In this document: positions 1-64,000 of the stretch, piece after piece
Position numbering within the stretch: the first letter of the stretch is position 1
Layout: every line of letters starts with the position of its first letter
Virus record (IMG/VR): IMGVR_UViG_3300046512_000087
Coordinates: 1 to 64,000 of that record
Length of the DNA stretch: 64,000 nt
DNA from: a virus
Reading direction: 5' to 3' (one strand)
Position numbers and translations under genes: made by a program
The notes under the pieces: generated by a model
What the model was told of the DNA's origin: nothing
The model's database searches: none
What the model saw: only the letters and a program-made list of their open reading frames with translations

Positions 1-567
1 TGACTGCTCGATTTCCTTGGCTGCAATCACACAAGCCAGCGAGTCAACAACCAGTAGGGCTACTTCCTCGGCATGGATTAAGGCGTCGATCATGTCGGCG
101 GCTTCTTCACCATAACCCGGTTTCACCACAAGGAGCTTATCAACATCGACACCGAAGAATGCTGCCCAGTGAGGATCGAACGTGCCTTCCAGGTCTACCC
201 ACACAACTACGTTGCAGGGTGCGGGCTGGCGCTGGGCCTGGGCGGCTGCGCAATAGCAGATGTTGGTCTTGCCACTGGACTCAGGGCCATAGACGATGCT
301 GTAGCGGCTCTTAGGGAAACCACCCCCGGTAGCCAAGTCAAATTCGAACACCCCGGTAGCCAGTCGCTCTACCTGGGGAATAGTGTTGCCAGTGACGACC
401 ATCTGCTCGCCCTTGGATTTCTTGATACCTGCCAGGATCTGATTGATTTCACTGGCTTTCGAGGGAGTTACGCCAACTTTTACTTCCGGCGTTTTCGCTT
501 CTGGTTTTGCAATCAATTGCACGGGCTCCCCGGCCTTCTGTGTCTTGTCCCCAATCTTGAGCCCCAT
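1..567 (-). CDS. recA: RecA-like recombinase (runs off window start)
   Basis: Manual translation from the ATG at 567: ATGVFEFDLATGGGFPKSRYSIVYGPESSGKT (Walker A), VWVDLEGTFDP, LLVVDSLA (Walker B). Not in the ORF track because it is truncated. Confidence 0.92.
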   Translation of the reverse strand, partial: MGLKIGDKTQKAGEPVQLIAKPEAKTPEVKVGVTPSKASEINQILAGIKKSKGEQMVVTGNTIPQVERLATGVFEFDLATGGGFPKSRYSIVYGPESSGKTNICYCAAAQAQRQPAPCNVVVWVDLEGTFDPHWAAFFGVDVDKLLVVKPGYGEEAADMIDALIHAEEVALLVVDSLACVIAAKEIEQS

Positions 568-574
568 AAATCTA

Positions 575-967
575 CTACCCCTTCAGACTTGCAACGATTT
601 CAGTCATTTTTGCGGACACCCAGTCAGAGGCGTATTCATACGTTTCTTCGATATCGTTCACATGACTGGGCAGGGAAATGTTGACGTTGAATTTTACATT
701 TTCGTAATTGCCAGTGCTGATAGTCTGGCCACCGCCTACGTTGATGATCGCCATCTGGTCTGCCGGGATCAGGACGCCGGGGCTCAGTACCAGGGACTGG
801 TCAATCAGGGTGGTCTCCCCCTTGTTCTGGCCCTTCAGTACAGTCTTGACGGCTTCTACAGTCGCGGTAGTAGCCACGGCCTTGCCCTTGGGTGTACCCG
901 GCGCTAGATGCTCGCTGTAGTCAGCTCCGGCCTTGGCCGGGTCCTTACCAATGATCTTCAAGCCCAT
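575..967 (-). CDS. hypothetical protein
   Basis: 130-aa ORF packed in the minus-strand operon; begins MGLKI. Confidence 0.7.
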   Translation of the reverse strand: MGLKIIGKDPAKAGADYSEHLAPGTPKGKAVATTATVEAVKTVLKGQNKGETTLIDQSLVLSPGVLIPADQMAIINVGGGQTISTGNYENVKFNVNISLPSHVNDIEETYEYASDWVSAKMTEIVASLKG

Positions 968-971
968 GACG

Positions 972-1397
972 TTACTCCTGAATCCAGTTAGCCCGGATCA
1001 TGTCAGCCGTGCTTTGCAGCGCCTTCTCCTGGTCTGGAGACAGCGGCTTTGGGTTGTGTTCGAAAAAGTTGACCAGAGTGTTCAGCAGCGACACCTGATT
1101 GTCCGTGAAGAAGCGCCCCAGTGGATGCTTCAGAGGTTCCGGGAAGTAATCAGCCTCCCACCAGCTGCGCAGGGTGTACAACGACACGCCGAGGGCCTGT
1201 GACGCCTCAGTAAAGTTCTGGGTGTAGTGTGCGGGCAGCGCGGCTTTATTCTTCGCAGTCTGCTGAGCTTTACGCTCCAGGCAGGCTTGGCGATACGCAG
1301 GGTCATTCTTGTAGCGCTCTTTACGCTTTTCACTGTAGGTCTGCTTGTTCTTTGCATACCAGCGGGCATAAGCCGTCGTTTCTTGTTCGTCGCTCAT
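972..1397 (-). CDS. putative MerR-like HTH DNA-binding protein
   Basis: ASQALGVSLYTLRSWWEADYFPEP resembles a MerR/excisionase HTH; basic N-terminus. Confidence 0.6.
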   Translation of the reverse strand: MSDEQETTAYARWYAKNKQTYSEKRKERYKNDPAYRQACLERKAQQTAKNKAALPAHYTQNFTEASQALGVSLYTLRSWWEADYFPEPLKHPLGRFFTDNQVSLLNTLVNFFEHNPKPLSPDQEKALQSTADMIRANWIQE

Positions 1398-1400
1398 GTC

Positions 1401-2732
1401 TTAAACCTTTACCTGTTCAGCGGAAATTTCAAAATACTGTTTTTGGCGGCTGGAGGCATAGCCTTCCAACAAGCCGGAATCGTCTACCAAGTCAAAGATG
1501 ACCGGTGTCTTCTTGCCTTCCATGGTACGCATCACCCGGCCACATGCCTGCTTCACATCGGCCCGGGGTGACAGATACACCAGGGTGTCCCAGCGCGGGG
1601 CGTCGGTGCCTTCGGCGCACATTTTGTAGGTCGCGAAGATAACGCGCTTGGTCTCTTTCGCGGCCTTCTTGTCAGTCTCGGAACTCTTGCCGATGTAGTA
1701 GCCCATTTCGGCTGCCGGGACTTTCTTCAAGCAGAGGGCGTACATGACAGTCAGATGCTCAATCAGGTCTGACATCACAACGATCACACGCCCGGCAGCG
1801 TAGGCCTGGAAGATGAACTCCAGCAGCAAATGGTTGCGCTGAATGTCGTTAGCCATGGCCTTGTAGACCCCCATCAACCGGCCAGCGCTATGCGGGATGG
1901 GCTCAGTGACATACACGCCGTTCTTGAAGCGCTTGACCTTCGGAATCTTCCACCCGGACTTCTTGATCAGCACCTTAGGGCTCATGGGTACTGTCACGCC
2001 TACTACCATCACCCGGCCAATATGGGCTTCGATCAAACGCCACTTGCCATCAGAGCGGTTGCAGGTTGCGGACAGGGCCAGACGGTACAGAGCCGGGACC
2101 TTATGGCAAATCACCACGAAGGTGTCAGCACCCATACGGTGGGCCTCATCCACTATCATGGCGCCGAAGTACGAATACACCTCTGGCGGGTATCGGTCTG
2201 GGATCACCAGGGAGTGGACCATGCCAATGACAAACTTCTTGCCCTTGTAGTCACACACGTCCTGTTGAATGGTCCCGATATCCTGTGGGTCAATGCCGAT
2301 CAGGTTGATCAGGGTCTTGCGCCACTCATGGATCAGATCTTCTTTCGGGACCACGATCAGAGTGGGCTGACCCAGCCGGGCCATGATGGCGCACCCGCAG
2401 TAGGTCTTGCCGAAGCCTGTCGGGGCTTCCAAAGTGTGGTTAATACCCTTCTTTTGCAGCTCATAAGACTCAGCAATCAGCTGGGCCTGTTCCAAAGTCT
2501 TTGCACCGACTTTGCAATTGATTGCAAACGGCGTCTTCTGCACTCGCCAATCTTCGATCCCAACTGGAGCCAGCTGGCGGGGGATTCGGATGGTATTGCC
2601 TACCCGAACTGACATATTCACTTCATCGCCAAACTTGGTGATGAACTTGCACTTGGCTTCCAGCTCTGGAGTCCAGGGGAAGACGGCCATGCCATCAGTT
2701 CTGAGGGGTTGCTGTTGAATTAGGTAGGCCAT
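1401..2732 (-). CDS. superfamily II DEAH helicase
   Basis: APTGFGKT, IVDEAH, LSAT and QACGRVMR motifs. Confidence 0.92.
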   Translation of the reverse strand: MAYLIQQQPLRTDGMAVFPWTPELEAKCKFITKFGDEVNMSVRVGNTIRIPRQLAPVGIEDWRVQKTPFAINCKVGAKTLEQAQLIAESYELQKKGINHTLEAPTGFGKTYCGCAIMARLGQPTLIVVPKEDLIHEWRKTLINLIGIDPQDIGTIQQDVCDYKGKKFVIGMVHSLVIPDRYPPEVYSYFGAMIVDEAHRMGADTFVVICHKVPALYRLALSATCNRSDGKWRLIEAHIGRVMVVGVTVPMSPKVLIKKSGWKIPKVKRFKNGVYVTEPIPHSAGRLMGVYKAMANDIQRNHLLLEFIFQAYAAGRVIVVMSDLIEHLTVMYALCLKKVPAAEMGYYIGKSSETDKKAAKETKRVIFATYKMCAEGTDAPRWDTLVYLSPRADVKQACGRVMRTMEGKKTPVIFDLVDDSGLLEGYASSRQKQYFEISAEQVKV

Positions 2733-2768
2733 GAAAGTCGCCCCACGTCTTAGGTGGGGCTTTTCTCC

Positions 2769-3551
2769 TTAGAGCTGGTTGGAGTAGTCGGCTTTCTCAC
2801 CGGTGGTTGGCTGCGTCGAGGACTGGGTATTCCCCTTCGGAGCGCCACCGAGGCCACCCTTGCCGAAGCCCATGCTCAGCAGCTCGTCAGCGGTGCGGTA
2901 CACGATTTCGGTCTCGTAGTCAGCAGGTTTGAAAACAGTGACAATCTCGCCAGTTTCCTTGCCCTTGTCGTCTTTGACCTTGCGAACGAATTCTTTCTTC
3001 AGCGCGTCCAGGTCCTCATGCTTCTCAATGAAGTCGAACATGGAGCCGACCGATGCAGCCTTGTCGCCCATGCGGGACACGTCGAAGGAGCAACCGGCCA
3101 GACCGCCACGCTTCAGCGCGATCTTGTTCAGCAGCTCGAAAGTAGCGGACTTGGCCACCAGGAGTTTAGGGGTGTCGCGATGCAAGACATCGTTCTTACC
3201 CTTGAATTCGCGGTGGTCGATGATGGTAAACAAAGCCACCAGGGCTGGGCGGTCACCACCGGCACAGATAGGACATTTGTCGCCGGACTCGGGGTTGGTC
3301 TTTTCCGGGCAGACAAAGATGTTGCCCCAAGAGCCGTTCAGGAACAGGTTGTGCTCGTAGTAGCGCGGCGGCATCAGGAAACCTTCAGCGGAGAGTTCAC
3401 CGTCTACAAACGTGATGCGGGCATCTTCGCCTTCCTTGATCCAGAAGCGGAACATCTTGCCCTGTTCTTCCTTGCGCTTCTCAGCAGCCAACTCTTCCTG
3501 TTTTGCCAGGGCTACAGAGTCTTCGCCTTTCTTCATCCACTTAAGTGCCAT
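2769..3551 (-). CDS. single-stranded DNA-binding protein (Zn-binding, gp32-like)
   Basis: H...C...CPIC zinc ligands, flexible C-terminal tail, position in the replication module. Confidence 0.65.
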   Translation of the reverse strand: MALKWMKKGEDSVALAKQEELAAEKRKEEQGKMFRFWIKEGEDARITFVDGELSAEGFLMPPRYYEHNLFLNGSWGNIFVCPEKTNPESGDKCPICAGGDRPALVALFTIIDHREFKGKNDVLHRDTPKLLVAKSATFELLNKIALKRGGLAGCSFDVSRMGDKAASVGSMFDFIEKHEDLDALKKEFVRKVKDDKGKETGEIVTVFKPADYETEIVYRTADELLSMGFGKGGLGGAPKGNTQSSTQPTTGEKADYSNQL

Positions 3552-3617
3552 TTTACTACTTCCTCTAATAAGCTCCGGTCTTTAGGAGCGACAGCCCTCT
3601 CCACTGAGAGCAAGTTG

Positions 3618-3646
3618 ATTGTGTACCAGTTACAGCGGTTTGTCAA
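3618..3646 (-). promoter_or_regulatory. sigma70-type promoter upstream of SSB
   Basis: TTGACA-N17-CACAAT. Confidence 0.55.
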
Positions 3647-4644
3647 AGGTCTACGAGATCTTTCAGCTGTTCTCGTATCCAGTCTGGGCCCATTTTATCC
3701 GGGTCCATTTTCACCAGCTCCCCCTTGTAATCGAACTCTTCCGGGTAGCTGATGATGGTCCAAGGCGTACCGGCGTGCTCCAGGTACTCAACATACCTTT
3801 TGTTCGCCGCCTGCCCGGCTACATCGTTGTCATTCATCAAAATCACATGAGGCGCCTGGGCCAGCTTTTTCATTTTGGCTGGAGTCGGCTTGGCAGTCAG
3901 GTTACCTACCACTGTGGGATACACCTTGTCCACGGCAAAGACGTCGAACTGGCCTTCCACCACAACCACGGTGTCCCCGTGATTCAACACTTTCTCGTTG
4001 TACCAGACCAGGGCCGCGTTGTTGCGGTTGTTCCAGGTGTAGTCAAAGTGCCCAGCATGCCCCTTGCCGCCAACTACTGCACGCCCTCGGGCCCCGGCCA
4101 GCTTGCCATACACGTTGGCGTACGGCGCCACGATCATTTCTTTACTGGTGTCATAGCGCAGGTCGAATCGCTCAGCCTGATCACTGGTGACACCCCGGCT
4201 TTTCAGGTACTCGAAGGCAGGCTTGCAATACTTCCACGGCATGAAGCTGTTGATGTAGTGCTGGGGCCATTCTTCGAACTGGTGGGTGTGGTGAGTCGAG
4301 AACTCCGTGTACTCCGGCAGGGCGATCAGATCCACCTCGGAGTTCATCAGAATCTCCCTGGCGGTCTTCAGGTCGTAATGGAGACCCTTGGTGGTCCCTT
4401 TCTGCCGGTACATCTCCAGGGTGCCCACCAGCTCGTCAAGAGAGCCACCGCAGCAGGAGAAGCAGTTGAAGTACGGAGCCTCCCCTGGCGGCAAGTGGAT
4501 AGCGAAGCTGGGGTTATTGTCAGTCCCCTTTTTATGGGTCCAGGGGGCCAACGGGCATTTCGCGGTAATCCACTCGTCGTGGTCGTCAGCGTGAGCCTCA
4601 GACCCGAGAGCATTCAACATTGCCGCTGCCTGCTTGGGGGTCAT
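3643..4644 (-). CDS. DNA primase
   Basis: N-terminal Zn finger (CPLAPWTH...CFSC); TOPRIM motifs VVEGQFD and NDNDVAG. Confidence 0.88.
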   Translation of the reverse strand: MTPKQAAAMLNALGSEAHADDHDEWITAKCPLAPWTHKKGTDNNPSFAIHLPPGEAPYFNCFSCCGGSLDELVGTLEMYRQKGTTKGLHYDLKTAREILMNSEVDLIALPEYTEFSTHHTHQFEEWPQHYINSFMPWKYCKPAFEYLKSRGVTSDQAERFDLRYDTSKEMIVAPYANVYGKLAGARGRAVVGGKGHAGHFDYTWNNRNNAALVWYNEKVLNHGDTVVVVEGQFDVFAVDKVYPTVVGNLTAKPTPAKMKKLAQAPHVILMNDNDVAGQAANKRYVEYLEHAGTPWTIISYPEEFDYKGELVKMDPDKMGPDWIREQLKDLVDL

Positions 4645-4991
4645 TACTTGGACTCCGGCACCGGTTGAGTCTTGGAGCCCAGAACGATCTTCTCGAAAAG
4701 GCTACGGTCAACCAGCATCTTGCCTTCAGAGCGGATCAACTCAGGGTTCGGAGTATGGTCGAACATTTCGCTGGCTTTCGGAACGGCCACCCACAGGCCG
4801 GTAGGGAACATCCCGATAGCACCATCGGTGATCGAAGGCTGGCCGTCAAAGATCGGGGTCTCCGAACATTCGATGATTGCTACCCGGCCTTCCCACAGGG
4901 CGCGGATTTCCTCGCAGGGCTCATAGCCTGCAAAGACGACGTGTTCTGGGTCTTGCTTACCAGCCCACCAGCAGTGTTCTGTCAGAGTCAT
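4644..4991 (-). CDS. hypothetical protein
   Basis: 115-aa ORF abutting the primase start. Confidence 0.6.
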   Translation of the reverse strand: MTLTEHCWWAGKQDPEHVVFAGYEPCEEIRALWEGRVAIIECSETPIFDGQPSITDGAIGMFPTGLWVAVPKASEMFDHTPNPELIRSEGKMLVDRSLFEKIVLGSKTQPVPESK

Positions 4992-5042
4992 TTCTTTTCT
5001 CCCATAAAGAAAGGCCCCCTTGGGAGCCCTTCGGTGATCGGT

Positions 5043-5510
5043 TTAGAACAGTTCAGCGACCTTCAGTGACCGGGACCCGTAAACCTTTTCGGTGAAGGTC
5101 TGGATCTCGCCATCAGTGAGGTACTTGCGAATGTCGGTGAGACCAACCTTGCCCACGGCGACGAAGACTTCGGGGGTCAGCTTCTTGATCATCAAGTCGC
5201 GGTCCACGATGTTGGTTTCCTCTCGGCACTTGCTGAACACCACTTGCCCGACCGTGCCCACGATGGTGACTTCCTGGTCGTGCTGGGTTTCGTTTGCAAT
5301 TGATTGCAAGCGCGACTTCAGTTCAGCCACCCGCTTGGTCATCGCATCCACTTCCAGCTTGACCAGTTGATCGGAGAGCGTAACCAGCTCGTCCACCAGC
5401 GCCTGGGTCTCGGTGATCACCTTGGTCTTCGCCGTAGGCTTCACAACCGGTTTGGCTTTCGCCGCTGGCTTCGTCTCCTGGGAGGACTTACTGCCAATTT
5501 TCAAGCCCAT
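5043..5510 (-). CDS. hypothetical protein
   Basis: ORF with MGLKIG start, K/P/A-rich linker and coiled coil; promoter upstream. Confidence 0.7.
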   Translation of the reverse strand: MGLKIGSKSSQETKPAAKAKPVVKPTAKTKVITETQALVDELVTLSDQLVKLEVDAMTKRVAELKSRLQSIANETQHDQEVTIVGTVGQVVFSKCREETNIVDRDLMIKKLTPEVFVAVGKVGLTDIRKYLTDGEIQTFTEKVYGSRSLKVAELF

Positions 5511-5544
5511 TTTGTACACCCTTTGAATAAGTTATGGAATTTGA

Positions 5545-5573
5545 ACGATAGGGTAATGCACTTGGTTTGTCAA
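5545..5573 (-). promoter_or_regulatory. sigma70-type promoter
   Basis: TTGACA-N17-TATCGT. Confidence 0.55.
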
Positions 5574-6844
5574 ATATAGTTCAACAAACCAGAGTTCTGG
5601 TCTGGGTTACCTTCCGTGCCAACTTGATTGAAGTCCATTGTCTGGAATCCCCAGTTGATACCGAATTTCCCAATCTCGCCGCTACGGCCTTTCAGCACGT
5701 CTACTGAGCGTTGGTTCAGGGTTTCGACACCCTCTTCTTGCAGCAGGGCCAGGACGATAGAGCTGATCTGGCCTATGGCGTCGGAGTAGCCAATGTCTTC
5801 CAGCCCGGCTGATTGCCCGGTCTTCTTCTGGGCCTTGGCCGCTTCCCGGTTCAGCTGCCAAGAGGCAAAGGTCGGAATCTCAAGCTCCGTGGTAGCGCCC
5901 TTCATCAGCTCCACGTTCTCAGCCACCCTGGTGAACCGGTCGAGTCGGGGGTTGGAGTGCTTCAGCAGATAGGCGCCGTCGATGTACACGGAGCTGACAC
6001 CCAGCTGGCTTGCCAGGAGGTAGACGTCTTCGGCGCTGGCTGCGAGGTTGCCATCCACGACATAAAACTTGCCCGTTTCTTGGCCCATTTCAAGGAGGCC
6101 ACCAGCAAACGTCTTGTAGGTCGAGCTGGAAAAGCCGCCCATTTTCAGCTGGCTGATCGGAGTCTTGGAGTACATGGCGGTCAAGCGCTGGGCTATGGCG
6201 AGGATGTTCATTTCCATGGAGGTCAGCATGACACTACGGCCCTTGCGCCAGTTCAACAGGGCGGAGAACAGAATCAGCCATGTCTTACCCATTGCCGGTC
6301 GGCCCACGTAGCTGATGACGTCCCCCGGCAGTGCACCCCCGGTCATCTCGTCCAAATACGGCCATCCGAACTCAGCCAGCAAATCGTTCTGCAACGTGTT
6401 GTGGTACTGGGCCAGGACCAACTTACCGGACTCTTTGCCCACGTCCATGATCTTGGTCCGGTACTCCTGACCCTTGATCAGCCCAATGGTCTTTTCCATC
6501 AGGGCCACGGCAGGCTTGATCGCGTTCTTGTCCTCTTTCAGCATCTTCTGGCTTTCGAGGTTTGAATTATTGATCAGCCGGTAGGCATAGCGGTCTTGCA
6601 GGTGGTCCAGGTAATACGCGAAGGGCTCCGGCGTATCCAGCTCCTTGACCTCGGGGAACTGTGAACACAGGGTCTCCAGTTGCGGTAGCTGGTGAAACTT
6701 GGTCAGGTGGGCGTTAACCCACGTAAACACTTCCACTTCCCCGCTGATAAACAGGCTCTCGCTGACTTTATGCTTGTGCCAGTCGAGAGCCTTTTGATCT
6801 TCCACGATGCGGCGCAGGGCACGAAGCCCCAGGTTATAAATCAT
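5570..6844 (-). CDS. DnaB-like replicative helicase
   Basis: GRPAMGKT, SMEM, YIDGAYL, QLNRE and SDAIGQ motifs. Confidence 0.92.
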   Translation of the reverse strand: MIYNLGLRALRRIVEDQKALDWHKHKVSESLFISGEVEVFTWVNAHLTKFHQLPQLETLCSQFPEVKELDTPEPFAYYLDHLQDRYAYRLINNSNLESQKMLKEDKNAIKPAVALMEKTIGLIKGQEYRTKIMDVGKESGKLVLAQYHNTLQNDLLAEFGWPYLDEMTGGALPGDVISYVGRPAMGKTWLILFSALLNWRKGRSVMLTSMEMNILAIAQRLTAMYSKTPISQLKMGGFSSSTYKTFAGGLLEMGQETGKFYVVDGNLAASAEDVYLLASQLGVSSVYIDGAYLLKHSNPRLDRFTRVAENVELMKGATTELEIPTFASWQLNREAAKAQKKTGQSAGLEDIGYSDAIGQISSIVLALLQEEGVETLNQRSVDVLKGRSGEIGKFGINWGFQTMDFNQVGTEGNPDQNSGLLNYI

Positions 6845-7396
6845 TTAAGCCACCGTGATGTAGTGTTTGGTCAAGTGATCTGCGAACACCCGGCCATATT
6901 CAGCGGCCAGCGCAACCATGTCCTCGACGTAAACCACGGTGGGTTTATTGGAAGTCAAGCGGTGCAGCAGGATGTCGTAGACGATCTGCACCTTCCACGC
7001 GGGGAGGGCCTTACCGACAGAACGGAGAAACAGGTTTGGAATCAGCATTACGGTCGGGTCCGGCAGGGCCTTCATATCCTTGAGGTCCAACACGGTAGTC
7101 AGCGACATGACCCGAGCATCCACGAAGTTGCGCAGGAAGGCACCAGCAATTGCCATCATGCGTTCTTCGGGGGAGGCCGTGCCAGTGAGCACAAGTCCGG
7201 TGCCCTGGGCTTGGTAGTCGCGGAAGTTCACCACCCAGTCAATTTCTGCTGGGGTGCAGTAGTCCTTCATGCTGTGGTGAACGTACATCGGCAGCACGTT
7301 GGCAACCTGACAGATACCCGGCAGGTCCAGCAACAAGCGCTTGTGATGCTCGGGATCAAGAATAGAGTTCATGGCAACACACCTTTCAGCTTCCAC
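6845..7396 (-). CDS. DnaC-like helicase loader, degenerate
   Basis: Lies between initiator and DnaB; GLVLTG.. and DILLHRLTSNKPTVV resemble DnaC/IstB, but the Walker A GKT is absent. Confidence 0.5.
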   Translation of the reverse strand: MEAERCVAMNSILDPEHHKRLLLDLPGICQVANVLPMYVHHSMKDYCTPAEIDWVVNFRDYQAQGTGLVLTGTASPEERMMAIAGAFLRNFVDARVMSLTTVLDLKDMKALPDPTVMLIPNLFLRSVGKALPAWKVQIVYDILLHRLTSNKPTVVYVEDMVALAAEYGRVFADHLTKHYITVA

Positions 7397-8351
7397 TCAT
7401 TTGGTTTAGGAGTGCCATGGTTGCTGCAATCTCATCAGCACCCACTTTTTCCGTAGATGAAGTATCTTTTACCAGAGTGGGTTTGTCAAATAAAGGTGCA
7501 GACGCCTTGACTGGTTTAACGGGGGCAGGGATTGCAATCAATTGCACGGCGACGTCGTGGTACTGGACCAGGAACCCAATCACCGGCTGCTCAGGTGCAG
7601 TCGTCAACCCCTTCTTCGCTTTCACTTCCCAGGCAAACGCTGACCAATTCTGGAGGGCCCAGTCAAGCACCTCAAAGCAACGGTCTCCCAGAGGCTTGAT
7701 CAGGTGCTTGAGTTGACCCACCTCCTTGGAAGTCAATTCCTTCTGGTAGTTCCCGTCATTCAACAGAGACATGCGGCTTTTCCACAGCATAGCCATACCA
7801 GATGCTGTTACTTTGCCAGTAGGTACGGCTGATTTTTTGGCTTCTAATTTCGCCATGACGTCATTGAGTTTCATGTCCCCATCCCCTGCAACTTCAGTTG
7901 CGTAAAGAGTCTCTGTTGTAGTCTGTGTTGTAGTCTCTGTTATAGTTTTGCCCTCAGGGGCAAATGGAAGTTTACAAAAAGACAAATGGAATACTTCAGA
8001 AGGGCAATTCAGGACCTTCTTTCCCTCCACACAAACCAGCCTGCAATGCTGCGTTGGGCTCCCGTCAAAGCGCATGATCTCCGCTTCGATAATCCCCTTG
8101 CTGATTAAAACGTCCATGCAGCGACGGGCCTGTTTCAGCGTCATCCCCAGCTCTGCATTCCAATCCTTTGTAGACTTGGCCAGCCACCACTTCCCCTGGC
8201 GCAGTACACGGAGTTTAGACCCTCCGTTTTTGGCTGGCTGATACCAGTAGAAAATCTGACTCAGCATCAGCGCAGCCATCACATCCCCATCCAACAAATC
8301 AACATATGACCTTTGAAAGGCCACAACTTCGTTAGTTGGCTCTTCAGTCAT
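7386..8351 (-). CDS. replication initiator / replisome organiser
   Basis: AALMLSQIFYWY plus wHTH N-terminus and Thr-rich linker (TITETTTQTTTET), typical of phage initiators. Confidence 0.75.
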   Translation of the reverse strand: MTEEPTNEVVAFQRSYVDLLDGDVMAALMLSQIFYWYQPAKNGGSKLRVLRQGKWWLAKSTKDWNAELGMTLKQARRCMDVLISKGIIEAEIMRFDGSPTQHCRLVCVEGKKVLNCPSEVFHLSFCKLPFAPEGKTITETTTQTTTETLYATEVAGDGDMKLNDVMAKLEAKKSAVPTGKVTASGMAMLWKSRMSLLNDGNYQKELTSKEVGQLKHLIKPLGDRCFEVLDWALQNWSAFAWEVKAKKGLTTAPEQPVIGFLVQYHDVAVQLIAIPAPVKPVKASAPLFDKPTLVKDTSSTEKVGADEIAATMALLNQMSGS

Positions 8352-8557
8352 TTGAAGTATTCCATGTCGATCTGGTTGACCATGCGGGGATGGCGGGATT
8401 CCAACGTACGGCGGGCGATGGCCTCCAGTTCCAGCTCTGAATGGCTCAGATGGATCTTCATTTGCTTGGCCAGGGCTACGATGTTACTGGTGGGCACAAG
8501 CAGGCCTTGTTGGTCTACCAGCACCCCATACTCTTCGTCGAATTGCAGGATATCCAT
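8348..8557 (-). CDS. hypothetical protein
   Basis: GGAG RBS; ATGA overlap with the initiator. Confidence 0.6.
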   Translation of the reverse strand: MDILQFDEEYGVLVDQQGLLVPTSNIVALAKQMKIHLSHSELELEAIARRTLESRHPRMVNQIDMEYFK

Positions 8558-8570
8558 GTTTCTTCTCCGA

Positions 8571-8604
8571 AAGAAAAAGGAGCCCCTGTGTTAGCGGGCT
8601 CCTT
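8571..8604 (-). terminator. rho-independent terminator
   Basis: GGAGCCC...GGGCTCC hairpin followed by TTTTTCTTT on the minus strand. Confidence 0.7.
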
Positions 8605-8614
8605 TGGCATTGCA

Positions 8615-9025
8615 TTACGCCGTGAAGTGGCGCTTGGACGAGAAGCCTTGGGCCAGAGTTTCCTGAACCTTGTCTTTCGGAGCTACCGAAGTGCCCTCGA
8701 AAGTCGCCAGGGTTTCCAGCAGTTCACCGAGGGTTTCGGTGTTGCACACAGCGCCCTGGTACGGGCCGTTGCTCTCGCCCTTTTGACCCCGCGCATAGAG
8801 GTTCAGGCCCAGGTCTCCGTCCTTGATACCGAAGGTAGCGGCGTTAGGCCAGAAGTGCAGCTTGTACTCGTCACTGCCTACCCGGCGCACGCCTACAGCG
8901 TTGTAGTCTTCTTCGCCATTACGCACGCCGATGACCAGATAGGTGTTGTGGGTGGTCAGGCCGTTGACGAAGACTGGTGCCTTGCCACGGGTCGGGACCT
9001 GTACATGCGGTTTATCTTGACTCAT
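8615..9025 (-). CDS. hypothetical protein
   Basis: 136-aa ORF with GGAG RBS. Confidence 0.7.
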   Translation of the reverse strand: MSQDKPHVQVPTRGKAPVFVNGLTTHNTYLVIGVRNGEEDYNAVGVRRVGSDEYKLHFWPNAATFGIKDGDLGLNLYARGQKGESNGPYQGAVCNTETLGELLETLATFEGTSVAPKDKVQETLAQGFSSKRHFTA

Positions 9026-9046
9026 TTTGTATCTCCGATGGTTGAC

Positions 9047-10126
9047 TTACAGTTTGCCCGGCGAGTTCTCGTCCAGGTTTTGCCAATACAGCTCGGGGGT
9101 TTCCGGCAGCTGGTCAAGGCGGATGAAAAGATCAGACATCATCTCCTGATCTGTCTTGCAATCAATTGCACAACCCGACTGCTCCAGAAGCCGCCAGATG
9201 AACGCAATGACCTGATCCTTGACACCGGCCTCAAGATGGCTCCGAACCTCCCAGGCGCTCACACGGACGCTACAGAGGGGCATCACGAACTTGGTCAGCA
9301 TGTACACGTCAGTCTTCTCGCCCTCGACCAGATACGGGCGAGTTTGGCCGGGATTTTCGAACTGACTACCGACGCCATCAGGCACTTCCAGGAAGCGGAT
9401 AAACAGACAGAGCTTTCCAGCTTCCGGGGCCAGGGTTACCGACACGGCAATCCGGCTGCCGTTTTTGTGGGCGATGACCGTGTAGACGTTTTCAGAGCCA
9501 CTGCTCTTTACCGTCTGCTTGACCGATAGGGAGGGCATGAACTGGTTCAGGTCGAAGGAGTGTTCTTCCTTCTGCTGCTCACCATTTGCAATAGGACCAC
9601 TGGCATATCCACCCTCCACCTTCTGCTCCATCAGCATGCTGGGGATGGGCTCGGGGTAACCAGGAACGAGGGTCACCAGCTTGTCGAGTGAGGAATTCAT
9701 ACTGGTCAGAGACTGGGATATAGCGAACTGGACCAGATCCAGCCCCTTTTTATCCTTTTTAGCGAGAGGCAGTCCATCACCCTGTAACCAATCGTCGTAA
9801 GCGTATTCAACTTGGTCTTTGCCCAAACAATTCTTTTCCAACAGTTTGAACATGGACTCCTTTCCAACACCTGCATCCAGAGCGGCCTTGAACTGTGACT
9901 TCAGGATATGCAACACCCCTGGAGTCACTGGGGCCTTCAGGTTCTTGAAGAAGTCCGGGTTTTCTGCCTTGAAGTTTTCAAAGTAGGCCTTCGCAGACTC
10001 TGCGGTAATACCGGCCTGACCCGCGATCTTTTTCATCAGCTCAAGAGGACCCATGCCGTATTGCAGGCCCAGCTTTATCTCTTTCTCGATCTGCTGTTTC
10101 GGGGAATTTTCAGGTAAATCAGACAT
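9047..10126 (-). CDS. hypothetical early protein
   Basis: Long ORF downstream of a consensus promoter and CAATGGAGTG leader. Confidence 0.75.
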   Translation of the reverse strand: MSDLPENSPKQQIEKEIKLGLQYGMGPLELMKKIAGQAGITAESAKAYFENFKAENPDFFKNLKAPVTPGVLHILKSQFKAALDAGVGKESMFKLLEKNCLGKDQVEYAYDDWLQGDGLPLAKKDKKGLDLVQFAISQSLTSMNSSLDKLVTLVPGYPEPIPSMLMEQKVEGGYASGPIANGEQQKEEHSFDLNQFMPSLSVKQTVKSSGSENVYTVIAHKNGSRIAVSVTLAPEAGKLCLFIRFLEVPDGVGSQFENPGQTRPYLVEGEKTDVYMLTKFVMPLCSVRVSAWEVRSHLEAGVKDQVIAFIWRLLEQSGCAIDCKTDQEMMSDLFIRLDQLPETPELYWQNLDENSPGKL

Positions 10127-10155
10127 TGCGACCACTCCATTGTTTTGTTACCCGT

Positions 10156-10183
10156 ATCTTACCAAATACGGGTAGTTTGTCAA
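10156..10183 (-). promoter_or_regulatory. sigma70-type promoter
   Basis: TTGACA-N16-TAAGAT. Confidence 0.75.
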
Positions 10184-10187
10184 ATGA

Positions 10188-11366
10188 TTAAAGCCAGTTG
10201 TGCTGCTTAATCAGCGTGTAAACCAGCTCTGAAACCTCGGCATGGCTGTAGTCATCACCGGCAGTTTTCAAGGCTGTAGTGATAGCCATCAGGTGCGATC
10301 CAGCTGGAGCCTTTCCCATCAGCGTCTGGTACACGCGCATAGCGAAGGTGCGGCCATCCGTGAAGCCCATGCGCGGGATCTTCAGCACCAGATCAATGCG
10401 GCCTTCCCGATACAGCTCAGACGGGATGACAGCCACGGCGTTAGTAGTCATGACAGTAATGATCCGGCCCTGGTGCTCTGCCAGCCACCACAACAGCTGG
10501 CTCATGATGCGCTGGGTTACCCCGCCGTCATCCTTGTCATTGAAGACCTTCTCGATCTCGTCCAGCAGCAACACGCAGGGAGATTCCCGCTCCAGCAAGG
10601 CCAGGGCTCTCGACACCCGAGCCTCGGACTCACCAATGTATCTGTTCAGCGTAGACGCGATGTCCAGACGGAACAACGGGCAGCCAAAGAACTTGGCAAT
10701 AGCCTTGGCCGACATGGATTTGCCCACGCCAGGAGGGCCATCCAGCAGTACGCCACGGGGAACCAGCTTGGGCGGCGTGTTGGGGTTCACGAAGTATTTC
10801 TTGTTCAGCTCCAACCACTTCGTCAGCTTTTCTGGGAAGTCGTAGAAGTCGTAGTCAGTTTCAATCGGGATCAAGCCCTGAACCTGTTCCCCCAGCTGGG
10901 CGCGGGTACGGCGCAGCGCCACCGAGGACATCTCGCCCTTGGCCTGGGTCAGCCGCAGCACCTCGTCGGACTTCTTCAGGCTCAAACCCTTCAGGACTGG
11001 GTACAGGGTCAGCGCTTGCCCGGCTTCCACGAAGTCTTCCAGCAACTGGTAGACCATTTCCTTCGGCGTGGAAAGCACCCCGCAGTCCATGATCAGGTCA
11101 GAGCCAGCGTGCGGAGGATTGAACACCACCAGCGTGTGTTCCTCCTTTCGAAACAGCAGGTAGAGAGCTTCGGTCACCAGATCCGCGTCGTCTGTCCAGT
11201 AGACACCGGGCCCCAGAGATTTCACATTGGCTGCCAGCTTCAGCATCTTGTGTGTGGACTCGAACACCGTGTCTGCAATTGATTGCAAAACCCGGATGCG
11301 GTTAACCGGGTCATCGGTATGCACGCCAACCACGGGAATCTGGGCTTTTAATGCCAGTTCTAACAT
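10188..11366 (-). CDS. AAA+ ATPase (Ycf46/SpoVK-like)
   Basis: PRGVLLDGPPGVGKS, LLLDEIEK, TTN and REGRID motifs. Confidence 0.88.
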   Translation of the reverse strand: MLELALKAQIPVVGVHTDDPVNRIRVLQSIADTVFESTHKMLKLAANVKSLGPGVYWTDDADLVTEALYLLFRKEEHTLVVFNPPHAGSDLIMDCGVLSTPKEMVYQLLEDFVEAGQALTLYPVLKGLSLKKSDEVLRLTQAKGEMSSVALRRTRAQLGEQVQGLIPIETDYDFYDFPEKLTKWLELNKKYFVNPNTPPKLVPRGVLLDGPPGVGKSMSAKAIAKFFGCPLFRLDIASTLNRYIGESEARVSRALALLERESPCVLLLDEIEKVFNDKDDGGVTQRIMSQLLWWLAEHQGRIITVMTTNAVAVIPSELYREGRIDLVLKIPRMGFTDGRTFAMRVYQTLMGKAPAGSHLMAITTALKTAGDDYSHAEVSELVYTLIKQHNWL

Positions 11367-11376
11367 TTCATGCCTC

Positions 11377-11763
11377 TTACAGAGAAGCCAGCATCTGGCC
11401 GTAGGGGGTCACCTGACCGTCTTCTGCAATCAATTGCAAAACAACCGGGCCATTGAAGTCATCGGCGGTCGTGGCGTAAGGGTTGAACAAAGTCTTCGGT
11501 ACTGGCTCCAGGTCTTCCAAGTAGCGGAACTCCACGGGGAGCTTTATGCCGCCGAAGTTGGAGTGGAAGCACACCACGCCATTGGGCTCTTTTAAAACCA
11601 CCCGGACTTTCGTGGATTGCAACCGCTCAGGGAACGCTGTGAACTTTGGAATGGGGCGATTCAGAGCCCGTAATGCCTGGGCTTGTGCAGCGAATACTGC
11701 GTGTGCGGGGGTTACAGCCTCAACGACTTCATAACTACCATTCGAGACGAGCAATACTTTCAT
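11377..11763 (-). CDS. hypothetical protein
   Basis: Likely start is the ATG at 11763, after a CAATGGAGTG leader and promoter. Confidence 0.65.
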   Translation of the reverse strand: MKVLLVSNGSYEVVEAVTPAHAVFAAQAQALRALNRPIPKFTAFPERLQSTKVRVVLKEPNGVVCFHSNFGGIKLPVEFRYLEDLEPVPKTLFNPYATTADDFNGPVVLQLIAEDGQVTPYGQMLASL

Positions 11764-11797
11764 CCGTGACACTCCATTGGATTTTGCTGGTAGCCGT

Positions 11798-11825
11798 ATG
11801 ATAGCAAATTGACCTGGTTTGTCCA
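11798..11825 (-). promoter_or_regulatory. sigma70-type promoter
   Basis: TGGACA-N16-TATCAT. Confidence 0.65.
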
Positions 11826-11841
11826 ATAGTTTCCTTCAGGC

Positions 11842-11881
11842 GAAAAAAATCCCGGGCCTCAAGACGGAGATACCGGGATTC
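11842..11881 (-). terminator. terminator of the late/lysis operon
   Basis: AATCCCGG...CCGGGATT hairpin with a T7 tail on the minus strand. Confidence 0.65.
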
Positions 11882-11900
11882 AAAGGGTGTAGCAGGGGAA

Positions 11901-12494
11901 CTATGGTTGGGGAACCACAAGCTGCATTCTTGCAAAGATCCCCTGGTATTTCAAGTACCATTGTTGCCACGCCGCAATCACTTCACCCCTGGCGTTACAT
12001 TCGAGGTTGTTTTCGCTGGTAACGATAGAGATTCCAGAGAGCGTAATGCCGGACGGGGCGTCAACATCTCCGGGCTTACTGGCGGCCATTCCGGTGGCGG
12101 TGGGCAGGCCAATGGACGAGTTGAACACCCACTGAAAGCCAGCAGGGACAGGACAAGCAGCGTCAGCTTTCTGAGTAACATACTTCGTGACCTCTTTGAT
12201 GACTTCTTTCACTGGAAGCTGCCGATTCTGGGCCTCCAGCAGTTGCTTACTCAGGCCATCCTGAATGTCCTTGCTCTCGGCGGCTTGGCGCTTCAGCTCA
12301 CGGTCCCAAGCATCCTTCTGGAGTTCCTTGTCCTTCTTGGTGGTATCAACAAGGGAATCGTACTGCCCTTTCCACTTGGCTGTCCCCTCCATCTCGCCCC
12401 ACTTGAAGACCAGGAACAGCACCAACACTACAACCACAGCTCCGACCACGATCTGGCCAAAGGTAGACTTCAGGAACAGGATGATGCCGTCCAT
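11901..12494 (-). CDS. i-spanin (Rz-like)
   Basis: N-terminal TM helix and coiled coil; downstream of the endolysin. Confidence 0.8.
   Translation of the reverse strand: MDGIILFLKSTFGQIVVGAVVVVLVLFLVFKWGEMEGTAKWKGQYDSLVDTTKKDKELQKDAWDRELKRQAAESKDIQDGLSKQLLEAQNRQLPVKEVIKEVTKYVTQKADAACPVPAGFQWVFNSSIGLPTATGMAASKPGDVDAPSGITLSGISIVTSENNLECNARGEVIAAWQQWYLKYQGIFARMQLVVPQP
11978..12181 (-). CDS. o-spanin (Rz1-like lipoprotein) embedded in the i-spanin
   Basis: Signal peptide with lipobox LAFSG-C; Pro-rich mature part; nested in another frame of Rz. Confidence 0.85.
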   Translation of the reverse strand: MLLRKLTLLVLSLLAFSGCSTRPLACPPPPEWPPVSPEMLTPRPALRSLESLSLPAKTTSNVTPGVK

Positions 12495-12504
12495 TCAGGA
12501 CTCC

Positions 12505-13086
12505 TTAGAAACGGAATTTCAGCTCGCCAGTTGAGAACAGATAGCTTTCGGTGGTACGGCGGCGGGTGAGCCCAGCCAGGGGAACCAGAACCCCCTTGAC
12601 CCGGCCCTTGTTCCAGTCGAGGAACGCCGTAGCTGCCCGGCGCAGGTCACCCTGCTTCCAGTACATGATGATGTCAGAGTCGGCCACATCGCCACGCTTG
12701 CCATCACGGATACCAGCTCCGGTGTTGAAGATCAAGCACACCAGTGCATCGAACTGGTCCTGGGTCGGGGTGATGCCGACTTTGTTCAGCAACGCATTGG
12801 CATCACGCACCTTGGATTCAGCGTCTTTCGTCAGCAGCTCGTCAGCCTGGATACGGCTCATGGGAATTGGGAAGGTTTCGCCAGCCAGGACCTTGTGGCC
12901 CCAGCCGATAGTCCCGTTGCCGGTGTCATCCTGGTACACAGAAGGAGCAAAGCCCCCATTGGGGCCCTGTTCGTATTCCTGGAGTACCGCAAGGCCCTTT
13001 GGACCCAACTTCATATTACTGGGCATTTCCCTGATCTCCGACATTTGGGTTGGGTGGGCCCACTGCATCCGTGGCCCGTTTTTCAA
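12505..13086 (-). CDS. endolysin, GH24 lysozyme
   Basis: E...YQDDTGNGTIGWGH, QDQFDALVCLIFNTG and LAGLTRRR motifs. Confidence 0.92.
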   Translation of the reverse strand: MKNGPRMQWAHPTQMSEIREMPSNMKLGPKGLAVLQEYEQGPNGGFAPSVYQDDTGNGTIGWGHKVLAGETFPIPMSRIQADELLTKDAESKVRDANALLNKVGITPTQDQFDALVCLIFNTGAGIRDGKRGDVADSDIIMYWKQGDLRRAATAFLDWNKGRVKGVLVPLAGLTRRRTTESYLFSTGELKFRF

Positions 13087-13495
13087 AGCGCAGGTAGATA
13101 GCGGTCATGAAGCGGCTGCCACCAAAACCTGCAAGAGAGCACGCTACTGCTTCCAGCGCCGGGCGCACAGCCCAGGTCTCACACACCAGGAACACGATGA
13201 TCGAGGCCAGGGTGGCGTTAACCATGTCGGAGGCGATTACAACTCCAGTTTTACCTGTGGGGAATCCCTCTTTGGCAAATCGTTGAAGGACTGAGGCCAG
13301 CCCTCCCCAGAATGCCATGAGCAGCACGTAGCCAAACTTGGCCAGAGGGATCTCAAAGGCCGTCAACATGTCATCCGCCGCCCATACCGACATTGAGTAC
13401 AGTAGGGTTGCGCCGATCATGGTCAGCTTAATAGAAAGCTGTGAACGGTCGTCTTTTTTCATTCCCACAATGCACTCTCCTTTGGGTCTTGGCAT
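13016..13495 (-). CDS. holin
   Basis: Several TM segments, directly upstream of the endolysin; exact start uncertain. Confidence 0.7.
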   Translation of the reverse strand: MPRPKGECIVGMKKDDRSQLSIKLTMIGATLLYSMSVWAADDMLTAFEIPLAKFGYVLLMAFWGGLASVLQRFAKEGFPTGKTGVVIASDMVNATLASIIVFLVCETWAVRPALEAVACSLAGFGGSRFMTAIYLRFEKRATDAVGPPNPNVGDQGNAQ

Positions 13496-13955
13496 CCAGG
13501 TAATACAGCCATGATACGAACCCGACGTACACCGGCCCCAGAAAGTCTACTGAAGTGATAACCCCATCGAACAGACCGGTGTACCAGAGTGCCAACCACA
13601 CACAGCCAGCAAAAGCGTATCCGGGTGTGCGAGCCTTCACCAACATCACTGTCAAAAAGTGAGGCTGGTACTGGGGTCCTTTTACATGAATCCTTTTGAA
13701 GCTCCACACCTCCAGCAGGCAAGGCAGAAGTACGCCAAGGCTGGACAACAGCAGGGCAAGATCCCAGGCCTTCTCGTATCGAGCCAGGGACCAGCTACCA
13801 AACTGGATGGGGTCATAGCTGGTATATGAGGCAAAGACACCAAAACAGAACATTTGGATGCCCAATAAGAGTCTTACTGCTGACTTAGGTGCTTTGTTGG
13901 GCATGCGACGATCCGTTTTGCAATTGATTGCAGCACTGTCCATTTTACGAGTCAT
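13428..13955 (-). CDS. multi-pass membrane protein (lysis-associated)
   Basis: About 4 hydrophobic segments; overlaps the holin. Confidence 0.6.
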   Translation of the reverse strand: MTRKMDSAAINCKTDRRMPNKAPKSAVRLLLGIQMFCFGVFASYTSYDPIQFGSWSLARYEKAWDLALLLSSLGVLLPCLLEVWSFKRIHVKGPQYQPHFLTVMLVKARTPGYAFAGCVWLALWYTGLFDGVITSVDFLGPVYVGFVSWLYYLDAKTQRRVHCGNEKRRPFTAFY

Positions 13956-13970
13956 GATGCCTCCGAGCCA

Positions 13971-14198
13971 CTACACAATTATATTTTCGAGAGTCAGCGT
14001 TGGAGCCTTGCCGTCGATCTTTCCATCAACAACAAATACTCGCTGGTTCTCGCTATATACCTCGGTGGCAGTCGCTCTAATAGTACCGCCACCTAGGAGT
14101 TGGACCACGTAGTTACCGTTACTGACCGTCAGGACGTCGCCAATTACTTTCGGAGAATCCGGCAGCAGATCAAGGAATTTGTTCCAGATATTCTCCAT
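13971..14198 (-). CDS. small tail-associated protein
   Basis: Coupled to the tail gene upstream; beta-rich. Confidence 0.55.
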   Translation of the reverse strand: MENIWNKFLDLLPDSPKVIGDVLTVSNGNYVVQLLGGGTIRATATEVYSENQRVFVVDGKIDGKAPTLTLENIIV

Positions 14199-16171
14199 TA
14201 GTAATGCCTCTCAAGTTCAATGGTCTGAGTGACCTCCAAAGTATCCGACCAGCGGGAGCCAATAGACACCCCGCGCACCAAGCCCTTCCAGTTTGGAGTG
14301 GAACTGGTGGTCTCATCCACGGTGACCAATTGCCCTGGCAGGAACAACCCCGTGTAGTCAGCCAGGGGTAGCTCGATACTCACTGTAGCCTGCTTACCGG
14401 CAGTGGACAGCTCGCTTCTCACGCGCTCCCTGGCGGCGGCTACGTCGCTGATCATGGCGTCAACCACCATTGGCATCTGGAGGTCTCCAGCAGTGCCATC
14501 ACGCTTACCGAAGGCGGTAACCCCGGTCTTGTCACCGGACACGTACACGCCGTTGTAGTCGGGCTTCTCACCCCAGGTCAGCGACTGGGAAACGATGATG
14601 TCTCGCGGCAGGATGATGTCCGAGTCAGTGGTGTCCCACTCCCATGGCGTTGCTGGGTAGGCGGAACGCACTTGGATGATCTTGTCCCAGGGGTGGGAGT
14701 TCACATAGCCGCCTACACCGTTGGCAATCGACTTGATCACCTGGATAGGCGTCTGGTCCTGGTACTGCCATGTGTTATCCGGCAGCTGCCAGCCGAGGGC
14801 GTCTATCAGGGTCCAGTCCAGAGAGTAACCGGTGATCAAACCAGCGCGGATCAGCTCTTCCTCAGCCATCTGACGGCTGGTGATAGCGTTCACCTGAACC
14901 AGGGAGCGGGTCGGTGCGTACGGGCTGTCGAGATAAGCCGTCAGGCTCCGGCCTGAGATGCTGATATCACGGGTGCCGAAGGTCTGCTTGTCTCCGTAGT
15001 CTTCGACCAGGAACCGGAACGTGAAGCCGTTGATCACGATCTGGATGGCTACTGGCCCGTCAGAGCCCGGCTCAACCTTATCGAAATCCTTGGCCGCAAT
15101 AGTGCCGGAGAAGCCCCAGCACCAGGACTGGCGATCAATCGAGATATCACTGGTCATCAGCTCAATCGGGGTCCCGTCGTCAACTCGGGTACAGACGATG
15201 TTGTTCAACACGAAGTACACCCTTCTTGTTGGGATAATGAAGCCTGGGTGCCCTGGCAATACCGGGCAATAGAGGCTGCCGAAGTTCAGCGGTACGTTAA
15301 GCCCATTGTAGGCCAGGAGCTTACAGACGAAGTTGAGATCCGTGTCACCCTCAAACGGAGGATGCGGCGGCTCAATCGGGGGGATGTACTCCATGCCTGG
15401 AGGTGGACGTCTACCCTCTTCCCACGGCAGTTTCAGGCCACGGCCAAGGGGCACACCAACCTGGGAGGACATGGCAGAGCGGAAGCCAATGGCCTGGGCC
15501 ACCTGCCATGGTAAGCCACGCTCTCGATTGATCTTCACACCGATCTGGAAGAACGAGGTGGCGTAGTCCCCAAGCCCTACGGCCTCTTCCCACAGTGCGT
15601 CAATAATGTACTTGCGCGGGTCCAGCGAGTGGATAGAGAAGCCACCAAACGTGGTCAACTTATCCGTGACTTCCCACGGCAGTACGGTGAACTCAGGCTG
15701 CGGCACCAGCAGGGCATGTGGAGCGGTAGTAGCGGTGCCCATACCCACAGTCTCTTCCCATGGCTCTTGCTTGGGAGCCTGCTGAGGTACTGTGGTTTCA
15801 TGAACCTGCTCGGTCTCTTTCTTGAGCTTGACAGCCTGCTCCCACGGGTCCCTGGAGAGAGGGCCAATAGGGCGGTAGACACGGTTGTCGTAGGTGATGA
15901 CTTTCTGCTGCACACGAGGCAGGGTCGGGGCCTGGATCTGCCCGGAGAAAGCTCTTGCTGGTGGGCGCTCTACTGAGAAAGAGCCCTGGATACCCGGAAA
16001 GATCGCTTTGATCCGTCCGGTGATGTCTTCCACAGGTACATCGAAGCTGAAGTTCAACTTGATATCGTTGGGGTCCTGACTCCCAAGGGTAGTCTTGAAG
16101 TTCAGGTCTACGTTTTGCCCCTGGTCCTCCGGCTGGACATCAGTGGGGTCCAGCTCGGAATTGTCAGCCAC
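14198..16171 (-). CDS. tail tip / baseplate hub protein
   Basis: Position in the tail operon; recurring PWE motifs and a hub-like C-terminal half. Confidence 0.65.
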   Translation of the reverse strand: MADNSELDPTDVQPEDQGQNVDLNFKTTLGSQDPNDIKLNFSFDVPVEDITGRIKAIFPGIQGSFSVERPPARAFSGQIQAPTLPRVQQKVITYDNRVYRPIGPLSRDPWEQAVKLKKETEQVHETTVPQQAPKQEPWEETVGMGTATTAPHALLVPQPEFTVLPWEVTDKLTTFGGFSIHSLDPRKYIIDALWEEAVGLGDYATSFFQIGVKINRERGLPWQVAQAIGFRSAMSSQVGVPLGRGLKLPWEEGRRPPPGMEYIPPIEPPHPPFEGDTDLNFVCKLLAYNGLNVPLNFGSLYCPVLPGHPGFIIPTRRVYFVLNNIVCTRVDDGTPIELMTSDISIDRQSWCWGFSGTIAAKDFDKVEPGSDGPVAIQIVINGFTFRFLVEDYGDKQTFGTRDISISGRSLTAYLDSPYAPTRSLVQVNAITSRQMAEEELIRAGLITGYSLDWTLIDALGWQLPDNTWQYQDQTPIQVIKSIANGVGGYVNSHPWDKIIQVRSAYPATPWEWDTTDSDIILPRDIIVSQSLTWGEKPDYNGVYVSGDKTGVTAFGKRDGTAGDLQMPMVVDAMISDVAAARERVRSELSTAGKQATVSIELPLADYTGLFLPGQLVTVDETTSSTPNWKGLVRGVSIGSRWSDTLEVTQTIELERHY

Positions 16172-16578
16172 TAGATCACCAGGGAAATTGAGTTGGTCGT
16201 CACCTCGCCACCTTCATACCAGCGGCCAACGTCAATGATAAGGTCTGCTGTACTACCCGGCAAACTTATCCCAATGTCCAGATCAGCATGGGCCAGTCCA
16301 TTGGCATCTTCCAGCCGGGCCCAGGTCGGGTCACCCGTGTGGGTAATCGTGGTCGGAGACACAAACCGCAGGGGCAAAGCTCCGGTTACGGGGGTGCCCG
16401 CCGAGGGCTTGAGGAAAACCAGGACCACGATAGCCGTCTCAGTGGTGGGGTCCCCGGTATGCATGGGCCGGGTTCCACCGTAGATCCTCATCCGGCCAGG
16501 GCCTGCCCCACTGTCCACAGCGCTTGCAATCAATTGCAAAACCGAGGCCTTGATTGCATCTGAGTATCCTACCGTCAT
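16171..16578 (-). CDS. virion structural protein
   Basis: RIYGGTRP...TWARLED pattern seen in tail-module proteins. Confidence 0.6.
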   Translation of the reverse strand: MTVGYSDAIKASVLQLIASAVDSGAGPGRMRIYGGTRPMHTGDPTTETAIVVLVFLKPSAGTPVTGALPLRFVSPTTITHTGDPTWARLEDANGLAHADLDIGISLPGSTADLIIDVGRWYEGGEVTTNSISLVI

Positions 16579-17900
16579 GGCACCACCGCCTTAATCTCAT
16601 CCGCTACAACCGCGTTGTACAGCAGGGCACTGTCATCGGACAGGACGAACAACGTCATGTTCTCGTCAACGTTCTCAAACCTGTAGCTGCCGTCAATGCC
16701 ACTGAGTTGCTGGCGCAGTAGAGTGCCAGTGGTCTTGTCGAACAACCGTACTCGGCGCACAGCCGCTACCTCCAGGATCGTCACATGGCCCGCTACTACA
16801 CCCTTGCCGTAGCCAAACACCCGGGGTCCGGCACCACCGTTGGAGATCACTGGGATCAGCGGGCTGAGCATTGGCCTCACGGGCTGGACGTTGAACGCAA
16901 AAGTCCCTGGCAGGAAAGTAGGTGAACGGAACAGAGTCGAGTCCAGTGGCTTGGGGGACCCGTAATTGGAAACAGGCCCTAGTCCCATCTGGCTTACAGG
17001 AGGCCGGGCCCTTGGATCTACATCAAAGTCATTCGACAGAACGAGGTCATTGATGATCCAGTTCTGCACGGTATCAATTGGCACTTTACCCATCTGTAAA
17101 TACTGGAAGAAGCCATTCGCCACGTTACCACGGCAGGTACTTACCTCCAGGTTTTGTCCAGTAGAAGAATCAATGGAGACAGTCACGGCAAAGGGGTTAG
17201 CCCCTGCAACGTTCTTTGCCGCCTCGTAAGCCAGGACTGTAAGGGTGGACTGCACGGCAGGAGTGAAGGCGTCCAGGGCTGCCCCACGGGAACTCCACCA
17301 GTGTGTTTTCAGCTGGTAGGTCACACCGTCCAGAACGAAGTCCTTGGTGACAAAGCCCCCGTACTTGCCGGTGTCAGCTAGCCCAGTGTACGGCACAACC
17401 ATACGATTACTGATGCTACGGACATCTGCCGACATCTGAGCTTCCAGTACATACAGACTGGGCTGAGGAACACCAGTCCATACCGCCACGCGCTCAAACG
17501 AGTTGCCATAGGCAGGCAGGGTTGCGTCCCCAAGCTCCACGTCCAGCATGGTTCTTGATAGCGCTCCACCGATGGTGTAATTCCCTACATCCCACCAACT
17601 AGCCTGCTGTTCTGGGAGCCCTCTGTCGGGGAAGGTCAACACTGTATTTTTTCTAGCCAACAAGGCGTTTGGGTTTGTATCCCCGGACACAGAGTTGGCA
17701 GGGCTAAGTTTTGGTCCTGTAAAGATCCTCAGCACTTGCTCTGTGGCAGTGCTGGGGGCAAAGGCATTACCGTAATTCGGTTTATCAAGGCCGATATTAG
17801 TGTACCCAGTAGAGTTAAACGGGATATTCGAAGGGCTTACACCACTATCCAAAGCTGCGGGGGTATACCCCACCCCGAACCGGGGCAGGATCATTTTCAT
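16575..17900 (-). CDS. tail fibre / receptor-binding-related protein
   Basis: C-terminal RRVRLFDKTTG..DGSYRF..YNAVVAD module; tail operon. Confidence 0.55.
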   Translation of the reverse strand: MKMILPRFGVGYTPAALDSGVSPSNIPFNSTGYTNIGLDKPNYGNAFAPSTATEQVLRIFTGPKLSPANSVSGDTNPNALLARKNTVLTFPDRGLPEQQASWWDVGNYTIGGALSRTMLDVELGDATLPAYGNSFERVAVWTGVPQPSLYVLEAQMSADVRSISNRMVVPYTGLADTGKYGGFVTKDFVLDGVTYQLKTHWWSSRGAALDAFTPAVQSTLTVLAYEAAKNVAGANPFAVTVSIDSSTGQNLEVSTCRGNVANGFFQYLQMGKVPIDTVQNWIINDLVLSNDFDVDPRARPPVSQMGLGPVSNYGSPKPLDSTLFRSPTFLPGTFAFNVQPVRPMLSPLIPVISNGGAGPRVFGYGKGVVAGHVTILEVAAVRRVRLFDKTTGTLLRQQLSGIDGSYRFENVDENMTLFVLSDDSALLYNAVVADEIKAVVP

Positions 17901-19282
17901 TTGAACCAGTCCCCGCTAATGGAGAAGCAGTTGTAGGTCACCCCTCTCACGTTATCTTGGGAGTTAACCACGATCATGAACTCCTGGCCTGGAAAGTTCG
18001 GGATATCACGGAGGATCTGCCCACTGGAGAAGGGCTGTGAAGTGGTCCCGTTGTTCTGTGGGATCTTGTTCAGGATCGGCACATAGCCGGGCAGGATTCC
18101 CCGCAGGGTCTTACCAAGGTCCGTGCTCTGCAAGATGTAACTCGGGTGCAACACCAGAGCCTGATCAGCAGGGTTAGGGTATTGCAAGGACAGCGCTGTA
18201 CCTATGCCCTGTGGGTTGCCACTGTAGTTACTCGAACCCTGGTTAATCCCTAGGGTGCAGAACAGGGGCTTAACAGGGCCACTGAGGACATTCACGTCCT
18301 TCAACAAAATCTGACCACCCCAAATATCTCCGCCGCCCAGGGGGATATTACCTCCTTGAGCCATTACGTTTGGCTGACTGAAGTAATACCCAGCGTTGGG
18401 GTCAGTCACCGTACCTGTGGTGCCAAGATAGTTTTCATGGGCTAGCAACAGAGCATTGAAAGGGTCCCCCTGCTTGTAACTGTCGAACTCCCCGAAGGCG
18501 TAGGTAGAGTGGTCCCTGAAGGTGGCATCAAGCGGTTGGATGCTGGAGTCCACATGGGCTCGGGTACACATCAGATAGAACATCCGGTCGGTGCCGATGA
18601 TGTACCAGGACCTTGGGCCAGCCGGTGGATCTGGTTGGGTATGCAAGTCGTAGTTGGCGACACCAGAGTGATACCACTTGAACCAGCCCCCGGAACAGTA
18701 GCTCTTATTCGGGAGTACAGGATCAAAGGGAGCCACGTTCGAGCCATGGGTATCGATATCAATCATGGTGTCAGACATGGATACCCGCCCGAAGGCCGAC
18801 TTGATGCCCCAGCCTGCTTGGCCAACACCATTATCTACCCGCAGGAAAGGCCTGTTGCCCTTGGTGTTCGGGGACCGGTAAACCTGCTTGGTTGCTGTTC
18901 CGGTGAAAGGACGCTCGAAGCCCAGGGGAGCTACCTTGGCTGCAATGGTGCTCGCCGTGGTGGCAGGCGACACAGTTACCGGGTCCACCGCAAAAGTGAA
19001 GGTCGTGGTTGTGACTGTGAGGATCTTCTGCTCACCGTTGTAGTTGGTCTGGTCACAGCCGGTGATGTTGATGATCTGGCTGCGCTCATAACCGTGGCCC
19101 GCACTTACCGTCGCGGTGGCGATGCCTCCTACCTGTACCAGGGAGTCCAGGCTGCGCAGGTTGAAGCCGTCTACCAGCACGGCATTCAAAACAGTAATTA
19201 GGTCACCCCACTGGTTGCTGAGGGTAGGAGCCCCACCCTGGCTCCACTTGAAAAACTTCACTGGGTACTTAGCGGCCATCAA
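17897..19282 (-). CDS. tail protein
   Basis: GAPTLS..WGDLITVLNAVLVDGF N-terminus typical of siphovirus tail-tip proteins. Confidence 0.65.
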   Translation of the reverse strand: MMAAKYPVKFFKWSQGGAPTLSNQWGDLITVLNAVLVDGFNLRSLDSLVQVGGIATATVSAGHGYERSQIINITGCDQTNYNGEQKILTVTTTTFTFAVDPVTVSPATTASTIAAKVAPLGFERPFTGTATKQVYRSPNTKGNRPFLRVDNGVGQAGWGIKSAFGRVSMSDTMIDIDTHGSNVAPFDPVLPNKSYCSGGWFKWYHSGVANYDLHTQPDPPAGPRSWYIIGTDRMFYLMCTRAHVDSSIQPLDATFRDHSTYAFGEFDSYKQGDPFNALLLAHENYLGTTGTVTDPNAGYYFSQPNVMAQGGNIPLGGGDIWGGQILLKDVNVLSGPVKPLFCTLGINQGSSNYSGNPQGIGTALSLQYPNPADQALVLHPSYILQSTDLGKTLRGILPGYVPILNKIPQNNGTTSQPFSSGQILRDIPNFPGQEFMIVVNSQDNVRGVTYNCFSISGDWFK

Positions 19283-19329
19283 AAATCTCCTGCAATTGAT
19301 TGCACGGGCCGGAGCCCGCGTCTTGAAAT

Positions 19330-22300
19330 TTAAACCCGGTCAATATCGCCACGGATCTGGAGGCTGAAACTGTCGGAATCCTCAGTTGCAGGGCCTTGAA
19401 GCACTGTTCTTGCAGCCCAGATAGGGTAGTTACAGGCAGCGGTGTTGAACCTTAGCACGTTGCCCGCCGCCCAACCAGAACCCCACCCCAGCGCGTCCAG
19501 CTCGAAATACGGGGCATTGGTGGCCGGGTTTACCGGGGCCAGGGTGGTGTTGGTGTCTCCTACCCCGATCTGGCCAACCTGCTCACCGACGATACGGAAC
19601 GATGTGGAGCTGGTGAAGATCAGGGCCCAGCGTTCTTCCAGAGCACCTTTGTTGGTGGTCCGTGGTGGGTACTGCACACCGTTGTAGTTGGCAATCGGCG
19701 CCGTGCCAATCAGGGAGTCAGACCACTCATTCGTCCAGGACGTCTGGGCCATCCGGTTGTACACCCGGGCCTGGATGTCACTGATGATCAGCGCCGAACT
19801 CACCTTGCTGCCGGACGGGAAGGCATGGGTCAGCGTACGGGTCAGCTGCATCTGGCCGTTGATCTGCACATCACTGCACAGCGCCATGTCTTCAATCCGG
19901 TGCTCGGCATAGATGGGCGCGGTGTAACCGGTCATGCTGAAAGTCGGCAACAGGGTCAGGGTCCCGGCATCGGGGTTGTTTGTGTACATGGTGCTCGGGA
20001 AATACTTGCCGGTGACATCCACCAACCGGATTGAAGCCACACGGGTACGGCCAACGTTTACGGTCTGGCCAATCGCTGGGCTTGAGAACACGGTCTGGTC
20101 AGTGTGGTGGACTACAACGGTGTCACCTACCCGGAAGATCGGCACACGGCCATCAGACGGCAAGCGCACAGCGTCCAGGCCAAGGATGTCAGCGTCCAGC
20201 GGGATGTAGGTATAGCCCACTGCGTTGTACAGGATGCTGTCGGCATACACCGGGCGGGGGGCCAGGAAGTATCGGGCCTGAGCGTTACCAGTGCCCTCCA
20301 CGAAGGAGAGGCTTTCGTCATACCAAGGCTCAGCCCGCACATCGTCAGTAACGAGAACTTTTTCCTGGAAGAACACCCGGACGACACCACTGGCGTAGTC
20401 GATGTATCCAGAGATGCCTGGGTGCTCAATTTTACCGGTGCTGTCAGCAGTCACAATAACCTGTCCGGTAGTGCTTCCCAGTTGCAGAACCCGGATCTGG
20501 AAGCTGGAAGGGCGTACTGGGGCCACCGGGCAGCGGAACACAACCTGATCTACAGGGGCGGGAGTGGTCTCGGTAGACAGGCCCTGCATGGTGATGGTGT
20601 TGCTGCTACCAGGGTTCCAGTCGGTCAGGATTACCTTGCCACTTGCGTAGTCAACGGTGCCACCTACGATCCCGGCGCCGTTTTGTGCGTTAACCGCGTG
20701 ATACAGGGTGCCCAGGCCCAGCAGGTCAACATAGGTCTCAGTGCCTACGACCATACGGACAGACCCCGGGACAATCGACTCTGCATAGCCAAAGGTCAGA
20801 TCGAACACGATGTTCGGCAGGGTGTAGGTCTCTTCGTTAGAGTCCAGAGCCCCAACCTCACGCCACTTCAGGGTTACTGTGCCGCTGTTGTCAAATGGGT
20901 AGGTGGCGTTAACCGCAGCCAAGTCCCAGCGGGTCATCTGGTAGCGCAGGACAGGGCTGGTTTTCACAGTCGTGCCGATCCCTACACCGCCACCGGTATT
21001 CACCGTGACTGTAGTCTTCTCACCAGTATCTACCCACTCAAAGAACGGGATGTAGATCTGGGTAGGGACTTCAGGGGTGAAGCCCACCAGACCGGAGTCG
21101 TAGTTGACGAAGCCAGCCTGGAACACGCCATCCCGGCGCCACATGCCAGTACCCACGCCATTACCGGCACCACCGTTTGGCACGTCGTAGGCATAGGCCT
21201 CAGCAGCGGTGCCAGTAGGGGGGCTGATCAGTGGAGTACCCAAACCAGCGCCTACCTCGGTGTTGTAGTTCGGGATGGCGAGATCCCACCGCAGTTCAAC
21301 ACTCCCGGGGATGATGTCGGCATTGCCGTTGTCATTCGGGATATACAGCTGAATTGAGCCATCCACCTGCCGCAGGGGATTGGTAGAGAACTCCTTTGCC
21401 ACACCCACATCGTAGGTCACGGTGAAGACAGTGCCTTTCTGTGGCAGAACACCTGGGGTCATCTTGATAGTGCCCTGGGTGTAGTTCACGGTCCCGGTAG
21501 CCCGGCCAACAATGCCGCCAGTACCGTTGTCGTGTGCCTCAAAATCCAGGTCACCCTCTTTCCAGGTGATGTGCAACGAGTTGGCTGCGATGTTTGGCTT
21601 GGCTGTAGTCAGCCGGATTTCAACACCTGGAACCGGGATCGAAGTGCGGACAAAGGTGGAGACCTTCTTGCCCCAGGCGAAGATGATTTCCGACCCGGCG
21701 TCAGGCAGGGCGCCACAGGTCATGACGATAGTGCCGGTGCCGTAGTTGACCACACCAGAACCGAAAGCCGAATCAGTGCCCTTGATGGCCCCGGCGCCTT
21801 GGTCATACAGGTAGTAGTTCTTGCCCTGGGCGGTGTAGCTCACGTTCAGAGAGCCAGGGACCGGAGGCGGGAACACCGTCACAACGTAGTTGTAGCCACG
21901 GTTTTCCTGGCCCACGGCAATCGACGCAGTGTCAGCCAGACGAGTTGGGTTTGCCCCCGGCACAAACGTTACGGGGATCATGCCCTGGTAGTTGCCGGTG
22001 TAGTTCGGGTTGAAGGTCAGGATGCCCTTATCGTATTCGATAGAGCCCACCTGGAGCCCGGACTGATACAAGCTGCCGTTGCTGTCATCAGTGATTGCGC
22101 TGCCAGCCAGTACCGACATGGTGCCCGGCTGCACAGGGGAGCCCACATACATTTTCTTACCCTGGGAGATCAGGGCGTTCAGGCTCACTGTCACCGAAGT
22201 AGAAGCTGCCGCAATCCCGATGAACACAAGGCTGCCCGCCGACAAGTCACCCATAGGGATCTCGGACTGGGAGCTTGGAACCAGCTGGGTAAAGATCGAC

Positions 22301-23073
22301 TCAGCCTGGATGGTGCTGTCCCCGATGTTGCGTGGGGTTTGCAGGTTGGAGATCCCGTAGTACACAGCGGCGTTGGCCACAACGGTATCCCGGACGAATG
22401 CGGTACTTGCGGGCAGGGCTACTTGAGAGTTCTCAAAAGCCTGAACAGTTGGACCGGCAAAGGTGTAGCGCAGGGGTTCGCTGATTTCTACCGTGCAGAC
22501 CCGGCGCAGCAGATCCTGTGACCCAGAGCCAACAATCACAGTGAAATACCGGTCAACCGAACTCACCTTGGTCACCCGGACGTACTGCTCTACCTCGGTG
22601 CTCAGGCCTTCGTTGGACAACAGGACAAGGCCCTGGCCCACATTGGGCTCGGCATCAGTAGGGCGCAGTGCCAGTTGGATTGCTCGCTGCCCAGTGATCT
22701 GGGTTTCCAGCAAATGGCCGGACCAGCGCGGGCCGCGAGCCAGATAGGCTTCGATACGGTCACGGGCATCAGTGCGGCGGTCGCTCCAGCTCTTGGTGGT
22801 GAACAGCGTCACCGAGACATTCGGGTCCACTGGCGACTTGCTGACAATCGCGTTCACACCGTAGTAGCTGTCGGTATTGGTGGTCAGTACCGCTGCATAG
22901 CATTTGCGCAACGACACCCGGCCATAGGTACGGTCCAGCTCCGAGATGTCGGGGAACATGTTGTTCGACACCCCGTCAACGATCTCGTTGGAGGTCAGGT
23001 AACCGCCGCCGTCGTCGGTGTCGAGCATCACCTCGGATTTCAGCAGCTTGATATCGCCTTCAGCAATTGCCAT
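19330..23073 (-). CDS. large tail tip structural protein
   Basis: 1247 aa; DIKLLKS..DTDDGGG..NNMFPDISELDRTYGRVSLRK N-terminus; repeated G.VDY..G motifs. Confidence 0.75.
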   Translation of the reverse strand: MAIAEGDIKLLKSEVMLDTDDGGGYLTSNEIVDGVSNNMFPDISELDRTYGRVSLRKCYAAVLTTNTDSYYGVNAIVSKSPVDPNVSVTLFTTKSWSDRRTDARDRIEAYLARGPRWSGHLLETQITGQRAIQLALRPTDAEPNVGQGLVLLSNEGLSTEVEQYVRVTKVSSVDRYFTVIVGSGSQDLLRRVCTVEISEPLRYTFAGPTVQAFENSQVALPASTAFVRDTVVANAAVYYGISNLQTPRNIGDSTIQAESIFTQLVPSSQSEIPMGDLSAGSLVFIGIAAASTSVTVSLNALISQGKKMYVGSPVQPGTMSVLAGSAITDDSNGSLYQSGLQVGSIEYDKGILTFNPNYTGNYQGMIPVTFVPGANPTRLADTASIAVGQENRGYNYVVTVFPPPVPGSLNVSYTAQGKNYYLYDQGAGAIKGTDSAFGSGVVNYGTGTIVMTCGALPDAGSEIIFAWGKKVSTFVRTSIPVPGVEIRLTTAKPNIAANSLHITWKEGDLDFEAHDNGTGGIVGRATGTVNYTQGTIKMTPGVLPQKGTVFTVTYDVGVAKEFSTNPLRQVDGSIQLYIPNDNGNADIIPGSVELRWDLAIPNYNTEVGAGLGTPLISPPTGTAAEAYAYDVPNGGAGNGVGTGMWRRDGVFQAGFVNYDSGLVGFTPEVPTQIYIPFFEWVDTGEKTTVTVNTGGGVGIGTTVKTSPVLRYQMTRWDLAAVNATYPFDNSGTVTLKWREVGALDSNEETYTLPNIVFDLTFGYAESIVPGSVRMVVGTETYVDLLGLGTLYHAVNAQNGAGIVGGTVDYASGKVILTDWNPGSSNTITMQGLSTETTPAPVDQVVFRCPVAPVRPSSFQIRVLQLGSTTGQVIVTADSTGKIEHPGISGYIDYASGVVRVFFQEKVLVTDDVRAEPWYDESLSFVEGTGNAQARYFLAPRPVYADSILYNAVGYTYIPLDADILGLDAVRLPSDGRVPIFRVGDTVVVHHTDQTVFSSPAIGQTVNVGRTRVASIRLVDVTGKYFPSTMYTNNPDAGTLTLLPTFSMTGYTAPIYAEHRIEDMALCSDVQINGQMQLTRTLTHAFPSGSKVSSALIISDIQARVYNRMAQTSWTNEWSDSLIGTAPIANYNGVQYPPRTTNKGALEERWALIFTSSTSFRIVGEQVGQIGVGDTNTTLAPVNPATNAPYFELDALGWGSGWAAGNVLRFNTAACNYPIWAARTVLQGPATEDSDSFSLQIRGDIDRV

Positions 23074-23486
23074 TACTCGATCTCCATCAATTTAATAGTC
23101 ACGCGATACCATGCGTTTGCATCATTGGCTTGCCAACGGTAAACGGGTACTGCCTGCACAGGGTTGTCTTCGTGGCGAAAACGGACAATAAACTCCCGAT
23201 CCGCCGAATCGTCGTACTGTATCACGAGCTTCAGCCTCCGATCTGGCGTATTGGCCCACTCCCGCAGCAGCAACAGGCCCGGGCGCTGAATCCAGGACAT
23301 CTCATCATCGGCAGGCTCCAGGTCAATCTCCCGGCCCAACACCTTGGCTGCCGACTGGATAATCAGAGCGCCTGTCAGGGACCGGTCCACCTTGGCAGTG
23401 GCGTTGATCCAGTCCAGCTCATTGGTCCACAGCAGGTTGGTCGGCAGAGCCATGGACGTGCCGGAGGTGAGGTCAATCAGGTTCAT
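23073..23486 (-). CDS. distal tail protein
   Basis: Immediately follows the tape measure; W..E..W, SLTGALIIQ, GREIDL. Confidence 0.65.
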   Translation of the reverse strand: MNLIDLTSGTSMALPTNLLWTNELDWINATAKVDRSLTGALIIQSAAKVLGREIDLEPADDEMSWIQRPGLLLLREWANTPDRRLKLVIQYDDSADREFIVRFRHEDNPVQAVPVYRWQANDANAWYRVTIKLMEIE

Positions 23487-26400
23487 GAACGTTTCCTTGC
23501 TTGGCTGAGCATGTCCAGCAGGTTATTAGCATCGTTTTCCGGCACTTTCAATGAGGCTTTCGAATCCCCGTTGGTGAAATCTACCTGAACGATCCGGTCT
23601 GGTATCAGCACCGTGGAGTTTGCAATTGATTGCACGGGAGCCTGGGCAGCAGTCGTGCTCGGCAGGTCGGCCACCAAGTTCGTGGTGAACTGGCTCTGGA
23701 AGGCAGCCCTTTCACTCAGGCGGTCAATCTGGGCCCGCTGGCGCTGTTCATCCGCGTTGCTGCCTGCCTCCTTCTGGTTTTGCAGGGAGTCCTGAGCCTG
23801 GGACTGCATGTCAGCCAGATCAGTGACACCCTTCTTATCCGCCTCAAGCTGAGCTTTCTTGGCAGCAGCATCTTTCTTCGCCGCATCCTCAGAAGTCTTG
23901 GCCTTTTTGACGTCAATCGCTTCCAGCTGGTCCAGGTAGCCCTTGGAACGCTCGTAGGCAGAGGCAGCAGTAGACAGAGACTGTTCCAGCGCCTGGGTAG
24001 GCAGGCCAGCAGCCTGGGCCGTGACGATAGCCCCCTGGATCTTCAGTTGCAGCAACTGGTATTCCAGAGCCAAGTCCTGTTTCCGTGCCTCGTACTGGAG
24101 GCGGGTGGCCTCGGTCTGTTTGCCCTGGGCATTCAGCAGCTCGATTTGCAGGTTGTTGGCCGAGGTCAGGAAGCTGGTAGCCGCATCATTGGCCGACTTG
24201 GCAACCTGGGCAGCCTGGATCTGAACCTGTTGCAGGGCCAGAGACACCGCATCAGTTTTACCACTGAAGATCTCCTGGGCCTGGGCAGCAGTGAGCACAC
24301 CAGTAGCGATCAGGTCAGCCTTGGAAGCGATATCAGAGTAGTCACTGGAGATCTTCGCTGCCTTGTCCTGCTGGGCCTGCTGGCTCTTGGTGATTCGGTC
24401 AATGCTCTTGGAGATCCGGTCGTACTGGGCAACACCTTCGGCACCGAAGGCAGCCACAGCCTCCTGGCCCTGCAACAACTGCTTGGCGGTAGCGTTGGCA
24501 TCGGACAAGGAGAGCCCGGCCTGTTGCAGTTGCTCAACAATAGACTTCACGTCCCATGTAGCAATGGACTTGCCAACCAGGGTGGATTGGACCACGACCT
24601 GGGCGATAGCGGTGGAAGCCTTGCCGATGTCTCCTACAGCCACACCCATCTCGTCGGCATAGGCCTTGGCCTGTTCTACCGCCTGCTTGGTGGACTCAAC
24701 GAGGTTGTCTGTCTCAGCCACAGCCTCTTTGGCCTGCTCTACAGCCAGCTCTTTTTGGTCAGACTCCTGCTTAGCGAGGTCTGCCGCTTTCTGAGCACCT
24801 TCGTCATTCGGGTTCAGCTCTACCTTTTTCTCGGCATTCAGCTCGCGCTGCTTGGCAATCAAGGCGTTGATCTCAGTCAGCTCCAGGCGATACCGGGCCT
24901 GGGCCGCGTTCTTCTCAGCTTCAGCCTCGGCAACTACAGCCTTCTGGTAGGTCAGCTGGATCTGGATTTCCTTCGAGTTATCCGTCCGGGCCTTCTTGGT
25001 CAAGTCCACCAGCTTGCGTTGCTCGGTCTCCAGGTTGTTGCTGGCAGCCTGCACGGCGGTGTTGGCCTTACCGGCGTTGGCCTGGGCCTGTGCCAGTTCG
25101 GTAGCCTGCTGTGCCAGGGTCATGATCGAAGCCTTGGCGCCTGTGGCCTTCTCTTTGATCTGATCCAGGGCAATGTTGAGTTGGGTGCCCGAGATAACCC
25201 CAGCAGCCCCCATGGACCTCACAGTGGCGGTGAGGGCATCAAACTCGGTGCGGGTGTTGGCTGACTTCAACTGGGTGTCGAACAGGTCCTGGAATTTGGC
25301 CTGGGCCTCACTCAAGGCATCCTTGTAGGTCTGGCCGAACACTGCCCCGGCGTCCTTCGCTTTATTCAACTCGGTGATCAACGACTGCACATCTTGCAGG
25401 GTCTGGGTTTGCCCCAAGCTGGAGTTGAACACCTTCAGGAACTCTTCACCAGTCAAGCGCGCAGAGCCACCGGTCTTCTCCAGGGCAGCGGCGATATCAG
25501 CGAAGGCTTGCACACCTTCCTTGCCCGCCTGGGACAGACCCGACTGAAGGTTCTCCAACGGAAGGTTCAGGGCGCGCAGGGGAGCAGACAAGTCCGAGTT
25601 CTGGAATTCGGTGTTCAGGTCCGAGATCTTCTGGGCGGTGCGGACAAAAGCGGCACTCAGCTCGGTGTTGGTGATCACGCCTTTCTTCTGGAGTTGATCC
25701 AAGCTCTCTTCCAGTACCAGCACGTCGGCCACGGTCTTGGAGCCTTCCAGGCTGGAGTTGAACAGCTCACCGAACTGGATGCGGGCGGCGCTCACCGATT
25801 GGCTGGTGTCGAACAGGCGCAGGTTGGCCTGGACCAGAGCACCAGAAACCTGGTTCAGCTCGTCAATGGTCTTGGTGGCCCCGATGCCTTGAGAGAATGC
25901 CTGGGAGAACTGAGCCCCGGTGGTCTTGGCATTGGTGGCCAAGTCAATCAGGTAGCCGGAGTTGTCCTTGATGTTCTTTGACAGGTTTACGAACAGGGTC
26001 TCGTCACCCAACTTGGCTATCGATACACCCAAAGCCTGGATGGTGGCCGAATACTGTTTCTCCACCCCGGCAAGGCTGGTGCCTACCTTGGCTGCCAGTA
26101 CCGACATTTGGCTCGCGGTGATATCCGCCGAACCTCCTAGGCGCTCGATGCTTGCCCGAATCTTGTTGCCCGCTGCAACGGCCTCCACCGAATTGATGGT
26201 GTTGTTGTTTTGAGCCTCAGTCAGTTTGCGAATATCTTCGATCACGTCGGCATAGCTGCTGCCCTTACCAACATCAGCCAGGGCTTTCTTCGCTTTGTCG
26301 GTGGTGTCGATCAGGCGCTGAACAGCGGTATTGCCATTCGAGAAGTCATTCATGATCGAGTTGAACGAGGTCTGGCTGGCCCCTGCTGCGTCCAGCAGCT

Positions 26401-27742
26401 TGGCACCGATCTTATCGATAGCGGCCCCCAGCTCCTTGTCGAACAAACTCACGATCTGGCCAATGCCAGTGAAGATGATGGCGAACAAGCCTTCCCAGCC
26501 AGCCACGATCAGAGTCACGACAGCGCCAATCAATCGGAAGCCGTCAGCCAGACCTGCCACCAGGAGAGCAATGGACTCCAGGATTGTGGCCAGCAAACTG
26601 GTCTTATCCAGCGCTACGATCAGGTTTGTGACCAGCTCGCCTACGGACTTCACCACCTCGCCCAAGGCTACCGTCACCAGTCCGATTGCCGGGGACAAGT
26701 TTGCAATCAATTGCACGAGCGAGGACAGGGTGGAGGACAAGGCCTGGGCAGCCTGAGTCAGCCCGGCGCCGAAGGTCTTACTGAAGTCCGAGGTCTCGCC
26801 CAGCTTTGTAGCGATAGACGCGATGGTCTTCAGCAACTCAGTAGCTGCAATCACCAGACCGCCGTAGGCAGGCAGCAACAGGTTACCCACCGCGTTGGCG
26901 GCTTCTTCCTGGTAACGGGACATCGACGACAGCTGCTTGCCTACCGTGCCAAGGGCAGCCTCGTAGGACCCACTGAGGGCCGTGGCTTCTTGCAGGGCAG
27001 CGTTCATCACCGCCTGCTGCTTCTGTTGCTGGGTCAAAGAGTCAGCGGACTTGCCAATGGTCTGAGCGAACTTCTCCTGTGCCGCATTCACGTCCACAGA
27101 CAGGCCCAGGTAGCGCAGGCCTTCAGTGTCAAGCTGGCGGATGTTAAGGATCAGAGCACTGAGAGTGTCAGACGAGTTCTGCCCGGTGACTACAGCCAAG
27201 TCCTGGGAAGCCCGGGCCAGTTCAGCAGCCTTGGACACGCCCTGGGCGTTCACCTGATTGAGGTTGATGCCCGCCTGGATCAGCTGGGTCAGGGAACTGC
27301 GAGCGGCACCGGTAGTGATGCCCAGGCTCTTCAGCTGGTTCTCGTACTTGGTCAGCTGTTCAGTCGAGTACCCGGCGTTGGCACCCACTACGCCCAGGGT
27401 CACACCCAGAGTCTCGGTGCGGGCGGCGGTGTCGGCAGCTTCCTTCAAGGTCATGACGCCAGCCAGGGCGATAAAGCCCAGGGCCAGCTTCTTGGCGTTG
27501 GAGGTGAGACTGGCAAGGATGCTGTTGAGGGGGTCGGAGCTGTCGGTCAGATCCTTGATGGTGTCCTTCGCGGCTTTGGAGGCCTCGTCAAGATCACCCA
27601 GGCCACTGGAAGCATCGTCGGCTGAGTCGCCAGTTTTCTTGGCGGCGTCCGAGGTGTCTCCCAGCGCTCCGGCCAGCTTGGCAACGTCGTTCAGGCCGTC
27701 AACCAATGCCTGAATACGAATTGCAAGGGTTGCGTCGGCCAT
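23483..27742 (-). CDS. tail tape measure protein
   Basis: 1419 aa, Ala/Gln/Leu-rich and helical; follows the chaperone genes. Confidence 0.92.
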   Translation of the reverse strand: MADATLAIRIQALVDGLNDVAKLAGALGDTSDAAKKTGDSADDASSGLGDLDEASKAAKDTIKDLTDSSDPLNSILASLTSNAKKLALGFIALAGVMTLKEAADTAARTETLGVTLGVVGANAGYSTEQLTKYENQLKSLGITTGAARSSLTQLIQAGINLNQVNAQGVSKAAELARASQDLAVVTGQNSSDTLSALILNIRQLDTEGLRYLGLSVDVNAAQEKFAQTIGKSADSLTQQQKQQAVMNAALQEATALSGSYEAALGTVGKQLSSMSRYQEEAANAVGNLLLPAYGGLVIAATELLKTIASIATKLGETSDFSKTFGAGLTQAAQALSSTLSSLVQLIANLSPAIGLVTVALGEVVKSVGELVTNLIVALDKTSLLATILESIALLVAGLADGFRLIGAVVTLIVAGWEGLFAIIFTGIGQIVSLFDKELGAAIDKIGAKLLDAAGASQTSFNSIMNDFSNGNTAVQRLIDTTDKAKKALADVGKGSSYADVIEDIRKLTEAQNNNTINSVEAVAAGNKIRASIERLGGSADITASQMSVLAAKVGTSLAGVEKQYSATIQALGVSIAKLGDETLFVNLSKNIKDNSGYLIDLATNAKTTGAQFSQAFSQGIGATKTIDELNQVSGALVQANLRLFDTSQSVSAARIQFGELFNSSLEGSKTVADVLVLEESLDQLQKKGVITNTELSAAFVRTAQKISDLNTEFQNSDLSAPLRALNLPLENLQSGLSQAGKEGVQAFADIAAALEKTGGSARLTGEEFLKVFNSSLGQTQTLQDVQSLITELNKAKDAGAVFGQTYKDALSEAQAKFQDLFDTQLKSANTRTEFDALTATVRSMGAAGVISGTQLNIALDQIKEKATGAKASIMTLAQQATELAQAQANAGKANTAVQAASNNLETEQRKLVDLTKKARTDNSKEIQIQLTYQKAVVAEAEAEKNAAQARYRLELTEINALIAKQRELNAEKKVELNPNDEGAQKAADLAKQESDQKELAVEQAKEAVAETDNLVESTKQAVEQAKAYADEMGVAVGDIGKASTAIAQVVVQSTLVGKSIATWDVKSIVEQLQQAGLSLSDANATAKQLLQGQEAVAAFGAEGVAQYDRISKSIDRITKSQQAQQDKAAKISSDYSDIASKADLIATGVLTAAQAQEIFSGKTDAVSLALQQVQIQAAQVAKSANDAATSFLTSANNLQIELLNAQGKQTEATRLQYEARKQDLALEYQLLQLKIQGAIVTAQAAGLPTQALEQSLSTAASAYERSKGYLDQLEAIDVKKAKTSEDAAKKDAAAKKAQLEADKKGVTDLADMQSQAQDSLQNQKEAGSNADEQRQRAQIDRLSERAAFQSQFTTNLVADLPSTTAAQAPVQSIANSTVLIPDRIVQVDFTNGDSKASLKVPENDANNLLDMLSQARKRS

Positions 27743-27750
27743 TTCGTTAC

Positions 27751-28032
27751 CTACTTGAGTTTCGTGAATTCTTCAATGACCTTCTGATCACTGCTTCTGG
27801 AGACCAATACTACGTTCAACAGCTCTACCGAACGATGATGATTGATAACCCGTATGGCCTCCAGATAACCGGTGAATTCAGGATAAGTGTATTCCGGGAG
27901 GTCTTCCCGCTTATGTCCAGCTTGGATCAGCTGGGCAAAGGCATAGAACCACCAAGAAACTTCAACTGAATTCCTTTGTTTAGACCCGCCAGAGCCGTTG
28001 ATAACTCGGGGACGACCTTTTGAATAAAAAAA
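27751..28032 (-). CDS. -1 frameshift extension of the tail chaperone (gpGT-like)
   Basis: GAT TTT TTT slippery site (28026-28032); the -1 frame is open to TAG at 27751, reading ...WWFYAFAQLIQAGHKREDLPEYTYPEFTGYLEAI... Confidence 0.75.
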   Translation of the reverse strand, partial: FFYSKGRPRVINGSGGSKQRNSVEVSWWFYAFAQLIQAGHKREDLPEYTYPEFTGYLEAIRVINHHRSVELLNVVLVSRSSDQKVIEEFTKLK

Positions 28033-28385
28033 TCAAGGTTCACCTCGACTACAGCCTTGGTCAGCTTGATCATCTGGTCGGGTTCCAGGTCGCCAATCCA
28101 TTCTTCGTTCACTGTCGGGTCGGCGGGCGACTGGATCTCGGCAATGAGCAGACACAGGGTGTGGGAGTGGCGCACCACCAGACTGGTGAGGTCGATGGTT
28201 TCTGCAACCTTGGTCTTGTTACGGTCGGGCTTACCCTTGAACAGGATCGACTTCATGGGCTCAACAAGTTCGATCACCTTGGGGAGCTGCTTCATACGGA
28301 TGGTGCGCGGGACAATCGTTTTGCCAGCGACTACCAGGGGCTCAGTGTTTCCTACCAGGGTGTTCAGATCTTGTGCATCAGACAT
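27927..28385 (-). CDS. tail assembly chaperone (gpG-like)
   Basis: Between major tail and tape measure genes; contains a slippery T7 run. Confidence 0.8.
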   Translation of the reverse strand: MSDAQDLNTLVGNTEPLVVAGKTIVPRTIRMKQLPKVIELVEPMKSILFKGKPDRNKTKVAETIDLTSLVVRHSHTLCLLIAEIQSPADPTVNEEWIGDLEPDQMIKLTKAVVEVNLDFFIQKVVPELSTALAGLNKGIQLKFLGGSMPLPS

Positions 28386-28460
28386 GTTAATACTCCATTA
28401 AAAGAAAAGGCCCCCTAAGGAGCCTTCGCATTCTGTTGCTTCGTGCAATCAATTGCAAGA

Positions 28461-29471
28461 TCAGACGAGCTGACGAGCCTTGAAGTATTTCGAGCCGGTC
28501 AGCTGAGTGCTGTCAGACAGAACCGAACCTTCCAACACGAACTGGCCGATGCCGTCGCCAATCAGAGCCAGCTCTTTCAGCGGGTCGGTGTTGAACTTGA
28601 AGATATCAACCACAACCGGGCTGTTGTCTTCGGCGGTGTTGAGACCTTCGAAGCGCAGGTACAGCTCTTTCGCGCCTTCGGTCAGAGCTTCAACCGATTT
28701 CTGATCCGCGTAGTCGTAGGTCACGACGACAGAACCGCCGTCCAACAGCGCCTTGGTGCCAGCGGCGGTAGTGACGGTCTTGCCGGTGGAGTTCAGGGCG
28801 AAGGTCACATCGGCGTTGGTACGGGCAGTGATGACGAACGACTTGCCGTTCAGGATGTTAGCGTCGGCGCCGGTAGCACCAATGACGGTAACGGTGTCAC
28901 CAACAGCAGCGGTATTCGCCACGGTCAGCTTGGTAGTCGAGCCGACAGTAACGCCGGTAATGACCACGCCCAGACCCGAAGTGGCCTGCAAGGAGCCGTC
29001 GTTGAACTTCAGCGAGCCCGCGTCTTCGTTTACCAGGTAGTCGTAGGCCGAGGTTTCGTCGGTGTAGGCAACCAGGGGAGTAGCGCCCAGATTCACCGAG
29101 ACATTCGAGACCTTGATCTTCGACAGAGCCGAGACCTTGCCCAGGTAGGCCTGGACAGTTTCACTGGCTGCCGAAGCGGCGCTCACGGAGACAGCACTGC
29201 CGCGCAGGGCAGAAGCCAGGTTTGCAGCGATGAAGTTTTCAACGGTCATCGACAGAGTGACCTTGGTCTCAGTGGTGATGCGCTTGTCAGTACCACGTTG
29301 GCCGGTGTGCGATTCCTTGTGCTCCAGAACAGTGGTAGCAATCGAAACCTTCAGGTCCGAAACGTTACCAAAGCCGGTGAAGCCCTTCGGTTTGCCGAGA
29401 GCATTACGCTCAGCAGCCATCACCACACCCTGACCCGAGTAGTAGTGGTCCTGCACGTCCCAAGTAGACAT
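28461..29471 (-). CDS. major tail tube protein
   Basis: YYSGQG..GNVSDL..EHKESHTGQR and LRFEGLNTAE motifs; position. Confidence 0.85.
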   Translation of the reverse strand: MSTWDVQDHYYSGQGVVMAAERNALGKPKGFTGFGNVSDLKVSIATTVLEHKESHTGQRGTDKRITTETKVTLSMTVENFIAANLASALRGSAVSVSAASAASETVQAYLGKVSALSKIKVSNVSVNLGATPLVAYTDETSAYDYLVNEDAGSLKFNDGSLQATSGLGVVITGVTVGSTTKLTVANTAAVGDTVTVIGATGADANILNGKSFVITARTNADVTFALNSTGKTVTTAAGTKALLDGGSVVVTYDYADQKSVEALTEGAKELYLRFEGLNTAEDNSPVVVDIFKFNTDPLKELALIGDGIGQFVLEGSVLSDSTQLTGSKYFKARQLV

Positions 29472-29514
29472 ATTGTGTTCCTCTTCAAAAACAGTTCAGG
29501 GTGTAGGTTTGAGA

Positions 29515-29820
29515 TCAAGCCGTTGCAGGCGCCCAGTCTACCAGGAGTTTTTTGCCGGTGGTGTCAGTCGAGACACGGATTTGACCGGCTGCCGAGATGG
29601 TCACGGTGTTCAGCGCCACGTCCACGCCGTCAGTCAGATTGACCACGCTCAGGATAGTGGAGCCGGTAGTGACACCCGCCAGGGCGATGTTGGTTGCAGC
29701 CGCAGCACCGGCAACAGCGTTGTGCTTGCGAAGTTGCAATTGACGGATTGCTTGACCCAGCTGGCGATTGAAGCCGCTGCCGCCGTCACCGAGGGTCTTT
29801 GGAACAGTAATGAGTGGCAT
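29515..29820 (-). CDS. small virion protein (possible decoration protein)
   Basis: 101-aa Ala/Thr/Val-rich beta protein in the structural operon. Confidence 0.5.
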   Translation of the reverse strand: MPLITVPKTLGDGGSGFNRQLGQAIRQLQLRKHNAVAGAAAATNIALAGVTTGSTILSVVNLTDGVDVALNTVTISAAGQIRVSTDTTGKKLLVDWAPATA

Positions 29821-29892
29821 GTTGAATCCTCTGAAAGCTGAATCAAGGGTAGTCAGGACCTGATTCTATGCTGTGGGGTACTACCTAACAAA

Positions 29893-30342
29893 TCAGATAA
29901 CGGGGATCGGTACTGCCCAGCGCTGAGCCCACATCACCGTACCGTTCTTTTCATCCTCCGGGGTCTCCAGCAAAAAGCGGTAGAGGTGCCCGGATGGCGA
30001 GCGTTTAGCGCGCATGGCCTTGCGGATCTCACCCATGATTCTCAGGTTACTGGCCTTGGCCTGGGGCGTGTTCAGGCTCTGACCTTCAGCAATGATCAGG
30101 ACTGTGAAGATGGCCTCGCCAGACGTGCCTGTACGGTTGGTGTCCTTGCCGGGCTCTGCTATAGCACGCATGCCCTCATAAATGACACCAGCACACGGCT
30201 TCACCGCTGCCTTGGATTTATCCATGAGTTCTTCGTAGCTCAGGACCGGGATCACTTTGTCGGTGAGTTTTGCAATTGATTGCAAGATCTCCTTCAGCTC
30301 ATCCATTACCCTGATGACCACATCGGTGTTGTCGGTAATCAT
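29893..30342 (-). CDS. tail terminator
   Basis: Position after the neck gene; size. Confidence 0.55.
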   Translation of the reverse strand: MITDNTDVVIRVMDELKEILQSIAKLTDKVIPVLSYEELMDKSKAAVKPCAGVIYEGMRAIAEPGKDTNRTGTSGEAIFTVLIIAEGQSLNTPQAKASNLRIMGEIRKAMRAKRSPSGHLYRFLLETPEDEKNGTVMWAQRWAVPIPVI

Positions 30343-30776
30343 GCCAATGCCTTCTTGATACGTTTGATCAGCAGACTGGTCACCAGAGTGGCGTCCTGTT
30401 CACTGAAGCCCAGGAAGACCCGCTGGAGCTGGCCGTCCGTTCCGTTGTTGTGCCTTGCAGCGTAGGGGACATCTGTGGAGATGATACGGGCATCAGGGCC
30501 GTCTGCCGCCAGCTGGAGCGACCTGAACAGCCTGCCAGTGTCGAACAGTGTCCCACCGCCTCTACCAGTGCGCGCACGTTTCTTTGCGGCGCCAGACTGC
30601 ACCCAGGGCGTCCCATCGGGATTCACCTGTTGCAGGTAGCGGGTACGGATGCGGTTAAAAAGAAAAGCCCCTGCCTCGTCAAGAATCTGAACGGTGTCAA
30701 GGGCTTGTTCCAGGTTCTTCAGGACAGCATCTACACCTGCTTGCCCTATAACGGTAACGCTGAGTCTTGTGGTCAT
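30339..30776 (-). CDS. neck / tail completion protein (Mu gpG-like)
   Basis: PDGTPW...LFDTGRLFRSL...YAARHNNG...RVFLGFS. Confidence 0.85.
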   Translation of the reverse strand: MTTRLSVTVIGQAGVDAVLKNLEQALDTVQILDEAGAFLFNRIRTRYLQQVNPDGTPWVQSGAAKKRARTGRGGGTLFDTGRLFRSLQLAADGPDARIISTDVPYAARHNNGTDGQLQRVFLGFSEQDATLVTSLLIKRIKKALA

Positions 30777-31390
30777 CAGAACACCGGTCGGTAGGTGAAG
30801 CCGATGTTCCTCAGATAAGGGCTCACGATAGCCATGGCATGATCACCCGACATACGAGCGCCCTTCTCGGCTTCGTCATTGCGGTTGGTAGGGGCGCCGA
30901 AGTTCCAGACGACGGGCACATAAGCCAGGATAGCCTCGGTGAGCCAGTCAGGCACGATCTCGATGTCCGAGTCTTCGTAGCCCGAGGAATATGCCACCTT
31001 CACGAACTTGTCGGAGTACATCCGTTGGTCCACGTAGACGATTCCTCGAATGTAATCCACCTTGCCCGCTGTGGTGATATCCAGGGGCTCGTTGCATTCG
31101 TTCCAGGCCCGGCCACTGGTGATAGTCAGGGCGAGGTCTTTGCGTGCGAGGCCAGAACGCAGCTTCAGTCGGAACAAGCCCGCTGGAACTACGTCGTTGA
31201 AGACACCCGGGTCGAGGTGAAAGATATCTTCACTCTCCTGGAACTGGAGATTGGAATCCAGCTCCACGCCGATCCTCAATTGAGCCGCACCGATTGCCGA
31301 CTCAATAAAGGGAGCTACACCCAGGATGTCATCACCGATGGCCATGCGGCTTTTCACTACTTCGTTTGAAATCAGCAAAATGTCAGTCAT
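30776..31390 (-). CDS. head-tail adaptor
   Basis: V.Y.SGY....VPDWLTEAIL motif. Confidence 0.7.
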   Translation of the reverse strand: MTDILLISNEVVKSRMAIGDDILGVAPFIESAIGAAQLRIGVELDSNLQFQESEDIFHLDPGVFNDVVPAGLFRLKLRSGLARKDLALTITSGRAWNECNEPLDITTAGKVDYIRGIVYVDQRMYSDKFVKVAYSSGYEDSDIEIVPDWLTEAILAYVPVVWNFGAPTNRNDEAEKGARMSGDHAMAIVSPYLRNIGFTYRPVF

Positions 31391-31404
31391 GGCCTTGCTC
31401 CTGG

Positions 31405-31830
31405 TTAGACCGGTACGCCGTCGCCGTCGTTTTCCGAACCTTCAGGACCGTCTTCATCCAGGTGGTCGAAGAGTTCTGCTTCTTCTTCCTCGGTGGACAG
31501 GCTCAGACGGCCTTTGGAATCAACGGCGCCTTGTTCCAGCAGAGCGGCGTTGGCACTGATCGTTTCTTCACGCTGGAAGTAGTTGTCGATCTTGCCCTGG
31601 CGGTCCTGGGCTTCAGGCTTTTTCCAGCGCTTGAACATCGGTGCGCCGTCCAGTTCCCAGCCCAGCATGACCAGAGCCTGATCCTTGTTGGCGGTGTAGG
31701 TCACGCCCGACTCGTAGAGCTTGCCCTGGCGATGCACACGTTGGACTTTACCGGCCAGGACCAGCTTCACGGTCTCTACTGCCGGTGCGGCGTTTTCATT
31801 TGCGTCTTTGTCGGTGATGTTGATGCCCAT
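31405..31830 (-). CDS. hypothetical protein, acidic C-terminus
   Basis: GGAG RBS; downstream of the capsid gene. Confidence 0.65.
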   Translation of the reverse strand: MGINITDKDANENAAPAVETVKLVLAGKVQRVHRQGKLYESGVTYTANKDQALVMLGWELDGAPMFKRWKKPEAQDRQGKIDNYFQREETISANAALLEQGAVDSKGRLSLSTEEEEAELFDHLDEDGPEGSENDGDGVPV

Positions 31831-31901
31831 TGCCCTGTTACTCCACTGTTTTGGGAAAACCCGATTCTAGGGCCTTCTTGCAATTGATTGCAACGCCCAA
31901 T

Positions 31902-31935
31902 AAAAAAAGGGCGAAGCCTAAGCCCGCCCTTTTTC
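31902..31935. terminator. terminator after the major capsid gene (bidirectional-looking)
   Basis: A7-GGGCG...CGCCC-T5. Confidence 0.75.
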
Positions 31936-31951
31936 TTAACCAGCCCGGCTA

Positions 31952-32887
31952 TTACTGGCCGATGTTGGTGTACTTGACTACCGCATTCACTTCTTCGATC
32001 TGGAACGCCACACGGGCGGTCAGCACGATGATGAACTCACGGGTAGTGATGTCCTTATCGTATTCGATGGTGATCTGACGCTGCACGCCGAAGATGAAGT
32101 TCAGTGGGTTACTGAACAGACCGTTGGCAGTAGGCATCAGCGGCACGCCGGTAACCTGGGAACCGAACACGAACAGCGGCAGGTTGCCTTGAACTTGTTG
32201 GTCACCCAGAGCAGTGGCGCGCTGGCCGTAGATGTCGCGCATTTCGGTTTCGTTGTCGGTCGAAACGAAGTGTTTCAGAGCCGAGCGGTTACGCAGGTAC
32301 TTGTCAGGCATGGTTTTGACGCCAGTCTTGATCAAGTCCTTGTTGAACGGTACGCCGCCAGCGTCAACGACGTTAGCAGTGGACAGCTTCAGCCAGCCAT
32401 CTTGCAGAGCCAGATAAGCGTCACCGGAGGTGGTGTCACCACGGATGCCCAGCTCTTCCAGGTCGAGAGCAGCACGCTCGCCCATCATGTCAACCAGGGT
32501 CTGATGCAGGCCACCGGCGCCGGAGGTAGGAGCAGCGTTGATGTTGCCACGCTCGATGTTGTCTTCGATCACGTCGTACGGCAGACGGACTTCGGCAATC
32601 ACTTCCTTGGTGTTCAGGGTCACTTGACCCAGATCAGGCTTGGAGCGCTGGCTTTCGGTCAGAGCAACGCCAGAAGTCGCGGCGCGCAGGATGCGGTTGC
32701 CGAAACCGATTTTGTTGATCTTCATTTCCGGGGTGTTCATGGTCACCGTGCGAACGCTTTGCAGCATGGTGTCCTGGTCGATCAGCGTGCGGATGAAGCG
32801 GTCGGTCTGGTCCGGGTTCAGCTTACCAGCGACGGCCAGATCAGACAGCGCCATGTCGGCCTTTTTGATCAGTTCTGCATTTTCCAT
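31952..32887 (-). CDS. major capsid protein
   Basis: GKLNPDQTDRFIR...EDNIERG...DLEELGIRGD pattern of HK97-fold (XkdG-like) capsids; position. Confidence 0.88.
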   Translation of the reverse strand: MENAELIKKADMALSDLAVAGKLNPDQTDRFIRTLIDQDTMLQSVRTVTMNTPEMKINKIGFGNRILRAATSGVALTESQRSKPDLGQVTLNTKEVIAEVRLPYDVIEDNIERGNINAAPTSGAGGLHQTLVDMMGERAALDLEELGIRGDTTSGDAYLALQDGWLKLSTANVVDAGGVPFNKDLIKTGVKTMPDKYLRNRSALKHFVSTDNETEMRDIYGQRATALGDQQVQGNLPLFVFGSQVTGVPLMPTANGLFSNPLNFIFGVQRQITIEYDKDITTREFIIVLTARVAFQIEEVNAVVKYTNIGQ

Positions 32888-32920
32888 ATCAATTTCCTCG
32901 GTACTAAGGGTAAGGCCGAC

Positions 32921-34060
32921 TTATTTGTTCCGTTGCTGCCGGGGGATCATGGCGGTATCGAACATCCCGGTGCGTGGATCGGGGTTTTCAGTTTTCTGGA
33001 CCAGCTGGCCGCTTGGGGTGTCGCCACCAGCAGGAGGCGCTGCAACCAGTCCATTCACTGCGGTAACCGCACTCTCAGACTTCCGAGCGATTTCGTCAAC
33101 ACGACCGCCCAGCTCTTTTTGAGTTTCTACCAGGGTGGCCTGACCTTCAGCAGTCTTCTGGACCAGTGCGGTCAGAGAAGTCAGGCTCTTCAGGATTTCT
33201 TCCAGGCCACCTTCGGACTTGACCACAGCTTCTGCAACCGGGGCCGGAGCTGTAACGGGCTCTACAACAGGTTCTACCGCTGGAGCCTCGGGCGCTGCTG
33301 GTACTTCAGGCACAGCCGGAGCTTCTGGAGCCGCTGGCTTTTCACCTTCTTCAACCTTGGCTGGCTCGACCACAGGCTCTTCGGTCTTCTGGATCAGGGT
33401 GAGAGCCTTGGCAACCTCGGCTTCCATCTTGAACGCCTGGGAAGGCAGACCGTTGATCAAACCAGTGACGTAGGTCTGGAAGTCGGTGAACAGCTTGGTC
33501 GCATCGCCAACGGCATCAGTCGGGCTGGACGAGTTGTAAAGCAGGGTGTACAGGGTGTCGGTGAACACACTGGTGGCAGTACGCACCGAGTCGTAGAAAC
33601 CCTGGGCCTTCACGGCGGTAACGAAGTCACTCGAAACCTCATCGGAGTACGGCGCGAAGGATTTCATGACCAGCGCAACATCGGCAGACAGCTTCACCAG
33701 CTGGTACTCGCCACCTTCGACTGGAGTCTCCTGGCGGAACACAGTGGTGCCGTCTTCGCCGGTTTCCATGGCATCGACTTTGAAGCCGTTATCTTCCAGG
33801 GATTTACGGACGGCCTCCAATTCAGGGCCCACCTTTGCAGCCGTAGCCACACCAACAATCACTGGACCGGTGGAGACTGCTTGGGCTTCACCCTTCAGTA
33901 CCCGCGAGATCGCAGTGCTCAAACCATTCAAATTGATCATCAGGTTGCCCCCTTCCTCGGATTTCAGTACACGGAACGGAATCTTGTTCGCTCCACGCTT
34001 GACCAGTGAGATGTAGCCGACATTGGCATCCGTCATCTCAGTAATAACTTTCTTCACCAT
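32921..34060 (-). CDS. scaffold protein with an N-terminal protease-like segment
   Basis: Precedes the capsid gene; Pro/Glu/Ala-rich linker and coiled coil; N-terminal YISLVKRGAN. Confidence 0.65.
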   Translation of the reverse strand: MVKKVITEMTDANVGYISLVKRGANKIPFRVLKSEEGGNLMINLNGLSTAISRVLKGEAQAVSTGPVIVGVATAAKVGPELEAVRKSLEDNGFKVDAMETGEDGTTVFRQETPVEGGEYQLVKLSADVALVMKSFAPYSDEVSSDFVTAVKAQGFYDSVRTATSVFTDTLYTLLYNSSSPTDAVGDATKLFTDFQTYVTGLINGLPSQAFKMEAEVAKALTLIQKTEEPVVEPAKVEEGEKPAAPEAPAVPEVPAAPEAPAVEPVVEPVTAPAPVAEAVVKSEGGLEEILKSLTSLTALVQKTAEGQATLVETQKELGGRVDEIARKSESAVTAVNGLVAAPPAGGDTPSGQLVQKTENPDPRTGMFDTAMIPRQQRNK

Positions 34061-34116
34061 GGCGATAGCCTCGTAGCACTGGCGCGAGTGTATACCCGCT
34101 CTGTTCTACCGAACAA

Positions 34117-34722
34117 TTACGCCAGTATGATTTCTGGGATGATGGCCAGCTCGTCTACAGTGGCGAATCGGTGAATGTGCTCTTCAGCAACCTCGGTGAT
34201 GGTGCCTGCAATGATCAGGTGGAAGTGGCCATCCACGACATCGGTTTCTCCACCCAGGAACTTGCCGGTCTCGTCAAAGCGCACATACCAGTTGTGGACG
34301 TGGCCGTCATCTTCAGACGTGGTGCCGGTAGCCATGATTGGGTGATCAATCTCTATTTCCTGCTGTTCCCGGATGACATAGGCCTCCATGCTGAAGCCGT
34401 TCAATTCCTTGTTCAGGATCTTCTGCCAGACATCTGGGTCAGCGATATGCACGCCTACTACCCAGGCTCCTTCGATGAAGGTTGGGTCCCCGGCCTGGGC
34501 AATGAAGGACTCCACTACCTGGGCCTCGATCAGAATATTGTCGTGCATCATGTCGATGCTTCGGGTCTTGTCGGCACCCATGAAGCGCCACGCCATCTTG
34601 CGGATCTCGTCCGCAGTCATGTACTCGTCGTGGGCGTCCAAGCGGTTGGGGGCGTAGACCTCGGAATACACCACTTGCAGGTACTCGGGTGGATCTGGTT
34701 TTACTACCGGCGCGGCCATCAC
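34117..34722 (-). CDS. XkdF-like prohead protease
   Basis: VVYSEVYAP..DAHDEYMTADEI..IDMMHD..VVESFIA..W..I...ELNGFSM; His-rich C-terminus. Confidence 0.8.
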   Translation of the reverse strand: MMAAPVVKPDPPEYLQVVYSEVYAPNRLDAHDEYMTADEIRKMAWRFMGADKTRSIDMMHDNILIEAQVVESFIAQAGDPTFIEGAWVVGVHIADPDVWQKILNKELNGFSMEAYVIREQQEIEIDHPIMATGTTSEDDGHVHNWYVRFDETGKFLGGETDVVDGHFHLIIAGTITEVAEEHIHRFATVDELAIIPEIILA

Positions 34723-34922
34723 TGAACTCCTGCAATTGATTGCAAGACTGTGGGGTCTGGCTCGGCACCGAACAACTCCTTCAGTCTTGCATCTGTATAG
34801 CCCAATTGAGACTTGAAAAACTCCCTGGACACGGTGTTATGCGTGATCTTCAGCGCAGCCAACGAGGCGTCTGTCAGGTCGATCTTCCCATCCATTACTT
34901 TCACGGCCTGCTTACGCATCAC
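34719..34922 (-). CDS. hypothetical protein
   Basis: 67-aa ORF overlapping both neighbours. Confidence 0.55.
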   Translation of the reverse strand: MMRKQAVKVMDGKIDLTDASLAALKITHNTVSREFFKSQLGYTDARLKELFGAEPDPTVLQSIAGVQ

Positions 34923-36522
34923 CTTCTCCCAGGTTCTTCAGCACATCGGGGTCATCCGGCTTCACGCTCAAGGGGCTGCTCTTGCCTGCCAACAGGATCT
35001 TGCCAATAGGCTGACCGTCAATGCGGAAGGGAAGGTCTACAAGCGCCACCAGGGCCTTGGGGTCGCTGCTCTCCAGCAGATCTGTTACAGCCTTCTGCTC
35101 GTTCACTGTCAGGGTCAAGAACTCGTCATGCAGGGCACCACCCTGTAGTAGATCAATCTGGATTTGCTCCTTGAGGCTGTACCAGTCCGCTGATGCCGCT
35201 GTGTATCCGAGCTTGCTGTAGGTGTAGATGCCCAGGCTGCCCCCGGCTCCTACGGTGAAGATCTCGGCCCCCACCAGGGTGGAAGTCTTCATCATGGAGA
35301 CATGCAGGCGCCTGAAGAACAGGGCAGCCAGCTTCGGGTCGGCTGTCTTGAAGTCAATGAAGTTCGCGTACATGGTCCCAGTGAACGGGTCGAACACGGC
35401 ATTGGCGTCGGCCACAATTCGAGGCTCTACGATCCTGGCGCGCATGCTGATTTCACCGTCTTCAGTGAACTTCAACAGGCCCTTGGTCTCGGAATCCAGC
35501 AGGTCTTTTGGAGCAAGGCCGGACAGCTCTGAAAGAACCTTGACAGGGCTCACACCAACATAGGAGTTCCAGTAGTCAAGCTGTGCCTGGGTAACTGGGG
35601 ACTTCAGCTCATCGAAAGCACTCTCGGTGACGATCTCCCTGCTGGACTCTGTAGCGGTGGTCTCTTTCGGCACCAATACCGTGGTCTGTGCCGTACGCAC
35701 ACAAAGAGTCCTGCACCCAGGGTGAAAGGGTGGGATGTGCAAGCCCGCTGCCGTAAGTTGTTCAGCAGTCATCTCCTTGTAGGTCTTCAACGCCTCCGTG
35801 GTCTGCTTAGGCCAGGGCTGCACGGTCTTCAGGTCATCAGGGTTCTCCACCTTCAAGATCCTGGTGATCGACTCATGGGCATCTTCCACCCTGAAAACAT
35901 GACCATTGATGATCCGGCAGAAGGCACTGGTACGGCCATCAAGCACAGCGTCGAGGCGGTAGTCCGAGAACCCGAGTAGGTCTGCCTCCGCAGTGAACCC
36001 CCAGGTGGACAGCCTGCTGGCCTGCAAGGTGGCAAGCATCTGCATGCGCTCGTTACCCGTAGAGGCAAAGGAGACAAATTCGTCGAGGAATCGTGGCTTA
36101 TCAGCCTTCTGGGCTACCCCATACTCGGCTTCCGAGTTTGCAATCAATTGCAAAGCCTTGTCCTGTACAGCTTCTGTCCCATTCAACGCAATGGACTGAA
36201 TCAGAATCGTAGTCGTGTGGTTCAGCGTTTCATCGTACTTCCCGTTGGAAAACAGGGGGCTACGGGTTTGGGAGGCTTGGGCGGCGCCGAACACAGCAAA
36301 GGCCCACAGGGAATACTTCAGGTACTCACGGTTGGCCTCGGCGGCTGGCTTCAGGTCAATGGTGTCTACCAGCGCCCGGGCCGCATCAAAGTTACCACCG
36401 GCAATCTCCTTGGTCATCTTCGCGTAAATGGCTGCCGCCTGTGGCGCCCAGGTCTTGTAGAGCCGGGCCATCATCCCCGACTCGATCTCCAGGTAAGTCC
36501 TGACGTCCATCAGTGGCAGCAC
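34912..36522 (-). CDS. MuF / SPP1 gp7-like head morphogenesis protein with C-terminal extension
   Basis: AVLDGRTSAFC and PPFHPGCRT motifs; after the portal. Confidence 0.82.
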   Translation of the reverse strand: MLPLMDVRTYLEIESGMMARLYKTWAPQAAAIYAKMTKEIAGGNFDAARALVDTIDLKPAAEANREYLKYSLWAFAVFGAAQASQTRSPLFSNGKYDETLNHTTTILIQSIALNGTEAVQDKALQLIANSEAEYGVAQKADKPRFLDEFVSFASTGNERMQMLATLQASRLSTWGFTAEADLLGFSDYRLDAVLDGRTSAFCRIINGHVFRVEDAHESITRILKVENPDDLKTVQPWPKQTTEALKTYKEMTAEQLTAAGLHIPPFHPGCRTLCVRTAQTTVLVPKETTATESSREIVTESAFDELKSPVTQAQLDYWNSYVGVSPVKVLSELSGLAPKDLLDSETKGLLKFTEDGEISMRARIVEPRIVADANAVFDPFTGTMYANFIDFKTADPKLAALFFRRLHVSMMKTSTLVGAEIFTVGAGGSLGIYTYSKLGYTAASADWYSLKEQIQIDLLQGGALHDEFLTLTVNEQKAVTDLLESSDPKALVALVDLPFRIDGQPIGKILLAGKSSPLSVKPDDPDVLKNLGEGDA

Positions 36523-38333
36523 CCGGCCAGTTCAATGACCCCTTCTTTAGTCGAGCCGAAAGCCCAGCTGGCAATCAGTAGATTGAACTCAGCCATTTCA
36601 TCGGTGCTCAGGTCCTCGATTTTCGAGTGCATATCCGCGATATCAATGTCGGACAGCTCTGCCTTCACAGCCAACAACCCACGGGTACTGGCGTAGTCAC
36701 GGGCCAGGGTGATCACCCGGCTCTCGGCTTTCTTCACCACCGCCAATTTGGCTGGGGATTGCGTGCCGGTAGGTGGCTTGCCTGCTGCATTCTTCTCAGG
36801 CGCAGTTGGTTGGGCTGGCTGGGCTTTCTGAGCGTCGATAGCGGCCTGGGCGAGTTCCTTGGTGGCGTTTGCAGTTTCCTCGTCGTACACCAGATTGACA
36901 CCACCGACAGACGCCACTTCTTGCACGTAGTCTTCGTCCTTGACCATACCCTTGAGCATTTCCAGGGCCTTGAGCTGGTTGTCCACGTTTTTCAACGTGA
37001 TCGGCTTGCTGACAAAGCGCAGGGACTTGAAGCCCATGGCTTTCAAGATGGTCTTGTTGATGGTCTCGTCGAACTCGATACGCTCGGGGCGGAACACCTG
37101 TTCTTCCGCAACCATGTAGGCCACGACCGCAGTCGCGTAGTTGTAGTCATCAGAGCGCCCGAGGAACAGCTTGGGCAGGCGGAAACCTGCACGTACGTGC
37201 TCTTCAGTGGATACGTCGTACTTCTGGTACATCGAATCGTTGGCTGTCTGCGAGCCAAAACGTTCAACCGTAATCTGCACACCACCCCCCTTTTCAAGGG
37301 TGCCAGAGGTGGATTGGGCTTCTACTACAACGGCGCGCTGGCGGTTCTTCGACTTGCCGGACAGGTAACCCCGCAGCTGATCAGAAGCTGATGCAGCCAG
37401 GGCACCACCCTGCACAAAGATGATCGCCGGGGGCATGCCACCCGCATCAAAGAATTCAAGGTTGGCCTCTTCGGCTTTCCGGCTGCCCAGGACGGAGGGG
37501 AGCTGGTTGATCCACCGTGGGACCGAGTACGGCGACCCAATGTCCGGGTTTACACCGAAGGCAATCAGTTCTGTGCCTCGTTGGTCCGCTGGAAGGGCCT
37601 CTCCATCTTTCACCCAGTCCCCGGTGTTCCGGTTCACTTCGCGGGTAGTGCCGAACTCGCGATAGTAGATGGTCTTCTGACCTACCTTCTGCACGTACCG
37701 GCGCTCGCGATCCCACATGCTCATGTCGATTTCTTTGCCGCCACGCTGCATTTTCTTGGTGACCAGCACCGGATCATCAAGTTTGACGAACCGCATCATG
37801 TGCCCTTCGACACTTCGGATAGCCAGAACGTCACCACTGACAGAGCGCAGCACCTCCAGGAAGCCATAGCCAATGGACTCCAGGTCCCGACGCAGCTTGC
37901 GGCGCAGCTGTAGGAACGACCGGCCAGGGATAGGCTCGTCAAAGAACTCTTTCGCCATCTGTTCTTCGTTGGGATCAACCTTTCCATCGGGGTCAGCAGG
38001 CATGAACTCATGGCCAGTGCCGTCGATGTTCACTTCCATCGCCTCGATACACTGGCTTAGTGTGTTGTTCTGGTTGGGCAGCCGGGCCAGGACCTTGGGA
38101 ACGAAGGGCGGTTGGATGACAACATTGGACGAACTCTGCGTGGTGAAGTACAGGTTCGAAAACTCGTCTTCAATCTGAAGAGCCGAATCAGCCATGACAA
38201 GGTAGGTATCTGCCCCAATAACCTTCTGAACGACGTGTACCTTGGGCTCAGCAATCTTCTTTTCAGTCCCTACAGCTGCCTTTGACATACCTACCTCATG
38301 CATGAATTCGCGTATGCCGGGAGTGTATGTCAC
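36510..38333 (-). CDS. portal protein
   Basis: DLESIGYGFLEV, NLEFFDAGGMPPAII, FRLPKLFLG..DYNYATA (PBSX/HK97-type portal). Confidence 0.88.
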   Translation of the reverse strand: MTYTPGIREFMHEVGMSKAAVGTEKKIAEPKVHVVQKVIGADTYLVMADSALQIEDEFSNLYFTTQSSSNVVIQPPFVPKVLARLPNQNNTLSQCIEAMEVNIDGTGHEFMPADPDGKVDPNEEQMAKEFFDEPIPGRSFLQLRRKLRRDLESIGYGFLEVLRSVSGDVLAIRSVEGHMMRFVKLDDPVLVTKKMQRGGKEIDMSMWDRERRYVQKVGQKTIYYREFGTTREVNRNTGDWVKDGEALPADQRGTELIAFGVNPDIGSPYSVPRWINQLPSVLGSRKAEEANLEFFDAGGMPPAIIFVQGGALAASASDQLRGYLSGKSKNRQRAVVVEAQSTSGTLEKGGGVQITVERFGSQTANDSMYQKYDVSTEEHVRAGFRLPKLFLGRSDDYNYATAVVAYMVAEEQVFRPERIEFDETINKTILKAMGFKSLRFVSKPITLKNVDNQLKALEMLKGMVKDEDYVQEVASVGGVNLVYDEETANATKELAQAAIDAQKAQPAQPTAPEKNAAGKPPTGTQSPAKLAVVKKAESRVITLARDYASTRGLLAVKAELSDIDIADMHSKIEDLSTDEMAEFNLLIASWAFGSTKEGVIELAGCCH

Positions 38334-38340
38334 CTAACGT

Positions 38341-38363
38341 AAAAAAGGGAGCACTAGGCTCCC
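38341..38363 (-). terminator. rho-independent terminator
   Basis: GGGAGC-CTAGT-GCTCCC followed by T6 on the minus strand. Confidence 0.7.
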
Positions 38364-38389
38364 AGGGTTTTGCAATTGATTGCAGGAAA

Positions 38390-38866
38390 TTAGTACGTCT
38401 TGCCAACCCGGGCGTCTACTACACAACCCTTTGAAACCTCAAACTTGGCAGCGTACTCCAAAGGCTTCCATCTGTAGCGCTTGTCGGCCCTGATTTCTGC
38501 AACCTGTTCAGCCGTTAGCCGGGACCTATGACTCTCATGACCCTTCCGATATGTCCCCTGCTCCTTCTTATCCGCGATGTTTTCCTTCTGGGTCCCATAG
38601 CTCAAGTTATCAGGGGTATTGTCTCGATCACCTCCGGGGCCATGACGAACCACCTCGCCATCAGGGCGAATACCGTGAAAGGCCTCAGCCACTAGCACAT
38701 GGACTCTTCGGGTCTGACCCTCTACACAGACCCTGAGATATTTATCGGACGCATCACCTTCGAGAATGCGGGGACCGCCTCTGACTGCGGCTGAAGCACG
38801 AATGCGCCCATGACTGGACGCCTCGTACCTAGGAAAGCTGGGGATCTGTTTCCATATCTCAAGCAA
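38390..38866 (-). CDS. NUMOD4-HNH homing endonuclease
   Basis: EIWKQIP..YEASSHGRIR, VHVLVAEAFHG, VRH....DN..DNLSYGT..EN. Confidence 0.88.
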   Translation of the reverse strand: MLEIWKQIPSFPRYEASSHGRIRASAAVRGGPRILEGDASDKYLRVCVEGQTRRVHVLVAEAFHGIRPDGEVVRHGPGGDRDNTPDNLSYGTQKENIADKKEQGTYRKGHESHRSRLTAEQVAEIRADKRYRWKPLEYAAKFEVSKGCVVDARVGKTY

Positions 38867-41234
38867 GTTTGAGGTCCTTTAGGTCTGCCATTGAGGGGCC
38901 GATTTTGCAGTCGGTCACGAACTTCAGCTGCGGGTTCCAGCCCACCTTCTCAAACGGCAGGTTCTCCATCTGATCCTTCTCGCGCTGGGCATAGAACTCG
39001 GCGTTGTCTTCAGGGATGTAGCGATACCCTGCGTCATGGACAAGACCAAAGCACGGGGCGTCCAAGTGGTAGCCCTTTTCCTTACCCTCAGCGATAGCCC
39101 AGATCATCATGTCGGACAGCGTGCCCTGCACAGGGCTGTTGATGGCCCGGCGCTCTTCCTGGGAGCGGATATCCGACATCTTGCTGTTGATCAACGGCAG
39201 GTGGCGCACACGGCCCAGGGGCGAACGGACAAAGCCGTACTTCTTGGCGTGGGCCTTGTATTCCTTGTGGTACTCGGGCAATGCCGGGTAGGTCTCAAAG
39301 AAACCATTACGAAAGGACTCAGATTCGTGGTTGGACAGGTTCACGTTGTAGCTGGTCTTGGCGAAGATCTGGAAGCCAGTGGCGCCCATGCCGTAAATCA
39401 GACCGAAGTTACCTGACTTGCCGATTTGCCGGATGGCCGAGAACTTGTCCGGGTCTGTCAGCTTGAAGCCCATGATCTCTTCGACCGTGTAGCCCACGAA
39501 CTTCGACGGAGTGATGACGTGCAGGTCCAGGTTGTCCCGGTAAACCTGAATCATGGTGGGCTCGTTGGCGATACAGGCGATTACCCTCAGTTCACCCTGG
39601 CTGTAGTCGTTCTCCATTACCAGCATGCCATCCGGGGCTACAAACACCTTGCGCAGCCGCTTAGCCCATTTCGTGTGCTTAGGGATAGTCTGGAACGCCG
39701 GGTCTTTGCAAGACAGACGCCCGGTGTTCGTGCCACCCTCGCCCTCGTCCTTGTTGCCAGCAAAGAGGAAGTAGGTGGGGTGGAACCTGCCGTCACTCCT
39801 GATGTGCTTACGGAAGCCATGTACGTACGTGCCCAGCGTCTTGGTTGCCGTAGAGAAGTCGGACAGCAGGCCCACGAACGGTGCCGCGTCTTCATTGTCG
39901 GCAAACATCATCAGGTGTTCCATGGCCGACGAGATACCACCCTTGGGCGCATACATCTTCGGCGTCAGGTTCAGCCCCATGGGAGAGAACATGAAGTCGA
40001 TCAGCAGGCTGGCTTTCGTCAGGTTCAGGCCACCACGCTTACTGAGGTCCTGGTGCTTGGCAACGATCCTGCCGCCCATGATCTTCTTGGCCTTGTGGAT
40101 CAGCTGGTCAATCTCTTCATTCAGCTCCCCCTCCAGCTTGTTGTACTCGTTCAGGTCCACACAGACCCCGCCCTGCTCAATGAACTCCATTGCCCTGGCG
40201 GCGGGGTGGAGGATGTTGATGTAGAACCGGGTTAACGCTGGATCGGCTAGCAGGTCCTTCTTCTGCTCAATGGACACCCGGAGAGTGGCGTCACCATCAC
40301 CACAGGCGTAGGGCAGCAGGGTTTCTTTGGGGATCAGGTCCATACGGCCCTTGTCCACCGACGAGTTGAACACATCGTCATAGCCACCCATCGTCGTGTA
40401 GATCTTGGCATGGACGTTCAGAGAGTTGCTGCGGTTCTCGTCAAGGATGGAGCCCACCAGGGTGGTATCGAACAGGAAGTTCGTACACTGGATGCCGGTA
40501 TGCACGTACAGCCAGTTCAGGTCGAACTTCAGGTTAGCGCCGCGCAGGGAGATCTTTTCCGACGTCAACAGCTCATGCAGCTGTACTACGAACTCAAGGT
40601 CCGTATTCAACCTGTAGGCCAGCTCTGCCCGGCTCTCAAAGTAAATGGCGTCACCCGTGCCTACCTGTGAGCTGGCCTGGATGGTAACGATGTAGGCGCC
40701 GGGGTGCGATCCATCAGCGGCGGGCTCGCGGTAAGGGTCGAAGCCAATGGTCTCCAGGTCCAGGGCCACGTCTACCCGTTTGCCGCCATTGGCCTTGAAC
40801 TTGGCCCTGACATCGGCCAGCAGGTTGGTGAAGTGCTCCACGTAGTTGTACTTGCCAATCTCAGGCTGTACCACTCCGGTGTTGTGGACCCGGATAGCCA
40901 GATTCACATCGCACAACAGGTCTACGTATTTGCCGTAATCCACCTCGCTGATGCCTGAGGAATAAGACGACAAAACCGGAGCACTGAGCCCCGGTACGGT
41001 AATAGCGTTGTTGCGCAGGCTTGTGATCGTCCTGTTCTTGGGTAGCACCTTCATGTTTTGGAGGTAGGTGATGGGGTCATTACCCAACGTGAGAACAGCC
41101 TTCAGGTCAGGACGATCCGGGAGATACGCGAAGTTGTTGCAGATCTCGTACTCCAGGTCCGGGTACTGCTTCAACCGCCCACCGATTGCTGACAGCACCC
41201 GTGCAGCCGGGTCTTTAGTCCAGATTAAAAGCAT
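38859..41234 (-). CDS. DNA polymerase family A with 3'-5' exonuclease and N-terminal UDG-like domain
   Basis: Exonuclease motifs DLET, NLKFD, YACGD; TGRLSC; motif A DYSQGELR, motif B KSGNFGLIYG, motif C VHDA. Confidence 0.95.
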   Translation of the reverse strand: MLLIWTKDPAARVLSAIGGRLKQYPDLEYEICNNFAYLPDRPDLKAVLTLGNDPITYLQNMKVLPKNRTITSLRNNAITVPGLSAPVLSSYSSGISEVDYGKYVDLLCDVNLAIRVHNTGVVQPEIGKYNYVEHFTNLLADVRAKFKANGGKRVDVALDLETIGFDPYREPAADGSHPGAYIVTIQASSQVGTGDAIYFESRAELAYRLNTDLEFVVQLHELLTSEKISLRGANLKFDLNWLYVHTGIQCTNFLFDTTLVGSILDENRSNSLNVHAKIYTTMGGYDDVFNSSVDKGRMDLIPKETLLPYACGDGDATLRVSIEQKKDLLADPALTRFYINILHPAARAMEFIEQGGVCVDLNEYNKLEGELNEEIDQLIHKAKKIMGGRIVAKHQDLSKRGGLNLTKASLLIDFMFSPMGLNLTPKMYAPKGGISSAMEHLMMFADNEDAAPFVGLLSDFSTATKTLGTYVHGFRKHIRSDGRFHPTYFLFAGNKDEGEGGTNTGRLSCKDPAFQTIPKHTKWAKRLRKVFVAPDGMLVMENDYSQGELRVIACIANEPTMIQVYRDNLDLHVITPSKFVGYTVEEIMGFKLTDPDKFSAIRQIGKSGNFGLIYGMGATGFQIFAKTSYNVNLSNHESESFRNGFFETYPALPEYHKEYKAHAKKYGFVRSPLGRVRHLPLINSKMSDIRSQEERRAINSPVQGTLSDMMIWAIAEGKEKGYHLDAPCFGLVHDAGYRYIPEDNAEFYAQREKDQMENLPFEKVGWNPQLKFVTDCKIGPSMADLKDLKLA

Positions 41235-41625
41235 TGATTGGTTTCCACTTCGAAGAAGGTTTATCGAACTTCAGGAACTTTACCGCAGCCTTGGTCACTG
41301 CCTCGAAAACTTTCTTCGGGCTGCCTGGGACCACGCCATCTTTCAGACCATCAACCTTGGTGCCGTCGAACAGGATAGCGTTTACGTTGTAGCCCTGGTT
41401 GGTCACGCAGAGGTACAGGTGCAGGTTCTTGCGCAGCTTCATGGTGGCCGACACGCACTCCGAGGTGAAGTTAACGGAGTGGATAGGCCCGCCAAAGTTC
41501 ACTGACCAGTCACCCAGCTTCATCTCCTTGGACATTGCCCCGGTGAAGCCTCGGTCAGTAAGGGTCAAGCGGGCACCCAGGATATCAGCCACGGGGTACA
41601 GCATAGAGTCCATATGATGGCTCAT
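41215..41625 (-). CDS. hypothetical protein
   Basis: Packed ORF. Confidence 0.6.
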   Translation of the reverse strand: MSHHMDSMLYPVADILGARLTLTDRGFTGAMSKEMKLGDWSVNFGGPIHSVNFTSECVSATMKLRKNLHLYLCVTNQGYNVNAILFDGTKVDGLKDGVVPGSPKKVFEAVTKAAVKFLKFDKPSSKWKPINAFNLD

Positions 41626-41813
41626 TGGATCACCTTAACAGTAGTGGTTTCGGTCAGGAGTACAAGCTCACTGCCTTGCACCAGGGGTTCAAAGGGTAGG
41701 TTGTCCGTCAGGGCGCCGACATTGGCATGCAGGACCTTGGCGGCATCGGAGGTGGTCATGCCTTCTGGCAACCCTACCTCAATCACCCGAGTAATGATGA
41801 CCTTCAGCTTCAT
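41622..41813 (-). CDS. hypothetical protein
   Basis: ATGA overlaps on both sides. Confidence 0.6.
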   Translation of the reverse strand: MKLKVIITRVIEVGLPEGMTTSDAAKVLHANVGALTDNLPFEPLVQGSELVLLTETTTVKVIQ

Positions 41814-42046
41814 ACCTGCTCCAGAACAAGGTTCTTGCCTTGGACACTTGCGGACACGTCACCGATGGACACGCCCATCCAGTAGCAGGCCAGGGTCCAG
41901 TTGTCGTCTTCATGTTCAACCACAAAGGCCTGGACTTCTTCCCCGGCCAGCGCTGGGATTGGGGATGGAAGGTTGAAGGCGGCGCCAACGGGCGTGTCGA
42001 TCAGGAGCTGCAACAGCTTCACAGCTGCCGGGGAATTAATTTTCAA
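41810..42046 (-). CDS. hypothetical protein
   Basis: Packed ORF. Confidence 0.55.
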   Translation of the reverse strand: MKINSPAAVKLLQLLIDTPVGAAFNLPSPIPALAGEEVQAFVVEHEDDNWTLACYWMGVSIGDVSASVQGKNLVLEQV

Positions 42047-42899
42047 GTTGGGCTTCCTTCAGGTTCTTGGCCTGCTGGTCAAAGCTGATACCGAGGTCCA
42101 TCAACACCGCGCCAATCACTCGGGGCGATGGGATGCCAGTGCAATCCAGATGAACCGACCAGTAACCGTTGTCAGTGAGACTGGCTGTCTCCGAGAAGCC
42201 CAGAGCCTTCAACTTACCCTTCTCGAAAGCGTTGGGTACGCCTTCAGCTCGCAAGGACACCTCGGAACCGTTGATTCGGGCAGCCACTTTCAGGCGCTGG
42301 GAGATAGCTACAGCCCGGTAGATAGAACCTGGACTGGTGCCCCGAGTCATCTGGCCGACCACTGAGGCTGTGCGCAGCTGCACAACGTCTTTGAGGTTTA
42401 CCTTCTTGGGCCCGGCGTCAAACATAGAGGGAACTGGGGCTGGGCCAATCACTGGCTTGGACGGGCCGAACTCGTTGCTGTAGTCGATTCCCGTTACCTT
42501 GGTCTTGAGATCTTCACCCACCAGTTTTGCAATTGATTGCACAGTCTCGGCAGATGCCTCGGTGACTTCAGGTTTCACCTTGGGCTTTACCAAAGCGTCA
42601 GGGTCATAGGTCAGGACGGCATTACCCTGGAGCCACTGATCAGCGCAGTCAGCCAGCAGCTTCTGCACCAATTTTGCTGAGATAATGAAAGTGGCTTCTG
42701 GCGCGTTTCCCTTTAACAGCGAGCTGGTGGAGACCGAAGTGTTGATCTTCATCACCGAGCCGTTGTTGTTCATCGACACGGAGTAGAAGCCAATCTCCGC
42801 TTTAATCCCAGCACTCACCAGGGCCTTATAAGTCACCGAGTGATCAGGGGCCATCTTCTCGAAAAAATCTACAGGATTCATACTTAACTTGATCCCCAT
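42036..42899 (-). CDS. hypothetical early protein
   Basis: Has its own promoter (42934-42962) and CAATGGAGTG leader. Confidence 0.75.
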   Translation of the reverse strand: MGIKLSMNPVDFFEKMAPDHSVTYKALVSAGIKAEIGFYSVSMNNNGSVMKINTSVSTSSLLKGNAPEATFIISAKLVQKLLADCADQWLQGNAVLTYDPDALVKPKVKPEVTEASAETVQSIAKLVGEDLKTKVTGIDYSNEFGPSKPVIGPAPVPSMFDAGPKKVNLKDVVQLRTASVVGQMTRGTSPGSIYRAVAISQRLKVAARINGSEVSLRAEGVPNAFEKGKLKALGFSETASLTDNGYWSVHLDCTGIPSPRVIGAVLMDLGISFDQQAKNLKEAQLEN

Positions 42900-42933
42900 G
42901 TGGGCTCACTCCATTGGTTTATCCTACCCGTGT

Positions 42934-42962
42934 ATTCTCGCTTTATTTGGTAGGTTTGTCAA
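42934..42962 (-). promoter_or_regulatory. sigma70-type promoter
   Basis: TTGACA-N17-GAGAAT. Confidence 0.6.
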
Positions 42963-42969
42963 ATAGGAG

Positions 42970-43665
42970 TCAGGGTTTAACAGCCCAGATAGTCATTTTA
43001 GAGGCTACTGGGTCGATGGTTTTTACACCAGAAGGCTTGCCGGAGAAGCCAGTCCCGAGAGCCGACGTGCTCTTAGGCTTCGAGTGGGTGCTCGGGGAGA
43101 TCGTGGTCTTGGGCCAGGACGTCGTAGCATAGGCCTTGCTGCCCTCTACCTTCGTGATCCCGAAGTGCTTGTTCAGGAACTCGATCTGGTCATGGGTTTC
43201 CACGGCCTTCTTGCAGTAGTGCTTACGGACGTAAGTGATGCTGTCCAACTCGCCGGTCATGAACGTAACCAGCGCCGCCAGGAAGGTTCCGGTGCGGCCA
43301 TGGCCACCAATGCAGCCTGCATGCAGTTTCTTTCCTGCCTGGATCTGCCCAGCGGCCCAACCCACCAGCTGCTTGAACTCAGCGGCATTTGACGGCGCGT
43401 GCATGTCCTTGATCTGGAAATACACTTCTTCCGAGGTCTTGGCCCAGGGCCAGTGACCCTTGCTGAACGACATGCTGTAGTCGAAGCCAATGTAGATGTC
43501 GGCATCCAAAACAACCGGGCTGGAACAGCTGCCACCGAAGACTTCGAACTCACCAATCTTCAGGCCAGGGTGAGTGCTGTAGCACTTTGCAAAGCCTGTG
43601 GGTTTACCACCTGAGGGGCTGCCGCTGGAGAACCCCAGCAAATCGTCATAATGTTTCAAGTTCAC
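42970..43665 (-). CDS. Cys-based protein tyrosine / dual-specificity phosphatase-like protein
   Basis: IKDMHAP acid loop; HAGCIGGHGRTG (CX5R); YVRKHYCKKAVET..Q. Confidence 0.85.
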   Translation of the reverse strand: MNLKHYDDLLGFSSGSPSGGKPTGFAKCYSTHPGLKIGEFEVFGGSCSSPVVLDADIYIGFDYSMSFSKGHWPWAKTSEEVYFQIKDMHAPSNAAEFKQLVGWAAGQIQAGKKLHAGCIGGHGRTGTFLAALVTFMTGELDSITYVRKHYCKKAVETHDQIEFLNKHFGITKVEGSKAYATTSWPKTTISPSTHSKPKSTSALGTGFSGKPSGVKTIDPVASKMTIWAVKP

Positions 43666-44723
43666 ACTCCATTGGTTTCAAGTTTTTTCTTGCGGATGAA
43701 AATCTTGGCTTGTTTCCCTGGCATGACCGGGAAGGCCCCAGTGACAAGAAAGCCGGACTTCGTTTTTTCTGGCTCTGGCGGTTTCGGCGGAAACTTGGAC
43801 TGCTGTTCCTTGATCTTCGAGTCGTAGTTGTGAAGAGCGCCAAGGTCTTTCACCTGCTGCCAGTTCACTTCCGAACCAAACAGATGCGGTTTCAGCTTGT
43901 TCACCACATCCAGGCAGTAAAACACATCCTGAGAACAAGCAACTGGGCACTCTGAGTTCAGGATCATTTCCGGGATCTGACCAGAGCGCTGTACATCCAG
44001 GATCGTGTACAGGCCCTGCCCAAAATGTTCGTACAGCATGCCCTTGTTGAACATCGGGCCATTGTTGTGGGCCAGGGTGTACGAAGTGTCCAGCATCACT
44101 TCCATGCTGGTCTTCCCATGCAGCATATGCTCCAGGGTCTGAGAGATCAGGCCCCAGGGCTTGCCGCCGTAGCCACCACCAAACTTTCCGTTGTTGAACA
44201 TATAGGTGATGCCAGACGACAGGACGCCAATGCTGGTCTCCATATTAGATTCAACAAAGGCATTGGCCGCTGCATCAGAGCCCTTCCCCCGGATTTCCCG
44301 GTTGAAGTCAAAGGTCTCCATACCGTACAGCTCTTTGTACTTGGCCCAGAATGCATCCGTGCTGTGGTCATGGATATGCCGGGACTCACGCACGGTGATC
44401 AGAATCATGTAGAACAACATCCGAGTACCCTGGCGCTCCAGAACCTGATGGTAAATCTGGGCCACCTTGGCAGCCCATTCAGGAAGTGGTTCGTTCGGCG
44501 TGAACTCGGCTTTCACAACAGCCATCAAATGGTTCATGGCGTAGAAGTCTAGGGCTTCCCTTTCAGGTACGGCTTTATTCAGCCCGCCCTTCTCGACTTT
44601 ACCTTTCCAGAACTCTTTGCAATTGATTGCAAGAACCTTTGATGGCGTGGACATCAGCTTGACGGGTCGGATGTACGGTGACTCCGAATACCAGCTCAAA
44701 GTCTGCGATTTGCCGTGTAACAT
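43662..44723 (-). CDS. conserved-looking protein of unknown function
   Basis: 353 aa; motifs RESRH, GGYGGKPW, LAHNNGPMFNKG; own promoter. Confidence 0.8.
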   Translation of the reverse strand: MLHGKSQTLSWYSESPYIRPVKLMSTPSKVLAINCKEFWKGKVEKGGLNKAVPEREALDFYAMNHLMAVVKAEFTPNEPLPEWAAKVAQIYHQVLERQGTRMLFYMILITVRESRHIHDHSTDAFWAKYKELYGMETFDFNREIRGKGSDAAANAFVESNMETSIGVLSSGITYMFNNGKFGGGYGGKPWGLISQTLEHMLHGKTSMEVMLDTSYTLAHNNGPMFNKGMLYEHFGQGLYTILDVQRSGQIPEMILNSECPVACSQDVFYCLDVVNKLKPHLFGSEVNWQQVKDLGALHNYDSKIKEQQSKFPPKPPEPEKTKSGFLVTGAFPVMPGKQAKIFIRKKKLETNGV

Positions 44724-44755
44724 GGCTCACTCCATTGGATTTGTTTCTTAGGCGT

Positions 44756-44783
44756 ATCTTACCAAATTTGGTCAGTTTGTCAA
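44756..44783 (-). promoter_or_regulatory. sigma70-type promoter
   Basis: TTGACA-N16-TAAGAT. Confidence 0.75.
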
Positions 44784-45248
44784 AGATTTACGCCAAAAGA
44801 ACAGCCACGCCCACCGGCGTTTTGCCGCAATACGATCAAGGATCACATCCTGGATCTTGAACTCCATGACGAACTTGTACTGGTCTGCCGTCTCCACGGC
44901 GTGGGGGTAGTAGTTGGCGCGCACGTACTCCACGGGGTTCTCCACCCCGAATGCCCGAGCCAGGACAGCCAGGAACAGCCCGGTGCGGCCTCTGCCTGCC
45001 ATGCAGCCTACGTATACAGGCTTGCCAGCCAGGATGAAGTCAACAGCCTCACGCAGGCCACGGGACAAATCCACCGGATCAGGGACACTGAAGTCCCGAG
45101 TGGGGATGTTGATCGAGCACGGGAGGTTGATCTCCTTGGCCATCTTGACGAATTCCATTTCCGGGTAATCGCGGGCCTCATGGCTCGGGCCACCGGTCAG
45201 GGTGAAGTATTGTTTCGAGTTCAGCGGGATTTGCAATTGACCAAGCAT
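44772..45248 (-). CDS. Cys-based dual-specificity phosphatase-like protein
   Basis: TRDFSVP acid loop; VGCMAGRGRTG (CX5R); YVRANYYPHAVET..Q. Confidence 0.88.
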   Translation of the reverse strand: MLGQLQIPLNSKQYFTLTGGPSHEARDYPEMEFVKMAKEINLPCSINIPTRDFSVPDPVDLSRGLREAVDFILAGKPVYVGCMAGRGRTGLFLAVLARAFGVENPVEYVRANYYPHAVETADQYKFVMEFKIQDVILDRIAAKRRWAWLFFWRKSLTN

Positions 45249-45276
45249 GTGTCACTCCATTGTTTCAAACGGGACT

Positions 45277-45579
45277 TCAGGAATATTCGACTTTGACCTC
45301 TCCGGCCCAGCCACATTTTGCACAACTCAGACCTAAGCAGTCTGGGCATTCTTCATGCACCGTCAGAGCCTGGGAGCCCTTTCGGTATACAACAACGTCG
45401 TCCAGCTGGCTCATGCGGGAAACCCGGTCGCCCTTTACCTCGAAGATCCAGCCGTGGAATCTCCGGTTGCCACGCTCATGAGTCAGGACAGCAGCCTTCT
45501 TCACCATATCGCTCACGTCTTCAACCTTCAGGCTTAGGGACAGGCAGACATGGGTTACCTGGGGGCTGAATTCAAGCAT
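45277..45579 (-). CDS. small protein with C-terminal Zn finger
   Basis: Likely start MLEFSP at 45579; CPDC..CAKC. Confidence 0.6.
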   Translation of the reverse strand: MLEFSPQVTHVCLSLSLKVEDVSDMVKKAAVLTHERGNRRFHGWIFEVKGDRVSRMSQLDDVVVYRKGSQALTVHEECPDCLGLSCAKCGWAGEVKVEYS

Positions 45580-45844
45580 GACGGCCTGCCCGGTCAATCT
45601 GGATGCTCCTGGGAGCTTCGATAGCGAGGCGGCTGGTCCGGTGACCCCTGGTAGGGGAAGACACACCGCAACTGATGAAGACGTCAGGCAGGACCTCCTG
45701 GCGCTCTTGATCGTTGATGGTGTATTCGGCGTCAGCGTTGATCTGGATCTTGATCTTCGTGCCGTCTTCGATGTCCAGGACATGAAGGGCATTAGTGCCG
45801 ATGGTGATCATGCTACCTACGGATACGCCAAGTGAAAGTGCCAT
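45572..45844 (-). CDS. CsrA/RsmA-like RNA-binding protein
   Basis: L.L...VG..ITIG N-terminus and RLAIEAPRSIQIDR C-terminus match the CsrA pattern. Confidence 0.6.
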   Translation of the reverse strand: MALSLGVSVGSMITIGTNALHVLDIEDGTKIKIQINADAEYTINDQERQEVLPDVFISCGVSSPTRGHRTSRLAIEAPRSIQIDRAGRHA

Positions 45845-45848
45845 GATT

Positions 45849-46262
45849 CTATACTCCTAATAGACCCTTAGCCGCTGATGTCAGGTTCCAGGTACTGCCA
45901 CCCTGAACTCCGCGCCTGGACTCCGGTGCTTCCACCAGACCCTTCGCTCTCAGGATTGTCAGGTAACTGGACACATCCGAAACAGAAAATATGTTTCCAA
46001 GATCCGCCAGGGTCTGAGTGACCTCGGCAGAACTCGCAATTTCCAACGCTGTGAGAACCTTCAGGGTGTTCCACAGCTTCGTGTCTCTCTTGGGTAACTT
46101 GATGTCCTCGCGGGTGTCCGTGCGCAGGATCTTCATGTTTTCCAACTGTGTGTACACCACTTTCTGGAATCCACACATACACTGAAGGGTCAAATCCACT
46201 CCATTGCTTGTGGTGTACCGCGCGTTTGGCGACCCACACTTTGGACACTCCGTTCTGACCAT
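45849..46262 (-). CDS. Zn-ribbon + winged-HTH DNA-binding protein
   Basis: CPKC...CMC; SSAEV...VSSYLTILRAKGLVE....GGSTWNLT. Confidence 0.7.
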   Translation of the reverse strand: MVRTECPKCGSPNARYTTSNGVDLTLQCMCGFQKVVYTQLENMKILRTDTREDIKLPKRDTKLWNTLKVLTALEIASSAEVTQTLADLGNIFSVSDVSSYLTILRAKGLVEAPESRRGVQGGSTWNLTSAAKGLLGV

Positions 46263-46301
46263 GTGCTTTCTGCCGGTTAGATATTTCCGGCATTATAGGC
46301 A

Positions 46302-48269
46302 TCATGCCAGCAACTCAGCAATCAGCTGGCGCTCGGTAATGTAGCCATGTTCAGTCACTACCCCGAAGCTCACGATCTTGATCCCCTGGCTTAGCTTCCA
46401 TTCCAGCACCTTAGTCACGGCTTCTGTCGGTTTACCCGTCCAGACCACATCCTGTTCTGCCATTACCAGCTGCTCAAGATCTTTGGCGGAGGCCACGGTT
46501 TTGAGTTTGGTTTTCCATGGGGTCAGCACCCTTAGCTTTTTCTTTTGGTCTTCAGTGAGGCTGGACTCCAACATTTCAATCAGGGCTATATCCTTGGACT
46601 TGTCGTGATCCTCCGAGCGGAAGGGAGCAAAGAACTGCTGTTCCTCATGCCCAAGGGCTCTCGACAAGTCCAGGGTCAGGTCGAAGCTCTCATTGAGGGC
46701 CTTCTTCACGTAGTCCACGGCTTCGAGTACCGGCATGAACAGCAGCTCTGGCATCCGCAACAGCACCCCGTTGGTGACCAGCTTGTGTTCACGGGTGATC
46801 TCGTTGCAATTGATTGCAGCCCACATCATGGCCTTGAACTGCTGGATGTACGGGTCGGCACTGCCGTCAATAACGGGTACTTCGTGCATCCATACCCTGC
46901 CGGTGGCTCCATCAATGGAGACGGTGTTGCCCTCGACAAAGAAGCTGATGTCGGCACCGAGCCCAACCACACAAGGCTTGTTCATGCCCCTGGCAACTAC
47001 CGCTGCGTGGGAGGTGGCGCCGCCAGTCATGGTCAGCACACCCTTGGCAGCATTCATTCCCCCAATGTCATCCGGGGTAGTTTCAGCGGTCACCAAGATG
47101 CACGGGGTTTTGCAATTGATTGCAGCTTTCGATGAGGTGACGATCACTCCGCTTACAACACCAGAACAGGCGGGAATTCCCACGTAATCAGCCACGTTCA
47201 GGTAGTTAGGGTCCAGGATCGCCATCTGAGCCGTGTCGAACTGCTTGGCTGTAACCCGCTTCAGCGCCGCCTTGTAGGTCAGGGAGTAATCCTGGCACAG
47301 ATCCAAGGCCAGTCTCACCGCCGCCCTGGCGCTACGCTTGGCATTCCGGGTTTGCAGGATGTAGAGCTGGCCGGACTGTACAGTGAATTCAACATCCTGC
47401 ACGTCCTTGCGCTGCTCTTCCAGCTGGGCCACGGTATGCATCAACTGGTGGTACGCCTGAGGGTTCCAGGCTTCCATTTGCTGCAACGGGTCTGGGGTGC
47501 GGATGCCAGCCACCACGTCCTCGCCTTGAGCCTTGATCAGGTACTCACCCAGGATATACGGCTCGCCGCTGTCAGGGTTACGGGTGAACAGGACACCAGT
47601 GCAGGACTTGTCATCCATGTTGCCGAAGACCATGGCCTGGACTGTCACGGCTGTGCCCCACTCTTCAGGGATGCCATTCAGGTCCCGGTAGATCTTGGCC
47701 CGAGGATTCTGCCAGCTTTCGAACACTGCCTTGATAGAGCCCAGGATCTGTTCCTCGGCATCCGGGAATTCTTCCTCGGCGTGTGCTTCGTACAGGTCCG
47801 ACCGTTTATTCAGGTCCAGGCCTTCGAAGTGTTCACGGGGAATACCGGCCACTACACTGCCGTACATTTCAATCAACCGACAGGCGCTGTCGTTGGTGCA
47901 TTCCTCGCCAATGCGCTTGGACCATTCTTCATAAGTGCCGGTGTCCAGACCCACGTTCAGGATCGTATCCATCATCCCGGGACAACTCACGCGAGCCCCC
48001 GAGCGCACCGACACCAGAGGCATGTAGCCAAAGTGCTTCTGGAGAGCCTTCAGATAAGGCTTGATCTCCTTCCGCACTTTAGTCATGAACTTGTCGGGGT
48101 TTTTGCAGAACTCTGCGTAGTTGGTCGTCGGGATCACGAAGCCAGGAGGAATGGGCAGACCTTCTTGGGTCATCTTCACCAACCCGGCGCCTTTACCCCC
48201 CAGGACCTCTACCGATTCTTCTTCAACGCTGTAGCCTTTGAGACCAAAAGCCTGGATATTTAAAGACAT
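46302..48269 (-). CDS. PPDK-like dikinase (ATP-grasp + phospho-His domains, no pyruvate-binding barrel)
   Basis: LGGKGAGL, PLVSVRSGA..PGMMDTILNVG, QGEDVVAGIRTP, QDVEFT..LQTR, GGATSHAAVVARG. Confidence 0.9.
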   Translation of the reverse strand: MSLNIQAFGLKGYSVEEESVEVLGGKGAGLVKMTQEGLPIPPGFVIPTTNYAEFCKNPDKFMTKVRKEIKPYLKALQKHFGYMPLVSVRSGARVSCPGMMDTILNVGLDTGTYEEWSKRIGEECTNDSACRLIEMYGSVVAGIPREHFEGLDLNKRSDLYEAHAEEEFPDAEEQILGSIKAVFESWQNPRAKIYRDLNGIPEEWGTAVTVQAMVFGNMDDKSCTGVLFTRNPDSGEPYILGEYLIKAQGEDVVAGIRTPDPLQQMEAWNPQAYHQLMHTVAQLEEQRKDVQDVEFTVQSGQLYILQTRNAKRSARAAVRLALDLCQDYSLTYKAALKRVTAKQFDTAQMAILDPNYLNVADYVGIPACSGVVSGVIVTSSKAAINCKTPCILVTAETTPDDIGGMNAAKGVLTMTGGATSHAAVVARGMNKPCVVGLGADISFFVEGNTVSIDGATGRVWMHEVPVIDGSADPYIQQFKAMMWAAINCNEITREHKLVTNGVLLRMPELLFMPVLEAVDYVKKALNESFDLTLDLSRALGHEEQQFFAPFRSEDHDKSKDIALIEMLESSLTEDQKKKLRVLTPWKTKLKTVASAKDLEQLVMAEQDVVWTGKPTEAVTKVLEWKLSQGIKIVSFGVVTEHGYITERQLIAELLA

Positions 48270-48302
48270 TTACCGCACTCCATTGGGTTTTTCCTTACCC
48301 GT

Positions 48303-48330
48303 ATGATCTCATATTTACAGGGTTTGTCAA
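48303..48330 (-). promoter_or_regulatory. sigma70-type promoter
   Basis: TTGACA-N16-GATCAT followed by a CAATGGAGTG leader. Confidence 0.6.
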
Positions 48331-48334
48331 ATGA

Positions 48335-48508
48335 TTAGCCCCAGCGATTGCCCTTATTACGCTTGCGCTCACCTTTGCCTTTCTTGACTCGGATTCCCAG
48401 GTCAATACTCAGAGGTGGAGGCGCCTCGATTTCGAGAGTGGCGATAGAGCCGTACAGCATGCAAAACAAGGCAACCCGTTCAGCTCCCAGAATCCGTATT
48501 CTGCTCAT
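48335..48508 (-). CDS. small basic hypothetical protein
   Basis: 57-aa ORF with ATGA overlap to the ligase stop. Confidence 0.45.
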   Translation of the reverse strand: MSRIRILGAERVALFCMLYGSIATLEIEAPPPLSIDLGIRVKKGKGERKRNKGNRWG

Positions 48509-49467
48509 TCGTCCACCAGATCGTAGTCGTCACGGATGCAAACCCAGGTCGGGAACCGAGGCTTGGTTTTGATCCCTTTGGGGAAGAACTTGAACTTGAT
48601 GACCTTCTCGACAATCTTGCCGGGGTTCTGCCAGAAGTCCAGGGCTTCCTTCTCGGTCATGTTACCCGGAGACACCGTGATCTTGTCCCCTTTCTTCAGC
48701 AACAGTTTCTTCGAGTGGGCGTCGAACACGTCTTCCATCAGGGTGCAGAGCATGTTGCCAAGCATGCCATTCGGGATCATGTTCTCCTGGTGGCTGGTGC
48801 GAAAGGTCTTGCCCAGCTCATTCTTCTGAGCCACGTTCCCGTTCTTATTGCCTTCGGTGATTTCGTTCACCATGGCGTTGGCTTCCATGAAACCCTTGAT
48901 GCGCAGGTAGCCACCTTCTCGCACGGTGCTACGGCCTTCCTTGTGTGGCAGGTCGAGTGCTCGCATGATCGAGCCCTCGTAGCCTTCAGAGAGCCACAGG
49001 TCATCCATTGCCAGCACTTCTTCCTTGGTCTTGGCGATGATCCAGGGAACGAGGCGCAGGTTGTCTGCAAGACCTTTATCTTTCAGCTCGTTGTAGCGGA
49101 TGTCTCGCAGGGCCAAGCGGTCGATATAGGGCAGGCTCCGGGATTCAGGAGTCAGGTAGTCGAACAGCCACCAGTCCAGGGCGTTCGTCTTGTCCTTGCT
49201 ACTGGTCACCGAGGTTGTGCCTCGGCACAAGTCCGGGTGGGTGGACATACCCTTGAGAGCCAGCTCACCATCGAAGCCGTTGTACTCAAAGCGGTCAAAG
49301 CAACGGTTCACGAAGACGTTGGGGAAGCGCTTCAACGACCGGCCTGTCAATGGCCCGTCCAGAGCCAGGGCCCGCACGCCGTCAATCTTCGGCATCAAAA
49401 TTACGGGGAATTTCTGTTTATCCAGGTCAGCGTCACAGGCGAGATACGGCTTCGTCATGGTTTGCAC
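48505..49467 (-). CDS. ATP-dependent DNA ligase
   Basis: PKIDGVR (KxDG), FDGEL, LFDY, GYEGSIMR and PRFP motifs. Confidence 0.93.
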   Translation of the reverse strand: MQTMTKPYLACDADLDKQKFPVILMPKIDGVRALALDGPLTGRSLKRFPNVFVNRCFDRFEYNGFDGELALKGMSTHPDLCRGTTSVTSSKDKTNALDWWLFDYLTPESRSLPYIDRLALRDIRYNELKDKGLADNLRLVPWIIAKTKEEVLAMDDLWLSEGYEGSIMRALDLPHKEGRSTVREGGYLRIKGFMEANAMVNEITEGNKNGNVAQKNELGKTFRTSHQENMIPNGMLGNMLCTLMEDVFDAHSKKLLLKKGDKITVSPGNMTEKEALDFWQNPGKIVEKVIKFKFFPKGIKTKPRFPTWVCIRDDYDLVDE

Positions 49468-49672
49468 TCAATTGCAAAGTTAGGAGTTGTACCAGCAGGG
49501 CAGCGAGAAATACTCGGTACTCCAGCGGGTCTTGGACTGCATGGCGCGGCACAACCACCGCACCTGTTGACTATCACCAACTACCACCCAACGGGGCAGC
49601 CATAAGAACACGATCTTTTGGGACTCGGAATGCTTCATATCTGCCTCCGGGGTGGATTTGGTTTGAAGTTGT

Positions 49673-49700
49673 ATCGTACTTTAGGTACTAGGTTTGTCCA
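49673..49700 (-). promoter_or_regulatory. sigma70-type promoter
   Basis: TGGACA-N16-TACGAT; 14-bp motif just upstream. Confidence 0.6.
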
Positions 49701-50016
49701 ATGATTTTGCAATTGATTGCACGCGAGCATCCCGCAGGCGTACACGGCGCTTCAGGGTCTGAAGGCTGTAATACACCATCTTCTCTGCGTCGTATACGCC
49801 GTCCTTGTCCATGCCCGGCTTGAACAAGTCCTGCTCCCTGGCAGCGCAAGAACGCCAGATAGCCTTGAACTGGTTGCCCTCGGCAAACGTCATGTTCAAA
49901 GCGTTGATGATGTCCTCACACTCACAGGTGTAGGGCTCTGGCAAGTTGGCAGGCTCGGGCACAAACAGCTTGTAGTACCCAACTGACCCACCAGTAGCCT
50001 TCTGTTCTTCACTCAC
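49681..50016 (-). CDS. DUF3310-like protein (T7 gp1.7 nucleotide-kinase-related)
   Basis: YY....ECEDIINALNMTFAEGN.FKAIWR...D.EK..YY pattern. Confidence 0.6.
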   Translation of the reverse strand: MSEEQKATGGSVGYYKLFVPEPANLPEPYTCECEDIINALNMTFAEGNQFKAIWRSCAAREQDLFKPGMDKDGVYDAEKMVYYSLQTLKRRVRLRDARVQSIAKSLDKPST

Positions 50017-50200
50017 GTTTCATACCCTCCAGGATCTTCTGGGCTTTCGGACCCGGGAATCGGCGCCATTTGATGTGTGGGTAGTCAGCTGCCACTTGCC
50101 TGAACGTGTGCCAGCTGCACCCAAACTCTTTGAAGGCTGAGGTCCTACTATGCCCCTTTGCGGCCAGGGCCATCAGAACAGCCTCCACTGACTCAGACAT
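50009..50200 (-). CDS. small hypothetical protein, possible HTH
   Basis: Packed ORF. Confidence 0.5.
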   Translation of the reverse strand: MSESVEAVLMALAAKGHSRTSAFKEFGCSWHTFRQVAADYPHIKWRRFPGPKAQKILEGMKRE

Positions 50201-51134
50201 TCTCTCGGGCCATCCGGCGTTTATGCTCTGTCATCAGAGCCCGGTAAGTATCAGGTGGCAACATGTCCTTGGCTACAGTTTTGAGCAACGTGCCGTAGGC
50301 GAAGTCTTCTTCCTTGTGTATAGCAATGTTCACCAGTTTCAAATACACCCGGACTTTCGCCAGCTCCTTGCGGGCCTTCGACTTGGCCGACAGCCAGTAA
50401 TTCTTCCGGGACTTTTCCAGCATCATCCGGGCTTCAGCATCCATGTACCGGCCAGCAGCGTCAGCCTCCCGCAACTGGAGGATCACCTTCTGCTCAATCA
50501 ATGGCAGGCGGGACACCGCCGCGTAGTCGATGATTGGCGGGTCCTCGGCAAACACCATCGGAGTGAAAGGGATCTCTTCACGCGGTATCAACACGGCTGG
50601 TTTCTCCACCACCGGCAACTCCACTGGAGCCTCCAGAAACTTAGGCGGTGATTGCACTACCGTAAGCTCTGGCATGTCATGGGAGCGGGAGACATTGCAG
50701 GGCTGGCAGGCCAGGGTCATGTTGTTCCTACCATCCAGTCCTCCCCTGGCAAGGGGGATGATGTGCTCCAGTGTCGAGGTGTTGATAGTCACCTCACAGT
50801 TGCACCACCGACAGGTATTTACACCCTTGTCCAACAGGGCCTGCCGGTGGCCTCTGCTCTCTTTGCTCCGGCGCCGAGCACGGTCCATCTTCGGAACAAT
50901 AGCTGGAGCCCGGTTAGCCATCTCCACGGCCTCCAGGGGCGACACGTCATGCTTGCCTCTCACCGTGCCTGCAACATAGGCCGTGCGTTTGCTGCTGAAC
51001 GGGTAGTAGTTGACCAGCAGCTGGCCTTTGATTTGGAAGTGGCCTGGGGCGGGTTCCGAAAAGTCCAGTTCTCTATCTTTGCACAGCTGATACAACGTAG
51101 CGTACATCGCGTTCTGGGCCGTCCGTGTGCTCAT
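50193..51134 (-). CDS. HNH endonuclease-domain protein
   Basis: CRWC...TLEHIIPLARGGLD..NNMTLACQPCN. Confidence 0.85.
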   Translation of the reverse strand: MSTRTAQNAMYATLYQLCKDRELDFSEPAPGHFQIKGQLLVNYYPFSSKRTAYVAGTVRGKHDVSPLEAVEMANRAPAIVPKMDRARRRSKESRGHRQALLDKGVNTCRWCNCEVTINTSTLEHIIPLARGGLDGRNNMTLACQPCNVSRSHDMPELTVVQSPPKFLEAPVELPVVEKPAVLIPREEIPFTPMVFAEDPPIIDYAAVSRLPLIEQKVILQLREADAAGRYMDAEARMMLEKSRKNYWLSAKSKARKELAKVRVYLKLVNIAIHKEEDFAYGTLLKTVAKDMLPPDTYRALMTEHKRRMARENV

Positions 51135-51943
51135 GCCTGCTTCTCCAGCTCAGCCTTGTACAGGGCTTCTACGTGGGCGATGTGTTCCTGGGTCTGAGCC
51201 ACACCGGCAGCGTTACAGGCCAGGAACATCTTCAGGCAATCAGCCCGGCTGGCATTCTCCGGCAGAGTGCAAACGGCTACAGCCCTGTCCTCGAAGTTGT
51301 GGCGGTCCATATAGGACAGCTGATACCAGAACTTGCCGCGCCAGGACCAACGCCCCTCCATGAAGTCCAGGATGGCGTTGATGCGCTGCTTACCGTCGAT
51401 GATTTCAGTACGGTTTTCAGGCCACTTGTGGTGTTTGAAGATGAAACTGCCAATCGGGTAACCAGCAGCGATGTTATCCATCAAGGCCACCCGGTCTTCT
51501 TCAGTCCAGACATAGCCACGCTGGTAGTCGGGATTGTCGATGTAGCCCCAGCGCTGGATGCTGCTCAAGGCGCTACCAACGTGCTGGTTGGAGAACGGCC
51601 ACATCCAGCTACGGCCAATCATGGTGGTGTCTTCCCTGGTATCCAGCGGGATCACATCAGTCCAAGGCCACGCCCCGTACTTGATTCCGTCGTCAAATGG
51701 TCTCCCGTACTTCTCACCTTTGTCCAAGCACTTGATCACAATCACCTTGCCATCGTGGGCAGTGGCCACTACTTCAGGCTCCACCAGATTACCAACTTCC
51801 ACTTTCATGCCCGGCCACAGAGTCCAGGTGGGCTCTGATAACGATGCTGGGTCTGTAAGGCGGGTGCTTTCAAAGTTACTGAGGCAGAGCTTGATCCACT
51901 CTTCTTCAGTTTCTGGGAGTTTCACTACTGCTTTCTTCGCCAT
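51131..51943 (-). CDS. DUF262 (ParB/Srx-fold) domain protein
   Basis: PDYQRGYVW, GYPIGSFIF, EIIDGKQR and F...N.AG motifs. Confidence 0.85.
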   Translation of the reverse strand: MAKKAVVKLPETEEEWIKLCLSNFESTRLTDPASLSEPTWTLWPGMKVEVGNLVEPEVVATAHDGKVIVIKCLDKGEKYGRPFDDGIKYGAWPWTDVIPLDTREDTTMIGRSWMWPFSNQHVGSALSSIQRWGYIDNPDYQRGYVWTEEDRVALMDNIAAGYPIGSFIFKHHKWPENRTEIIDGKQRINAILDFMEGRWSWRGKFWYQLSYMDRHNFEDRAVAVCTLPENASRADCLKMFLACNAAGVAQTQEHIAHVEALYKAELEKQA

Positions 51944-52066
51944 TATTCTTCTTCCTGGTCAGGGTAATCGGGATCACGCGGGTCTGGGTGTTGGGCCATC
52001 TCCCGCTCTTGCCTACGTTGCCACAGTACCTGCTGGCGCAACTCATCTTCGTCTTCAGAGTACATC

Positions 52067-52645
52067 TCAGCCCCCTAAGATTTCTTTCTTCAACCTCGCA
52101 GCCATATTACGGTGATAGAACCGTGTTGCCGCGAGGACATTGAGGGATTCTAGGTCCCCAGGCATCTCCGCCATGCCGTTGATGGATACCTCGGACATTT
52201 TCAGGTCATGCCGGGTTTTCTCCAGCGCATTCTTATCCAAGGAGTCAGGGTACTCTGCCAGAGCAAGCAGGATGAAGTCTGCAAGCTGCATGGGAGTAGC
52301 CTGCCCACCGAACTCTTTCTCTGCGTCTACCAAGATACTGGCCAACCGTTTTCTGGTCGGGATCATTGATACGTTCTCCAGCATCTTGCCCAGGTAGGTG
52401 TCCAGGGCCTGAATGTTTATGACCTTCTTTACGTAGTCAGGTGGGGTTTGGTCCATGTCCTTCAGGGATGGCAACTGCATTCCGACTTTGTAATGCTGGA
52501 GAGGCAACCCAAAGGCCGGTGGCACCTCCACATCGACAATCAGGGACGTAGCCATCTGGCCCGGTAGTTTCAGGGCCAGGGGTGTCATCTTACTTCCCGG
52601 AGGCAACTTCACGTTCAATCTCCACCAGTTGGATATCCAAGACAC
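52067..52645 (-). CDS. hypothetical protein
   Basis: ORF track; true start may be near 52588. Confidence 0.55.
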   Translation of the reverse strand: MSWISNWWRLNVKLPPGSKMTPLALKLPGQMATSLIVDVEVPPAFGLPLQHYKVGMQLPSLKDMDQTPPDYVKKVINIQALDTYLGKMLENVSMIPTRKRLASILVDAEKEFGGQATPMQLADFILLALAEYPDSLDKNALEKTRHDLKMSEVSINGMAEMPGDLESLNVLAATRFYHRNMAARLKKEILGG

Positions 52646-52880
52646 AGTGCAGCACCAGACCTTGCTTGCCAGCTTCTTTCACAGCGGCGATTTCAGCAAC
52701 GGTACGGGACAGCGTGTGTTCTTCATGCAGGAATTTCAGGATCATCCCAGTGCCACCCCTACGGACTGACAACTCTACGCGGGTGACTACCTTGGGTGGG
52801 AGGTCCAGGACTGGGCGCTTGTTTGCCAGCTTGGATTTGTGACGGTTCAGGGCTCTGCGAATATCGGCTTCCAGACTCAT
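52590..52880 (-). CDS. hypothetical protein
   Basis: AAGGAG RBS; promoter upstream. Confidence 0.65.
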   Translation of the reverse strand: MSLEADIRRALNRHKSKLANKRPVLDLPPKVVTRVELSVRRGGTGMILKFLHEEHTLSRTVAEIAAVKEAGKQGLVLHCVLDIQLVEIEREVASGK

Positions 52881-52911
52881 TATCTACTCCTTAGATTTTG
52901 TCTATACCGGT

Positions 52912-52939
52912 ATCTTACCTTATGCCTAGGGTTTGTCCA
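52912..52939 (-). promoter_or_regulatory. sigma70-type promoter
   Basis: TGGACA-N16-TAAGAT; motif variant at 52946. Confidence 0.65.
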
Positions 52940-52971
52940 ATGTTTTGCAATTGAGTGCAAACCCTCACAGG

Positions 52972-53241
52972 CTATTTCACCAACAGACTGGCGATCTTCA
53001 CGGGCACACCACGATAGGTGACACCGTGCTCCAGGATGAACCGCACCAGACTCATGTCGCTGACGCGCATCAACGCTACTGGCAGTTGACCACAAGCTTT
53101 CATTTCCCGCGCCATCTGGGCCAGTTCAGGCTCGGAAACAGTGTGGCTTTCCAGGCGCTTGCCAGTCTCTTTGAAGCAGGCAGCCTGGGCCTGATCGAAG
53201 CTGTACAGCAGCGGGGTCTTTTGCTGGGTGATAGGGTTCAT
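52972..53241 (-). CDS. hypothetical protein
   Basis: AAGGA RBS; ATGA overlap. Confidence 0.55.
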   Translation of the reverse strand: MNPITQQKTPLLYSFDQAQAACFKETGKRLESHTVSEPELAQMAREMKACGQLPVALMRVSDMSLVRFILEHGVTYRGVPVKIASLLVK

Positions 53242-53510
53242 TCTGCATCCTTAATCTGCTGGGGAGTGGTGCCGCCAAAGACAGCAGGTTCACCGTCTTC
53301 TACGTGCCATGGGATGTCATGCTCAGAATGGTCTGGGCACAACTTGATGTTCTGGCTGCCAATATGCACCAGATCCGTGTTACCGCAAATCGGGCAGACT
53401 TTACTGGTCGGCATGTGAGTTCCGTTTCTTGCAATTGATTGCACGCTCTTGCTCGACCCGTTCCCGGAATTCTGCAAGGGCAGCTCGTTGTTCTGGGGTG
53501 GCCAGTTCAT
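53238..53510 (-). CDS. small Zn-ribbon protein
   Basis: CPIC...CPDH; start uncertain. Confidence 0.5.
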   Translation of the reverse strand: MNWPPQNNELPLQNSGNGSSKSVQSIARNGTHMPTSKVCPICGNTDLVHIGSQNIKLCPDHSEHDIPWHVEDGEPAVFGGTTPQQIKDAE

Positions 53511-53812
53511 AGGCCCGGCGCTGGCGGGGAGCCAGTCGTCTTTCTTTTCTGTTTTCCATGGGATTCACTCCGTTGTATATCCAAATTATCTCTCATTTCA
53601 GCGAGCATTGCCAGGTCTGGAGTACGGCTTCAGCTTGTTGACTTCAGCAAAAGCCTTCGCATTCCTGAGTTTCTGGTAGGCCAGAGCCCGGCGCAATTGA
53701 CGCTTGGACAAATGGCTCCAAAGTGCATGGACGACCAGTAGGCCAATAAGGATCACAGCTTTATCAAAATCGTCCACTTCACTCTCCTTCCATTGGAGGT
53801 ATTTAAGTCTTT

Positions 53813-53840
53813 ATCGTACCTGTAGACTGCTAAAAGTCAA
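53813..53840 (-). promoter_or_regulatory. sigma70-type promoter
   Basis: TTGACT-N16-TACGAT; 14-bp motif at 53849. Confidence 0.6.
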
Positions 53841-53985
53841 AAGGCCCGTGCAATTGATTGCAAAGGCCTTCTATTTCACCTTGACCCAGCGGATGGAGCA
53901 GTACAGCAGTTCTCCCTGGCTACGGGTCTTTGGAGTCGTCAGCTTCTGCCGCACTGACTTCACTGTCCTCCAGGTTTCAGCTCCG

Positions 53986-54468
53986 TTACTCTTGCACAGG
54001 ACTTGCAGACTCAGAGCCATGACTGAACGCCTTCTGTTGTGCTTTGCCGCCAAACAACATATTGGGAGACTTGTCGTAATACAACTCCCCGGTTTTGCGG
54101 AAATATTTGTCGAAGTGTTTTCCGTCCTGCACTACCAGACCGAAAGTCATCATCCTTGACAGGACAGCGCCGACTGTACGTTCATGCTTGCGGGCAATAG
54201 TCTCAGCGTCATCCCCGCTGTTGAAGCATTCCACCAGGAATTCATTCTCGTCTCCCGCCCAAATTACCCCAGAGCGGGCGGGTGCCCCTGGCTTTGGCTT
54301 GCTGTACTTGGGGTGGACCTTTAATTCCGTCGTGGACTTCAGCTCTTTAGCAACCTTCTCTTCGAAGTCTTTGCCCTGTACTACTTTCTTGGCAAACTTC
54401 CTCACCATCTCAACCTCCGATTGGCTGCCAGCCCGCACCGATGTGGACTTCAACGCCTTCGATCTCAC
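53986..54468 (-). CDS. hypothetical protein with helical DNA-binding-like motif
   Basis: W..DE...L..F..G.....IARKHERTVGAV.SR. Confidence 0.6.
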   Translation of the reverse strand: MRSKALKSTSVRAGSQSEVEMVRKFAKKVVQGKDFEEKVAKELKSTTELKVHPKYSKPKPGAPARSGVIWAGDENEFLVECFNSGDDAETIARKHERTVGAVLSRMMTFGLVVQDGKHFDKYFRKTGELYYDKSPNMLFGGKAQQKAFSHGSESASPVQE

Positions 54469-54856
54469 TCAGGTGGTCATCCTTGACGATCAACCGGCGC
54501 TCACCCACGCACTCGTTATGTGGCCTGATGTTGCCTATGGCACAGAACAAGTAGTAGTCGAACTCATAGCAGCGCCCGTCGATACAGACGATGTACATAC
54601 GGTCCTTGAGCTTGCCCCCTCCCAGGCGATAGAGCTTGATGTCACGGGGCTCTAGGGTTGGGTATAGGCCCTGAGCCTTGTAGCCCGCTGTGCAGCGTTT
54701 GCAGGGCTGGGCACCCAGTTCCTCGGGCCCTTGTACCGAGTGGGTAGCATCGAATGCATTGGTGCCACACAGGGCCTCACCGTTACGGAGGATGTGAGCT
54801 ACCCGGCTTTGGTCGCCCCATTTGTTCTTGGCACAGAACCACCATACCCCGTTCAC
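54410..54856 (-). CDS. hypothetical protein
   Basis: H...C...CKRC metal-binding pattern. Confidence 0.55.
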   Translation of the reverse strand: MNGVWWFCAKNKWGDQSRVAHILRNGEALCGTNAFDATHSVQGPEELGAQPCKRCTAGYKAQGLYPTLEPRDIKLYRLGGGKLKDRMYIVCIDGRCYEFDYYLFCAIGNIRPHNECVGERRLIVKDDHLSEIEGVEVHIGAGWQPIGG

Positions 54857-55104
54857 TCTCCGGGTCTCCGGTGGGCCATGGATTTTGCCAGATCTTCCAG
54901 CCTCTGTTCTTCCTTCCAGAGCCGTTCCTCTTGGGCAGTGAGAACTTTCACCTTCAATTGCCCTGGCTGAGACAGGTGACCAAAGAACGGGTGATCAGGG
55001 TGACAGCCCCCAGCCCAAGAGCGCACGGCTACACGCACGTAGTCTTCGGCGTTCTTTTTAGTCATGCCATTTAGGTCAGGGATTTCAACAAGGAATACAG
55101 CCAT
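54853..55104 (-). CDS. hypothetical early protein
   Basis: Promoter and CAATGGAGTG leader. Confidence 0.65.
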   Translation of the reverse strand: MAVFLVEIPDLNGMTKKNAEDYVRVAVRSWAGGCHPDHPFFGHLSQPGQLKVKVLTAQEERLWKEEQRLEDLAKSMAHRRPGE

Positions 55105-55137
55105 TTCACACTCCATTGGGTTTTGATGCCTTTGGTT

Positions 55138-55165
55138 ATCTTACCTTAGGCATCTGGTTTGTCAA
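55138..55165 (-). promoter_or_regulatory. sigma70-type promoter
   Basis: TTGACA-N16-TAAGAT; 14-bp motif at 55170. Confidence 0.75.
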
Positions 55166-55341
55166 ACCTTGCAATTGATTGCAGGATTATTTCACCGGCT
55201 CCAGCGACTTGTCTTTCACCATGGTCAGCGGTGGGCTTCCCGCGTCTTTCTCCAACATGACGATGAAGAACACTGATACAACGAGGACAAACACCAAGGC
55301 AAACAAGACCCGGATCTTCAACGGTATTACTCGACGAGATT

Positions 55342-55641
55342 TCATGTGGCTTCCTTAAAGACCTTGGTCGTGGTCTGTAGCTGTGCGAATAACCGGCACG
55401 CTGCCTTCCTGGCCAGTAGCTGTGCGCCTGGAGAATGATGGAACCGGTACAGAGTACCCGGCAACTGAACGACGTAGGGCGGGGCTGACAAGGGCTCTAC
55501 CAACATCAGGCCCCGCTCTTTATCACTTTCGTAACCGTAACACCCTGAGACCATCAACTCCAAGTCTAGTGCCTGCTCCACATGTAATATCTGTGGCTCA
55601 GTTAACTTTTCCAACTTTATTTCAACTTCTGGACAACCCAT
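55342..55641 (-). CDS. hypothetical early protein
   Basis: Promoter and CAATGGAGTG leader. Confidence 0.6.
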   Translation of the reverse strand: MGCPEVEIKLEKLTEPQILHVEQALDLELMVSGCYGYESDKERGLMLVEPLSAPPYVVQLPGTLYRFHHSPGAQLLARKAACRLFAQLQTTTKVFKEAT

Positions 55642-55674
55642 AACATGCACTCCATTGTTGGGTTAGTTCCCGTT

Positions 55675-55702
55675 AGTCTATCTAGTTGCCCTAGTTTGTC
55701 AA
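55675..55702 (-). promoter_or_regulatory. sigma70-type promoter
   Basis: TTGACA-N16-TAGACT. Confidence 0.65.
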
Positions 55703-56200
55703 ATTGGGCTTAGTTTGGTTGTAGCTCCAGTGCCCGCCAATACGCACGCCCGCCCAGAACAACCCCAGTGACCTCCACCGAGCTGTGCCATCACCGGTAT
55801 GCAGGGCTCGCTCAAATAGGGCATCACAGTCCCGCCTGGACAGCTGGGCTAGGTCGTACTCCCAGTCATGGATAAAGGCCGGACCCATCCCGTACCCTAC
55901 AACCATGGCGTACAGGGCCAGGAACACTACAGAAGCAATCCCGAAACAGCTCACCAGCCATTCCCATTTGCGGGCGGCAAGAACAAAGATCAGAACAGCT
56001 GCTACCACTGCCAGGGAGGCGGTCCACTGACAGAGCCTGCGTAGTATTCGGATGGAGGCCAAGTCACTGACATAGCCAGCCGGGCAGGTACGAAGACCAT
56101 GCACTGGATCATTGAAGGTCAGGTCCTCATTCAGGCGGAAAGTCCAGCGACTGATCTGCTGAACATTCGGTCTCCCTGAAAACTTCCCGACCGGGGTCAC
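55691..56200 (-). CDS. DUF1353-like protein with TM insertion
   Basis: PAGYVSDLASI, A.IHDWEY, R..CDALF, GVRIGG. Confidence 0.75.
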   Translation of the reverse strand: MTPVGKFSGRPNVQQISRWTFRLNEDLTFNDPVHGLRTCPAGYVSDLASIRILRRLCQWTASLAVVAAVLIFVLAARKWEWLVSCFGIASVVFLALYAMVVGYGMGPAFIHDWEYDLAQLSRRDCDALFERALHTGDGTARWRSLGLFWAGVRIGGHWSYNQTKPNLTN

Positions 56201-56670
56201 GATGGCAGTACCAAGGCAGGCAACTCGGCCAGGAACTCTTCCACGGTTGGCTGGGTGCGTTGTCCGCTCAGGACCTTGGCAAGCTGGTCATAAGCATACG
56301 CCCACACCAGGGAACGCCACTCCCTGAAAGCCTTACCGTCCTCCTGGAACTTCGGTACTGCTGGCTCTTCCGCATAGCTCACGGCGGTAGAGATACTGTC
56401 GTAGCGGGCCTCCTGGGCAGCACCATCCAGCTTGGCCTGCACAGCTTGCTCGTACTGGGCGGTGATGTCTTCCGTGGTTGGGGGAACAGGCTGTGCAGGT
56501 GCTGGAGCTTCTGGCAAGACAACCCATTCACCGTACCAGATTGCTACCTCAGTGCCGGTCGTCTCAGGAGGGGAGGTAGAGGTGCTTCCCAGCGGCAAAG
56601 GCCCAAACTCGTCTACCTCTACAGTTCCTTTGTAGAGAAAATCAGCACCCCATAGGTACAAAGTAATCAT
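56197..56670 (-). CDS. tail fibre assembly chaperone
   Basis: AVQAKLD..A....YDSI.TA.SYA...F..DG.A...WRS.VW pattern; follows the fibre gene. Confidence 0.75.
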   Translation of the reverse strand: MITLYLWGADFLYKGTVEVDEFGPLPLGSTSTSPPETTGTEVAIWYGEWVVLPEAPAPAQPVPPTTEDITAQYEQAVQAKLDGAAQEARYDSISTAVSYAEEPAVPKFQEDGKAFREWRSLVWAYAYDQLAKVLSGQRTQPTVEEFLAELPALVLPS

Positions 56671-58739
56671 GATAGTACCTTCGCTTTGATATAAGCCTGC
56701 GTGTTTACGTTAACCGTAACTTCTGGAGTTACGAATTGAGTGGCTACGTCATACGGAACCCGTAAGAAGGTAGCGGCAATGGCAGTACCGTACGCCAGCT
56801 CTACAAAAACCCCGGCGCCATACGCACCGACCTGCCAAGGAGCAGCCACGGGCAGCACTCGCTGTAACCAGGTCGCCCCATCTACCGAAGTTGCCGCCAC
56901 GGCAGTACCATTGACTGCTGCGACAAATACACCATTACCAAACGCAAGGGTATACCAGTCGTCGCTAACCGGCATAGTCGCCCTGTTCCAGCCTCCTGTG
57001 CCGGACGATGAGTAATAAACGCCATCTGTGTACTCGCAGGTTACGACAAATACACCATTGCCATAGGCGATGGAAAGGATGGTATCCCCGGCAGTACCAG
57101 AGATAGTCCGCTGCGTCCAAGTTATCCCGTCTGGAGAAGTTAAATAGAGGGGTACTCCGTAGGCTATCGCTACAAATAAGCCGTTACCGAAGATAACCTG
57201 AGTCCAGGAATAGACGGGTGTGGGAAGGGTGCGCTGCACCCATGTAATGCCATCCGTGGACGTAGCCGCAATAGTGGAGTCTTGGGCAATGGCTACAAAC
57301 GTTCCGTTACCGTACGTGACAGATTTCCAAGTAGTCGTAGTTGGCAGAGTGCGTTGTGTCCAGGACGCCCCAAGGTTTGTGGAGGTGGCAGCAATAGCCG
57401 AGCCCGAGGCTACTGCAACAAAGACCCCAGCACCATACGCAATGGCTGCCCAGTTCGCGGAAACAGGAAGCGCTCGTTGCACCCACGCGCTGCCGTCTTG
57501 GGAGGTGGCAGCGATAGCCGAGCCGTACGCAATAGCTACAAACGACCCGGCATTAGAGGTTGACCTGCCATAGGTAGCGGCAATCCAATTTGCGCTAACT
57601 GGCAGCGCGCGCTGGGTAGTTAATGAATTGTACAGAATGCCTAGTACAGAAAATAACTCGGGGTAGCTACTCTGCAAGTACACAGTGTTGGCGGGCAGGT
57701 ACTCAAGATTGGGTACGATGTCCAGCGTGATGCAGTTGCCAGGGGCGTTACTGTTGGTGCTGACCACTAAGAAAGTAGCGCCGCCGAATACGATAACACC
57801 CGTGTTATTCGCAGTAGGCATAGCCACGGATACCCAATTTACCCCGTCCGAGGTCATGGCTGTATTACCGCCAGTTTGGCTGGACGTCAGAAACACACCC
57901 CCGCCAAAGGCTATCTTATACCAACTGGACTGTATGGGCAGCACACGCTGTACCCAACTAATACCGTCAGTAGATGAAGCTACGATAGTCGAGCCCGAGG
58001 CTACCGCCATAAACAGACCATTACCATAGGCTACAGCAGACCAAGCCGCAGACAGGGGCATACTTTGCTGCACCCAGGTGATTCCGTCTACAGAGGTGTA
58101 CGAGACCGCGCTATTGGCAAGAATTGCCAGGAATTTCCCCCCACCGTACGTAATAGCTGCAATGCTGATGCTCGCTGGGAAGGCTCTTTGCACCCAAGTA
58201 ATGCCGTCCGTAGAGGTAGCAAAAACAGTAGATGAGGTGTTATATGCCGAGGGGGTCGCTACAAACAGGCCCCCACCGTACACCAAGGTCGCCCAATATT
58301 GAGTAGATGGAAGGGTGCGCTGTACCCAAGTGATGCCATCCGTGGACGTAGCCGCTACGGCTGTATTGTTGCTAAGGGAGACAAAGACCCCTGCTCCGTA
58401 CGCGATACAGGCCCACACACCAGACACTGGTAGTGCTTGTTGGGTCCACGTTAGTCCGTCCACAGAGCGTAAAGCTGTCGTGCTAGCGGTTCCAACTGTC
58501 AAGACGTATGCCCCTGCGCCGTACGCCCCTCCTGTCCAGGCTGCACCAAGCCCGGTGGTTCTTGCTGTCGCTTTAAGCTGGGACGGTAGCTTACGAGTGG
58601 TGAGCAGAATATCGCCAATGGCTTGTCCCCCCGAAACTACGGGCACCCAACTATTGGCCGCGACACTCCAGGCGTACTGCTTTGTGGTATCTGCTGGCAG
58701 GTTCGCAAGGTTAGCCAGATTTCGTGATTGTCCAGGCAT
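56667..58739 (-). CDS. fibre protein with tandem Asp-box/beta-propeller repeats
   Basis: More than 12 repeats of about 40 aa (W..IAYG.G.FVA......ATSTDGITW.QR.LP); collar motif YPELF. Confidence 0.8.
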   Translation of the reverse strand: MPGQSRNLANLANLPADTTKQYAWSVAANSWVPVVSGGQAIGDILLTTRKLPSQLKATARTTGLGAAWTGGAYGAGAYVLTVGTASTTALRSVDGLTWTQQALPVSGVWACIAYGAGVFVSLSNNTAVAATSTDGITWVQRTLPSTQYWATLVYGGGLFVATPSAYNTSSTVFATSTDGITWVQRAFPASISIAAITYGGGKFLAILANSAVSYTSVDGITWVQQSMPLSAAWSAVAYGNGLFMAVASGSTIVASSTDGISWVQRVLPIQSSWYKIAFGGGVFLTSSQTGGNTAMTSDGVNWVSVAMPTANNTGVIVFGGATFLVVSTNSNAPGNCITLDIVPNLEYLPANTVYLQSSYPELFSVLGILYNSLTTQRALPVSANWIAATYGRSTSNAGSFVAIAYGSAIAATSQDGSAWVQRALPVSANWAAIAYGAGVFVAVASGSAIAATSTNLGASWTQRTLPTTTTWKSVTYGNGTFVAIAQDSTIAATSTDGITWVQRTLPTPVYSWTQVIFGNGLFVAIAYGVPLYLTSPDGITWTQRTISGTAGDTILSIAYGNGVFVVTCEYTDGVYYSSSGTGGWNRATMPVSDDWYTLAFGNGVFVAAVNGTAVAATSVDGATWLQRVLPVAAPWQVGAYGAGVFVELAYGTAIAATFLRVPYDVATQFVTPEVTVNVNTQAYIKAKVLS

Positions 58740-58783
58740 GTCTTTCTCCGAAAGCGGTTTTGCAATTGATTGCAGGAATCTGG

Positions 58784-61105
58784 TTACAGCTTGGCCCGGA
58801 TATAGGCGTTGAGGCCCTTGGTAGCTTTCACTGCCGGTGTCTTGAACTGCGTGGACGTGGTGTAGTTTGTGCTACGAGTCAGGCGGTAGTACACGGCAGT
58901 GTCAGCAGTAGTCTTGTCGTTACGCGCAATGCAGTTACCATCGGAATCAAACGTGTGCGAGATAGGGAACATCGCCCCGTAAGTGGTAACTCGGCTGCCT
59001 GTCCAGGTCTCGCCCTTGTCATAACTGACCCGGAGGTACGGGCCGGTGTAGATGACTATGGTGCCTTCGGGGGTGATGACGATGCTGTGACCGCCCCCGC
59101 GAGAGCCCTCCAGGTTGAGGGACTTCCAATTGATACCAGCATCGGTAGTGAGAAGTGTGCCAAGTCCTGGGCACACTGCGATAGTCATGCCTTGAGCGCT
59201 GTACACCGTGGTTGCTGGCGCTGCACAGGAAATAGTCATGGTCCAACTGGTGCCGTTATCGTACGAGCCGCCAATGCCTGCAAAGCTCGGAGACACAGTA
59301 AACCACGCGGAGATTCCGTCAGAGACGATCAAGTCTACGGGAACACCACCCGGTGTAGCGCCTACCGCAGTCCAGGTCGCGCCATTATCAGTGGAGCGAT
59401 ACCCTTGGCCGCCCGTGTCGCTACAGGCTACCCATACGCCCTTCTTGTCCGTATCGATGGCCCGGCAGGGTGCAAAAGTAGTAGGGTAGATGGCGGTAAA
59501 AGTAACTCCGTTATCGGTACTGCGATACACCCGAGCCCCGCCCGGAACCGTAACAACCCACACCCCTGCGCCATCAGTGGCTACTTGACCAAGGGCTGGT
59601 ATCCCGGTGCCAGTGAGGGTGGCGATGTTGGTCCAAGTAACCCCGCCATCCGTGCTACGCCTCCCCACGCCCAAACCTGAACTCGTCGTGGTTCCTACAG
59701 CAACCAGCACTTTGCTTTGCCCGGAGGCCATGGAATTTACGCCAGACTGGGTAGCTGTAGCCCAGGGAGTAATCGTAGTCCGCGCTGCATACTCGGCATT
59801 CGCTTCGATGTTGCCGACGATTGCAAAAAGTTCTGGGTAGGCAGCCTGGGTGTAAACCGTGCTCGGCAATACGTGGTTGGTCGGCGTAGTAGGGGAGGCG
59901 CTATACAGCACATCGCCAATGGCTGCGGAAGACCCGGCTGTAGCGAAGGTCCCATCACCTCTCAAGAACTTAACCTGATCTCCCGCCACGGGGGTGGGCA
60001 CAAGACCAGCCACACCGGCAGCACTGGCAGACGATCCGACCATCGCTGTAGCCAGCATAGACAACGTGGTGAAGGACATCACCGTCATCTTGTCAGCCAG
60101 CGAAGTTGATGCCGTGGTAAGGACAACTGTCGTGCCGTTGGTGGCCGTGTACTCGGATTTTTCCAGCAGGGCGCCAGACAACCAGACAATTGGGCTGGCT
60201 GTCCCAACAATATAACCCCCTGGGATGGTGAAGCTGGTCTGGCTGGCAGCAGTGGCCTGTACCTCAACCACACTCACGGCAGTAGAAGACGGGCTACCGG
60301 CTTTCTGGTAGTTGAACAGCCGCCATACGTTGGAACCCAAGTACACAGCCTCTACGGTGTCTCCCGAGGCGGTAGTGAGGGCGGCATTGCCTGGGACAAG
60401 CAGGGTGGAACTCGGTGTCAGGGCATATGCACCCTGGAAAATCAGCAGGCGGCGGATGCCGGTAGTGGGTGGCACGGCCATAGAACTGAACACGCCCCCG
60501 GCACCGCTGGCATGAGAAACCAAAACCGTGTTGGCCAGGGTGTTGTAGCCAAGAACTCCGCTGGCGTCTACAGACAGGCCTACGGGTGGAGCCTCACCCA
60601 ACGCAGAGGTCAGAGTACCCCCGGCAAACCCGATGATGCCTGTACCGTCAGCATGGATCGCCCCATCTACCTTCCACACTCCTGAGCCCAGGGAATGGAG
60701 GATCACAGAGGCTCCAGCCAAGCACTGAAAGTCAATGGAGCCTGGGATGACGATGTTGGCGCTACTGGTCAACACCCGAGCAGAGCCCGCTCCAGTGAAT
60801 TGAAGAATTCGGGTAGTGCCTTCCGGCATGGTCCCGAAAGAGGCAATGGCTACGTTGCCCGACAGACTCACCACGTTGGTGGTAGTGGTGCTCAGGTCTA
60901 CGGCGCCCCCGGCAGGGATGGTAAGCACGGTGATCCCGTACCCAGCCAGATTTGCCAGCTTTGTCTTTTCAGTGGTCGTGTAGTCATTGGAAGACAGGCC
61001 GAAGCCTGTCGCCTTGTCCACTTTCCCGCTGAGCCCTGAAAGCAGGGACTTGATGTCTGCCCCAACGGACTGAGCCAGCGCAGTAACTCGGGTCGTCAGG
61101 CTCAT
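58784..61105 (-). CDS. fibre protein with collar motif and BNR/Asp-box propeller
   Basis: GLSSNDYTTTEKTKL, IGDV...YPELFAIVG, STDGGVTW / STDNGVTF / STDNGATW repeats. Confidence 0.78.
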   Translation of the reverse strand: MSLTTRVTALAQSVGADIKSLLSGLSGKVDKATGFGLSSNDYTTTEKTKLANLAGYGITVLTIPAGGAVDLSTTTTNVVSLSGNVAIASFGTMPEGTTRILQFTGAGSARVLTSSANIVIPGSIDFQCLAGASVILHSLGSGVWKVDGAIHADGTGIIGFAGGTLTSALGEAPPVGLSVDASGVLGYNTLANTVLVSHASGAGGVFSSMAVPPTTGIRRLLIFQGAYALTPSSTLLVPGNAALTTASGDTVEAVYLGSNVWRLFNYQKAGSPSSTAVSVVEVQATAASQTSFTIPGGYIVGTASPIVWLSGALLEKSEYTATNGTTVVLTTASTSLADKMTVMSFTTLSMLATAMVGSSASAAGVAGLVPTPVAGDQVKFLRGDGTFATAGSSAAIGDVLYSASPTTPTNHVLPSTVYTQAAYPELFAIVGNIEANAEYAARTTITPWATATQSGVNSMASGQSKVLVAVGTTTSSGLGVGRRSTDGGVTWTNIATLTGTGIPALGQVATDGAGVWVVTVPGGARVYRSTDNGVTFTAIYPTTFAPCRAIDTDKKGVWVACSDTGGQGYRSTDNGATWTAVGATPGGVPVDLIVSDGISAWFTVSPSFAGIGGSYDNGTSWTMTISCAAPATTVYSAQGMTIAVCPGLGTLLTTDAGINWKSLNLEGSRGGGHSIVITPEGTIVIYTGPYLRVSYDKGETWTGSRVTTYGAMFPISHTFDSDGNCIARNDKTTADTAVYYRLTRSTNYTTSTQFKTPAVKATKGLNAYIRAKL

Positions 61106-61108
61106 GGG

Positions 61109-61663
61109 TTACGCCTTAGCAGCAGTGTAATCGGCCACGAAGTCGTGGTTGGTGTCGCCAACAGCAGCAGTGATTGCCGAAGTAACGTCGGCTGTAGCCA
61201 CGGCGTCGATGTTGGAGCGAGCCTGGAGCTTCTGGGCAGAAGTCAGGGTCTGCACGTCATCGAAACGTACGCGGTTGTTGATCGCCGAAGCCAGGGTAGC
61301 AAGCTGGGCAGCATCACCCTCCAGCAGGTCCTGGAGTTCTTTCAACGTGTCGTAAGCCGCCGACGCGCCACCCAGAATAGCCGTTTGGATTTCAGTCTTG
61401 GCCAGGGCAATCGAGTCGAAGATCTTGTCGGCAGACCAAGTGACGAGAGTGTCACCGTTACCTGCGTTGTCATTGATCTGGGCACCCGCGCCACCAATGG
61501 CTGCGTACACCTCGTTCAAAGCCGCTACGAGGTTGCCCTTCGCAGTAGTGTTGAGCGCAGTAGTGTCACCGATCTTGTTGATCAGGTTCTTTACATCGCC
61601 GCCGACAGCCTGGGCCAACAGCGTAATTTTAGCGTCCATAGACATGGTTTTATCCTCGGGCAA
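61109..61663 (-). CDS. virion fibre adaptor protein
   Basis: LNTTAKGNLVAALNEV, AYDTLKEL, QKLQARSNI motifs found in phage fibres. Confidence 0.65.
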   Translation of the reverse strand: MPEDKTMSMDAKITLLAQAVGGDVKNLINKIGDTTALNTTAKGNLVAALNEVYAAIGGAGAQINDNAGNGDTLVTWSADKIFDSIALAKTEIQTAILGGASAAYDTLKELQDLLEGDAAQLATLASAINNRVRFDDVQTLTSAQKLQARSNIDAVATADVTSAITAAVGDTNHDFVADYTAAKA

Positions 61664-61886
61664 GTAGGTAGGTCATCAGTGGATCGGGGGCAAATGTGTT
61701 GCTTACATACAGACCGCCATCCGTGCCTTCTTCCAGGCGATTATCTTCGTCCTGGCTGATGAACACGTTAGACAGAGGGGGTGGGGTTCCGACAAAGCCG
61801 CCTGTAAACGAGGTTTCAGACACCCCGCCATTGACCACAGTCACACAGGACAGCCCGCCGTGGATGAACCGGGTCTCTACCTTCAT
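61650..61886 (-). CDS. small virion-associated protein
   Basis: ISQDEDNRL..GTDGGLYV motif. Confidence 0.55.
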   Translation of the reverse strand: MKVETRFIHGGLSCVTVVNGGVSETSFTGGFVGTPPPLSNVFISQDEDNRLEEGTDGGLYVSNTFAPDPLMTYLLARG

Positions 61887-62218
61887 TTGGTCACCTCTGC
61901 TACGCAGTGAAAGGTAACGGTTTCAGTAGAAACGATCTGGCCCACGGTGTTGGTGTACTCGACGTCGAAGCACAGGTCTCCCAACGGCCACAGCGCGGTG
62001 CTGGGCGCACTGGTCAGAACATACAGGCCCATGAACTCTTCACTTTTGGTCACGGTCAGCGTTTCTACCAGGAGATCCTTCTTACGGACCTGGGCGCGGA
62101 TAGACCAACCTTGGAGTTCTTGCAGTTTCCCGTCCACGCGAACTTCCCCGGTGAGTACCAGGGTATTTCCGCGCTTGTGGGTGAGTGAGGCAGTCATGGT
62201 GGCGTCCCGGCAATTCAA
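61883..62218 (-). CDS. BppU-like beta-sandwich fibre-attachment protein
   Basis: KRG.T....L.GWSIRAQVR...T..WP.G...FDVEY...TET pattern. Confidence 0.55.
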   Translation of the reverse strand: MNCRDATMTASLTHKRGNTLVLTGEVRVDGKLQELQGWSIRAQVRKKDLLVETLTVTKSEEFMGLYVLTSAPSTALWPLGDLCFDVEYTNTVGQIVSTETVTFHCVAEVTK

Positions 62219-62272
62219 CTCAGCAGAGTCTAATCAGGCCGGGGCCACCGTGCAATTGATTGCAGGAGGGAG

Positions 62273-62452
62273 TTACAGTTGCTCTTTGCAGAAGTAAACG
62301 ATTTTGGCGCGGGGCTTATCTTTTATCAGCTTCTCCACATACCGGTCTTTAGCCTTGCCACATAGTTCTTCCGTGGCCCAATACTGCTTCTTCACCGTAC
62401 ATTGTGGTTCCATGTAGGCGAGACAGGTCCAGACAATAAAAGCCCAATGCAT
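62273..62452 (-). CDS. small hypothetical protein
   Basis: 59-aa ORF (MHWAFIVW...) coupled to the upstream stop. Confidence 0.45.
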   Translation of the reverse strand: MHWAFIVWTCLAYMEPQCTVKKQYWATEELCGKAKDRYVEKLIKDKPRAKIVYFCKEQL

Positions 62453-63153
62453 TACTGCTCTCCGTTCAGTTTACTGATTTCCTGCAAGCGTTGCAGCCAT
62501 ACCGGTGGGGAGGTATGGCGGTACAGCTTGTCGCCGCGCTTCAATGGACTGCCGTCCTCGCCGTAGATGAATTCGGCAAACAGACCTTCGTCACCCTCAT
62601 TGATTATCGCCACCGGCTCGCCACTACGCTCAGCCATCGCATATTCGAGCGCCTGTATCCGCTCCAATTGCTGCTGATTGATGATGTACCGTGTCGGCTC
62701 GCCATCTTCATTGACGGGCTCACTGATGGTGATTTCGTTCGACAGCGTGTGCTCGGCGTTACCGTTGTACCAGCGAGGTACTGCGGGCTCAGGAGTGGAT
62801 GTACTTTCTACCAACACGAAGTCATCGGTGTAGTCCATGCAGTTGCAGTCAACTACGTTCGTTTCGCCTACTGACTCGCACTGGCAGAACAGCGCCGTCA
62901 GTTTCTCGAACAATTCGTCACTCATGGCAGTAGCTACTTCAGCTTTTGTCAGCGTAACGGTTCGGCGCTCTTTGTCTTGTGGGTGTTCGAACTCGAACGA
63001 AAGCGTTTCTGCGGGCTCTGGCGTGGCGGCGAGCGCTGGCGCTTTAAAGGTGTTCAGCTCTGCTACCAGGGCCCGTAGCTCGCCAACCGTTACCTGGAGG
63101 TTGCAGTCAAAACCGACCTTGTAGGTGTCATGCAATTCTGGAGGGATTTTCAT
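62452..63153 (-). CDS. hypothetical mosaic phage protein
   Basis: 233-aa ORF with EPVA and LYRH.P low-complexity phage motifs. Confidence 0.65.
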   Translation of the reverse strand: MKIPPELHDTYKVGFDCNLQVTVGELRALVAELNTFKAPALAATPEPAETLSFEFEHPQDKERRTVTLTKAEVATAMSDELFEKLTALFCQCESVGETNVVDCNCMDYTDDFVLVESTSTPEPAVPRWYNGNAEHTLSNEITISEPVNEDGEPTRYIINQQQLERIQALEYAMAERSGEPVAIINEGDEGLFAEFIYGEDGSPLKRGDKLYRHTSPPVWLQRLQEISKLNGEQ

Positions 63154-63154
63154 A

Positions 63155-64000
63155 TCAGTTCCCCGGAGCCTTGGGCTTCAGCATGAAGTGGGTGGGGTTG
63201 ATGGTCTTGGTCTCCCACTCGTCGTTGTAACCATTCCACACCGCACCTTGCCAGCCGATGTCGTCAACCCAATGCCCTTCGACCACGCCTTCGGGATTGA
63301 AGTCTGGACATACCAGTTCTGGTCCGTACAGGAACATGCCTGGGATGTACTTGTCTTTGATGTCGGCAATGGGTAGCCATACCAGGGCCGGGTGCTTACC
63401 CTCTTTGACCACCCGGTAGACCCGTTGTACGTCCCAGATCTTACGTCCAAAGGTATCTGGATGCCCCCAGTCGGCTGTGCGGAAATCCTGGTAGTTCTTG
63501 TCAATCCCGTTGTCATGCTCAAAGTCATGACGGTACGAGTAGCCAAACAACTCGAAGTTACCCTGGCCAGCCTCAACCGAGATCGAAGGGTCGAGAGCCA
63601 TCTTGCACTCAATTGCAATCAGATCGGCCAGGGCCTTACGCGGGTCTCGTTCGTGGTTGATGGTCAGGCTATGGTTGATCACCAGGGCATCCAGCACCGC
63701 TTCTTTCCAGCCCTGGGCTTCCTTCAGCTGGTTGAGTGCATCTTGCAGGTTGGCTGTAACTGCCTTGTGCAACTTGATGATGTCTTTGGCTAGAAGCACC
63801 CCTGCCTTGTCGTAGTCCACCCGGGCATCACTGTCTGTCAGGCGTCCGGCTTCCCACACCGTTTCGTGGTACTTGGACAACAGGACTTCGAGGTCCAGGC
63901 TCTCTGCCGGGTTACGGCCAATGCTGGCGCCCAAGAGGTGGATCATCATGGCGAAGTTGGCCACGTCCACCGGGTCACCCTTGTCCATGTGTTCCCACAG
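63155..64000 (-). CDS. hypothetical protein (start probably outside window) with DUF551-like C-terminus
   Basis: KGDPVDVANFAMM; C-terminal WLPI...PTHFM. Confidence 0.65.
   Translation of the reverse strand: MWEHMDKGDPVDVANFAMMIHLLGASIGRNPAESLDLEVLLSKYHETVWEAGRLTDSDARVDYDKAGVLLAKDIIKLHKAVTANLQDALNQLKEAQGWKEAVLDALVINHSLTINHERDPRKALADLIAIECKMALDPSISVEAGQGNFELFGYSYRHDFEHDNGIDKNYQDFRTADWGHPDTFGRKIWDVQRVYRVVKEGKHPALVWLPIADIKDKYIPGMFLYGPELVCPDFNPEGVVEGHWVDDIGWQGAVWNGYNDEWETKTINPTHFMLKPKAPGN

Follow-up and report, generated by a model that had tools for sequence, protein, structure and literature searches.

A 14-bp site arrayed along a phage chromosome, and a phage-encoded protein that may read it as a dimeric operator

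The window analyzed here is a 64,000-nt stretch (bases 1–64000) of a 93,403-base IMG/VR virus record. The phage has about 130 genes, all transcribed in one direction, and a 14-bp near-palindrome, TGCAATTGATTGCA, recurs both between and inside genes at a density of about one per 2 kb. The window holds 28 exact copies, 20 on the plus strand and 8 on the minus strand, together with three one-mismatch copies, every one of them TGCAATTGAGTGCA (49463, 52946, and 63604), and a recount returned the numbers given in the original prediction; the full record holds 47 exact copies. The expectation that chance would produce far less than one copy is borne out by dinucleotide shuffles of the window, which yield 0.02, and the enrichment stays in a codon-preserving shuffle with all protein sequences held (0.07 copies in coding DNA versus 30 observed). 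For the whole record, base and synonymous-codon shuffles both predict fewer than 0.1 copies versus 47. The flanks show a weak extension to YYT-14mer-ARR. The sites in the window (508–63617), exact unless stated otherwise, are as follows.

508..521, minus: 3′ part of a UvsX/RecA-like gene (1–567, minus strand, truncated by the record end)
2513..2526, plus: SF2 helicase gene 1401–2732, read AINC; same place in G001 as AIDC
5295..5308, plus: 158-aa gene 5043–5519, read LQSIA; same place in DLP5 and G001
7533..7546, minus: O-like/DnaD-like initiator gene 7386–8351, towards its 3′ end; same place in DLP5, G002, and G005; ~43 nt downstream is a TTTGACAAACC promoter
9157..9170, minus: towards the 3′ end of gene 9047–10135
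11274..11287, plus: 5′ part of the AAA ATPase gene 10188–11366
11425..11438, minus: ~60 nt 5′ of the AAA ATPase start, inside the end of gene 11377–11826
13919..13932, plus: 5′ end of ORF 13428–13955
16525..16538, minus: 5′ end of gene 16171–16578
19291..19304, plus: intergenic, adjoining the ribosome-binding site of gene 17897–19282
23621..23634, plus: towards the 3′ end of the tape-measure gene 23483–27742; same place in G005
26702..26715, minus: middle of the tape-measure gene 23483–27742
28444..28457, minus: intergenic, 4 nt past the stop of gene 28461–29471, then a terminator-like hairpin
30271..30284, plus: 5′ part of gene 29893–30342; same place in G001 and G005
31879..31892, plus: intergenic, immediately 3′ of an intrinsic-terminator-like hairpin with a T run
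34731..34744, plus: adjoining the prohead protease gene 34117–34722 at its ribosome-binding site
36139..36152, minus: gene 34912–36522; same place with flipped centre (LQLIA versus LQSIA) in G002, G005, and DLP5
38371..38384, plus: intergenic, 5′ of the portal gene 36510–38333, then a terminator-like hairpin
42528..42541, plus: within gene 42036–42899
44618..44631, plus: 5′ part of gene 43662–44723; same place in G005
46805..46818, plus: within the PPDK-like kinase gene 46302–48269
47111..47124, plus: middle of the PPDK-like kinase gene; same place in DLP5, G001, and G005 (AAINC or AAIDC)
49463..49476, minus: one-mismatch site, TGCACT in one half-site
49708..49721, plus: ahead of a TTGGACAAACC-N12-TACGAT promoter, 6 nt 5′ of its −35 box
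52946..52959, plus: one-mismatch site, TGCACT in one half-site
53430..53443, plus: 5′ part of the small gene 53238–53510
53849..53862, plus: intergenic, within a GGCC stem, then a T run (terminator-like)
55170..55183, plus: intergenic, 4 nt past a stop codon and ahead of a TTTGACAAACC-N12-TAAGAT promoter, 3–4 nt 5′ of its −35 box
58761..58774, plus: intergenic between genes 58784–61105 and 56667–58739, 5′ of a ribosome-binding site
62251..62264, plus: intergenic, 9 nt past a stop codon
63604..63617, minus: one-mismatch site, TGCACT in one half-site

About 19 of the 28 exact copies lie within ORFs as called, in line with the roughly 20 first reported, though for most of them a gene end is no more than about 150 nt away; the several frames in which they were said to be read (QLIA, QSIA, AINC, and AIDC) are real. 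Across six genomes, 65% of sites fall within 100 nt of a gene boundary versus 33% at random (P about 5e-26). The usual order in intergenic gaps is a stop codon or terminator, the site, and then a promoter or ribosome-binding site, with the site at the start of the gap. At about 10 sites, the −35 box of a sigma-70-like early promoter follows 3–13 nt downstream, a layout found in G000, G001, G005, DLP5, RcZahn, and SIO-2, and the site-plus-promoter cassette is repeated across the variable early region (49–74 kb). The prohead protease gene has a site within 100 nt upstream in seven of nine genomes, and gene 34912–36522 has a DLP5 homologue, gp002, which carries the annotation ParB-like nuclease domain protein. 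The spacing had been described as fairly even with a largest gap of about 4.3 kb; the widest gap in the window is 4330 bases (19291 to 23621), and the gap CV is 0.50 versus about 1.0 under both a random null and a null retaining the gene-junction preference. No simulated set under either null matched the observed CV, and the spacing is thus more even than chance. Orientation is biased about 2:1 (29:1 in G002), and on the sense strand a TCAA centre is favored, 146 versus 68.

All nine genomes in the comparison carry the array. The identical 14-mer is the commonest word in four diverged uncultured relatives (GC 47–62%, with proteins ~30–45% identical), and the cultured Stenotrophomonas phages DLP5, DLP3, and Summit are enriched in it to the same degree; symmetric variants of it occur in RcZahn, SIO-2, RHph_TM16, and dozens of IMG/VR contigs. 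The original prediction suggested testing whether sites keep their density in relatives and change their positions. Sites often stay where they are as the protein around them diverges: in 76 of 246 site–ortholog comparisons the site is conserved in place, at 30–50% protein identity, and between DLP5 and DLP3 24 of 27 sites have all 12 arm bases unchanged, where 13% would be expected. At orthologous sites the TG/CA centre flips in place, with Leu/Ser and Asn/Asp swapping accordingly. Together, these residue swaps, the use of several frames, and the synonymous-codon shuffle uphold the proposal that selection acts on the DNA and not on the peptide.

That a dimeric protein binds along the whole genome, as was also proposed, is most likely, given that variant sites alter one half-site at a time and that diverged lineages carry symmetric two-arm variants. 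One-arm variants, in which the other arm shows no compensating change, account for nearly all SIO-2 sites and many RcZahn sites, and the terminator–site–promoter layout is retained around them, which argues for a double-stranded dimer site rather than a hairpin. Moreover, because one word spans phages of GC 35 to 62% with Stenotrophomonas, Rhodobacter, and Vibrio hosts, and no host-wide (uptake-type) enrichment was found among the matches listed, the binder is probably of phage and not of host origin. The three binders suggested at the outset are poor candidates, being missing from relatives that have the array: the DUF262 protein (51131–51943) has no homologue in any relative, and the Zn/wHTH protein (45849–46262) and the MerR-like protein (972–1397) are found in five and six, respectively, of the nine genomes. 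No LacI-family protein was seen among the part of the gene products scanned.

On balance, the array is probably read by a 264-aa protein encoded outside the window (record 89406–90200; locus L268:5406–6200, minus strand), a homologue of DLP5 gp066, which is annotated as hypothetical. It is among just 12 proteins present in all nine genomes, and its core (residues 26–165) retains 62–82% identity in more than 100 listed of 257 database relatives, versus ~40–45% genome-wide. The core, modeled with pLDDT above 90, resembles the DNA-binding domains of ParB and KorB, with VIA-align Z-scores of 7.7 for the ParB DBD–parS complex (6s6h), 6.8 for Spo0J, 6.7 for the KorB DBD–operator complex (1r71), 6.0 for KorB (8qa8), 4.8 for SopB, 4.3 for P1 ParB, and 4.0 for VirB, on a scale where unrelated rows score about 4 and common helical arrangements can also reach 6–8. 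The top match is the Raf1 alpha domain (Z 9.0), above every ParB entry; Foldseek E-values all exceed 0.3, and no Pfam or PDB sequence match to the protein was found. It is predicted to form a homodimer (0.75; best of three controls 0.00), in runs that agree in at least 84% of contacts with partner pLDDT of at least 75. Of 30 proteins whose solved structures are pairs of one chain, 20 attain this mark, compared with 1 of 23 single-chain structures, counts that are only rough here because the analyst's own alignment was the input.

The 264-aa protein is also tied to the site by genomic context. Its gene carries a site 60–110 nt upstream in seven of nine genomes, joint best among conserved genes, and its promoter is among those with a site just 5′ of the −35 box. 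Of 79 IMG/VR loci retrieved with the protein, most have the motif family, even at 24–33% identity, a co-occurrence to be expected of every core gene in the clade. Changes in the predicted recognition helix, RKAxYL, parallel those in the motif: a YW variant goes with a TTAA centre and RT/RV/RN variants go with altered arms or centre, in few and possibly related lineages.

Collectively, these data lead us to propose, tentatively and at close to even likelihood, an operator array read by a phage homodimer for global control or silencing of transcription. The 14-mer would be an operator in double-stranded DNA, its arms, TGCAA(T)/(A)TTGCA, spaced one helical turn apart, read by the 264-aa protein through its ParB/KorB-type HTH core, with TGCAATCAATTGCA as the candidate target duplex, and its 47 copies would form an array over the entire phage chromosome. 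Bound dimers would regulate early promoters, giving autoregulation and shut-off, and would serve as roadblocks or insulators along the single direction of transcription, while other sites are written into genes, leaving no stretch longer than ~4.3 kb site-free. The outcome would be control or silencing on a chromosome-wide scale, for instance in the plasmid-prophage state reported for DLP5; both DLP5 and DLP3 can lysogenize, and the former has been recovered in phagemid form (PMC7326821). Among the roles first listed, the anatomy best matches stoperator-like or global regulation, and a transcriptional role is plausible though somewhat doubtful. Immunity repressor/operator pairs usually diverge fast, and the invariance of the site across very distant phages thus counts against an operator of that type. 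Likewise, the mid-gene sites and even spacing are not needed by a promoter regulator, the orientation bias is unexplained by a symmetric dimer, and the location of the 264-aa gene in a recombination and replication block, not among regulators, counts against a regulator.

Less likely is that the same sites, probably with the same binder, have a structural role, nucleating a chromosome-wide nucleoprotein for compaction, plasmid-prophage segregation, or DNA shielding. Even spacing with no large gaps, in-gene sites conserved in place, the ParB-family fold of the 264-aa core, and the carriage of DLP5 as a phagemid (PMC7326821) are all consistent with such a role. So is a ParB_N-only protein with the motif GGYHR (record 77460–78317), encoded beside the terminase genes in G000, G001, DLP5, TM16, and RcZahn, with which the 264-aa protein might pair as a “split ParB.” However, the 264-aa protein lacks the ParB N-terminal CTPase domain required for sliding, not every genome has a ParB_N orthologue (there is none in SIO-2, and other architectures only in G002, G003, and G005), no ParA was seen among the part of the gene products scanned, and a structural role does not require the strong placement at promoters and gene junctions.

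It is improbable that the reader is another phage protein, such as the O-like/DnaD-like initiator, the 130-aa protein, the MerR-like protein, or the ParB_N protein, and that the sites act in replication, recombination, or packaging, perhaps as scattered loading points for an initiator or loader. The motif does follow the replication and recombination module, the part that G003 has in common with the others, and the initiator gene (7386–8351) holds a site conserved in place, as the lambda origin lies inside gene O. Yet G003 and SIO-2 lack the initiator, and G003, TM16, and RcZahn lack the MerR-like protein; the 130-aa protein (575–967) is universal, but its model, of low confidence (pLDDT 55), has no HTH. 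None of these genes, nor that of the ParB_N protein, has a consistent site just upstream.

Quite improbable, too, is that the sites are cut, nicked, or chemically marked, as T5-like programmed single-strand interruptions or landmarks of DNA hypermodification. Even spacing would suit this, as would the conserved PPDK-like kinase, thymidylate-synthase-like, and sugar genes, and the resistance of DLP3 DNA to 15 restriction enzymes suggests hypermodification (PMC7326821). Resistance to so many different enzymes, however, points to a general base modification and not one at a 14-bp site, no nickase is tied to the sites, and placement beside promoters and ribosome-binding sites is unexpected for nicks. 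Crossover joints for module exchange, akin to linker sequences or PeSL cassettes, are very improbable: identical gene-junction sites in diverged phages, the recurrent early-region cassette, and the repeat–repeat recombination proposed for Cluster O phages (PMC4351075) recommend them, but homology breakpoints among DLP5, DLP3, and Summit lie within 30 nt of sites in 0–6% of cases versus 2% at random, with no enrichment, 14 bases is short for homologous exchange, and the in-place mid-gene sites and even spacing are left unexplained. An RNA or single-stranded DNA hairpin, acting in processing or stability, termination, or priming at Okazaki-fragment spacing, is equally remote, for although many sites adjoin ribosome-binding sites or terminators, the TCAA centre is preferred, and arm changes between lineages leave the arms complementary, the stem is just 5–6 bp and A/U-rich, one-third of sites are in the opposite orientation, and the one-arm variants that predominate in SIO-2 and are frequent in RcZahn break pairing in the same contexts.

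The putative operator array has partial counterparts in several known systems. In the plasmid prophages P1 and N15, with genomes of ~50–95 kb, one protein has many scattered binding sites and maintenance is tied to lytic-gene control. The P1 C1 repressor operators are asymmetric 17-mers at promoters, however, and N15 has only four dispersed centromere sites; in neither are the sites evenly spaced or placed in genes at the density seen here.

KorB of the IncP-1 plasmid RK2 has 12 OB sites, in classes next to promoters, far from promoters, or inside genes. As proposed here, a 13–16 bp palindromic operator is repeated across a whole replicon, some copies just 5′ of a −35 box and others distant from promoters or in genes, and is read by a ParB-type HTH domain (1r71, Z 6.7 to the 264-aa model) of a global regulator on a plasmid-like element. 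KorB acts on promoters as far as 1.5 kb away (PMC11790492). The candidate reader lacks ParB_N/CTPase and therefore would not form a sliding clamp by the KorB mechanism; the phage has 47 sites, evenly spaced, often in genes, and with an asymmetric centre; KorA/IncC partners were not identified; and a phage, not a conjugative plasmid, carries the sites.

Stoperator sequences reportedly vary between Cluster A immunity groups, whereas the 14-mer is invariant across very distant phages and has many mid-gene copies. The stoperators of Cluster A mycobacteriophages (L5 gp71) occur in more than 20 copies genome-wide, at promoters as well as within short gaps between genes, their orientation tied to the direction of transcription, and a block of both initiation and elongation was proposed (PMC9283540). 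The likeness lies in one short, oriented site in many copies over a phage genome at promoters and gaps; the stoperator, however, is an asymmetric 13-mer bound by a two-domain monomer, in contrast to a palindrome and a probable dimer here, where orientation bias is, G002 apart, only ~2:1. Cluster O mycobacteriophages carry a 17-bp dyad repeat, TGTTCGGNNNCCGAACA, in more than 30 copies genome-wide, ~40% intergenic, many near gene 5′ ends and some in genes, with invariant arms, an asymmetric A/T-rich centre, and weak orientation, for which a dimeric binder was inferred (PMC4351075). Both arrays are thus dispersed dyads with invariant arms and asymmetric centres, in and between genes. The sequence and phage lineage are unrelated, and the Cluster O repeat is limited to one tight cluster of five genomes, whereas the 14-mer spans several proteobacterial classes and comes with a candidate reader, a putative autoregulatory site, a link to promoters, and documented even spacing.

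The 14-base near-palindrome TGCAATTGATTGCA recurs throughout this genome. A pattern search bears out the 28 exact matches of the original prediction within the 64-kb window (20 on the plus strand and 8 on the minus strand) together with its three one-mismatch copies, in each of which one half-site reads TGCACT; dinucleotide shuffles of the window give an expectation of 0.02 copies. The whole 93,403-base record, the completeness of which is 95% according to CheckV, contains 47 exact copies, 32 forward and 15 reverse, and 0 copies of the reversed control word. The sites have the architecture of a 6+2+6 inverted repeat with TG/CA at the centre in 47 of 47 cases, and their oriented alignment reveals a weak added symmetry, YYT-site-ARR, with no conserved flank beyond it. 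A shuffle of synonymous codons, proposed in the original prediction and run here with all protein sequences kept, yields 0.07 copies in coding DNA compared with the 30 observed. The array is therefore unexplained by codon or peptide bias, and an artefact of that kind is ruled out. The observation itself is confirmed, and its first reading is supported in part; the array is probably a set of operator sites for a protein.

The sites are placed with respect to genes and to one another. By ORF-based gene calls, 129 of the 130 genes lie on the minus strand. Intergenic DNA, which accounts for 6% of the genome, holds 15 of the 47 sites (32%), and most of the sites inside ORFs are no more than about 150 nt from a gene end. 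Across six genomes, a gene boundary lies ≤100 nt from 65% of sites, compared with 33% for random positions (P ~5e-26). Spacing is far more regular than chance would give, with a gap CV of 0.50 versus about 1.0 and a longest gap of 4.3 kb versus a median of 8–9 kb under the null, and this regularity persists against a null that preserves the junction preference. Read in the sense direction, the usual order is a stop codon or terminator, the site 2–10 nt further on, and after it a sigma-70-like promoter in some cases and a ribosome-binding site in others. The promoter takes the form TTGaCAAACC-N12-TAaGAT, with the end of the site 3–13 nt ahead of the −35 box. The site-before-promoter layout is also found in the uncultured relatives G001 and G005 and in the phages DLP5, RcZahn, and SIO-2.

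Settings of individual sites (coordinates of the record)
49708, 55170, 64327, 67800, 69770, 71696, 73196, 90279: site ahead of a promoter
19291, 34731, 58761, 65443, 86496, 87751: site ahead of a ribosome-binding site
28444, 31879, 38371, 53849: site after or within a terminator-like hairpin

The orientation of the asymmetric centre is also biased. TGCAATCAATTGCA is on the sense strand at 32 of the 47 sites, and of 214 sites from six genomes, 146 have TCAA as their sense-strand centre. The bias is alike within ORFs (66%) and between them (72%), so coding constraints are not its cause. In one uncultured relative, G002 (IMGVR_UViG_3300037261_000012), 29 of 30 sites have one centre orientation relative to transcription, whereas the ratio in the other genomes is about 2:1.

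The TTGaCAAACC-N12-TAaGAT promoters are followed by a shared leader with CAATGGAGTG at the ribosome-binding site, and G001 and G005 repeat this promoter type with the palindrome upstream.

Promoters followed by the shared leader
Window ~49640-49700, 55100-55165, 7440-7490: promoter with leader
Record 64260-64320, 67730-67795, 69700-69765, 73130-73190, 90200-90275: promoter with leader

From 49000 to 64000 in the window and on from 64000 to 74300 in the record there are about 50 small genes without homologues in any of the four uncultured genomes, among which the site-plus-promoter cassette recurs. This stretch has the look of a hyperplastic early region and recalls the PeSL regions of T4-type phages.

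A megablast search with 12 kb of the window found no match in the phage collection, and relatives were found solely through protein and pattern searches of viral contigs and named phage records. The same word is the top 10-mer and the top 14-mer in four further complete or near-complete uncultured genomes, and likewise the top 14-mer of the Stenotrophomonas phage DLP5, which has 26 exact copies. TGCAATNNATTGCA occurs in 25 copies in DLP3 and 27 copies in Summit, both phages of the same host genus. The count in relatives proposed in the original prediction thus finds enrichment in all seven of these genomes.

Copies of the word and GC content in four uncultured relatives
G001: 39 copies, GC 55%
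G002: 30 copies, GC 47%
G003: 22 copies, GC 61%
G005: 50 copies, GC 62%

Protein identity among these genomes is merely 30–45%, over a minority of genes; 14 proteins are held in common with G003 (BLASTP). More distant phages carry modified forms: TGCAAT-[CT]A-A[TC]TGCA in RcZahn, TGCAA-CATA-TTGCA in Rhizobium phage RHph_TM16, and, in Vibrio phage SIO-2, sites with centres TTAA, TCAA, and TTGA in which one arm is mostly imperfect. The invariant core across these forms is TGCAA-N4-TTGCA, and the word characterizes a large group of phages. In a scan of prokaryotes with one genome per species, the matches listed are scattered single chance occurrences, with the exception of two short clusters: four exact 14-mers within a few kb in the last 6.3 kb of Comamonas testosteroni SWCO2 scaffold 10, and two within a few kb in a Paraburkholderia elongata contig. 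These copies may belong to resident or contaminating relatives and hint at hosts; tblastn of the Comamonas locus against the phage proteomes gave one short match only. Going by the matches listed in that scan, the site seems not to be a chromosome-wide word of the host. Since the motif tracks phages across unrelated hosts (Stenotrophomonas, Rhodobacter, Rhizobium, Vibrio) and the consensus sequences of IHF, sigma-54, FNR, SlmA, and parS do not fit, a host-factor reading was dropped.

Comparison of relatives indicates what is held constant in the site. An in-gene site occupies the aligned orthologue position in 76 of 246 comparisons, between proteins that are just 30–50% identical. At such in-place sites the centre is often flipped (LQLIA versus LQSIA, AAINC versus AAIDC), the first of these at the cost of a Leu/Ser change. 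Between DLP5 and DLP3, all twelve arm bases are kept at 24 of 27 sites, compared with an expectation of 13%, the flanks being 84% identical. Between these two phages the centre changes from TTGA to TCGA, from TCAA to TTGA, and from TTAA to TCAA, so that the flip runs via perfect palindromes, which remain rare, and a CG centre is confined to these rare intermediates and a few distant lineages. In SIO-2 nearly all sites have an uncompensated mismatch in one arm, yet they keep the terminator-site-promoter setting. Uncompensated one-arm variants are better explained by a dimeric protein bound to duplex DNA than by a hairpin of RNA or DNA.

Nine proteomes (this genome, the four uncultured relatives, DLP5, RHph_TM16, RcZahn, and SIO-2) were compared by iterative profile searching, which yielded twelve universal proteins.

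Proteins present in all nine genomes
Replication, recombination, and virion assembly: SF2 helicase, DnaB-like helicase, AAA ATPase, family A polymerase, UvsX-like recombinase, Cas4-like exonuclease, portal, protease, large terminase
Others: 260-aa zinc protein, 130-aa protein, 264-aa protein

The original prediction of a dimeric binder is probably right as to kind, in that the one-arm variants point to a dimer on duplex DNA and a homodimer is predicted for the candidate described below. All three proteins it named fail on presence: none of the relatives has a homologue of the DUF262 protein, and the Zn/wHTH and MerR-like proteins are present in only five and six of the nine genomes, respectively. 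Its comparison of the site to a LacI-family operator is not borne out either, as no LacI-type repressor (HTH_LacI plus sugar-binding domain) was found among 27 proteins scanned and the TG/CA centre, where such an operator would have a central CG step, is invariant in this record. A 285-aa protein adjoining the terminase genes has a ParB_N domain matched in Pfam, with a GGYHR motif; as sole reader it was downgraded, with true orthologues in five of the nine genomes and none in G005, which has the densest array, and hhalign detected no relation between it and the 264-aa family. Pfam has no family for the 264-aa, 130-aa, 137-aa, 158-aa, and 183-aa proteins, and the model of the 130-aa protein has a pLDDT of 55, too low for fold searching.

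The candidate that emerges is, on balance, the likely reader of the sites.

89406-90200 of the record, minus strand, outside the window: 264-aa protein, homologue of DLP5 gp066

Its predicted structure includes a helical domain (residues 26–160, pLDDT above 90) preceded only by 25 disordered residues, and in this protein and four aligned relatives Pfam finds no ParB_N domain, the domain that bears the CTP-binding arginine patch. Structural alignment (VIA-align) over 95–117 residues gives Z 7.7 with the ParB DNA-binding domain on parS (6s6h), 6.8 with Spo0J (1vz0), 6.7 with the KorB DNA-binding domain on its operator (1r71), 6.0 with KorB 8qa8, 4.8 with SopB, 4.3 with P1 ParB, and 4.0 with VirB, ranked over a background of about 4; values below 8 can reflect a common arrangement, and the Raf1 alpha domain tops the ranking with Z 9.0. 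Atlas leads (DUF3102 and ParB HTH) point in the same direction. Foldseek of the model against the PDB returned nothing below E 0.3, no family match was found at the sequence level, and PDB profile searches gave nothing meaningful. On these moderate scores, a ParB/KorB-like fold of the core is plausible. This core is 62–82% identical among the more than 100 relatives listed of 257 matches, all unnamed, which is well over the genome average. The homodimer prediction scores 0.75 (best control 0.00), with contact agreement between runs of at least 84% and pLDDT of at least 75; that score is reached by 20 of 30 solved same-chain pairs versus 1 of 23 single chains, counts that hold only roughly for a prediction made with our own alignment. 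In seven of the nine genomes, including G003, RHph_TM16, and RcZahn, a site lies 60–110 nt upstream of the 264-aa gene, and in this genome and DLP5 that site adjoins the gene's own promoter, as is typical of DNA-binding proteins that regulate themselves.

Seventy-nine IMG/VR loci fetched via the 264-aa protein extend the pairing: the motif family recurs down to 24–33% protein identity and a GC content of 35%, as lineage-specific symmetric variants with a TTAA or TCGA centre or of the forms GGCAAT..ATTGCC, TGACAT..ATGTCA, TGAAAT..ATTTCA, and TGCACT..AGTGCA. A predicted recognition helix, RKAxYL, and a GWTK segment are nearly invariant. In the TTAA-centre clade YW replaces YL in the helix, and where another residue takes the place of its Lys (RT, RV, RN), the arms or centres of the sites differ as well. 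This apparent covariation of helix and motif is suggestive and comes from few, possibly related lineages. In one of these loci (IMGVR_UViG_3300025572_000001, 66939-87616) the perfect palindrome TGCAATTAATTGCA occurs 27 times within 20.7 kb, six times the density of the window, and the 264-aa homologue encoded there has YW for YL.

For the bound protein, a role in transcription is the leading possibility and is put forward tentatively. In such a model the dimer would be centred at about −47 to −51, a position from which it might contact RNA polymerase directly or interfere with its alpha-CTD/UP contacts. Lysogeny is known for both DLP3 and DLP5, the latter having been recovered in phagemid form (PMC7326821), and silencing of the whole chromosome would be of evident use to such phages. 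However, four features do not suit a plain regulator: the sites are regularly spaced, those in the middle of genes are conserved, the motif stays invariant across great evolutionary distances, and the 264-aa gene lies within a recombination/replication block. A structural or organizing role of the array is therefore retained as the main rival. A more specific version, in which a CTPase-less ParB-like DNA-binding protein on a regular, invariant lattice, with or without the ParB_N protein, would organize or coat the chromosome for plasmid-prophage carriage or protection of modified DNA in place of ordinary promoter control, is improbable; if it were true, a self-marking or silencing layer would have persisted without change in alpha-, beta-, and gammaproteobacterial phages. 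Nick or modification sites, sites for a different reader protein, hairpin signals, and crossover joints are lesser rivals to the transcriptional role. Hairpin signals are disfavored by the one-arm changes found at almost every SIO-2 site, and crossover joints by homology breakpoints among DLP5, DLP3, and Summit, which show no enrichment at sites.

Three other features of the genome emerged from these comparisons.

Window 1-567 and record 92677-93396 (8677-9396 of L268, the fetched end part of the record): one UvsX/RecA-like gene
Window 2769-3551, minus strand: 260-aa protein
Window 42970-48269: PPDK-like kinase, two small phosphatase-/thymidylate-synthase-like genes, and a 353-aa gene

The 239-aa piece at the record end matches the N-terminal part of orthologues of 383–388 aa and the ORF at 1-567 fits the remainder; the record opens and closes inside one gene, which means that this "linear" sequence is an assembly of circular or circularly permuted DNA. 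The 260-aa protein, which is present in nine of nine genomes, has no Pfam family, and is fused into a 438-aa protein in G003, has invariant His67, Cys81, Cys93, and Cys96, a signature and spacing like those of the T4 gp32 zinc site; from these residues it is probably a phage single-strand DNA-binding protein. The third block is kept in eight of nine genomes. DLP3 DNA is reported to resist 15 restriction enzymes (PMC7326821), and this block may therefore make a DNA base modification.

The array constitutes a strong DNA-level signal in widespread siphophages of 80–100 kb, a group that includes the cultured phages DLP3 and DLP5, proposed for therapy of Stenotrophomonas maltophilia. It ties an unnamed candidate family without a Pfam model to a precise 14-bp site, and this protein-site pairing makes the claim directly testable in culturable systems. 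That the site barely varies even between very distant phages clearly illustrates how a binding code becomes frozen when it is present in many copies. If global silencing or chromosome organization proved to be the function of the array, the KorB/stoperator idea would be extended to a new reader architecture, and a quiet plasmid prophage would be explained despite wholly one-direction transcription.

The literature that could be searched does not contain the exact 14-base word, and no palindrome is mentioned in the genome papers of DLP3 and RcZahn. The kind of feature is already known, from the more than 30 copies of a 17-bp dyad repeat in Cluster O mycobacteriophages (PMC4351075), the stoperators of Cluster A, and the KorB operators of RK2. 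What is new comprises the site and its occurrence throughout a large phage group with hosts in Stenotrophomonas, Rhodobacter, Rhizobium, and Vibrio; the evidence that spacing is regular and that sites are conserved in place while their centres flip; and a concrete though unnamed candidate for the reader, with a predicted ParB-like DNA-binding fold and no clamp domain. The array resembles stoperators in its one-way transcription, its sites heading intergenic gaps, and its partial orientation bias (PMC9283540). Unlike the L5-type stoperators, which are asymmetric and bound by a monomeric repressor, the site here is an inverted repeat and the candidate is predicted to be a symmetric dimer. With the KorB/OB operators (PMC11790492) it shares both promoter-proximal and remote or intragenic sites, and the putative fold of its candidate reader would be a further likeness; in contrast to ParB and KorB, however, the 264-aa candidate carries its DNA-binding core without an N-terminal CTPase domain.

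Follow-up and report, generated by a model that had tools for sequence, protein, structure and literature searches.

A phage PPDK-derived dikinase co-inherited with two Cys phosphatases and a protein of new predicted fold: a probable phosphotransfer module

The question raised by this locus, in which all module genes lie on the minus strand, is whether a phage gene with a strong likeness to PPDK encodes the metabolic enzyme or serves phosphate transfer to some other acceptor. The window analysed is a 64,000-nucleotide stretch of viral DNA (IMG/VR record IMGVR_UViG_3300046512_000087), and the features of the dikinase gene are as follows.

46302..48269, minus strand: predicted PPDK-derived dikinase / His autokinase, 655 aa, with ATP-grasp, swivel and probably vestigial C-terminal domain
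47007..47009, minus strand: codon of the predicted phospho-acceptor His421, inside GGATSHAAVVARG; equivalent of the PPDK catalytic His and of VadK His422
46305..46898, minus strand: dikinase C-terminal domain, residues 458-655; fast-evolving, reduced beta/alpha (TIM-like)

The dikinase and its C-terminal domain

The strong PPDK likeness of the protein is that of its N-terminal 470 residues. Pfam recognises both PPDK_N (PF01326, E 1.7e-47) and the PEP-utilizers mobile domain (PF00391, E 7.6e-24), and PHROG 18609, annotated 'kinase', matches with E 7.7e-172. GGATSHAAVVARG begins at residue 416, which places the catalytic His at position 421. Judged by these matches, the dikinase retains in full both the ATP-grasp and the swivel-His machinery of PPDK, in agreement with a sequence-only reading of the same DNA, which had described both domains as intact.

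The remainder of the protein differs from a PPDK tail. A Pfam search of the 655 residues gave no match to PEP-utilizers_C (PF02896), and the barrel motifs R[TS]E[HF], [GS][TS]ND[LM] and CGE, present in the tails of 13/13 full-length PPDKs at the loci fetched, were found by motif scan in none of the 29 short phage dikinase tails (PEP/pyruvate and Mg2+ motifs, 0/29), as the sequence-only reading had claimed for this protein. The C-terminal domain comprises ca. 200 residues, about half a barrel, with no conserved catalytic residue, almost no conserved polar residues and only two partly conserved acidic positions across the short dikinases. Its AF2 model (pLDDT 75, moderate confidence) shows alternating beta/alpha elements, and the top fold match in VIA is the PEP-binding domain of a PEP synthase (9dae_A, Z 7.2, 140 aa aligned), with modest matches to Enzyme I C-domains (Z 6.6 and 6.4); the remaining matches listed are mostly TIM barrels, so that scores of 6.4-7.2 are tied with those of generic TIM barrels. 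Profile alignment with hhalign gave E 0.6 against real barrels and E 1.2e-5 against other short-dikinase tails, and ESM features of the C-terminus point weakly to PEP-utilizers_C. Since the predicted fold lies nearest the barrels with which PEP synthase and Enzyme I bind PEP, the domain is probably a vestige: most likely, on the evidence of the model, a shrunken and degenerate remnant of the PEP/pyruvate TIM barrel rather than a foreign domain, which runs against the earlier description of this stretch as unrelated.

These observations bear directly on the view that the gene is a genuine PPDK, an auxiliary metabolic gene for the interconversion of PEP and pyruvate, which is the published interpretation for Vibrio phage vB_VneS_J26. 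That view can draw on the likeness of the N-terminal 470 residues, on the partly TIM-like fold of the C-terminal domain and on a described four-strand 'PBD' into which PEP was docked (PMC12038007). It is nevertheless very improbable given the motifs missing from every short tail, the halved domain nearly devoid of conserved polar residues, a TIGR01828 (PPDK) score of 470.6 bits, far under the cut-off of 843, and the observation that real PPDKs on viral contigs never accompany the module (0/15). The sequence-only reading had likewise rejected a metabolic PPDK, and the family-wide loss of the barrel motifs bears it out; the metabolic interpretation of the phage gene in the literature is unsupported here.

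Two phosphatases and a conserved protein of new predicted fold

Downstream of the dikinase lie three further genes of the module.

44772..45248, minus strand: PTP-B (ptpB), dual-specificity-type Cys phosphatase, 158 aa, Cys82 in CMAGRGRT
43662..44723, minus strand: 353-aa orphan-fold, enzyme-like protein, candidate acceptor-site subunit, flanked by ptpB and ptpA
42970..43659, minus strand: PTP-A (ptpA), Cys phosphatase, 229 aa, Cys118 (231-aa numbering) in CIGGHGRT

PTP-B, with its CMAGRGR motif at residue 82, matches Pfam families PF22785 (E 8.4e-7) and PF13350 (E 7e-6) and, by phmmer against the PDB, PTP domains with E as low as 8e-9; its CX5R[T], Asp and Q-loop are retained in 71-73 of 75 orthologues. 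PTP-A matches archaeal-type PTPs in the PDB (phmmer, E 3e-8), and CIGGHGRT is present in 68 of its 77 orthologues. The tail of PTP-A is disordered, and a C-terminal motif of the type P-[VMI]-x-S-x-[RK]-x-[IL]-W is conserved across loci. Translation of ptpA most likely starts at the TTG at 43659 and not at the GTG at 43665, because of the leader spacing, the GTG being the leader's own end. Both phosphatases carry the complete hydrolytic set (general-acid Asp, CX5R-Thr and Q-loop Gln) and are under purifying selection across about 150 orthologues; by residue content, then, both are catalytically complete. The open reading frames and the phmmer matches thus uphold the earlier assignment of two CX5R phosphatases (CMAGRGR, CIGGHGR) around the 353-aa protein.

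The 353-aa protein belongs to a family of 794 representative clusters, in which 20 columns are invariant, including E113, R115, G186, G187, W190, D212, H219, N220, K227, D243 and Q245. It is modelled by AF2 with pLDDT 92, and the model found no fold match in the PDB (best Foldseek E 0.08, best VIA Z 5.2). Searches of Pfam, NCBIfam and PADLOC returned no match for the protein, nor did Pfam for any of the 61 family members searched. It is a highly conserved, enzyme-like protein whose modelled fold is absent from the PDB. A search for fused dikinase-353aa proteins, which is a weak test, found none, a point against the phosphate-transfer interpretation preferred below.

Inheritance and genomic setting

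The sequence-only reading had made co-occurrence in other phages a point to be checked, and within one lineage it proves rigid: the 353-aa gene accompanies all 26 short dikinases with enough flank, versus none of 15 full-length PPDKs. At loci anchored on the 353-aa gene, a PTP is present in 78/78 IMG/VR loci and 10/10 genome loci, and the dikinase also occurs at these loci (n=88) wherever the flank reaches; the module adjoins PolA. In one sub-lineage (L109) dikinase, 353-aa gene and PTP are contiguous, in that order, only 43 nt and 1 nt apart.

In the present window the module genes are accompanied by the following.

45849..46262, minus strand: Zn-ribbon and winged-helix protein, 137 aa, regulator-like, weak Csa3 wHTH match
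45572..45844, minus strand: CsrA-like protein, 90 aa (Pfam CsrA, E 1.5e-6, 28.5 bits, cut-off 27)
45277..45579, minus strand: small Zn-finger protein, ca. 100 aa, the real part of a 171-aa ORF
42036..42899, minus strand: p287, 287-aa core protein between PTP-A and PolA, with the same leader upstream
48276..48285, minus strand: CAATGGAGTG leader over the dikinase RBS; identical copies at 45253, 44728, 43665 and 42907 and six elsewhere in the window

The first three, all regulator-like, separate the dikinase from ptpB, and this interruption of the dikinase-phosphatase adjacency by small unrelated genes counts against the phosphate-transfer interpretation preferred below. The 137-aa gene is found in 30/103 related loci, and the CsrA-like gene is kept in most relatives; only the C-terminal part of the 171-aa ORF is covered in relatives by tblastn, and the homologue of its product in phage DLP5 is annotated 'transcriptional repressor'. 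p287 occurs in 103/103 related loci and has no Pfam or PDB match.

CAATGGAGTG does stand 4-8 nt ahead of the start codons of all four genes (dikinase, ptpB, the 353-aa gene and ptpA), as reported earlier, but the co-regulation then read into it does not follow. The window holds 19 matches at ≤1 mismatch, against 5.75 expected, 11 of them exact, and p287 and no fewer than five further genes have the leader upstream as well; it is therefore not specific to the module. Its distribution is that of a general expression signal, with no sign of a private regulon.

Carriers of the module form a single siphophage lineage with genomes of roughly 90-100 kb, comprising Stenotrophomonas phages DLP5 and DLP3 and Rhizobium, Rhodobacter and Vibrio phages. 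As PolA, p287 and the order of the genes are likewise common to this lineage, the co-occurrences are phylogenetically non-independent, and the synteny could be inherited rather than functional. Taken to its limit, this would make the module a set of unrelated core genes merely left in ancestral order within one phage family, a view with which the interspersed regulator genes and the common PolA and p287 of every locus are consistent. We consider it improbable, because the order outlasts divergence of PolA down to 36-40% identity and hosts of several phyla, and because the dikinase, the 353-aa gene and a PTP are never lost while the intervening small genes are gained and lost among relatives.

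The location between ligase and PolA favours a role in genome replication or in nucleic-acid or nucleotide handling over one in central carbon metabolism, and two more specific proposals build on it. In the first, the dikinase would activate a hydroxyl or carbonyl of a base or nucleotide, the 353-aa enzyme would make the substitution and the phosphatases would tidy up. In support, none of 15 restriction enzymes tried cut the DNA of DLP3, a relative (PMC7326821), and this genome holds a cluster of ParB, amino-sugar and glycosyltransferase-like (GT-like) genes. Such DNA or nucleotide modification is nonetheless unlikely: ThyA, ThyX and TET/JBP were not found in this 95%-complete genome, and ThyA and ThyX occur in 2/29 and 12/29 relatives; the GT-like gene is present in only 8/31 relatives whereas the module is universal; and the 353-aa model drew no listed match to a solved structure, DNA-modifying transferases included, just as its family has none in Pfam (0/61). 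The DNA base suggested earlier as one possible target is accordingly disfavoured. In the second proposal, nucleic-acid end healing, the dikinase would phosphorylate 5'-OH ends, the phosphatases would strip 3'/5' phosphates and the nearby ligase would seal breaks that host defences make in RNA or DNA. An ATP-dependent ligase does lie two genes upstream, and RNA 5'-phosphatases occur among PTP-fold enzymes, but no dikinase is known to act on the ends of polynucleotides, the ligase itself is of the standard replication type for DNA, and most relatives do not have it next to the module, which leaves this proposal unlikely as well.

A probable phosphotransfer module and its known relatives

The loss of pyruvate-binding chemistry, together with constant inheritance alongside two phosphatases and a new-fold protein beside PolA, indicates that the gene probably belongs to an ATP-driven phosphate-transfer system, a lineage-defining phosphotransfer module. 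A plausible version, if somewhat short of a probable one, is that a VadK-like His autokinase serves a non-pyruvate acceptor, with the site possibly on the 353-aa protein, and that the phosphatases remove the phosphate. By analogy with VadK, the truncated PPDK of M. tuberculosis, His421 would be autophosphorylated from ATP, and the swivel domain would then hand the phosphoryl group to the acceptor. The acceptor site would be supplied in trans, most likely by the 353-aa protein, whose Gly-rich loop, together with invariant Arg, Lys, Glu, Asp and His side chains, resembles a phosphoryl/Mg2+ site; for the vestigial barrel, a part in scaffolding or dimerisation is possible. Hydrolysis of the phosphorylated product or target by the phosphatases would complete a cycle or, alternatively, remove an intermediate at a later stage.

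A rather unlikely but more substantial competitor is a VadK-like regulatory autokinase, whose phospho-His form would bind and modulate a host or phage protein or relay phosphate to a protein, as happens between Enzyme I and HPr. The 353-aa protein and the phosphatases would then have separate roles, such as dephosphorylation of host proteins in takeover. The dikinase scores 452.2 bits against the VadK-type short PPDK family (NCBIfam NF004531, PRK05878), just under the cut-off of 456; protein partners mediate the action of VadK (PMC13400623); and both a C-domain without conserved active site and the conserved, docking-type peptide at the PTP-A C-terminus fit such a role. This explanation leaves the absolute co-inheritance and the contiguous L109 arrangement unaccounted for, and no target protein is identifiable.

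With PPDK (EC 2.7.9.1), the phage dikinase shares the ATP-grasp, the swivel phospho-His with GGxTSHAA, the domain order and a beta/alpha domain after the swivel. The phage C-domain, however, has ca. 200 residues versus ca. 350 and lacks the PEP/pyruvate and Mg2+ motifs, the family score is about half the cut-off, and phosphatase genes and one for a new-fold protein are always found alongside. The plant starch cycle, in which glucan water dikinase and phosphoglucan water dikinase operate with the DSP phosphatases SEX4 and LSF2, likewise combines a non-pyruvate PPDK-type dikinase with two dual-specificity-type Cys phosphatases, the cycle of phosphorylation and dephosphorylation being a feature of the plants; the domain order differs, and no carbohydrate-binding module was found in the phage proteins.

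VadK (Rv1127c) autophosphorylates His422 without a barrel (PMC13400623), and the phage protein is similarly a kinase derived from PPDK that lacks a functional barrel, and His autophosphorylation is predicted for it. It differs in being phage-borne, in retaining a vestigial C-terminal domain and in its partners, two PTPs and the 353-aa protein instead of methylcitrate-cycle genes. Two-component small-molecule dikinases (HpeHI, CreHI and PpsAB) and rifampin phosphotransferase illustrate that acceptor specificity can lie outside a PEP barrel and that catalytic parts can be separate polypeptides (PMC12167813). The split in HpeHI, CreHI and PpsAB, between ATP-grasp and swivel plus substrate domain, counts against the preferred mechanism, ATP-grasp and swivel being fused in the phage protein, and the putative phage acceptor protein has an unrelated fold without PDB match. 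Finally, PTS Enzyme I has an intact barrel, where PEP serves as its phosphate donor, whereas the phage protein lacks a PEP site and carries an ATP-grasp; the two resemble each other in the swivel His domain and in the fold of the C-domain (Z 6.6 and 6.4), and Enzyme I passes its phosphate to a separate protein.

Organisation and inheritance of the gene block

The dikinase, the 353-aa protein and the two phosphatases lie in a gene block at 42,036-49,467, with all genes on the minus strand, in an order that runs from a DNA ligase to PolA.

Gene order at the locus (window coordinates)
48505-49467, minus: DNA ligase, first in order
between DNA ligase and dikinase, minus: 57-aa ORF
46302-48269, minus: dikinase, 655 aa, PPDK_N and swivel domains by Pfam
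after the dikinase, minus: 137-aa Zn-ribbon/winged-helix protein
after the 137-aa Zn-ribbon/winged-helix protein, minus: 90-aa CsrA-like protein
between the CsrA-like protein and PTP-B, minus: Zn-finger protein of about 100 aa
44772-45248, minus: PTP-B, PTP/DSP family match (Pfam)
43662-44723, minus: 353-aa protein, no family match
42970-43659, minus: PTP-A, PTP/DSP family match (Pfam)
between PTP-A and the 136-aa protein, minus: 287-aa protein p287, function unknown
between p287 and PolA: 136-aa protein, function unknown
38859-41234: PolA, last in order

A megablast search of the region against phage records returned no match, and the two small genes that follow the CsrA-like gene are not paralogous to each other in the source genome. 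PolA carries an N-terminal extension of about 150 aa ahead of its exonuclease motif (residues 1-150; window 40785-41234), in which an LGNDP stretch recalls UDG motif A; a UDG-like N-terminus gained no support from sequence, there being no PDB sequence match. Directly downstream, and overlapping the end of PolA, is an HNH_3/NUMOD4 homing-endonuclease-like gene (38390-38866, minus). At 50193-51943 (minus), two overlapping genes encode a GmrSD_N/DUF262 protein that stands alone (270 aa, Pfam E 2.4e-21) and an HNH nuclease (313 aa), the former running into the start of the latter; this phage-borne pair is likened to modification-dependent nucleases and is matched by PADLOC to NsnA and PtuB-like entries.

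Among dikinase-anchored IMG/VR loci, all 26 short dikinases whose downstream flank extends for 4.5 kb or more are accompanied by the 353-aa gene, compared with 0/15 full-length PPDKs. When loci are anchored on the 353-aa gene, a PTP gene lies beside it in 78/78 loci from IMG/VR and 10/10 loci of bacterial genomes or MAGs (88/88), and the dikinase, p287 and PolA are also present wherever the flank reaches. None of 103 loci lacks p287, the PTP family (205 copies in total) or the 353-aa gene; the small regulators vary. In one sub-lineage (L109) three genes are contiguous, with 43 nt between the dikinase and 353-aa genes and 1 nt between the latter and a PTP gene. The annotations of Stenotrophomonas phage DLP5 and Rhizobium phage RHph_TM16 show the same gene order. 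The recurrence of these genes together in other phages, which the sequence-only reading had predicted, is borne out within a single phage lineage (PolA identity 36-61%), to which all co-occurrence loci belong; no occurrence outside that lineage, and no fused form, was found. A chromosomal locus of a Thalassobaculaceae MAG (L146, 4.65 Mb region) holds a dikinase fragment (residues 342-481), one PTP gene and most of the 353-aa gene, without PolA, and looks like a decayed prophage remnant of the same lineage.

The leader CAATGGAGTG, which occurs in 11 exact copies, all on the minus strand, and in 19 matches at up to one mismatch (5.75 expected), stands 4-8 nt ahead of the starts of dik, ptpB, the 353-aa gene, ptpA and p287, and its spacing makes TTG 43659 the likely ptpA start. 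It had been taken as the mark of a co-regulated module, a claim that falls with its presence ahead of five other genes, for example an unknown 362-aa ORF adjoining an AAA ATPase gene; CAATGGAGTG contains the Shine-Dalgarno sequence and is an expression signal of general use rather than the sign of a regulon confined to the module. One exact copy is intragenic (46197-46206, minus, within the 137-aa Zn-ribbon/wHTH gene) and may be due to chance or point to an internal start. Several leaders are preceded, at a distance of about 10 nt, by a ATACGGGTAA-like box, which alone gives 46 matches at up to two mismatches (24.5 expected) and which together with CAATGGAGTG forms a conserved element of about 30 nt, a candidate phage promoter or RNA regulatory site.

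Positions of ATACGGGTAA-like boxes
48295-48304, minus: ATACGGGTAA-like box
10148-10157, minus: ATACGGGTAA-like box
42924-42933, minus: ATACGGGTAA-like box
44748-44757, minus: ATACGGGTAA-like box
11790-11799, minus: ATACGGGTAA-like box

The C-terminal domain of the dikinase

In addition to the ATP-grasp domain (PF01326, PPDK_N; Pfam E 1.7e-47) and the swivel domain (PF00391, PEP-utilizers; Pfam E 7.6e-24), both of which are expected of a PPDK, the dikinase contains a GGxTSHAA-type catalytic motif, GGATSHAAVVARG, which begins at residue 416 and places the catalytic residue at His421. The PEP/pyruvate TIM barrel that is also expected (PF02896, PEP-utilizers_C) has no Pfam match in the protein, and the score against the PPDK equivalog profile TIGR01828 is 470.6 bits, the cut-off of 843.45 not being reached. 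When, within the set of fetched loci, full-length PPDKs (about 906 aa) are set against the short proteins of phages, the barrel motifs R[TS]E[HF], [GS][TS]ND[LM] and CGE appear in 13/13 full-length tails versus 0/29 short tails. The short tails are homologous among themselves (hhalign E 1.2e-5), have no detectable sequence relation to real barrels by hhalign (E 0.6) and evolve fast, with a mean column identity of 27% and only two acidic positions partly conserved.

Residues 458-655 are modelled by AF2 (pLDDT 75) as an alternating beta/alpha domain, for which the best match in an exhaustive fold search is the PEP-binding domain of PEP synthase (9dae_A; Z 7.2, 140 residues aligned), followed by two Enzyme I C-domains (Z 6.6 and 6.4), with the other listed matches being mostly TIM barrels; generic TIM barrels reach equal Z values, which makes the kinship a lead rather than proof. 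ESM features also point, weakly, toward a barrel origin. Judged by the model, the domain is probably not foreign but a reduced TIM-like fold and, given its place right behind the swivel domain, is most simply read as the ancestral barrel decayed in situ. Of the earlier description of an unrelated C-terminus without PPDK motifs, the loss of the motifs therefore stands, whereas the lack of relation probably does not, the fold being nearest to PEP-binding barrels.

In several phage genome papers the dikinase gene figures as a metabolic PPDK of the auxiliary kind, by which glycolysis of the host is boosted, and a four-strand 'PBD' described in the homologue of Vibrio phage J26 has been taken as a working PEP site (PMC12038007). 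Such a site is contradicted by the loss of every catalytic motif, and the sequence evidence, from the tail motifs as well as the TIGR01828 score, is against the annotation; as the sequence-only reading had maintained, a metabolic PPDK acting on pyruvate and PEP is very unlikely.

The phosphatases and the 353-aa protein

Both PTPs hold the CX5R-Thr P-loop, a general-acid Asp about 30 residues upstream and the Gln of an AVETxxQ Q-loop, as found in Cys-dependent PTP/DSP enzymes, and among solved structures they come closest to receptor-type PTP domains, archaeal-type PTPs and DUSP23. This catalytic set is kept in 69-76/77 PTP-A and 71-73/75 PTP-B orthologues, with the P-loop reading CIGGHGRT in 68/77 of the former and being CMGGxGRT-like in nearly all 75 of the latter. 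Since the Asp, CX5R-Thr and Q-loop are kept, PTP-A and PTP-B are predicted to be active hydrolases rather than mere phospho-carriers, and a phosphorelay with the PTPs as phospho-Cys carriers was set aside. The C-terminus of PTP-A (window 42970-43120) consists of a disordered, low-complexity Ser/Thr/Lys-rich linker and a conserved peptide, P-[VMI]-x-S-x-[RK]-x-[IL]-W (PVASKMTIW in the window; conserved in the orthologues of loci L005-L148), which from its sequence looks like a candidate docking motif for some partner. The PTP-A orthologues of DLP5 (L001 16580-17368) and DLP3 are annotated as 'thymidylate synthase (ThyX)', as is PHROG 17568; in DLP5 the ThyX profile hits another gene (record 73394-73921) and not this one, so that the name seems to be an annotation error that was passed on.

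The family of the 353-aa protein numbers 794 clusters at 50% identity; 20 alignment columns are invariant, with many Arg, Lys, Glu, Asp and His residues among them, and there is also a GGxGGKPW loop. The AF2 model of the protein is very confident (pLDDT 92, pTM 0.86) and all-alpha, and has a hairpin at the C-terminus. No solved structure matches it: the best Foldseek E against the PDB was 0.08, and the best Z was 5.2 in a VIA-wide fold search and 4.4 when the Foldseek matches were re-scored with VIA. BFVD returned unnamed orthologues only and the ESM Atlas nothing informative. No match to the family was found in NCBIfam, PADLOC or PDB profile searches, or in Pfam scans of 61 members at E up to 5. 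An ExxH (E113-H116) di-metal site was considered and dropped, there being no ferritin-like or HO-like fold match. In longer homologues (434-573 aa) there is neither a known domain nor any portion of a PTP or dikinase, and searches for longer forms representing fusions of the 353-aa protein or PTP-A gave nothing relevant.

Function of the module and comparison with known dikinases

A DNA base was among the targets first proposed for the module, and the resistance of DLP3 DNA to 15 restriction enzymes (PMC7326821) speaks for a role in DNA hypermodification. However, the source genome (95% complete) contains no ThyA, ThyX or TET/JBP, thymidylate-synthase homologues are patchy among relatives, and an amino-sugar/GT-like/ParB cluster is present in only 8/31 relatives, compared with all 31 for the module; this role has little support. 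The ThyA/ThyX/TET/JBP searches do not support a 5-hydroxymethylpyrimidine route, and an obligatory link between module and cluster was rejected on the same 8/31 count. Thymidine-hypermodification transferases (AADT / aGPT-Pplase; e.g. PaMx11 gp46, PDB 8Z2M) do not appear in the 353-aa fold-search lists, an absence that is not an exclusion. The cluster itself lies outside the window beside the terminase (genome 77460-85464; fetched loci L061:13460-14317 and L062:422-6464) and comprises ParB, a 486-aa GT-like protein, a PIG-L deacetylase, an RmlC-like protein, a DegT aminotransferase, a SAM methyltransferase and WbqC. It is accessory, as its GT-like gene occurs in only 8/31 related phage genomes. 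The cluster, rather than the module, may account for the restriction resistance of DLP3, for which it is the better candidate.

The best reading of the module, which we hold tentatively, is an ATP-charged dikinase with its acceptor site in trans, most plausibly on the 353-aa protein, and phosphatases that remove the phosphate. The domain content, the motif loss, the complete catalytic sets and the shared inheritance are what has been shown. All of the transfer steps are inferred: His421 would be charged by ATP, the swivel domain would hand the phosphoryl group to the in-trans site and the phosphatases would then take the phosphate off, with the vestigial barrel acting as a scaffold. A bolder and rather unlikely version is a new type of split dikinase, in which the PPDK-derived ATP/His engine, with its vestigial barrel, would charge the orphan-fold 353-aa subunit, the latter would phosphorylate a macromolecule (for instance the ends of nucleic acids, a protein of the replisome or the host, or a signalling nucleotide) and the two dedicated Cys phosphatases would reset the mark. 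If true, this would amount to phage-encoded reversible phosphorylation that is essential across the siphophage family.

The module is invariant and belongs to the core genes of a large, widespread phage family, whose hosts are Vibrio, Stenotrophomonas, Rhizobium, Rhodobacter and many uncultured bacteria and of which some members are in development for aquaculture and clinical phage therapy, and in the 353-aa protein it holds a large family with a confidently predicted fold to which nothing solved is alike. Knowing the acceptor would establish a novel role for the swivelling-His dikinase engine and would probably bring to light a further step by which such phages replicate or take over their hosts.

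Compared with the glucan dikinase / glucan phosphatase cycle, no CBM family is found by Pfam in the dikinase or either phosphatase. Relatives with non-pyruvate acceptors are known, two-component dikinases among them (PMC12167813); in those of the HpeHI / PpsAB type the ATP-grasp domain is on one chain and the swivel and RPH-like substrate domains are on the other, whereas the phage ATP-grasp and swivel domains share one chain, and in the 353-aa protein Pfam finds no PF00391, nor do the fold matches listed for it include a solved structure, whether RPH or another. Against NF004531 / PRK05878, the profile of the short actinobacterial 'PPDK', the dikinase scores 452.2 bits for a cut-off of 456, covering profile positions 20-463 of 534. 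A recently characterised short form of this type, VadK of M. tuberculosis, is a truncated PPDK that is autophosphorylated at His422 with ATP and Mg2+ and works via protein partners (PMC13400623).
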